Positions 1 to 28,167 of a stretch of 28,167 nt of DNA are shown in pieces. The position numbers and the translations under genes are program-made. Below the pieces are notes generated by a model. The model ran no database searches, was not told the DNA's origin, and saw only the letters and a list, made by a program, of their open reading frames with translations. Location of the stretch: assembly GCA_041690595.1 (NCBI GenBank), contig JAWLHB010000016.1, forward strand, positions 124,001-152,167. Reading direction: 5' to 3'. Source of the stretch: Lentisphaeria bacterium. GTDB taxonomy: Bacteria; Verrucomicrobiota; Lentisphaeria; JABSQK01; JAWLHB01. Numbering within the stretch: the first letter of the stretch is position 1; every line of letters starts with the position of its first letter.

Positions 1-2740
1 TAGTAGGCGCATTCGGGTTGATCTCACGTCCCCCACTCTTTCGGTAAATGTCCACGCTGCCGTACTGCTTCTCCGGCAGCCGCACCCGGCTCCATTCGTC
101 CTGAAAGACGTGGTATTCCGGGATGAAGGGAAGCACCGCCATCTCCTCGAAGTAGACGGGATCGGGATTCGTCAGTGGCTTCGTCTGCGAGGCAAAGCGC
201 ACCACGTCCTCCACCCAATCCTTGACCCCGTGAATCTTCGGCACGTCGTGTTCCTCCTGGAAGCGCTCGAACCAGGCTCGGTCTACCCGCCCCTCGTTCC
301 GCCCCTCGATCACCTTGTCGACCACCTCCCAGTTGTCCATCCACGGCGACTTCCAGGAGCACGAGAGTCCGCCCCAGGGATGAACCGGCAGCCCCACGCC
401 CCCCAGCGTCAGCGCCTTCGTCCGGTAGTCCTCCGGCGTCGGCTTCGTCGGCGAAGCCTGCAGGCCGAATACCAGCTCCGACGCCTCGCGAACGACCCCC
501 GGCACATTGATCAGGTCCACCCGCAGCGTCACCCGCCCCTCCGACCGCACGATACGCATGATCGGCTGCTCGAAATCCTTGGCCGTGATCCACCCCCTGT
601 CGTTCTCGGCAAACCAGGCGATACCCCGCTCCGGCCCGCCCATCCAGATGTAGCCGGTGAAGGCATTCAACCAGCTCGGTTGGCGATAGGTCTGCCGGCT
701 GGTCCAGATCTCGCCATCGCCACTGGGCATGGCCCCCGCGTACGATCGCCGGATGCTGTCCAGCACCTCATGCAGAAGCGTCGCCTCCGCCTCGCGCATG
801 GGAATCTCTATCGAGAGCCGCTGGAGAGCCACCGCCTCGCCGACCGGCTCCAGCCGCATGCTCACCCGCATCATGCCATCCGGCTCCATGGTCGATGTCG
901 TCTCGACACTCAGCGCGGCGCAGCGCGAGCGTGCCCGATAGACCGCTTCATGCGCCGCACTCGTCACCAGCTCGACATCCCCCTCCCACTCCAGCTCGCC
1001 GCCCGCCTCGTTGACCGCCGTCAGCCGCATCGGCGCGGCAAGCAATTCACGCCCCTGTGCCACGACACTCTCCCAAAGCCCGAAGCGGTTCATCTGGTGC
1101 TCACGCAGCACCGTTTCCACCTGCTTCGGCCCTGCTTTCACCGGCGTAAAGGGGGGGAAGACCTCATCCGTCATCCCCAGATCGTTCCCCTCCCAGGCAA
1201 AACGCTGGCGCTTCAACACCAGCGGGTCCGTCTCCCGATCCCCGATCTTCAGGTTGAGCGCATAGTTCCCGCTCGCCAACTCGGGCAACTTGAAATGCTG
1301 ATCTTCCGCCATTAAAGATGCGTCGGCACTGAAAACCAGCTCGCCTTTCTCATCCCGCACCTGCAGGCGCGCGGAGCTTCGGGCAATCTCCTCGTTGGCC
1401 GGGCTGATCTGGACATGCAGATCGCGGCTGCTCGGCAGATGCCAGAAGCGCAGATCCGCCAGCTTCGCCCGCGCCTCCCGCAGGCGGCTCGCATCCACAT
1501 GTCGCCAGTAGAGGTTCGCCGCTTCGCTCGCGCTCAAGGCCCGATCGAAAATATGCACCTCATCCACATCACCAAAGAGCCGGTGATGATTGTACGTCAC
1601 ATCGAGCAGCGCCTCCGGCCCGAAGCGCGCCTCGCTGCTTCCCGCCGCCTCTCCATCCACATACCATTCAAACTTGCCGCTCCCCCAGCTCAACGCGTAG
1701 TGATACCAGCGCTCCGGATAGACCTCCGTCCCCAGCCGGTCCCCGGCGAAGACGAGGATCCCCTGGTTGTCCCGGTAATACGCCGTCAGCGGTCGGAAGT
1801 TGCTGGTCGTGTTGAAGAGGTAGAAGCTGAAGAGACTGGTCGACAGCAACGTCACATTCTGGTCCGAGTAGTTGTTGATTCCCACCGGCCGGCTCCAGAA
1901 GGTGATCGCCCCTTCCGCGGCACTGGCGAAACGGTCGCTGATCGCGATTCTGCCGCGAAAAGCCTGCCCGTGTACCCCATCGACGTAGGCGCCTTCGGTG
2001 ACGATGCCCTCCGGGACGCTACCATCGAAGTCCAGATGCAGCACGGGCCCGGCCGCCGGCGCCAGCACCTGCTCCAGCGGCGCCACCTCCGTCAGCCAGC
2101 TCTGCTCCGGCTTCGGCCACAACTTGGTGATGTTCGTATGCACCCGCACCTCATCCAGAAGGCCCGGCACCCCCTCGCCCACCACGATCGCGCTGCCGAC
2201 CCGTTCCTTCTGCCCGTCCGCCGTCAACCCATGCCCACCTGCCAGCGCCGCCCGGGCAACCTCATGGCCGTTGACATAGAGCACCTGATAGTCGCCCGTG
2301 ACGCTTACCCCCGCAACGTGCATCCACTCGCCCGTCACGGCCAGCCCTTCCGGCGACAGCAACTGCGTCCGCGTGCCCAGGCAATTCTGTACCGCCATAC
2401 CCACCGCACCGGTCGGCTCCAGGAAGAGCTCGAAGCCCCGGGTCGTCCCAGCTTCATGACGCCGCCGGATCAGATGCGCGCGTTCCTCCGGCACCGTCGA
2501 CAGCTTGACCCAGCACTCCATCGACACCTTCCCCGAGAGGTACAGCTCATCCGTCAGCGAGACCCCTTCCGGTCCCTGGTGCGCCCCGCCAAAGCGGCCG
2601 GCCGGCGCACCTTCGGCGTCGAAGCGCTCCAGCAGGAAAGTTGCGGCGTCGGTCTCGTAGGGCTTCCAGAAGGCGGTGTCCACTGCCTGAACGCTGACGG
2701 CAAAGGCCAGGGCGAGCCCGGCGGCAAATCGATGTAGCAT
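1..2740 (-). CDS. Large secreted glycoside-hydrolase-like protein (DUF6067-type core) with two N-terminal LamG-like domains; 3' end lies beyond the left edge (>=913 aa)
   Basis: Translated by hand; not in the ORF track. ATG at 2740 after AAAAGGA. Signal peptide MLHRFAAGLALAFAVSVQA. LamG-like segments SMECWVKL..GEWMHVAGV..LYVNG..LLDEVRV and GAITFWSRP..RWYHYALSW..WYVDG..VDEVHIFDRALS. Then WEGNDLGMTDEVFPPFTP, GIAWFAENDRGW and FGLQASPTKP, motifs shared with three paralogs in the operon. Same frame as the antisense shadow ORFs 110..1315 and 1415..2737. Confidence 0.88.
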   Translation of the reverse strand, partial: MLHRFAAGLALAFAVSVQAVDTAFWKPYETDAATFLLERFDAEGAPAGRFGGAHQGPEGVSLTDELYLSGKVSMECWVKLSTVPEERAHLIRRRHEAGTTRGFELFLEPTGAVGMAVQNCLGTRTQLLSPEGLAVTGEWMHVAGVSVTGDYQVLYVNGHEVARAALAGGHGLTADGQKERVGSAIVVGEGVPGLLDEVRVHTNITKLWPKPEQSWLTEVAPLEQVLAPAAGPVLHLDFDGSVPEGIVTEGAYVDGVHGQAFRGRIAISDRFASAAEGAITFWSRPVGINNYSDQNVTLLSTSLFSFYLFNTTSNFRPLTAYYRDNQGILVFAGDRLGTEVYPERWYHYALSWGSGKFEWYVDGEAAGSSEARFGPEALLDVTYNHHRLFGDVDEVHIFDRALSASEAANLYWRHVDASRLREARAKLADLRFWHLPSSRDLHVQISPANEEIARSSARLQVRDEKGELVFSADASLMAEDQHFKLPELASGNYALNLKIGDRETDPLVLKRQRFAWEGNDLGMTDEVFPPFTPVKAGPKQVETVLREHQMNRFGLWESVVAQGRELLAAPMRLTAVNEAGGELEWEGDVELVTSAAHEAVYRARSRCAALSVETTSTMEPDGMMRVSMRLEPVGEAVALQRLSIEIPMREAEATLLHEVLDSIRRSYAGAMPSGDGEIWTSRQTYRQPSWLNAFTGYIWMGGPERGIAWFAENDRGWITAKDFEQPIMRIVRSEGRVTLRVDLINVPGVVREASELVFGLQASPTKPTPEDYRTKALTLGGVGLPVHPWGGLSCSWKSPWMDNWEVVDKVIEGRNEGRVDRAWFERFQEEHDVPKIHGVKDWVEDVVRFASQTKPLTNPDPVYFEEMAVLPFIPEYHVFQDEWSRVRLPEKQYGSVDIYRKSGGREINPNAPT

Positions 2741-2772
2741 GCGAAGTCTATCCTTTTCGTGCGTGTTGATGC

Positions 2773-3441
2773 TCACCACCCCTGGTGCGTGGCGGAAACC
2801 CATGTCAGATCGAAGGTTGCGGCGGACTTGATGTTGCCGACGTGCCCGTCCGCAAAGAGCAGGCTGGGTCCTCCATGCAGATCGAAGGCCACGGAAGTCT
2901 TCCAGGAATTGGCGTCCATGTAGTAGTTGACCCGCGGCGTACCCCACGCCCATTGGTTGGCGGCATCCGTCAGCATGACCAGATCCACCGGCTTGATGAT
3001 GCCATCGCGCGTGTGGCGGATGTACTCCGACACCTTCCAATGATAGCCGGCGTGCGTGGCGTAGGCATACTTTCCTGGAATCGCATTACCATAGGGCACA
3101 TAGTCATTGGAGGGGCAGACCAGCTCGATCTGCTGCTCCCGTGTCAGATGCCCATCGGTATGAATGGGTTCAGACCAGAAGGTGTAGCTCTCGGTGAAGC
3201 TGGCGTACCTGGTGTCGGTAGCGCTGTAATAGCGGGATGGATACCGGTTCTCATGATCGTCCGCCGAGAAGGTGAACGCCATGAAATACTGCTTGCAGTT
3301 TGACTGGCAGACCGATCGTCGACCCGATTCCCGCGCCCGCGAGAGCGCCGGAAGCAGCAGACTGGCCAGAATGGCGATGATGGCTACCACGACCAGCAAC
3401 TCGATCAGGGTGAACCACAAGCGCTTCTGTACTGCCTTCAT
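2773..3441 (-). CDS. Prepilin-type N-terminal cleavage/methylation protein with C-terminal H-Xn-DG motif (DUF1559-like), pilin-like B, 222 aa
   Basis: [46 protein letters not shown]-terminal [13 protein letters not shown]. Start moved to ATG 3441 (GAGAGGA RBS) because the longer track ORF overlaps the upstream gene. Confidence 0.9.
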
Positions 3442-3487
3442 GCTTTGATCCTCTCGATCAATGGTGGTCAGGTGTAATCCGGGTGGG

Positions 3488-6400
3488 CTAATAGCGGCGA
3501 ATGCCGATAAGGCGGCCGGTATGCGGTTGAAGTGCGGGCAGGCGCACCTTACCCGCGTTCGCGTCGAAGATCGTCGCCGGCTCGTCATCGGGCTTATCCA
3601 GATCGCGCAGACGCACAAACTCCTCCCAGGGAAGCTCCGGCAGCAGCCCCAGAGCAGCCAGATCGACGGTCAGCTCGCCGTCCAGTTTCCGGTCGCGGCT
3701 GTAGTTGAAGACCATGAGCAGGATCCGATCCGCCTGCCGCCAGGCGGAGACCAGCACCTCCGGCGAGGCGCTTTCCACGTAGGGGTTGCGCCAGAAGGGG
3801 ATGTAAACCGTTTCCGCCTCGGCCACTCCCCAGTCCAGCGCTGCCGGAGGGACGCTGTGGCCCCACCCTTTCCAGGTGTCGAACATGCGCGGCCACTCGC
3901 GGAAGCCGCGACGCGCGTGATCCCGCTTCACCGGATCCTGGAAGCGCATCAGCGTCATCCAGGTAATGGCGGAGCCGAATTGACCCGAGACCGACATGGC
4001 GCGCATCCGCTCGATCGGGTAGCCATCGACCCAATCCATCCCCGACTCGTCGCTCACGGCGTGGTACTCGCCATCGAGCACGGCATCCATCCATCCCATG
4101 GCGGGGAGGCAATAACAGTTGGTGGCATGCGAGACCTGCGAATTGGGCGTCAACCCGTGATCGCCCATCAGGCCATACATGCGCATCGTGAACTGGCGAA
4201 TATTGAGCGCATTGAAGGACGGTTGAATGCGGCCATCGGGCAGCTCATACGCCAGACCGGCCTGAACCGATTGCTTGAGTGCCATGAAGAAGATATCCCA
4301 GTAGATGGTGCGCAACCCGCCTTCACGGAAGGCACGATCCGCGATGTAAAGGAAGTAATCCTGCTCCGTCCTGTTCCAGGTGTCGTTCTCCCAGTCCGCC
4401 GCAAAGTACTCCGTGACCCGCTTGTCCGGCGACTTCCAGCCATACCCCATGAGCGGCAGCGAGGTGTGCACCGTCGAGCCATACTTGTTGCGGGCGAGGG
4501 CAGGATCCGTGATCCGGAGTTTCGCCACACGCGCATCGGCAATTTCCTTGTAGCCGGCCCACATCTCGCTCCACTGCTCCGGATCGGTGGAGGGAGGTGT
4601 CAGCCAGTTCCAGCCGTCCACCAGCACCTTGCCATCCTCATCCTTCTGCTTCTTGTTGATCCCGTCGAAGGTGCCATCCTCCGAGTAGGTGACCTCGCGC
4701 CAGTTCCTGGCCATCGGCCGGAAGGGCGAAGCCATATAGGTGAAGTGAATGGTGCGCGGCTCCCTCAGTTCGATCCCCTTGGGTACGATATGGTTGCGAA
4801 TCACAAAGGCATCGCCCTGCCGCACCAGGTCGTGCGCGGGATGTTCATTGTCCGGAAACCACCCGCGATCGCTGTCCGCATGCCAGAGGAAACCACGCTT
4901 CTCGTTGCCGAGCCACAGGGAAGGATAGAAGGAACCGACCGTCATACCGGAACCGTTGATCCCGGTGTCGAGTGTATCCCACACCTTCCCCTGCTGGTCG
5001 CGCGGCAGCACCATCGCCGTCTTCGACGCATAATTGCCTCCCTGGCCCTGGCAGAGGAAACTCTCCGCCTCCGCCGCGGAAATGGGAAACTCCAGTCGCA
5101 GCCCCTCGATCGTCACGGCCTGCCCGGCCGCCGGAGCATACGTTAGATCCAGCAGAACCATCCCATCCTGTTCAAGGCGTCCATCCACCGTGAAGCGCAG
5201 CCCTGCCCCCGTCGCCTCCCCCGTGAAGGGAATGCGCCACGCCGTTTCGGCACCGAAACTCGGCACGCCGATCAGCGGTACCGCCTCTTCCCTGCCGTTC
5301 ACCGTCACGATCAGCCGCGCCGCGCCCCCGCTCACCGTCCGCCCCTGTGAGACGACCGCAGCCGGCAGCCCCAGCGCATCGAGCGTATACTCTCTGCCCC
5401 AGGCGCGAACTGCGGCCCCATCGCGGGTGAGCGCGGTGAAGGGTGCGATGAGCCGCTCCGTGTCGCCGAGCTTTGTCTGCCACCACGCCGCGAAGGCCGT
5501 CGCTTCGTCCAGCTTAGTAAAGGAAACCGTCTCCGGCCCCAATCGCGTTCCGTCCCGAAGCTGCATGGTGGCGCTCAGGATGTACTCCCCGGGCTGCAGG
5601 TCAGGCAGCGGGATCAGCGCGCGATAGACGTAGGTGACCGGATTCCCAATCTCCCCGTCGGCGAGAAGCTTTCCATCCGAAGCCCGACTGATCGTATAGG
5701 CAACCCGTTCAGCGTCTTCAGGCCGCGCCAGATAGTAGGAATCGGCCTCCACCAGGAAATTCGGCTTGACCGGATTGAAGGTGCCGAGCAGCGGAAACGC
5801 TTTCTCCGAGGGTGCGGCCGGCGCCAGCGCATCCTTCGGATAGGCATGCGGCTTGAAGAAATGGAAGTTCGAGAAGATCACCCGCTCATCCTGCTTCACC
5901 TGATGATGCATGAGGAGGAAGGCCTCCTTCGGACTCTCCGGCAGAGGCTTGTCGAGTTGGAACTCCGCCGTCCCACCAGCCTCGATGGTCAGGCTCTCGG
6001 CTTCAACCAATAGTTCTTCCAGACCGGTGATCGCCTTGAGTCCTCCCTTGCCCGTCTCGACCACCGACCAAGTCACGCGCACCTCCACGTTGGCCGGACT
6101 CGCTGCCTGATTGTAGAGGCTGTAGTGCACCGAGGCGAGGCCGTCCAGCGGCCCGGGCAGCTTGTCCATCGTCATCTGCACGGCCACCGCCTTCTCCACC
6201 AGGGTCGCCGTGGGGTATTGCCCCGGATCGAAGTAACTGGTACCGGAGGAGATGCGCGCCTGCGTCCAGCCACTGTACATGTGGTTGAAAGCCATCATCA
6301 CCTTCCACTCGTCGCCGACCTGATTAGGGCCACGAAGTTCATACTCGGCCGCGGGCATGATCACCTCGCATTCCCACCAGCGTCCCCCCAGCGGCGCGCT

Positions 6401-6943
6401 CCCTTCTTCCGTCAACCCCGCCCGCGCCTCGAACCGCGGGTTCCAGTTCTTGAACTGCTGCCCGACCGACACACGGTTGAAGTCGCCGAAGAAGCCCAGC
6501 GTGTTTAGGATGAATTTGAAGGAGCTTGGTGTGGTTCCCTGCACCACATTCTTGCCCAGCGGCATGATGTGGAACTCCGCCCCGTCATCAAAGACGGTAG
6601 CTGCGCCGGGTTGGCGCCCGCGCGCCGAAGGCTTGTACCCGGGTTTCACCCAGGTGCGGATAGCCATGTAGAGGTTCTCCGCGTCCCACGCCAGGTAATA
6701 CGTCGTCGGCCGCGCGATCAACACGTTCGACATGGCGCCACCCACACCGCTGATCGCAGTCGCCTCTCGCCACTCATCCGCCTCGATTCGCCCGTCAAGC
6801 GTGGGCGGATTGCTCATCCTGGGCACGGAAAGGTGCGGCAGCATGCCATCCGGCACCGGCGCCTGCCAGGAAGCCTGTGTCACTCCTGCCAGCGTCAGCG
6901 CCAGCATGCCCGCCACTACCCAACTGATCGTCTGTCGCATCAT
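3488..6943 (-). CDS. Large secreted glycoside-hydrolase-like protein (CBM9-like domain plus DUF6067-type core), ~1151 aa
   Basis: AAGGAG followed by ATGATGATG (6946/6943/6940, exact start uncertain). Signal peptide ending [18 protein letters not shown] (CBM9-like start); [28 protein letters not shown]. Confidence 0.85.
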
Positions 6944-6962
6944 CATCTCTCTCCTTCGTGAT

Positions 6963-8453
6963 TCAAGGCGTATACATGTGGGGACTCGATTCAGGACCGA
7001 CCTGGAACAGGCGCGGCGGACGGGCGCCCGCCCTCTCCGGCAGAGCAAACTCGGCAGCGCTTCCCGCCGCCGCAGGCAGGATCGTCGCATCCGCATCGGC
7101 GCCGATTGCTTCGGCAAATCTGGCGTGTTCGTCACTCTGGTAGAGATAATCGCGGCTGGCCCAGCCACCCTCTTCCTTCTGCACCCGCGTCAGATACTCC
7201 CATTTGGACGCTTCGTAGGCATTGCCCGAGGCACTGACATTCGTGGTGACATCCACTGGATCCTGACCGACTGTCTGCAGGGCGATGATGCGGGTGTTGA
7301 CGTCGCAGTCCACCCAGGCGCAGTTACGCATCGTCAGGCGGCTGGTCGCGGTCATCGCCGCCTGCAGACCGACGGCGAAGCCCTTCAGGGTACAGTTCTC
7401 CATCTCCAAACTGCTATTAAGGTCGCTGAGGTAGATGCCGGTGGCACCACCCACAAATGGGCCGGTCAGCAGGCAATTCTTCAACTTCACCTGAGCGCCT
7501 CGCGTCACCGTCAAGGCCTTCTTGGGATTGCCGCGAATGATGCAGTTCTCCATCTCGAAGCGACCGCTGTAGAGCTCCACGCCCCCCCGCCACGTGTCGT
7601 ACTCGATCAGGCAGTTCTCATACCGCACCACCACCTCCGGATAAACGTCAACGATACCGCAACCCGCGTTGTTGTGGAACCACGCGTTGCGCACGATCAC
7701 CTCCGCACCGTGGTGCGACATCCCCTGATCCATGAAGTAACGAGCTTCGATATTCTCGAAGACGACGTCCTTGTTGCGGTGGGTGGCATAACCATCCGTG
7801 CCACCGTACTCGGTGATGAAATTGCGCACCGTGATATGGCTGCCGGCCACATAGATGCCCCCGCGACCGTCGATCGCCTCCACCCGCACATCGTCCGGCG
7901 TCTTCCCCTCCGGCAGGCAAATGAAAAGCGTGTTGTGAAGCGGATCCTCCTTGGCCTCCTTGCGGTTCTTGTAGAGGAGGTAGCTGTAGGGGACGAGCGC
8001 CTCGCGGCTGATGACGTTACGGCCAGCCTCTCCCTCGAAATGGACCAGCGCGAAGCCCCCTTCCCAGTGCGTCTCCATACCCCACGCATTGTTCCGCAAT
8101 GGGCGACTGAATATCCCTCCACCTTCCGCCTTCCACGCCTCATTCGGCAGCTGCTTCCAGCCGCTGACAACGCTCCCGTGCCCATCGATGACGATCCGCG
8201 CCTCGGGCGTCCCCGACACATGCTCGATACGTATGTCTGACGGATACGCCTCTTCGGTTGGCATCACATGCAGCGTATCCCCCGGCTTCAGCGCCTTCAG
8301 CGCCCGGTCGATCGACTGAAAGGGGGCCTCCCGCGTACCCGCCTGTTCATCGTCCCCGCGCAGATTGTTGACCCAGAACTCACCTCCGAGGCTGAGCGGA
8401 CCGGCCATGGCCAGGATGGCGGCGAACAGCATGGCATAGTGGAATCGTTTCAT
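6963..8453 (-). CDS. Secreted right-handed parallel beta-helix (pectin-lyase-fold) protein, 496 aa
   Basis: GGAGAG RBS, ATG 8453, signal peptide. FWVNNLRGDDEQAGTREAPFQSIDRALKALKPGDTLHV is a typical beta-helix N-cap; repeated Asn/Cys-ladder strands follow (ITVRNF, FENIEA, YENCLI, MENCII, LKNCLL, MENCTL, MRNCAW). Confidence 0.85.
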   Translation of the reverse strand: MKRFHYAMLFAAILAMAGPLSLGGEFWVNNLRGDDEQAGTREAPFQSIDRALKALKPGDTLHVMPTEEAYPSDIRIEHVSGTPEARIVIDGHGSVVSGWKQLPNEAWKAEGGGIFSRPLRNNAWGMETHWEGGFALVHFEGEAGRNVISREALVPYSYLLYKNRKEAKEDPLHNTLFICLPEGKTPDDVRVEAIDGRGGIYVAGSHITVRNFITEYGGTDGYATHRNKDVVFENIEARYFMDQGMSHHGAEVIVRNAWFHNNAGCGIVDVYPEVVVRYENCLIEYDTWRGGVELYSGRFEMENCIIRGNPKKALTVTRGAQVKLKNCLLTGPFVGGATGIYLSDLNSSLEMENCTLKGFAVGLQAAMTATSRLTMRNCAWVDCDVNTRIIALQTVGQDPVDVTTNVSASGNAYEASKWEYLTRVQKEEGGWASRDYLYQSDEHARFAEAIGADADATILPAAAGSAAEFALPERAGARPPRLFQVGPESSPHMYTP

Positions 8454-8470
8454 CGTCTCTCTCCGGTTAG

Positions 8471-11104
8471 TCATAACAGTTCGTGGCAGCAATCGGCAAA
8501 CATCCGCAGGCGCTGGCTGAGCACCTTGCCGCAGGCGCCGTCACCATAGACAAGCTCTCCCGCGACAATGCGCGGGTCCATGGGCTTCTCCGTCATGCGC
8601 TTCAGATCCTTCCGCCACCGCGCCAGCAGCTTTCGATCATCGCTCAGCCGCGCCGCATAGCTCAACCCTTCGAGCATCATCGCGCTCTCGATCATCTTGC
8701 TGGCAGGGCACGACGTATAGCGAAAAAACTCCCCTTCCACATCCCACATGTCTTCGATCACGCATCGGGCAAGGGAGACTATCGCTTCTTCCACCGCGGG
8801 ATCGCCGGTCAGCGCGTGAAAGCGCTTCAAGCCATCCAGCAGGATACCCATCATGAAGGAGACTTCGCCCGTATGCTTCGGATAGCAGAGGCAGTGATCG
8901 CTGTAAAGAACCCGGCGAAAGCTTCCGTCGCGCCGCTGCCGCGCGAGAATCTTCTCCACCAGCTCGGCCGCGGCCTCCAGATAGCGCACATCGGCCAACT
9001 CGCGATAGCCGGCGCAAAGGTGAATGAGGTGCCAACCCGCTTCCCGGCCGTTGGTGAAGCCCCAGTTCTTGAGGCAGGGACCGGCCAGGTCGTCAAGCAG
9101 CCGGCGCGCGACCTGCTCGGCTCGCGGATCCCCCGTCAGCCTCCCATACAGCAGCATCCCTTCCACCCAGTTGTGCGCAATGCCGATTCCGCCATGGGAA
9201 TAGGCGCCGACGCGGAACTCATCAGGGAAATACCGTCCTCCGTGCGCCATCGAATGAGTGATCTGCCAGCCCCCTTTCGGGTGTTCGCCATGGTAGGTAT
9301 CGACATCCATCTGGTGGCGGGCGGCGGCCAGGCCGAGGCGGCGCAGCTCCGGGTCACCCGTGACCATGAAGTGCTGGAGAAAGGCATACGGCGTGTCGTA
9401 TTCGCTGTTCCCCCAGTTGCTCACCCGCTCGCCAAACCAGTCGCCATAGCCAAAGAAGCCATACGCACCCACCGCATCGCGGTTTTGCAGGTAGAGCGAC
9501 AGCCAGGTCGCGAGCGTCCGGCGATAGAGGGCGCGCCGACCGAACGCCGGGTCCACCACCGCCGTCAATCCGTCCATGTGGAGCGAGGCATGCAGAAAGG
9601 GCGGATCGTCCAGCCGACCCGCTTCGTAAAGAACCGCGGCCGGATCCGTGGGCGCCTCAACCGTCATGCAACTGAAATGGCGGCGCGCCATCCCCTCCCG
9701 CAGCTTGTAGCGACCATCCTCGATGAAAAACTGGTTGCGGAGCCGGTACTCCTCGTCAGGATCGAGACGCACGCTGTCGGCGGGCGGCAGCAGCTCCATG
9801 TCGAGCATGTGGCGGCTCGCCGTCATGGCGATCGGCGCCGAAAAGCGCATCTCCTGCATCGTCACCTGCGTCCCGGCCCATTGCAGGGAATGGGGCATGG
9901 CCGCCACACTCATCTCGGAGTCCCGCTCCGTGTGCCAGCAGCCGCGAAAATCCGTCACGGGGCTCGTCGCGCCATCGTCGCCAATTGCCCGCGGCTCCTC
10001 ACCGTCATCGACTTCCAGACGCAGACCATGGCGGCGCAGCCAGGAAAAGGGGCCGGCGCCGTGGTTCTCCAGCAGGTGCTCCATCTCCACTCGCGGGGAG
10101 CCCGCCACCAGGCGCAGACGCGTCGCATGGAGGAAGCCGGCGATCTCGAAGGCAGCTTCGATGCAGATGGAGAGTTCGCTCCGGCGGATCACCGTCAGTC
10201 GCGCGGAACGTTGCGTGCCCTCTGCCTCGAGAAGCGGCGTCATGCGCCAGCTCCGCTCGCCCGTGGAGACGCGGAATCCCTCGCCGTGCAGGGAGATGCG
10301 CCAGCTGCGCCGAGCATCCCGCACCAGCACCTCGTTCTCGCTCTCGGTAACGGTAAGTCCCGGCATCACGGGCTCCTCACGGCCCGGCTCGACGTGGATC
10401 GTTCGCGTGGGGCTGGATATCCCATCGACCAGCACCTCCGCCAGCTTCGGCGCCGCCAGGCAGTACGGCAAGCGTCGGCGGCCGAGGCGCAGCGCGGTAC
10501 CTGCCTCCCATGGCGCCGGCAGCGGCAGGCACAGCAGCTCGTGCGACAGCGAAAAAGACCCCGGATTCACCAGGTTCATCCTCGACAGCGGCGCATTCTC
10601 CACCCGCCTGGCCTCCCGCCGGATCGGCGGCGGCGTCATCCGTGCCAGCCGCTCCGCGGGCGGCTCCGCCAGAAAAACCAGTCCTTCGACTCCCTGCCTG
10701 CTCCCGTCCCCGTCAAAGCGCAACTCCACCGTCTGCGCGTACGCCACCTCGTACGCCTCCTCCGTGAAGTAGATGTGGCGCAGCCCATCCGCGCGCGACG
10801 TCGTCACCCGGAAGCGAAACTGCTTCTGGATATGCACATCAAAGCTGAAGGTGCGATCCAGATCGTCGATCAGCACAAAACCGATATGGAAACGGCCGCT
10901 CTTCGGGAACCAGTGCCAGAGCCGCCCCGGCACCGGATGCTGGCGCACCGCCTCATCCCGCGCACAGCTGAAGAGGCTGTTCCCCAGGTTGTAACTAACC
11001 TGGAAGCCGTCCCGCACCGTGAACGCGGGCGCGGGCAGGAAGTGGCAATCCGGATCGTCGACGATCCCCGCCACTGCCTGTTCGCCATCGAAGATGATGC
11101 TCAT
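8471..11104 (-). CDS. PL26/YetA-like protein (exo-rhamnogalacturonan-lyase-related alpha/alpha toroid), no signal peptide, 877 aa
   Basis: AAGGAGG RBS, ATG 11104. C-terminal half has YGFFGYGDW..WGNSEYD..TGD..AARHQMDVD plus repeated helical-hairpin motifs (LTGDPRA, LADVRYLEAA, LTGDPAVEEA). Family call is from remembered motifs. Confidence 0.7.
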   Translation of the reverse strand: MSIIFDGEQAVAGIVDDPDCHFLPAPAFTVRDGFQVSYNLGNSLFSCARDEAVRQHPVPGRLWHWFPKSGRFHIGFVLIDDLDRTFSFDVHIQKQFRFRVTTSRADGLRHIYFTEEAYEVAYAQTVELRFDGDGSRQGVEGLVFLAEPPAERLARMTPPPIRREARRVENAPLSRMNLVNPGSFSLSHELLCLPLPAPWEAGTALRLGRRRLPYCLAAPKLAEVLVDGISSPTRTIHVEPGREEPVMPGLTVTESENEVLVRDARRSWRISLHGEGFRVSTGERSWRMTPLLEAEGTQRSARLTVIRRSELSICIEAAFEIAGFLHATRLRLVAGSPRVEMEHLLENHGAGPFSWLRRHGLRLEVDDGEEPRAIGDDGATSPVTDFRGCWHTERDSEMSVAAMPHSLQWAGTQVTMQEMRFSAPIAMTASRHMLDMELLPPADSVRLDPDEEYRLRNQFFIEDGRYKLREGMARRHFSCMTVEAPTDPAAVLYEAGRLDDPPFLHASLHMDGLTAVVDPAFGRRALYRRTLATWLSLYLQNRDAVGAYGFFGYGDWFGERVSNWGNSEYDTPYAFLQHFMVTGDPELRRLGLAAARHQMDVDTYHGEHPKGGWQITHSMAHGGRYFPDEFRVGAYSHGGIGIAHNWVEGMLLYGRLTGDPRAEQVARRLLDDLAGPCLKNWGFTNGREAGWHLIHLCAGYRELADVRYLEAAAELVEKILARQRRDGSFRRVLYSDHCLCYPKHTGEVSFMMGILLDGLKRFHALTGDPAVEEAIVSLARCVIEDMWDVEGEFFRYTSCPASKMIESAMMLEGLSYAARLSDDRKLLARWRKDLKRMTEKPMDPRIVAGELVYGDGACGKVLSQRLRMFADCCHELL

Positions 11105-11120
11105 GGCCCCCTCCTTCCGC

Positions 11121-14100
11121 TCAGAAGCCGGCGCCCTTGGCAAGCGGCAGGTTGAGGAATCCAATGACCCGGAAGTCGCGGGGCTCCACGACGATGCGCA
11201 GCTCATTGGCGATGTGCATCGTGTTGTGCCCACGCTGGAAATCGCCCACTCGCCAGGTATTCGGTTCATCCTTACTGATAGCACCAGGACCGCCAGTCAA
11301 CCAACCGGGGAACTCCATCGTCTCCATATCCCACACGACGCGACGTTCCATGGGATCGGGCATGGCCAGCAGCCGCGGGAAGTCCACCCGCACCAGCGCG
11401 GGCCTCCGGTTCGTGGCATAGTTGGCAACCACCACCCAGAGCACATCCTCGCCACGATAGATGGCAACATCCATATCGGGATCCGCATTGGCAATCCCGA
11501 AGCGCCCCTCCGCCTGCCACGAAGGCATGAACTCGAGCTCCCCACCTGCAATCTTCTTGGACATCAGATAGGCGGACATCAGCCCCATCTTGTACTTGAT
11601 GCTCTGGAAGAACTCCACCCCGTGCGTCAGCATCGTGGCCTGCGCCGTGCGATGCCCTTTCAGCGCCGCGGCTTCGTCCGGCTCGCCAAGCTCATCGGTG
11701 AAGGAGTCCCAGTTGAAGTGATAGAGGTGGCTGAGCTGATAGCCCCATAGGGAGCGATTGTACATCACGTCCATGAAGTCGCGCGGATACATCGTCATGA
11801 AGTCGGGGGTATCGCCACGGGGCGTCGCCATTTCGCCGCCCATGGCCAGGTCGGCAAAGGCCATGATCGGCGCGAACTGGAAGCGCGTGTTGTGAATGCA
11901 GATCGACATCACCGTGTTGTGCTGCTGGAAGACCGTGCGCAAGCGCTTCACGTAGTCCCGCATCTCCCACAGCTGGTACCCCGGCTGAATCCGCCCATCC
12001 GCCAGTTCGTACGCACTGCTCGCCCAACTGTTCTCGCTCGTGCGGTTGAAGAAGTTGTCCATGTAGTAGCCATCGACACCACCATCCCGGCACCACTTGT
12101 CGGTCCAATAGATGCGATTGTCCGTGGCCGAACGGCAGACCGTCGCGCCAGCGGTCAGCGCGTCACTTCCCCACTCGTACTTCAGGTAGTCGTATTCCTC
12201 CGCGAAGAAGTCGGCCGGGCTCAACTCCACATAGGGAACGCTGATCTCGTTGTATCGATGATTCGCCGCCTGATGCACCCGCCACTTCTCCAGGTTGTCT
12301 GGATACATGCGCGCATAAATCTTACTCTTGCTGACCTGCGGATCCCAGCGGCCGGACTCCGTCAAGCCACCGAAGCCAATGACGCTCGTCGGGTTGCTGT
12401 ACTGGCTGAAAGGCCGCGCCGGCGCCACGTGCAGGCCGAAAACGATCGTGCGCGGCCCGCTCAGTTCCACCGCCTCGGCGGCCAGGTTGAAGACCATCTC
12501 CACCGTCTCCTCGTCCGTCCGCACGAACTCGATGGCCGGGCGCGCGTCGGAGGGCCACCACCCCTGATCGTTGTCCGCAAACCAGGTGATGCCGCTGCTC
12601 AGGTTGCCAAGGAAGACGATGGGCACGAAGGAACCGACCGCCATCTTCTGGTGGATAACGCTGGTCGAATCCCAGACCGTGCCGCTCTTTCCCTTACCGG
12701 GCAGGTACCCGGCCTGATTCGACAAGCGCATGTGAAGGCCATTGGCCATATAATGAGTCGCGGCGGCGGCGGGCATCGGGATCACCAGCTGCAGGCTTTC
12801 CAGCTTGGCCGAGCCGGCGAGCGGCTTCATGGTGAGCGTCACTCTGGCGGTGCCGTCGTACTCCAGTTCGTAGCTGGTCTCGGTGACGAGCGGCCCGCCC
12901 TGCCCGGCGCCATTGGCGGCTATGCGCGCGGAGCTGACGCTCGCAAAGGTAGGTTGCGCTCCGGTCGCGGCAACGACGAAGGGCTGGCCCCCGCTGGCGC
13001 CACGCAGCGTTATCGGCGCCGCGAGCAGCTCGATGCCGGCAGCCCTGATCGTGCGCGGCAGCGCTGTCCCTTCCAGCACAATCTGCTTCTGGTAACCGCT
13101 CAGGGTTTCACCGTCTCGGGCCAGAGGCTCGAAGGGGGTCAGGACCACCTCTTCGGTGCCGATGGTATTGTTCAGCCAGGGCAGCTCTTTCGCGTGATCC
13201 TTGCGTACGAAGCTGCTCGTATTCGTCGCCAGAATTGCGCCGGCCTCATCCAGCAGCGCCGCCGAGACGGTATAGGTTCCCGGCTTCATGTCCGCCGGCA
13301 GCGGCACGCGTCCCTGCCCTTTGCCATAGCTGAACGATGTCACGACTCCGGCCCCCAGCAGCTCGCCCCCCTCCGACTTTACCTCAAAGCGGGCCGTCGC
13401 CACCTGCTCCGCCTCTTTCGCGTAGAACTTGTCGATCACCACATCCAGCAGATTGGAGATCGGCTTGTAGGCGGCGGTCACCTTGAATGGCTCCGGATCG
13501 GGCGTGTACTCGCCGCCGGCGAAGTTACCGGGATCGTTGAAGCTGAGCCCCCGGCTCCAGGTATAGAGGGAGCGCTCGCCGTCCAGCACCATGATCGTCA
13601 GCGTATAGGCGCGCCGATCCGGCGCCTCCACCGGCTCGTCGATCATCAGGCTCTGTCGTGCGCCAGCCGCCACCTGAACAGGCAGCCGCTTCTCGTGCAC
13701 GATGGCGTTATCCTTCGCCTTGGGGTCCCAGAGACGCGCCACCAACTCCAGCTCGACCGCCGCCGCGGTGGGGTTGGTCACCTCCATGTCGAAGCGAATC
13801 CCCTTGCCATCCAGAGAGCGAGCAGGATTGATGAGGCTGACGATCGGCGTTTCATCGACGAAGATGCCGGCGATCTTCCACCCATAGAAGCCCGACCACT
13901 CGAAGGGATTCTGCAGGCTGGCGGCCATGCCGAATAGCCAGAGATCTCCCTCCGCGATCGGCTGCTTCCAGTAGACGGACTCCCGCGGAATCGCCATCTC
14001 GGTCTCCCAGTACTCCCCGTCCGGCGTGAGGCGCTGGCCGTACTGCCACTCCGCATCCCAGTCATAGAAGCGCTGGCCGATCTGGTACTGATCTTCCATA

Positions 14101-14672
14101 TCCCAGCGATTGCCGGCCCCATTGCCCATGAACTGCCAGCGGCAGAGCGACGGGTGCGAGCCGAACTGCTTATTGTCGATGTAGAACTCCACCACCGTTT
14201 CCAGCGCGTAAACGTTGTCGTGCCGGGGCTCGCGATTCCAGACGACGGGCTTTTCGTTGGGCCGCATCTTCATGCGCTGGGCGAAGTAGACATGGTCGGG
14301 ATCCCAGCCGATGAAGAAGGTGCTGCCGGGTCTGGCCTTCATGCCGAAGGCTCCCGCGGTACCGGTGTACTCGACCGCGCCCGCCCATTCCTCCGCCTTG
14401 AAGGCGCCATCGATGACCGGCGGCGCCTTCATGCGGGGGATGCGAATCTGCGGTTCGGTGATCGCCGGCGGCGCCTGCTGCTGGGCCTTCTTCAGCGCCA
14501 GCCGCGCCTGAAGGTAGGCCGCCTTGGTCTCCGCCATCCTCGCCTCATCCGTCTGCACCGCGGCCTCGAGTTCCTTGACCTTTGCTTCAAGGCCATCGAT
14601 AGCCTCCGCGCCACCAACGCGAACACCCAGACCGATCAAGGCCATACACACGCACAGCAGATACTTCATCAT
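11121..14672 (-). CDS. Large secreted glycoside-hydrolase-like protein (coiled coil plus CBM9-like domain plus DUF6067-type core), 1183 aa
   Basis: Signal peptide ending GAEA; PPVIDGAFKAEEW; WLNNTIGTEEVVLTPFEP; GITWFADNDQGW; GGVDGYYMDNFF; YELADGRIQP; DLAMGGEM. Confidence 0.85.
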   Translation of the reverse strand: MMKYLLCVCMALIGLGVRVGGAEAIDGLEAKVKELEAAVQTDEARMAETKAAYLQARLALKKAQQQAPPAITEPQIRIPRMKAPPVIDGAFKAEEWAGAVEYTGTAGAFGMKARPGSTFFIGWDPDHVYFAQRMKMRPNEKPVVWNREPRHDNVYALETVVEFYIDNKQFGSHPSLCRWQFMGNGAGNRWDMEDQYQIGQRFYDWDAEWQYGQRLTPDGEYWETEMAIPRESVYWKQPIAEGDLWLFGMAASLQNPFEWSGFYGWKIAGIFVDETPIVSLINPARSLDGKGIRFDMEVTNPTAAAVELELVARLWDPKAKDNAIVHEKRLPVQVAAGARQSLMIDEPVEAPDRRAYTLTIMVLDGERSLYTWSRGLSFNDPGNFAGGEYTPDPEPFKVTAAYKPISNLLDVVIDKFYAKEAEQVATARFEVKSEGGELLGAGVVTSFSYGKGQGRVPLPADMKPGTYTVSAALLDEAGAILATNTSSFVRKDHAKELPWLNNTIGTEEVVLTPFEPLARDGETLSGYQKQIVLEGTALPRTIRAAGIELLAAPITLRGASGGQPFVVAATGAQPTFASVSSARIAANGAGQGGPLVTETSYELEYDGTARVTLTMKPLAGSAKLESLQLVIPMPAAAATHYMANGLHMRLSNQAGYLPGKGKSGTVWDSTSVIHQKMAVGSFVPIVFLGNLSSGITWFADNDQGWWPSDARPAIEFVRTDEETVEMVFNLAAEAVELSGPRTIVFGLHVAPARPFSQYSNPTSVIGFGGLTESGRWDPQVSKSKIYARMYPDNLEKWRVHQAANHRYNEISVPYVELSPADFFAEEYDYLKYEWGSDALTAGATVCRSATDNRIYWTDKWCRDGGVDGYYMDNFFNRTSENSWASSAYELADGRIQPGYQLWEMRDYVKRLRTVFQQHNTVMSICIHNTRFQFAPIMAFADLAMGGEMATPRGDTPDFMTMYPRDFMDVMYNRSLWGYQLSHLYHFNWDSFTDELGEPDEAAALKGHRTAQATMLTHGVEFFQSIKYKMGLMSAYLMSKKIAGGELEFMPSWQAEGRFGIANADPDMDVAIYRGEDVLWVVVANYATNRRPALVRVDFPRLLAMPDPMERRVVWDMETMEFPGWLTGGPGAISKDEPNTWRVGDFQRGHNTMHIANELRIVVEPRDFRVIGFLNLPLAKGAGF

Positions 14673-14700
14673 CGCTTTCTTCCCCGGTCAATTCTTTCGT

Positions 14701-17700
14701 TTATTCCGCTTCCACACCGAGCAGACGGAACCCATGCCCTTCCACCGAAAGCGGCGCCGTCAACACATACCGATTATCCTGCAAGGCGAAGGCCACCGGC
14801 TCACCGCTCTCGAGGTCGAAGATTTGCCTCACCTGCAGCCGCTTTCCGCGCACCGGAATGAGGGCATCGATCTCCAGGCCGGTGCCGGCAAGATCCTTAG
14901 CCTGCGTATCCCCATTGAAGAAGAGCACCGCCGCCGTGCGCAGGCCGGCATTGGAGTAGACACTGGCGTGTACCTGCTCGACAGCCGGCTCCACCATCCC
15001 GGCAGTCAACCAGTAGCCGGCAAAGAGGCAGTTGGTCGTGTCGGCAAGATTGACCAGCCCCCGCATCCGGCTCATCGTTCGCCGCACCGGCAGAAACTCC
15101 TCCTTGGCAAAGGTATAATGGCTCAGCACCGCCGGGTGGATATCATGGCTCATCAGCATCGCCCAGAGGCTGCGCCGCACCTGCTCGTCACGCTCCGGAG
15201 TGGTGCCGGTAAAGCCGCTCAGCCAGGGACGCGCCACCTGCATCGTGCTCTTCGTGCGCGCCATGGCGCGGAACTGCCCGATCGGCCACTGCTGCAGGCT
15301 CGTCATGTCCGCACCATCCGCATACCAGTCGTTCTCCACCATCCAGAAGATCTGCGCAAAACCAAGGTCGACGTGCATGTTCGCCGCCCACAGCGGCGGA
15401 CGCATCAGCTCCCAGCCCAGCGTGTTCAGCCGCTTCACCAGTTGGCGCCGCGGGTAGAGCAGCCAGACTTCCTCCAGACGCCCCAACTCCGCATTGTAGT
15501 CGTTGACCAGACTGATCGAGACATTGTCCCACCACGTCCCGTTGAAGCCCGACTTCTCCAGCAGCGGCTTGTGGTACCAGATGAAAAAGTCGATCATGCT
15601 CTGCGACCAGTTGATGCCGGTGACGGAGAGTTCTTCGTCCGAATCCCACTGTTCAGTCCCCTGGTAATTCCAGCGGCCGGTGTCGCTTGCGGCGCTGCGA
15701 TTGGCCACCCAGTTGCTGCGGCCCAGCCACTCGCCGCCGAAGCTCCGGAACTCTCCCGGCCCCATGCCGGTCAGTTGGCCGCTGCCGTACATCACCAGCT
15801 TGGCGCCATGGGCCAGCTTGTCGACGTAATGCCCGTGCCACCACCCGTAATTGCCCTTGGCGGTACGTTGCGCTTCGCCTTGGTAGCGCGGGCCATAGAG
15901 CACGAACTGGCGAAGCGCCTCGTACTCCTCCGGGGTGCTGTTGACGAAGTCGTCCACGGACTTGCCGTAGTAGCGGTAGCCCCGCGTGTCGTGCGCATCG
16001 AGCCCCTCTTCGTTGTAGGTGCGATAGCGGGGATGGTTCGGCTTGACGGGAGCCGCTTGCAGGGCGAAGCGCATCGTGCGCGCACCGTTCAGTTCCACCG
16101 GGCCCGCCAGCAGGCGCACCCGCAGGCGAACGTTGCCATCCTCCAGCCGCTCCACCTGCACGACCGGCTGCTCATCCGCAAGCTCCCAGCCGGCAGCGCT
16201 CCACGCAAAGAACCAGAGCCCCCGGTCGCCACTGCCGATGTACGTTTGCGGCACGAAGGATTTCCAGTCGAAGCGCGACCCCTTCACCTTCAGCAGCTCC
16301 GTGCTTTGAAAGTGGATGCCGGGCTCGCGCGGAATCGCGTTAAAGTGATTCCCGTAGCGCCCGTCACCAAGCCGCTGCACATACAACGTGTCGATGGGCA
16401 GGCCAGGCTGATCCTTGAGGTCGATCACCAGGTCGGCCGTCTCGATCGTCCCGGCCCCCTCCAGAGTCGCCGCGAACTCCCACCAGCCGTCGTACTCGAC
16501 GAAGCTGGTCAGGTCGGCGGCGATCTCACCCAGTTGCTGACTGCCGCGGATGTCGACGCGGTGCATGGCGGCGCTGGCGATCTCGCTTTCGGCGTCGGCG
16601 ACAGTGGCGATGCCGTCACCCCGGCGCACATCGAGACGCACGGGCGCGGCCAGCAGCGGCAACGGCTGCCCCATGGAACCGGTCGGCGGCCCCACCACGA
16701 TCTGCCCGGGCAATCCCCCCGGCGCGATCGTATAGCTTCGCCCCCACATGCCGACGGTGCGCTCGCGAACCGTCAGCGGCTGGAATGGCGGAATGACCTC
16801 ATCGCTCATCCCAAGCTGGTTGTGCTCCCACGGATACTCCTTGCGGACAAAGGCGGCATCCTTCGCGGAGATCATGCTTCCCGACCCGTCGAATAGCTGG
16901 AAGCTGGCCACGTATTCTCCCGTGCCCAGCTTGGGAAGATCCATCAGAATCGGCGCCCCAACCAGCCCCTCGATGGGGCCGCCGCCGGTGGCCAGCACCG
17001 CCTCCTGCCCCTTGGCGCTGACCGCGACCTGAAAGCGACGCGCGCTCTGCACCTGCTCCGACATGCCGAAGAAGTCGAGATCGACACTTACCTCCAGCTT
17101 GTCGCTGTAGGGCAGATACGCGATCTTGTACTCCCACTCCCCACTTTGCGGGCGGCCCGCGATCCACTTGTCCAGAAACTGCCGGCGAAACTCCTCGTCC
17201 ATCTGCATGAAGGGTGAGCGATTATGAAAGAGCACGATCGACTCTCCGTCGACCTGGGCTATCGCCTTGATCTCGAGGTGGTTGCGCCGGTTACGCTCCG
17301 CGACGGCCACCGTCGAGATGGCAATACCCTGCTTCTGGAAGCTCAACCTTTCTGTATGGTTCGCCGGCAGGGCCACCTCGCGAGACTCCTCATGGACAAC
17401 CTTCCCATCCGCATCCTCGACACGAAGTTCCAGCGTCACCTGGCTGGCGGCGCTGCCGCCCACCAACTCGATTACCGCGTCCAGCTCGCCCGCGCCGATC
17501 TCGCCAAGCTGCAGGAAGCGACAGACGGGAGTCCCGGGTACGAAATCCATGCGGGCAAAGCGCTGCCAATCCATCCAGTGGGTGCCAACCAGGCCCGCGA
17601 AGTACATGCCGGTGCAGGAATCCGTACGCACAAGCTGAATGACCAGATCGCGGGCATCCAGGCTGGCGATGTCCAGGCGGCCGATCTCGATCGCCAGCTC

Positions 17701-18267
17701 CAGTTCCCACACCGACTTCGTCACCCGGCACTTCACCGGGCCGCCCATCGCCCATAGCTGCTCGGTGCCATCGGTGCCGTTGAAGAGGAACTCATCGACG
17801 ATGGCGGCCTTGGGGTTGGCCATGACCTTGTAAAAGCCCTTGCCCTGCGTACTGGCCTGATCGCGTCGGCCATGAGTGAGAATCTGGATCTCGACGTGAT
17901 CCTCAAAAAGCACCGCCGGATGGCCGATGATGAGATCGTCTTCCTTCACCCGCGCCACGGGATAGGTCCCCTCGGGATGGGGCGAGCGCATCGCCATATA
18001 GAGATACGTGTCGTCATAGCCGAGAAACCACTGCACCTGCTGGATACGCGGCACCAGGCTGCCATGTCCGCCCACGCTACCTTCGGCGGTCACCCCCGTG
18101 AAGGCGGCCGCCCGCCCCCACTCCGCGTCGTCGATGGCCCCGTCGATCACCGGCGGCGCCGCCAGCTTCGGTACCCGCAGCACCGGATGAACGAACGCCT
18201 CCGCTGCCTGCACCGCGGAGAACCCAACACAGACCAGCACAAGACAGAGAGCGAGGCTCTTCATCAT
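14701..18267 (-). CDS. Large secreted glycoside-hydrolase-like protein (CBM9-like domain plus divergent DUF6067-type core), ~1188 aa
   Basis: TAAGGTGG RBS 8 nt before ATG 18267. Signal peptide ending AVQA; PPVIDGAIDDAEW; WEHNQLGMSDEVIPPFQP; FALQAAPVKP; GFNGTWWDNV. Confidence 0.85.
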   Translation of the reverse strand: MMKSLALCLVLVCVGFSAVQAAEAFVHPVLRVPKLAAPPVIDGAIDDAEWGRAAAFTGVTAEGSVGGHGSLVPRIQQVQWFLGYDDTYLYMAMRSPHPEGTYPVARVKEDDLIIGHPAVLFEDHVEIQILTHGRRDQASTQGKGFYKVMANPKAAIVDEFLFNGTDGTEQLWAMGGPVKCRVTKSVWELELAIEIGRLDIASLDARDLVIQLVRTDSCTGMYFAGLVGTHWMDWQRFARMDFVPGTPVCRFLQLGEIGAGELDAVIELVGGSAASQVTLELRVEDADGKVVHEESREVALPANHTERLSFQKQGIAISTVAVAERNRRNHLEIKAIAQVDGESIVLFHNRSPFMQMDEEFRRQFLDKWIAGRPQSGEWEYKIAYLPYSDKLEVSVDLDFFGMSEQVQSARRFQVAVSAKGQEAVLATGGGPIEGLVGAPILMDLPKLGTGEYVASFQLFDGSGSMISAKDAAFVRKEYPWEHNQLGMSDEVIPPFQPLTVRERTVGMWGRSYTIAPGGLPGQIVVGPPTGSMGQPLPLLAAPVRLDVRRGDGIATVADAESEIASAAMHRVDIRGSQQLGEIAADLTSFVEYDGWWEFAATLEGAGTIETADLVIDLKDQPGLPIDTLYVQRLGDGRYGNHFNAIPREPGIHFQSTELLKVKGSRFDWKSFVPQTYIGSGDRGLWFFAWSAAGWELADEQPVVQVERLEDGNVRLRVRLLAGPVELNGARTMRFALQAAPVKPNHPRYRTYNEEGLDAHDTRGYRYYGKSVDDFVNSTPEEYEALRQFVLYGPRYQGEAQRTAKGNYGWWHGHYVDKLAHGAKLVMYGSGQLTGMGPGEFRSFGGEWLGRSNWVANRSAASDTGRWNYQGTEQWDSDEELSVTGINWSQSMIDFFIWYHKPLLEKSGFNGTWWDNVSISLVNDYNAELGRLEEVWLLYPRRQLVKRLNTLGWELMRPPLWAANMHVDLGFAQIFWMVENDWYADGADMTSLQQWPIGQFRAMARTKSTMQVARPWLSGFTGTTPERDEQVRRSLWAMLMSHDIHPAVLSHYTFAKEEFLPVRRTMSRMRGLVNLADTTNCLFAGYWLTAGMVEPAVEQVHASVYSNAGLRTAAVLFFNGDTQAKDLAGTGLEIDALIPVRGKRLQVRQIFDLESGEPVAFALQDNRYVLTAPLSVEGHGFRLLGVEAE

Positions 18268-18290
18268 CGTCTTCACCACCTTATTGAAAA

Positions 18291-18300
18291 TTAACGTTAA
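18291..18300. promoter_or_regulatory. Putative LacI-family operator O3 (TTAACGTTAA)
   Basis: Perfect 10-bp palindrome with central CG in the 36-nt gap between pilin-like A and the next gene; shares the TAACGTTA core with the sites at 19025 and 20155. Confidence 0.7.
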
Positions 18301-18303
18301 CTG

Positions 18304-19008
18304 CTACAGCTGCCATGGAGCGATCTTGTTTGTCCAGGAAACCTTGCGAGGTAACGTCATGGACTCCACGTGACCATCCCAGAATGACATCACCGAGGCT
18401 CCGGTGTCCGCCCCCCGATGCGGCGTGCCGGCAAACGTGGAATGGAAAGTATCCAGCGGGTGGAGGCTGGCACGCGTCACGCCACGCGGGTCCCCTGCTT
18501 CAATGGTCATGAAAAGCAGACTCGGCTCGGTCACCCAGCTCACGCGAGTGCCGCCCCAGTGGTCAGCCGACGTCAGATTGTTGTAGGTGTACTTGCGCTG
18601 CGAAGGCGTGGTCAACACCCGCTTGGGCGGATAGCCGGTCACCGTATAGCCACTGCGCCAGGTAGCTGAACTTCCCCACGGATAGCCGCGCATCATCCAG
18701 TCCTTGCTGCTGGGACAGGCCCAGATGCCGGTTTCGTTGACGGGCAACGGAACCACCACCAGGTCGGCTTCATGCAGCTGCCGATACCAGTAGTGGCCCA
18801 TCGGAAAAAGATCCTCAAAATCATCGCCATAGAAGGTGAAGGTCATGTAGATCTGCTTCTGGTTGTTGGCGCATGATGCCTGCTTGGCCATCTCACGCGC
18901 CCGCGTCAGCGCCGGCAGCAGCATGCTGGCCAGAATGGCGATTATCGCTACCACGACCAGCAGTTCGATCAGGGTGAAGGCATCTCTGTGTTGGCGTGTA
19001 CGGCTCAT
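18304..19008 (-). CDS. Prepilin-type N-terminal cleavage/methylation protein with C-terminal H-Xn-DG motif (DUF1559-like), pilin-like A, 234 aa
   Basis: AAGGAG RBS, ATG 19008. [71 protein letters not shown]. Confidence 0.9.
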
Positions 19009-19024
19009 GATGGTCTCCTTGGTT

Positions 19025-19036
19025 TGTAACGTTAAA
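19025..19036. promoter_or_regulatory. Putative LacI-family operator O2 (TGTAACGTTAAA)
   Basis: Identical 12-mer to 20155-20166; lies a few nt upstream of the pilin-like A RBS. Confidence 0.75.
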
Positions 19037-19062
19037 GAGTCTCGTTCGAAGTTAAGGCACAA

Positions 19063-20139
19063 CTAGGCTGGTGGGGCGGTGCTGCCGCGGAGGACCAGTT
19101 CGACTGGCATGTGTAGGGTTTCGTCGCTGAAGTGGTCCGCGCGGATCTTCTTCAGCAGCAGTTCAGCGGAACGTCTTCCAATCTCTTCGAGAGGAAGTCG
19201 CACGGTGGTAAGCAGATTTCCGCCGTCCGGGCCCGGCAGGGTATGGGTATCGTCGAAGCCGATGAGGCTGATGTCATGCGGCAGGCGGAAGCCGTCGGCT
19301 TCGAGCCAGCCGGCGAGGAGACATGCAGTCATGTCGTTGGCGCCAAAAATAGCCCGGCAGCCAGGATGCTGCGCCAACATGGTTCGCAACATCTCGCGAC
19401 TGCGCTCCGGTTCCTCCGTCCAGTACGGCATCAGGTGAACGGCGGCATCCGGATCCAGACCGCGATCGAGGCATGCCTGCCGGCACCCTTTCACCCGCTG
19501 TCGGTGCTGCCAGCGGTCGAAGGTGACACACAGAAGCTCCCGATGCCCCAGATCCAGGAGGTGCGACATCAGCGCATGGCCGCCACCGACATCGTCTACC
19601 AGTACGCAGGAGCAATCCTCCTGCGCTTCCATGATGCAGACAATGGGCCGATGCCCGAAGCCTGGTTCGGCTCGCAGCATGGTCACGATGCTCTCGATGT
19701 GCGGAATGCCCGAAAGCGTGAGTACACCATCCACCTCCCCGCGGCCGAAGATGGTCGGCAGTTTGCTCGGCAGGACCCTGTCCATCGGCGTCCAGTTGCT
19801 CAGCAGCGAAAAGCCCGCCTGGTCGAAGACGTCGCCAATGCCCTGCAGCAATTGGGTAAAATAGGTGCCATGCGCGTGACGCAGCGAGAAGTAGAGACCG
19901 ACGAGCTGATTGATCAGGTTGGGCTCTTCCGCGCCATATCGCAACCGCCTGGCCGCCAGCGTCTGGGCCGGATTGTAGCCCAACTCGAGCGCCGCTTCCC
20001 GAACCCGCGCCACCGTTTCCGGACGCAGGGAATCGCACTTTTCGCGCAGAGCCATGGATACCGTCATAACGCTCAAGTCGCAAAGGTCCGCGATGTCCCG
20101 TTGCGTGACTGTCGGCTGCTTGGCTCGTTTGGCTATCAT
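19063..20139 (-). CDS. LacI-family transcriptional regulator, 358 aa
   Basis: HTH VTQRDIADLCDLSVMTVSMALR; AALELGYNP..AARRLR hinge; periplasmic-binding-fold motifs HLLDLGHR, AIFGANDMTA, LPHDISLIGFDD, LTTVRLP, LVLRGST. Confidence 0.95.
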   Translation of the reverse strand: MIAKRAKQPTVTQRDIADLCDLSVMTVSMALREKCDSLRPETVARVREAALELGYNPAQTLAARRLRYGAEEPNLINQLVGLYFSLRHAHGTYFTQLLQGIGDVFDQAGFSLLSNWTPMDRVLPSKLPTIFGRGEVDGVLTLSGIPHIESIVTMLRAEPGFGHRPIVCIMEAQEDCSCVLVDDVGGGHALMSHLLDLGHRELLCVTFDRWQHRQRVKGCRQACLDRGLDPDAAVHLMPYWTEEPERSREMLRTMLAQHPGCRAIFGANDMTACLLAGWLEADGFRLPHDISLIGFDDTHTLPGPDGGNLLTTVRLPLEEIGRRSAELLLKKIRADHFSDETLHMPVELVLRGSTAPPA

Positions 20140-20154
20140 GAATAGAGGCCGCCC

Positions 20155-20166
20155 TGTAACGTTAAA
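20155..20166. promoter_or_regulatory. Putative LacI-family operator O1 (TGTAACGTTAAA) overlapping the predicted transcription start
   Basis: Begins 2 nt downstream of the -10 element on the minus strand; CG-centred palindromic core. Confidence 0.8.
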
Positions 20167-20168
20167 CC

Positions 20169-20197
20169 AGTATAGGATTATGCCTCCCGCATGTCAA
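20169..20197 (-). promoter_or_regulatory. Sigma70-type promoter of the lacI-led operon
   Basis: Minus strand reads TTGACA (20197-20192), a 17-nt spacer, then TATACT (20174-20169): perfect -35, 5/6 -10, optimal spacing. Confidence 0.85.
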
Positions 20198-20221
20198 GTC
20201 GAGTCCGATCAATTATCCGCG

Positions 20222-22912
20222 TCAGGGCGGCGGCGGCAGTTCTAGTTCCGCGATGGCGTGGGGCGCCATGGGGAGTCGCGGCTCGGTCCCGCCCGGAAGG
20301 CGAAGGCGCGCTTCGACCGGACGATCCCCCAGATTGCAGAGACGCAGGCTCGTCGGCTCCATAGCGGTCAGCACCACCTCCTCGGGAGAGATCTCCACGC
20401 CGTCGAGGATAGGGCCGTGGCCGGTGATCGGTGGCAGCGCGAAGGCCTGCGCTTCCTTCCAGAGCTGAACGATGGCCGCATCCTCCTCGACCGGACGCCA
20501 GGCCCAGTGAAAATCGTAGCTGCCGTGCGCGTGAAGGAAGGAGGTGTCGACGTATGGGTCGTGATCGGTACGGCGGGCAAGGCTGGCGGCTGGCGTGCCG
20601 GGACGCACACTGTGCCCCTGAGTCATGGGGTGGATGATGGATGCCCCAAGGGAGAGCCCCAGCCATTCCTCGCCGCCATGGCGCCAGCGGAAAAAATGCT
20701 TGAGTCCGCGGGTGAAGAGCCCCATCCGGCGCTGCCGGTCCCCGGCGACTGCCAGGTTCATGCCGATGAAGGGAGAGAAGCCCAGCCACCAGTCGCGGCG
20801 ATCGGTATGCCAGCTCGGCTGATGATCGGTGAGCATCTCCTGCAGGTAATAGGGTTTGTCGGCCACATAGGTGGCCCCCGGCCCGACAGGCGCCATCACC
20901 ACCAGGCCGGGTATATACGGGCGCTCGCACTGGGCGCCGAGCAGCGAGCCATCGGCGGGATCGAAGGGGGGCGAGGAGAGCCCGAGGCGCACCGGCTCCG
21001 GAAAGTGAAAGCGGGCGCTGTACTCGACGGCGGCAGCGCCGGCCCGGAGGCTCACCTCCAGTTCATAGGTGAGGTCGGGCATCTCGCCCGTAAAACGCAG
21101 CGTTTGCAGAGCCGCCGTTCGCCGCACGACGGTGTAGCCGGTGGGCGTGGCCATGGTACGCGCCACGCGGTAGAGGAGCCGGAGGTGCCAGAGCCTGCCG
21201 ACGGCCAGCTCACGGCCGGCTTCGTCTTCGGCGCGCAGATCGGAAAGCATGGCGCTGCCCTGCGTGAGCAGCCAAATCCTCACCCGCAGCCGTCGCGCCC
21301 CCGCCGTGATCACCCGCAAGCGTTCGATGGCGGCCGTCGCTCGCGGCAATCCTCCCCCGCCCCAGTGCAGCGACTGGAGCGCGTACCAGCTCTTCTCTTC
21401 CGGAAAGTCGTCGGCGCCGTCGAGCGGCAGAGCCTGGATCAGCGCGGCGCTGCCTTCCATCTTCGCGATGCTCAACCAGAGCGCGTCATGCCCCGGCGGC
21501 ACCTCGAGATCCATGGTCGCCACCAGGGAGCCCTCGAAATCGGCAAGGGATTCGCCGGCGGCGAGGTCGAGCCGGCATTCAAGCGGGCTCTCGTGAAGGC
21601 GCATCAACCGCCCCGTTCCGGCGACGGGGACGGGCAGACCGTCGATGTCGCAGCTCAGGATCTCACCCCGCTCGTCGAAGCGGCAGCAAAGGCGCTCATT
21701 GCGCAGGGTCAAGGGGTCATCCTCAACCGGCGGACATTCCAGGCCGTCGGCAATCGCCCGGCTCCCCCACCCCGGTACCCGGCGGATCAGGATGTCGTTC
21801 TCACCTCGGGAGACGACGAGATCGCGCGGCCAGGAAACGGTATTGAAAACGACCGCCTCGCCGGCATGCAGCAGCTCTGCTTCCAGGGCCGTCACGCGCT
21901 GGCGCAGCCGGATCGCCTCGGGCAGGTAATGGAGGCGATAATCGTGACACTGCCACAGAATGTGATTGTCCATGAGGATCCAGGTCGCCTTCCAGAGGTC
22001 GGCCAGCCGGCGCTCAATCGCCTCGCGATCGGCAAGAGGCAGCTGTCCGGCGAGCGCCTCGACAGCCGGGAGGCGAAGCTCGACGCTCTTCACCGCCTGC
22101 TCCAGCAGGAGGCTGTCGATGCAGCCACCATACCATCCCTTGGTGCCCATCAGGCGGCTCTCGACACGAGGGGCGTCCGGCCGCCGCGCCAGATAATCGT
22201 CCAGCCCCAGCGCCACCGCGTTCCGCAGGGCGTCGACATGACGGCCGGCGTTCAACGCATGGTGCAGCTCGATGCTGGTGTGCAACTCGTAGGGCACGAA
22301 CCAGGCACGGTCGGTGTCGAAATCGCCTTCCAGCATCCGGTCATGGAAGACCGTATCGCCGACAACGCGAATGGCGCTGCCGTCTGGACCCACGGCGACG
22401 GCGTCGAGCTGTCCGCCAAGGCAATCGATTCCCAGGAGTGTGGCAAGGCGGGGCATCTGCGGAGTGCCCCAGATGAGATTGTAGCAGAAGTCGTGGTTGA
22501 GCGCCATGCGCGGCGTGACTCCGAAGCGCCGTTGGGCCAGCTCCGCGCTGGCTCTGAAGCTGCGCAGCAGCCCTTCTCCGCTGGTGGCTTCCGCGACGCA
22601 GGCCGCATAGGGATAGATGACGAACTCCAGGCGCCCCGCCTCAACGTACTGACGAAGAGCGGCGAGGGTGGCTACGCTGCCGGGACAGGCGTTGCGTCCC
22701 GGTTCCGGGTTGGCGGTCGTCAGCGCGAGAACCCAGTCGGTGGCATCGCCATCGAGCCACCAGCCGCAGTGGGTCAGCAGGAAGTGGCGTGTCCGTTCGA
22801 GGATCGGTTCAGCCAGAAAGTCGAGATAGGCATCATCCTGAGCATGACGATGCGCCACGCTGGTGCCGGGCGTGATCCATCCCCACTGCAACTGTGCCAG
22901 TTCGAGTTTCAT
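20222..22912 (-). CDS. Divergent GH38 (alpha-mannosidase) fold protein, no signal peptide, 896 aa
   Basis: LRQYVEAGRLEFV..SGEGLLRS..FGVTPRMALNHDF..PQMPRL..LGID matches the GH38 N-domain pattern. VVFNTVSWPR and C-terminal VVLTAMEP..LRLCNL..MAPHAIAEL match the GH38 beta domains. GAAGGGA RBS. Confidence 0.75.
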   Translation of the reverse strand: MKLELAQLQWGWITPGTSVAHRHAQDDAYLDFLAEPILERTRHFLLTHCGWWLDGDATDWVLALTTANPEPGRNACPGSVATLAALRQYVEAGRLEFVIYPYAACVAEATSGEGLLRSFRASAELAQRRFGVTPRMALNHDFCYNLIWGTPQMPRLATLLGIDCLGGQLDAVAVGPDGSAIRVVGDTVFHDRMLEGDFDTDRAWFVPYELHTSIELHHALNAGRHVDALRNAVALGLDDYLARRPDAPRVESRLMGTKGWYGGCIDSLLLEQAVKSVELRLPAVEALAGQLPLADREAIERRLADLWKATWILMDNHILWQCHDYRLHYLPEAIRLRQRVTALEAELLHAGEAVVFNTVSWPRDLVVSRGENDILIRRVPGWGSRAIADGLECPPVEDDPLTLRNERLCCRFDERGEILSCDIDGLPVPVAGTGRLMRLHESPLECRLDLAAGESLADFEGSLVATMDLEVPPGHDALWLSIAKMEGSAALIQALPLDGADDFPEEKSWYALQSLHWGGGGLPRATAAIERLRVITAGARRLRVRIWLLTQGSAMLSDLRAEDEAGRELAVGRLWHLRLLYRVARTMATPTGYTVVRRTAALQTLRFTGEMPDLTYELEVSLRAGAAAVEYSARFHFPEPVRLGLSSPPFDPADGSLLGAQCERPYIPGLVVMAPVGPGATYVADKPYYLQEMLTDHQPSWHTDRRDWWLGFSPFIGMNLAVAGDRQRRMGLFTRGLKHFFRWRHGGEEWLGLSLGASIIHPMTQGHSVRPGTPAASLARRTDHDPYVDTSFLHAHGSYDFHWAWRPVEEDAAIVQLWKEAQAFALPPITGHGPILDGVEISPEEVVLTAMEPTSLRLCNLGDRPVEARLRLPGGTEPRLPMAPHAIAELELPPPP

Positions 22913-23103
22913 GCTGTCCCTTCGTGGCCATTAGTAGTTGTGCATCTGGAGCAGTACAATCTCATCAACAGCCCGCTTCGTCCACTCGGATTGCCGATCT
23001 GGACCGCGCAGGTTTGTCACAGAGATCGCAGAGAAAGACAGCCTGGGCCTGTCGCCGGGGACGCGGGGACGCAGAAAGGCAGGGGGACTCGATCTCGAAG
23101 GAT

Positions 23104-23143
23104 TCGAATGAATCAATTTGATCGATCAAGTCGATTCATTCGA
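23104..23143. repeat. 40-bp near-perfect loopless palindrome
   Basis: TCGAATGAATCAATTTGATC/GATCAAGTCGATTCATTCGA; 18 of 20 positions pair, centre 23123/23124. Confidence 0.85.
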
Positions 23144-23146
23144 TCA

Positions 23147-23206
23147 CCTCGACAGCCTCCAAAGGAGCAGCAGGTCTCCGCTCCCACTCTGTCAGGCCTG
23201 TCGAGG
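23147..23206. repeat. Nested inverted repeat (possible RNA hairpin)
   Basis: CCTCGACAG (23147-23155) pairs with CTGTCGAGG (23198-23206); inner GGAGC (23164-23168) pairs with GCTCC (23180-23184). Confidence 0.45.
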
Positions 23207-23282
23207 CTAACGCCGGTGGAATTGAGCTGACGAGGGATGTGGTCTCAGAGGTTGCTGAGGAAGACTCTTCGGCTTGCCGCGG

Positions 23283-23633
23283 TTAGATCGGGTGTTTTTT
23301 CCCGGCTTCGTTGACGTTGACCAGGGTGACGCTGGTTTCGAAGACCAGCGCCTCTTCTCCGGAGTCGATGCTGTCGCGGAAGACACAGACGGCGTAGCGC
23401 ACGGAGGTCGTTCCCAGATGCTGGCGCACCGCTTCCAGGCGCAGGATTGCCCCCTGCGTCACCGAGGCGCGAAAGACGACATCATCCATGGCGACCGTAA
23501 CAAAACGACGGCCGGGAAACTCACGCACGGCAATGATATAGGCGAGCTCATCGACCCATTGGAGCAAGATGCCGCCAAAGAGAAAGCCGTGGTGGTTGAG
23601 ATGCGGCGGCATGACGAGTTTCCAGCTTTCCAT
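23283..23633 (-). CDS. Acyl-CoA thioesterase (hotdog fold, YciA-like), 116 aa
   Basis: GGGGAGG RBS, ATG 23633; LVMPPHLNHHGFLFGGILLQWVDELA..FVTVAMDDVVF..GTTSV..TLVNVNEAGK. Confidence 0.9.
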   Translation of the reverse strand: MESWKLVMPPHLNHHGFLFGGILLQWVDELAYIIAVREFPGRRFVTVAMDDVVFRASVTQGAILRLEAVRQHLGTTSVRYAVCVFRDSIDSGEEALVFETSVTLVNVNEAGKKHPI

Positions 23634-23930
23634 GGCGACCTCCCCGTAAGTGTTGCTCCAGCATATCCCCTTCCCCATGGCGTGTCCAGTCGGTCCGGGC
23701 CAGGCCTGTCAGGTTCCATATCGACCAGTCGCCCTGCATGGCTAGCTCACTTGGGGCCACGGATGAAGTAAAAGAAGCTGCCATCCTTCTACATCTTGAT
23801 GAGCTGTATGATCTTTTATACGGTAACGTCAGGGATTTTTGCAGTCGAAATCAAGACGCCAGCGAGATTGGATCTGATTCGGCCGCACCTTCTGCTCAGG
23901 CGCAAGATGAAATCCATGAGAGCGGTGTTC

Positions 23931-23946
23931 TGGCACAGTGAATGCA
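23931..23946 (+). promoter_or_regulatory. Putative sigma54 (RpoN) -24/-12 promoter
   Basis: TGGCACAGTGAATGCA: TGGCAC with exact GG-N10-GC spacing, about 75 nt upstream of ATG 24023 and in the correct orientation. Confidence 0.7.
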
Positions 23947-24022
23947 TGAACTGGGTTGTTGGGGTATCGGCCTTGATGCCGATACAGAGAAGAAGAGAAA
24001 CCGCAACCAGAAAGGAGCAACG

Positions 24023-24457
24023 ATGAAAACTGTAATGTACAAACGGCTGTTGGCCATGTTTGCCGCAGTAGCGGCATTCACCGCGTTCAGCTTGACTGCC
24101 AGTGCCCAGGATTATGAGTACGAACCAGGCGAAGGCTACCACGAGGAAGAGTGGTATGACCCGTCTGACTGGGACCTGTTCCAAGACGAGGATAGAGGTG
24201 TCGACTATGAGAGGCGTGACTGGTACGAGTTCGGCTACGATTACTACGATGACGATCTCTACTACGACGACGATTACCTCTACTACGATGACGACTACAG
24301 AGACTACTACGACTACGACGACGATGAGTACGCCCAGGATATCCTGTACGACGACGAGGAGGATACGGGGTGGTTCGTAGTGGACTATGACTATGACTAC
24401 TGGACGGACGACTGGGAAGACGAGGAAACGGACTTCGATGTCTGGTACTTCGACTGA
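24023..24457 (+). CDS. Secreted Asp/Tyr-rich acidic low-complexity protein, 144 aa
   Basis: AAAGGAG RBS, ATG 24023; Sec signal peptide ending ASA; mature region dominated by D, Y, E and W. Confidence 0.85.
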   Translation: MKTVMYKRLLAMFAAVAAFTAFSLTASAQDYEYEPGEGYHEEEWYDPSDWDLFQDEDRGVDYERRDWYEFGYDYYDDDLYYDDDYLYYDDDYRDYYDYDDDEYAQDILYDDEEDTGWFVVDYDYDYWTDDWEDEETDFDVWYFD

Positions 24458-24510
24458 GCATCTATCCGTCAATTCAACCAATCCACAGAAAACAACATGG
24501 AGACACTATA

Positions 24511-25596
24511 ATGCATACACGAAAGAAAGTAGCAGCTCTGGCATGCTCGCTCGCCCTTACTGCCGGTAGCTTTAGCGGCCTTGCCCGCGACACAGGCGGC
24601 GATCAGTCCAAGCAACAGCCGAGCCAGAAGCAGAGCAGTCAGAAGCAACAGAGCCAGCAGCAGAGCAGCAGTCAACTGCAGCCGGAAGCCTGGGTGCGTA
24701 TTGCGTATGATCTGGACCGCGACGGAAGTTTCGAAGCGGTTGAGTATATCAACTACTATGATCTGGAGCGGGCGCGCAACGATTCGCAGCGTCGCCGGCA
24801 GCAGGATCAGAAGATGAGCCAACAGGATCGCAGCCAGCGCGACCGTCGGCAGATGAGCCAACAGGATCGAAGCCAGCGCGACCGTCGGCAGATGAGCCAA
24901 CAGGATCGCAGCCAGCGCGACAGCCAGTTCGTGACCAAACAGCAGCAGAACCTGCAGTCGCGGAATCGTGGCAACCAGCAGGCGGCGACTTACCGCGTGC
25001 AGGGCCGGATCACCAATCTGCGGAGCCTTGAGCTTGCCGGAAAGGAAGGAACGCACCTGCTTGCCAAGATCCGCACGCAGGATGGGCGCATCGCAAAGGT
25101 CGATCTGGGCCGCGAGCGCAATCTGCGCAACGTGGACCTTCAGCAAGGTGACCGGGTGACGGTGACCGGGAAGATCGGTCAGATCAACGGCCGTGCGTTG
25201 CTGATGGCGACTCGGATCAACGCGCAGGGCCGCACCATCACGGCGCAGCGCGGCGAAAGCAAGAAGCTGCAACGTGCCGAAGGCGAGATTCTGCGCACGG
25301 CGACGGTCGACATCGGCAGCGGCCGCGATGCACGTCATGTGATCGCTCTCGTGGACTTTCAGGATGGTCCGCAGCGCACCGTGATCCTTGGGAAAGAGAA
25401 GGAAATCCCGACGGAGCGCCTGAGCGAGAATCAGCAGGCCTCGTTCCTGATCCGCCAGGTGCAGATCGACGGTCAGAACGCTCTTCTTGCGGAAGAGTTC
25501 AAGGTCGGAAACCGCTCGACCAATGTAGAGTGGGAGAACCCGCGGCAGAACATCGAGCGGGTTCCTACCCGCTTCCAGCAGCAGAGGAACCGCTGA
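24511..25596 (+). CDS. Secreted Gln/Arg-rich protein with an EF-hand-like loop and two OB-fold-like repeats, 361 aa
   Basis: GGAG RBS; signal peptide; Q/S-rich linker; DLDRDGSFEAVE; MSQQDRSQRDRRQ repeats; two similar beta-rich units (VQGRI..HLLAKI..VDLG..GDRVTVTG..LLMATRI and AEGEI..HVIALV..VILG..ALLAEEF). Confidence 0.8.
   Translation: MHTRKKVAALACSLALTAGSFSGLARDTGGDQSKQQPSQKQSSQKQQSQQQSSSQLQPEAWVRIAYDLDRDGSFEAVEYINYYDLERARNDSQRRRQQDQKMSQQDRSQRDRRQMSQQDRSQRDRRQMSQQDRSQRDSQFVTKQQQNLQSRNRGNQQAATYRVQGRITNLRSLELAGKEGTHLLAKIRTQDGRIAKVDLGRERNLRNVDLQQGDRVTVTGKIGQINGRALLMATRINAQGRTITAQRGESKKLQRAEGEILRTATVDIGSGRDARHVIALVDFQDGPQRTVILGKEKEIPTERLSENQQASFLIRQVQIDGQNALLAEEFKVGNRSTNVEWENPRQNIERVPTRFQQQRNR
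24812..24921 (+). repeat. In-frame 39-bp tandem repeat, about 2.8 copies
   Basis: Unit AGATGAGCCAACAGGATCGCAGCCAGCGCGACCGTCGGC at 24812, at 24851 (1 mismatch) and partial at 24890. Confidence 0.95.
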
Positions 25597-25635
25597 CGAT
25601 CAGCCGGTGACGAGTTGACCGACATCAGCGCATAG

Positions 25636-25672
25636 AACGGGCGTGGTGCCTCCGGGTGCCACGCCCGTTTTT
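25636..25672 (+). terminator. Rho-independent terminator
   Basis: AACGGGCGTGG..CCACGCCCGTT stem ending in a TTTTT run, 40 nt after the stop at 25596. Confidence 0.85.
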
Positions 25673-25844
25673 CGTGGAGCGATGCATCGTGACCAAGAAT
25701 AAGTAGCGGAAAAAATGTGGGGGGGGCGGTGTGCTCACAAGAGGGGGGCAGAGGCAGCAGCCGTTTTGGGAGGCGATGGCTTTGGGCTATGCTAGATCTC
25801 ATCCACCTGCCACCGGGCAATTTACATAAACGAGGAAGGTTATC

Positions 25845-27992
25845 ATGAAGAAACATGGCGATGACAAGATGAAGAAGGAAGGAAAGGGAAAGGACGAGGA
25901 TCTGGAGCAGTTTCGCGCGGATCCGGAGGGGGAGCGGCTGACGACGAATCAGGGGGTGAGGGTGAGTCATACGGATGATTCGCTGACCGCAGGGGCCCGG
26001 GGACCGACACTGATGGAGGACTTCCATTTCCGGGAGAAGATGACGCACTTCGATCATGAGCGCATCCCGGAACGGATCGTTCACGCGCGGGGGTCGGGGG
26101 CGCACGGCTACTTCCAGGTTTACGAGTCGATGGCGGAGTACACCAAGGCGGGCTTCCTGCAGGATCCGGAGAAGAAGACGCCGGTTTTCGTGCGCTTTTC
26201 GACGGTGGTGGGTTTTCGCGGTTCGGCCGACACGGTGCGGGATGTGCGCGGTTTCGCCACGAAGTTCTATACGGAAGAGGGGAATTACGACCTGGTGGGC
26301 AACAACATGCCCGTCTTCTTCATCCAGGATGCGATCAAGTTTCCCGACTTGGTGCACGCGATCAAGCCGGAACCGCACGACGAGATGCCGCAGGCCTCGG
26401 CGGCGCATGACAACTTCTGGGATTTCATCTCGCTGACGCCGGAATCCGCTCACACGATCATGTGGGTGCTTTCGGATCGGGCGCTGCCGCGGAGCTTTCG
26501 CATGATGGAAGGCTTCGGGGTGCACACCTTTCGGTTCATCAACGCGGCCGGGAAGGCGCGCTTCGTGAAGTTCCACTGGAAGCCGGTAGCGGGAACGCAG
26601 TCGCTGGTATGGGATGAGTCGCAGAAGCTGGCCGGCAAGGATCCGGACTGGTTGCGGCGGGATCTGTGGGAAGCGATCGACATGGGAGACTTTCCCGAGT
26701 TCGAGCTTGGGGTGCAGATCGTGGAGGAAGAGGACGAGCACAGCTTCGACTTCGACCTCCTTGACGCGACAAAGATCATTCCGGAAGACGAGGTGCCGGT
26801 CCGGCTGATCGGCAAGATGACGCTGAACCGGAATCCGGACAACTTCTTCGCGGAAACGGAGCAGGTGGCCTTTCATCCGGGGCACGTGGTTCCCGGGATC
26901 GACTTCACCAACGATCCGCTGCTTCAGGGGCGCCTCTTCTCGTACCTGGATACGCAAATCATCCGTCTCGGCGGCCCGAACTTCCATGAGATTCCGATCA
27001 ATCGGCCGCTGGCGAGCGTCCGCAACAACCAGCGAGACGGCTTCGCCCGGCAGACGATCGACACGGGGCGCACCAACTATTCGCCGAATTCGATGGGAGG
27101 GGGCTGCCCGATGACCTCGCCGGAGAATATGGGCGGTTACGTGCACCACATGGAGAAGGTGGAAGGTCGGAAGGTGCGGGAACGGAGCGAGAGCTTCAAG
27201 GATCACTTCAGCCAGGCAACGATGTTCTGGAACAGCCTGACGGTACCCGAGCAGGACCGGCTGGTTATGGCCTGCCATTTCGAGCTGGGCAAGGTGAAAA
27301 GCAAGGAGGTCCAGCAGCGCATGATCGACGAGTTTCTCAACAAGATCGACTTTGGGCTGGCGGTCCGCGCCGCCAAAGGCATCGGCATCTCGCCGCCGAC
27401 GGTTTTTGCCGGGAAGGGGGTGACGAAGAAGGCGCCCGAGGTGAGCATCGAGTTCCGGGCGCGTCAGGATACGATCCAGAGCCGCCGCGTTGCGATCCTG
27501 GCGGCGGATGGGGTCGATGCCGACCGTCTGATGGCAGTGAAATCGGCCTTGATGGAGAAGGGGGCGATGTGCGACGTGATTGCCAGGAACAAGGGCATGC
27601 TGGCGGGAGCCCAGGATGGCGAGGTGATGGTCGACAAGAACTACGTGACCACGGCGTCGATCATGTACGACGCGGTCTTCGTGGCCGGCGGCCAGGCGAG
27701 CGTGGATGCGCTGAAGGGCCATGGCGACGCGATCTTCTTCGTTCAGGAGGCGTTCCGGCACGGCAAGCCAATCGGGGCGCTGGATGCGGGAATCGAGCTG
27801 CTGACGGAGGCGCGTCTGGCCGGGATTAAGCCGGCCAAGCAGGACGCGGGCAAGGTGACGGTGGACAAGGGGGTGGTCACGCAGTGGCTGGGCAAGAAAG
27901 GATCTGTCGATGGCTTTGTCGATGCCTTTGTCGCGGCGATCGGCCAGCACCGTCACTGGAACAGGGAGAAGAAAGACGAGGTGCCGGCATAA
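25845..27992 (+). CDS. katE: Catalase HPII (large-subunit, clade 2) with C-terminal DJ-1/GATase-like domain, 715 aa
   Basis: Active-site motif FDHERIPERIVHARGSG; VRFSTV; DLVGNN; proximal haem ligand motif RLFSYLDTQ; C-terminal RRVAILAADG..YDAVFVAGG..EAFRHGKPIG..HRHWNR. Confidence 0.97.
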   Translation: MKKHGDDKMKKEGKGKDEDLEQFRADPEGERLTTNQGVRVSHTDDSLTAGARGPTLMEDFHFREKMTHFDHERIPERIVHARGSGAHGYFQVYESMAEYTKAGFLQDPEKKTPVFVRFSTVVGFRGSADTVRDVRGFATKFYTEEGNYDLVGNNMPVFFIQDAIKFPDLVHAIKPEPHDEMPQASAAHDNFWDFISLTPESAHTIMWVLSDRALPRSFRMMEGFGVHTFRFINAAGKARFVKFHWKPVAGTQSLVWDESQKLAGKDPDWLRRDLWEAIDMGDFPEFELGVQIVEEEDEHSFDFDLLDATKIIPEDEVPVRLIGKMTLNRNPDNFFAETEQVAFHPGHVVPGIDFTNDPLLQGRLFSYLDTQIIRLGGPNFHEIPINRPLASVRNNQRDGFARQTIDTGRTNYSPNSMGGGCPMTSPENMGGYVHHMEKVEGRKVRERSESFKDHFSQATMFWNSLTVPEQDRLVMACHFELGKVKSKEVQQRMIDEFLNKIDFGLAVRAAKGIGISPPTVFAGKGVTKKAPEVSIEFRARQDTIQSRRVAILAADGVDADRLMAVKSALMEKGAMCDVIARNKGMLAGAQDGEVMVDKNYVTTASIMYDAVFVAGGQASVDALKGHGDAIFFVQEAFRHGKPIGALDAGIELLTEARLAGIKPAKQDAGKVTVDKGVVTQWLGKKGSVDGFVDAFVAAIGQHRHWNREKKDEVPA

Positions 27993-28049
27993 CGCCGCAA
28001 CCAAAGGTTTCCAGTCTCGGGGTGACACAGTTGACGCGATTATGATTAC

Positions 28050-28075
28050 CACGAAGAACACGAAGGACACGTAAG
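28050..28075. repeat. Short 9-bp-period repeat (CACGAAG)
   Basis: CACGAAGAA CACGAAGGA CACGTAAG downstream of katE. Confidence 0.5.
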
Positions 28076-28167
28076 CGTCAAAAATACCCCATGTTGTTTT
28101 TGGGGCCAGACGCCTACGCGGCTTGGGCCTTGGCTTCGCGCTTTGCTTTCCAGACGTCGGGGAGGAA

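Follow-up and report, generated by a model that had tools for sequence, protein, structure and literature searches.

The operon described here is one for glycan utilisation, and its locus-specific component without enzymatic function appears to be a protein of the type IV pilin fold rather than a SusC/SusD pair. It is located in a Lentisphaeria-like genome (97% complete) on contig C16 (JAWLHB010000016.1), of which a stretch of 28,167 nucleotides, hereafter the window, was analysed. Much of the degradation of complex polysaccharides is the work of PVC bacteria, which take these polymers into the periplasm and, to our knowledge, mostly lack SusCD. DUF1559 is one of their largest gene families, and no established function for this family (DUF1559/H-X9-DG) was found in the literature. 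The locus connects these two questions, the route of glycan import in PVC bacteria and the function of DUF1559, and makes both of them testable, since it supplies two small, soluble pilin heads, a predicted class of substrate and inducer, an operator and candidate clusters for assembly. Our preferred reading, to which we give a rough probability of 0.4, is that the pilins are glycan-binding subunits of a common type IV filament that feeds periplasmic enzymes.

Organization of the operon

The operon comprises nine co-oriented minus-strand genes, which extend from the window into the contig to its left and encode a LacI regulator, two pilin-like proteins, four GH123_N-type paralogs (E1 to E4), a beta-helix protein and a PcRGLX-like protein, with intergenic gaps of 54, 36, 28, 16, 17, 16, 46 and 32 nt. 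A near-consensus sigma-70-type promoter (TTGACA-17-TATACT, 11 of 12 consensus matches) is found at 20169..20197 on the minus strand, and no other promoter-like site was found in window positions 1-19100. The genes are lacI (19063..20139), encoding a LacI-family repressor of 358 aa that matches PF00356 and PF13377; pilA (18304..19008; prepilin-type, 234 aa, with Glu5, Pro22, a Cys pair and H-X13-DG); E1 (14701..18267; putative exported glycosidase, 1188 aa, GH123_N); its paralog E2 (11121..14672; 1183 aa, GH123_N); the PcRGLX-like protein (8471..11104; 877 aa, no evident signal peptide), with a weak match to the alpha/alpha toroid family PF21346 (23.5 bits, cut-off 23.8); an exported right-handed beta-helix protein (6963..8453; 496 aa, PF13229); the E1 paralog E3 (3488..6946; 1152 aa, GH123_N); pilB (2773..3441; prepilin-type, 222 aa, H-X8-DG); and the final gene E4, a LamG-LamG-GH123_N paralog of 1575 aa whose 5' part occupies 1..2740. 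Since E4 ends 1987 nt left of the window (G000:C16:122013), facing a convergent gene, the operon is about 22.1 kb long. The first-pass annotation had described nine co-oriented genes with gaps of 16-54 nt behind one promoter and a LacI regulator, which the start positions and the promoter bear out, and its minimum length of 20 kb also holds. Its statement that each prepilin-type gene lies directly upstream of a large secreted GH-like paralog also stands; these are GH123_N paralogs, whose signal-peptide-like N-termini were read by eye. Long open reading frames on the opposite strand had no Pfam match and were treated as shadows.

The earlier account of the promoter and the regulator overlooked three operator-like palindromes of the LacI type, which are located upstream of lacI, pilA and E1. 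O1 (TGTAACGTTAAA, 20155..20166) lies immediately downstream of the -10 box, the same 12-mer recurs as O2 (19025..19036) upstream of the pilA ribosome-binding site, and O3 (18290..18301), with one mismatch, is found between pilA and E1. A central CG is typical of LacI-family operators. These common sites support, at the level of sequence, the earlier proposal that the pilins are co-regulated with the enzymes, and the regulator and the glycan enzymes are clustered and, judged from sequence, co-regulated as in a PUL. A fourth operator-like copy is located upstream of a distant GH36 pair elsewhere in the genome, on C25, and the site common to this pair and the operon points to an alpha-galactoside-type glycan as the predicted substrate and inducer class. 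In L112, the counterpart of the GH36 gene behind the fourth operator (69% identity) directly follows an E1 homolog. Repetition of the operator before both regulator and pilin is not a general rule, as it was found in 1 of 57 regulator-pilin pairs, this operon only, versus 0-3 in 12 shuffles.

E1 to E4 probably represent an uncharacterised glycosidase family. The model of E1 (pLDDT 91) contains a CBM9-like domain, Ig-like domains, a beta-supersandwich, an alpha/beta barrel and a C-terminal sandwich, and its structural matches include 1i82 (Z 16.1) and 9awt (Z 12.4), the latter a supersandwich and barrel glycosidase of the GH36 type with which 520 residues align at an rmsd of 7.7. Foldseek with E1 returned mostly beta-galactosidases at low TM-scores. 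D914 of E1 is invariant, and a barrel Asp, which by analogy with GH36-type glycosidases may be the catalytic residue, is aligned in all four paralogs, E2 among them. Like GH123_N-containing proteins, all four match GH123_N (PF19543). However, they have no match to the GH123 catalytic domain (PF13320), sequence searches of the PDB, made with E1, an E1 alignment and the PcRGLX-like protein, yielded no useful match, and extra CBM9-like or LamG domains are present, which sets them apart from both GH123_N- and GH36-type proteins and is the reason for regarding them as uncharacterised.

The pilin-like proteins

The prepilin motif is recognised by TIGR02532 above its cut-off in both pilA and pilB (pilB 21.7 bits, cut-off 16.3), whereas PF07963 (N_methyl) is above its cut-off in pilA (32.6 bits) and below it in pilB. 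The previous label of DUF1559-type stands in so far as it rests on the prepilin motif, but not by the curated cut-off of PF07596, for which pilA scored 17.8 bits against 23.3 and pilB had no match; 78 of 89 aligned homologs matched PF07596 at E<=0.01. Likewise, the H-Xn-DG motif is present, as a C-terminal H and DGH in both proteins, and its spacing is corrected to 13 in pilA and 8 in pilB. TIGR04294 was not among the matches listed for the two, and at least 14 paralogs matched it (150 of 327 candidates scored). The pilin nature of pilA was supported by its model (pLDDT 76.6), in which the globular part is predicted to have the type IV pilin fold: the best 19 of 50 structural matches were pilins or pseudopilins, with middling scores (best match Z 5.5, rmsd 3.5 over 119 residues), and Foldseek found no match below E 0.001.

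The N-terminal hydrophobic helix carries Phe1, Glu5 and Pro22, as in type IV pilins and pseudopilins, and of 178 paralogs none has lost Phe1 or Glu5, while 176 have Pro22. Synonymous sites in the helix region of the paralogs are saturated (0.61 versus 0.57 expected), which together with the invariant residues indicates that selection holds the helix and rules out recent duplication or gene conversion as the source of its constancy. A Gly before Phe1, as had been claimed, was not found; this residue is Ala in one window pilin and Trp in the other. Gly-1 is canonical for PilD substrates, according to the portion of the literature source consulted (PMC3584216), and occurs in 16 of the 180 paralogs. 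Of the 12 other pseudopilin-type genes in this genome, 11 likewise lack it, including ones in secretion clusters, which softens the problem without removing it.

Neither PilM nor any pilus assembly gene was found in the operon. The genome contains 6 secretin matches, 20 T2SSE/PilT-type matches, one PilD with both Pfam domains, two type II secretion-type clusters and PilM clusters on C2 and C7, and one secretin-PilM-PilB cluster is headed by a DUF1559-type gene. Candidate machines are therefore present, as expected if the assembly machine is encoded elsewhere.

Association with regulators, enzymes and transporters

The genome encodes 180 pilins of the window type and 121 sugar-type regulators (PF13377). 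A pilin stood directly behind such a regulator in 57 of 179 cases; the figure was 54 of 5249 for other genes and 8 of 1734 for genes matched by size, and 58 of 180 pilins had no PF13377-type regulator within ten genes. The gene directly downstream encoded at least 700 aa for 76 of 179 pilins (536 of 5233 for other genes), and downstream genes looked exported, by a crude rule, in 61 of 126 cases versus 804 of 5211; the enriched families were DUF4838, GH123_N-type and CBM9-bearing proteins. The enrichment that the first-pass annotation had suggested counting was thus strong both downstream of sugar-type regulators and upstream of genes for large exported proteins. On the other hand, 23 of 34 E-family genes had no pilin directly upstream. 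The G+C of the pilin genes is slightly lower than that of other genes (0.588 versus 0.615). Across 121 genomes of the class, pilin counts rose with those of regulators (rho 0.84, or 0.78 when genome size was allowed for), a comparison based on first-look unscored pilin candidates in related genomes and made without a non-sugar control family. Divergence of pilin heads did not significantly follow that of their regulators (Mantel rho 0.04, p 0.15, n=57).

The head of pilB could not be aligned with that of pilA. In 3 of 3 other genomes, the gene directly downstream of the pilA-type head belonged to the E family, against a base rate of 11 of 180 for the genome studied here, and scans of metagenomes and 401 genomes of the phylum with the pilA head gave no additional locus. 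For pilB, only 3 of the 6 genomes that were informative had an E-family gene within two genes downstream, and two of these belong to one genus; its closest homolog (G118, 53%) is on a 30 kb contig with no E-family gene, and its head type occurred in 2 of 42 pilin ORFs of E1-like loci. The heads are conserved at 64-67% between families. In a FastTree tree of 41 sequences, from which family members under 900 aa were excluded, pilA-type heads were located upstream of enzymes from three separate well-supported clades. Similar heads preceded enzymes only 24% identical, and unalignable heads preceded two enzymes 38% identical. One-to-one pairing of pilin and enzyme was therefore rejected, and the idea of the pilin as an adaptor specific to the adjacent enzyme was not supported; rather, heads are conserved between genomes and follow the enzyme family instead of a single enzyme. 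A complex predicted for the pilA head and residues 481-1188 of E1 scored 0.00, which speaks neither for nor against contact.

The absence of TonB receptor, SusD, ABC and MFS genes noted for the window extends to the whole of contig C16, on which the genome-wide match lists contain no TonB receptor, SusD, ABC permease, MFS_1, MFS_2, SSS or OprB. A SusCD or transporter beyond the left edge would have offered another explanation of uptake, but none of the families searched was found in the left 40 kb, which holds two further regulator-pilin cassettes and housekeeping genes. The whole genome contains 4 TonB receptors and no match to SusD or OprB. A pilin was found within five genes of 93 of the 121 regulators and a listed transporter gene near 9 of 121; one paralog lies upstream of an ABC permease cluster on C37. 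Among the 121 class genomes, pilin and TonB receptor counts showed no inverse relation (rho 0.10), and 24 of 37 genomes with at least 150 pilin candidates had no TonB receptor match.

Proposed role of the pilins and alternatives

LacI repression would be relieved by a product released from a glycan of the alpha-galactoside or galactosamine type during its breakdown, upon which the enzymes would enter the periplasm via Sec. By means of the invariant N-terminal helix, PilA and PilB would join a common type IV filament machine whose genes lie elsewhere in the genome. The aromatic-rich heads of the two pilins may bind the glycan, and extension of the filament and its retraction through a secretin would deliver the glycan to the periplasmic glycosidases, the products being taken up by a few general inner-membrane transporters. 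The 180 paralogs would constitute a repertoire of subunits that can replace one another in the filament, each specific for a glycan and induced together with its own enzymes. More tentatively still, the DUF1559-type family as a whole may be such a repertoire, working in a common retractile machine that pulls polysaccharide through a secretin into the periplasm. To SusCD and ABC systems this would add a third general way of importing glycans, in use throughout the PVC superphylum and among its neighbours, and in Lentisphaeria the rule for prepilin cleavage would be relaxed. The consulted portion of one study describes dextran bound to planctomycete pili-like fibres and accumulating in the periplasm (PMC5394234). 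Not all family members need serve sugars, as the sources, in the parts available, report stress regulation of members in Rhodopirellula (PMC2754498) and the essentiality of two in Planctopirus (PMC10632474).

The pilins might instead be uncleaved and unpolymerised, anchored by the helix in the inner membrane as periplasmic sugar-binding or sensing proteins that pass products to general transporters or signal substrate. The lack of Gly-1 in 164 of 180 paralogs, the paralog preceding the ABC permease cluster on C37 and the presence of Tuwongella N_methyl + SBP_bac_10 proteins in fractions S2 and S3, with plain pilins in S2 (accessible part of PMC8567305), are consistent with this. However, a plain anchor needs no invariant Phe1, Glu5 and Pro22, the pseudopilin-type genes within secretion clusters of this genome also lack Gly-1, homologs in E1-like loci elsewhere keep it in 22 of 38, and passage across the outer membrane would be left unexplained with 4 TonB receptors and no OprB; we regard this alternative as unlikely, though worth serious weight. 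A role as pseudopilins that select the substrates of type II secretion, exporting or displaying the co-transcribed enzymes at the cell surface, would explain why each pilin directly precedes a large exported enzyme and the frequency of genes of at least 700 aa behind pilins, and two clusters of this type are available. It is a little less probable, because the mismatch between heads and enzymes described above fits a common substrate better than a common protein interface, and because most E-family genes have no pilin directly upstream.

Less probable again is that the pilins are glycan-specific adhesins on pili, which hold the cell on the digested particle while sugars enter by another, unrecognised route. 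The data on regulation, fold and head conservation agree with this equally well as with filament uptake, and a function in attachment is described for MUL2 (PMC13174399), but the scarcity of outer-membrane transporters, also seen in the pilin-rich genomes with no TonB receptor match, would be unaccounted for. Finally, the shuffled pairings, the stand-alone pilB homolog and the slightly lower G+C could reflect an expanded family hitch-hiking in mobile catabolic cassettes with no glycan role. The fixed position right behind the regulator, the dedicated operator-like site upstream of pilA, the purifying selection that acts on the helix and the conservation of the heads between families make such an incidental link very improbable. 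If glycan binding by filament subunits is correct, the heads would offer many glycan-binding modules that have so far not been exploited.

Comparison with known systems

We found no published statement of the regulator-pilin-glycan enzyme layout, and the consulted parts of PMC11361711 and PMC13526803, with a term search of five supplements, contain no mention of these pilin-like proteins. The operon shares with the Bacteroidota PUL a sugar-sensing regulator, co-transcribed exported glycan enzymes and a locus-specific non-enzymatic protein, but has no SusC/SusD pair, is under LacI instead of HTCS/ECF control, and its specific part is pilin-fold. With the DUF1559/SBP_bac_10 (PF07596), H-X9-DG (TIGR04294) family of PVC bacteria, members of which are often flanked by signal-peptide genes in Tuwongella according to the accessible part of that study (PMC8567305), the window pilins have in common the N_methyl motif, the helix-Cys region, the C-terminal H..DGH hairpin and the large expansion. 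They differ as a shorter Lentisphaeria-type form below the PF07596 cut-off, with X13/X8 spacing, and are linked here to one particular regulator, operator and family of enzymes. Akkermansia MUL2, in the same superphylum, also has a type IV-like pilin tied to glycan attachment and uptake; however, it is one conserved four-gene locus with PilM, whereas window-type pilins are many, variable and dispersed in enzyme operons, apart from assembly genes (PMC13174399). Type IV pilins and type II pseudopilins such as PilA4, ComP and EpsG share the fold, Phe1, Glu5, Pro22 and the basic leader, but the window pilins lack Gly-1, have a larger variable head and belong to a set of 180 paralogs per genome. 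Among these, ComP sets a precedent, as a minor pilin that binds a ligand and serves uptake.

Operon structure and operator-like sites

The first-pass annotation described nine co-oriented genes behind one strong promoter and without a transporter gene, and each of these features was confirmed. All nine genes are on the minus strand with intergenic gaps of 16-54 nt: the LacI regulator gene (20139-19063), the prepilin-type gene pilA (19008-18304), the GH123_N-type paralogs E1 (18267-14701) and E2 (14672-11121), a PcRGLX-like gene (11104-8471), a beta-helix gene (8453-6963), the paralog E3 (6946-3488), the prepilin-type gene pilB (3441-2773), and the paralog E4 (from 2740), whose end lies 1987 nt beyond the left edge of the window, facing a convergent gene. 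The sole consensus promoter is at 20197-20169. Contig C16, which carries the operon, gave zero matches in a search limited to TonB receptor, SusD, ABC permease, MFS, SSS and OprB. The genome (8.1 Mb, 97% complete) has its closest named protein relatives in Lentisphaerae and Victivallales records (57-66% identity) and is taken here to be Lentisphaeria-like; its genes were called with a custom hexamer script and pilin genes were added by profile, and gene counts carry that uncertainty.

Immediately upstream of the promoter, an 896 aa gene (20222-22912, minus strand) with no Pfam match but a resemblance to GH38 in the ESM Atlas (score 0.91) may be part of the same catabolic region. The stretch at 23283-27992 is unrelated to the operon: a thioesterase (minus strand), two small, exported-looking proteins of no family (24023-24457 and 24511-25596, Gln/Lys-rich), and a large-subunit catalase (25845-27992). 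Two more regulator-pilin cassettes (L001, L002; C16:114216-121865 and C16:88683-106025) are located left of the window, the first with a GntR-LacI fusion, a pilin, a DUF4838 pair, a sulfatase and GH4, the second with a regulator, two pilins and an uncharacterised protein of 1074 aa.

An 11-letter palindromic pattern occurs at three sites in the window (both-strand count 6 vs 0.08 expected): one just past the -10 box, one ahead of pilA and one ahead of E1. Its 8-letter core has nine copies genome-wide, all intergenic, three of them in the window. A fourth, near-identical site lies on contig C25 ahead of two Melibiase (GH36) genes and a DUF1961 gene (C25:36290-41580, L089), which are probably a distant part of the operon's LacI regulon. 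Repetition of the operator before both regulator and pilin was found in 1 of 57 regulator-pilin pairs, that of the window, and is thus peculiar to this locus.

Pilin-like genes and sugar-type regulators

Enrichment of pilins beside sugar-type regulators, proposed earlier as a check, was found: 57 of 179 pilins lie directly behind a same-strand PF13377 regulator vs 54 of 5249 other genes, and a pilin is next for 57 of 120 such regulators (121 in the genome). A pilin lies within five genes of 93 of 121 regulators vs 1093 of 5211 other genes, and a listed transporter gene within five genes of 10/180 pilins, 9/121 regulators, 0/34 E-family genes (the genome-wide family of E1-E4) and 343/5286 others. 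Families over-represented downstream of pilins include DUF4838 (17/60 directly), the E family (11/34), and CBM9-, GH123- and GH95-type proteins; among the 20 family representatives scanned, several were without a match or non-sugar. The GH123_N-type E family (family 7, 34 genes) and the DUF4838 family (family 4, 60 genes) are large expansions of exported, uncharacterised proteins and likely new glycosidase families. Within this genome, 15 of 45 pairs of non-adjacent pilins with similar heads (the part after the N-terminal helix) have a neighbouring family in common vs a base of 8.2%, but head similarity did not track regulator similarity. The operon layout is real and typical of the lineage, the window locus being distinctive in its operator-defined regulon and substrate clue.

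Pilin-like proteins were found in 121 of 121 class genomes searched. Their counts correlated with regulator counts (rho 0.84; 0.78 after genome size; 0.64 over 20 families), whereas no correlation was seen with TonB receptor counts (rho 0.10), in a comparison of these three protein families only, using first-look candidates that are a rough proxy (285 and 138 in our genome vs 180 and 121). No TonB receptor match was found in 60 genomes of families f31 and f32. E1-like loci contained a pilin in 23 of 55 GTDB and 10 of 35 metagenome cases and a transporter match in 3 and 1, respectively, counts that include short and near-duplicate loci and transporter queries from our genome only. Among 350 other class genomes, three have a head of the pilA type, in each case followed directly by an E-family gene, although these genes are from different clades (the G118 neighbour, a fragment, is outside the tree). 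In genome G118, pilA identity is 64% vs 37-46% for the neighbouring enzymes, and the heads are thus conserved rather than hypervariable. Heads of the pilB type occur in 7 of 350 class genomes, with an E-family gene within two genes in three of six informative genomes; the closest homolog stands alone. Two further ones lie in E1-like loci L032 and L128; the one in L032 (37%), from a record titled Neomarinimicrobiota, is close to an E1 homolog.

Predicted structures, processing and substrate

In the pilA model (pLDDT 76.6), a helix of 51 residues forms the N-terminus and a hairpin the C-terminus, and pilins or pseudopilins were the top 19 of 50 structural matches, with middling scores (best Z 5.5). 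Among the 178 of 180 paralogs starting at Phe1, all 178 keep Glu5, 176 keep Pro22 and 177 keep Cys36. Codons at identical residues differ about as often as in free draws (0.61 vs 0.57), and the protein is therefore under selection. The two pilin-like proteins of the window are divergent DUF1559-type pilins, under the family cut-off. At 55 bits, 115 of the 180 heads lack a paralog. Tyr and Trp make up 10.2% of the heads vs 4.7% of other proteins and 6.9% of 12 other pseudopilin-type heads, a composition that weakly hints at sugar binding. Gly-1, the residue before Phe1, occurs in 16 of 180 paralogs, in 1 of 12 other pseudopilin-type genes and in 22 of 38 pilins of E1-like loci elsewhere. Its scarcity would reflect a relaxed peptidase in this lineage or, alternatively, no cleavage. 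The single PilD (418 aa; C11:11189-12445, L088) has a long insertion ahead of its second Asp motif, which might relate to relaxed -1 specificity.

In the E1 model (pLDDT 91), a CBM9-like domain (1i82, Z 16.1) is accompanied by a supersandwich and a barrel region, and the stretch from residue 502 to 1188 resembles galactosaminidase 9awt (Z 12.4, rmsd 7.7, 520 residues aligned). D914, putatively catalytic by analogy, shows no variation among 46 homologs and lines up across all four paralogs. A GH36 homolog (69% identity to that on C25) directly follows an E1 homolog in locus L112, and others occur in L050, L018, L029, weakly L023, and the pilB locus of genome G212; the GH36-E1 link thus holds independently. 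Because GH36 genes share operator and locus with E1, and 9awt resembles it, the target would be an alpha-galactoside- or galactosamine-type glycan.

Possible function and comparison with known systems

The genome has 6 secretin matches, 20 T2SSE-type matches and one PilD, along with two type II secretion-type clusters and PilM-secretin clusters. One of the latter, headed by a DUF1559-type gene followed by secretin, PilM, two unknowns and PilB (C7:125517-133481, L090), is a candidate for the machine that assembles the family. At C37:70958-75063, a pilin-like gene followed by genes of 209 and 339 aa, an ABC permease and an ATPase adjoins a secretin-PilB cluster.

Our main reading, with a probability of about 0.4, is that the pilin-like proteins are inducible subunits that bind glycan within a shared type IV filament, which would deliver substrate via a secretin to enzymes in the periplasm. 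What the analysis shows directly is the predicted pilin fold, the conservation and enrichment of the genes, the operator-like sites and the operon itself; glycan binding, processing, filament assembly, uptake and the location of the enzymes are inferred. Dextran is reported on pili-like fibres and to accumulate in the periplasm (PMC5394234). It is unlikely that the proteins are instead membrane-anchored periplasmic binders or sensors. Adaptors for enzyme export, consistent with the exported neighbours, are slightly less probable, and a role in adhesion only a little less so again. An incidental pilin-enzyme association is very improbable.

In the literature covered, which came mostly from outside the subscription journals and included PMC2754498, PMC10632474, PMC4807772, PMC6461901, PMC11361711, PMC13526803 and PMC3584216, four papers name DUF1559, and none was found that connects these proteins with sugar regulators or with enzymes acting on glycans. 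Two other reports describe two-domain proteins (25 of 91 detected) with signal-peptide genes as flanks (PMC8567305) and planctomycete CAZyme clusters as uncharacterised (PMC11131199). The window locus is like a Bacteroidota SusC/SusD-type PUL in its working, but it is not a member of that class. The mucin utilisation locus MUL2 of Akkermansiaceae, which joins a pilus to glycan uptake (PMC13174399), provides a precedent for pilin-bearing glycan-utilisation loci as a concept, and the operon is, with that precedent, a new form of glycan-utilisation locus.
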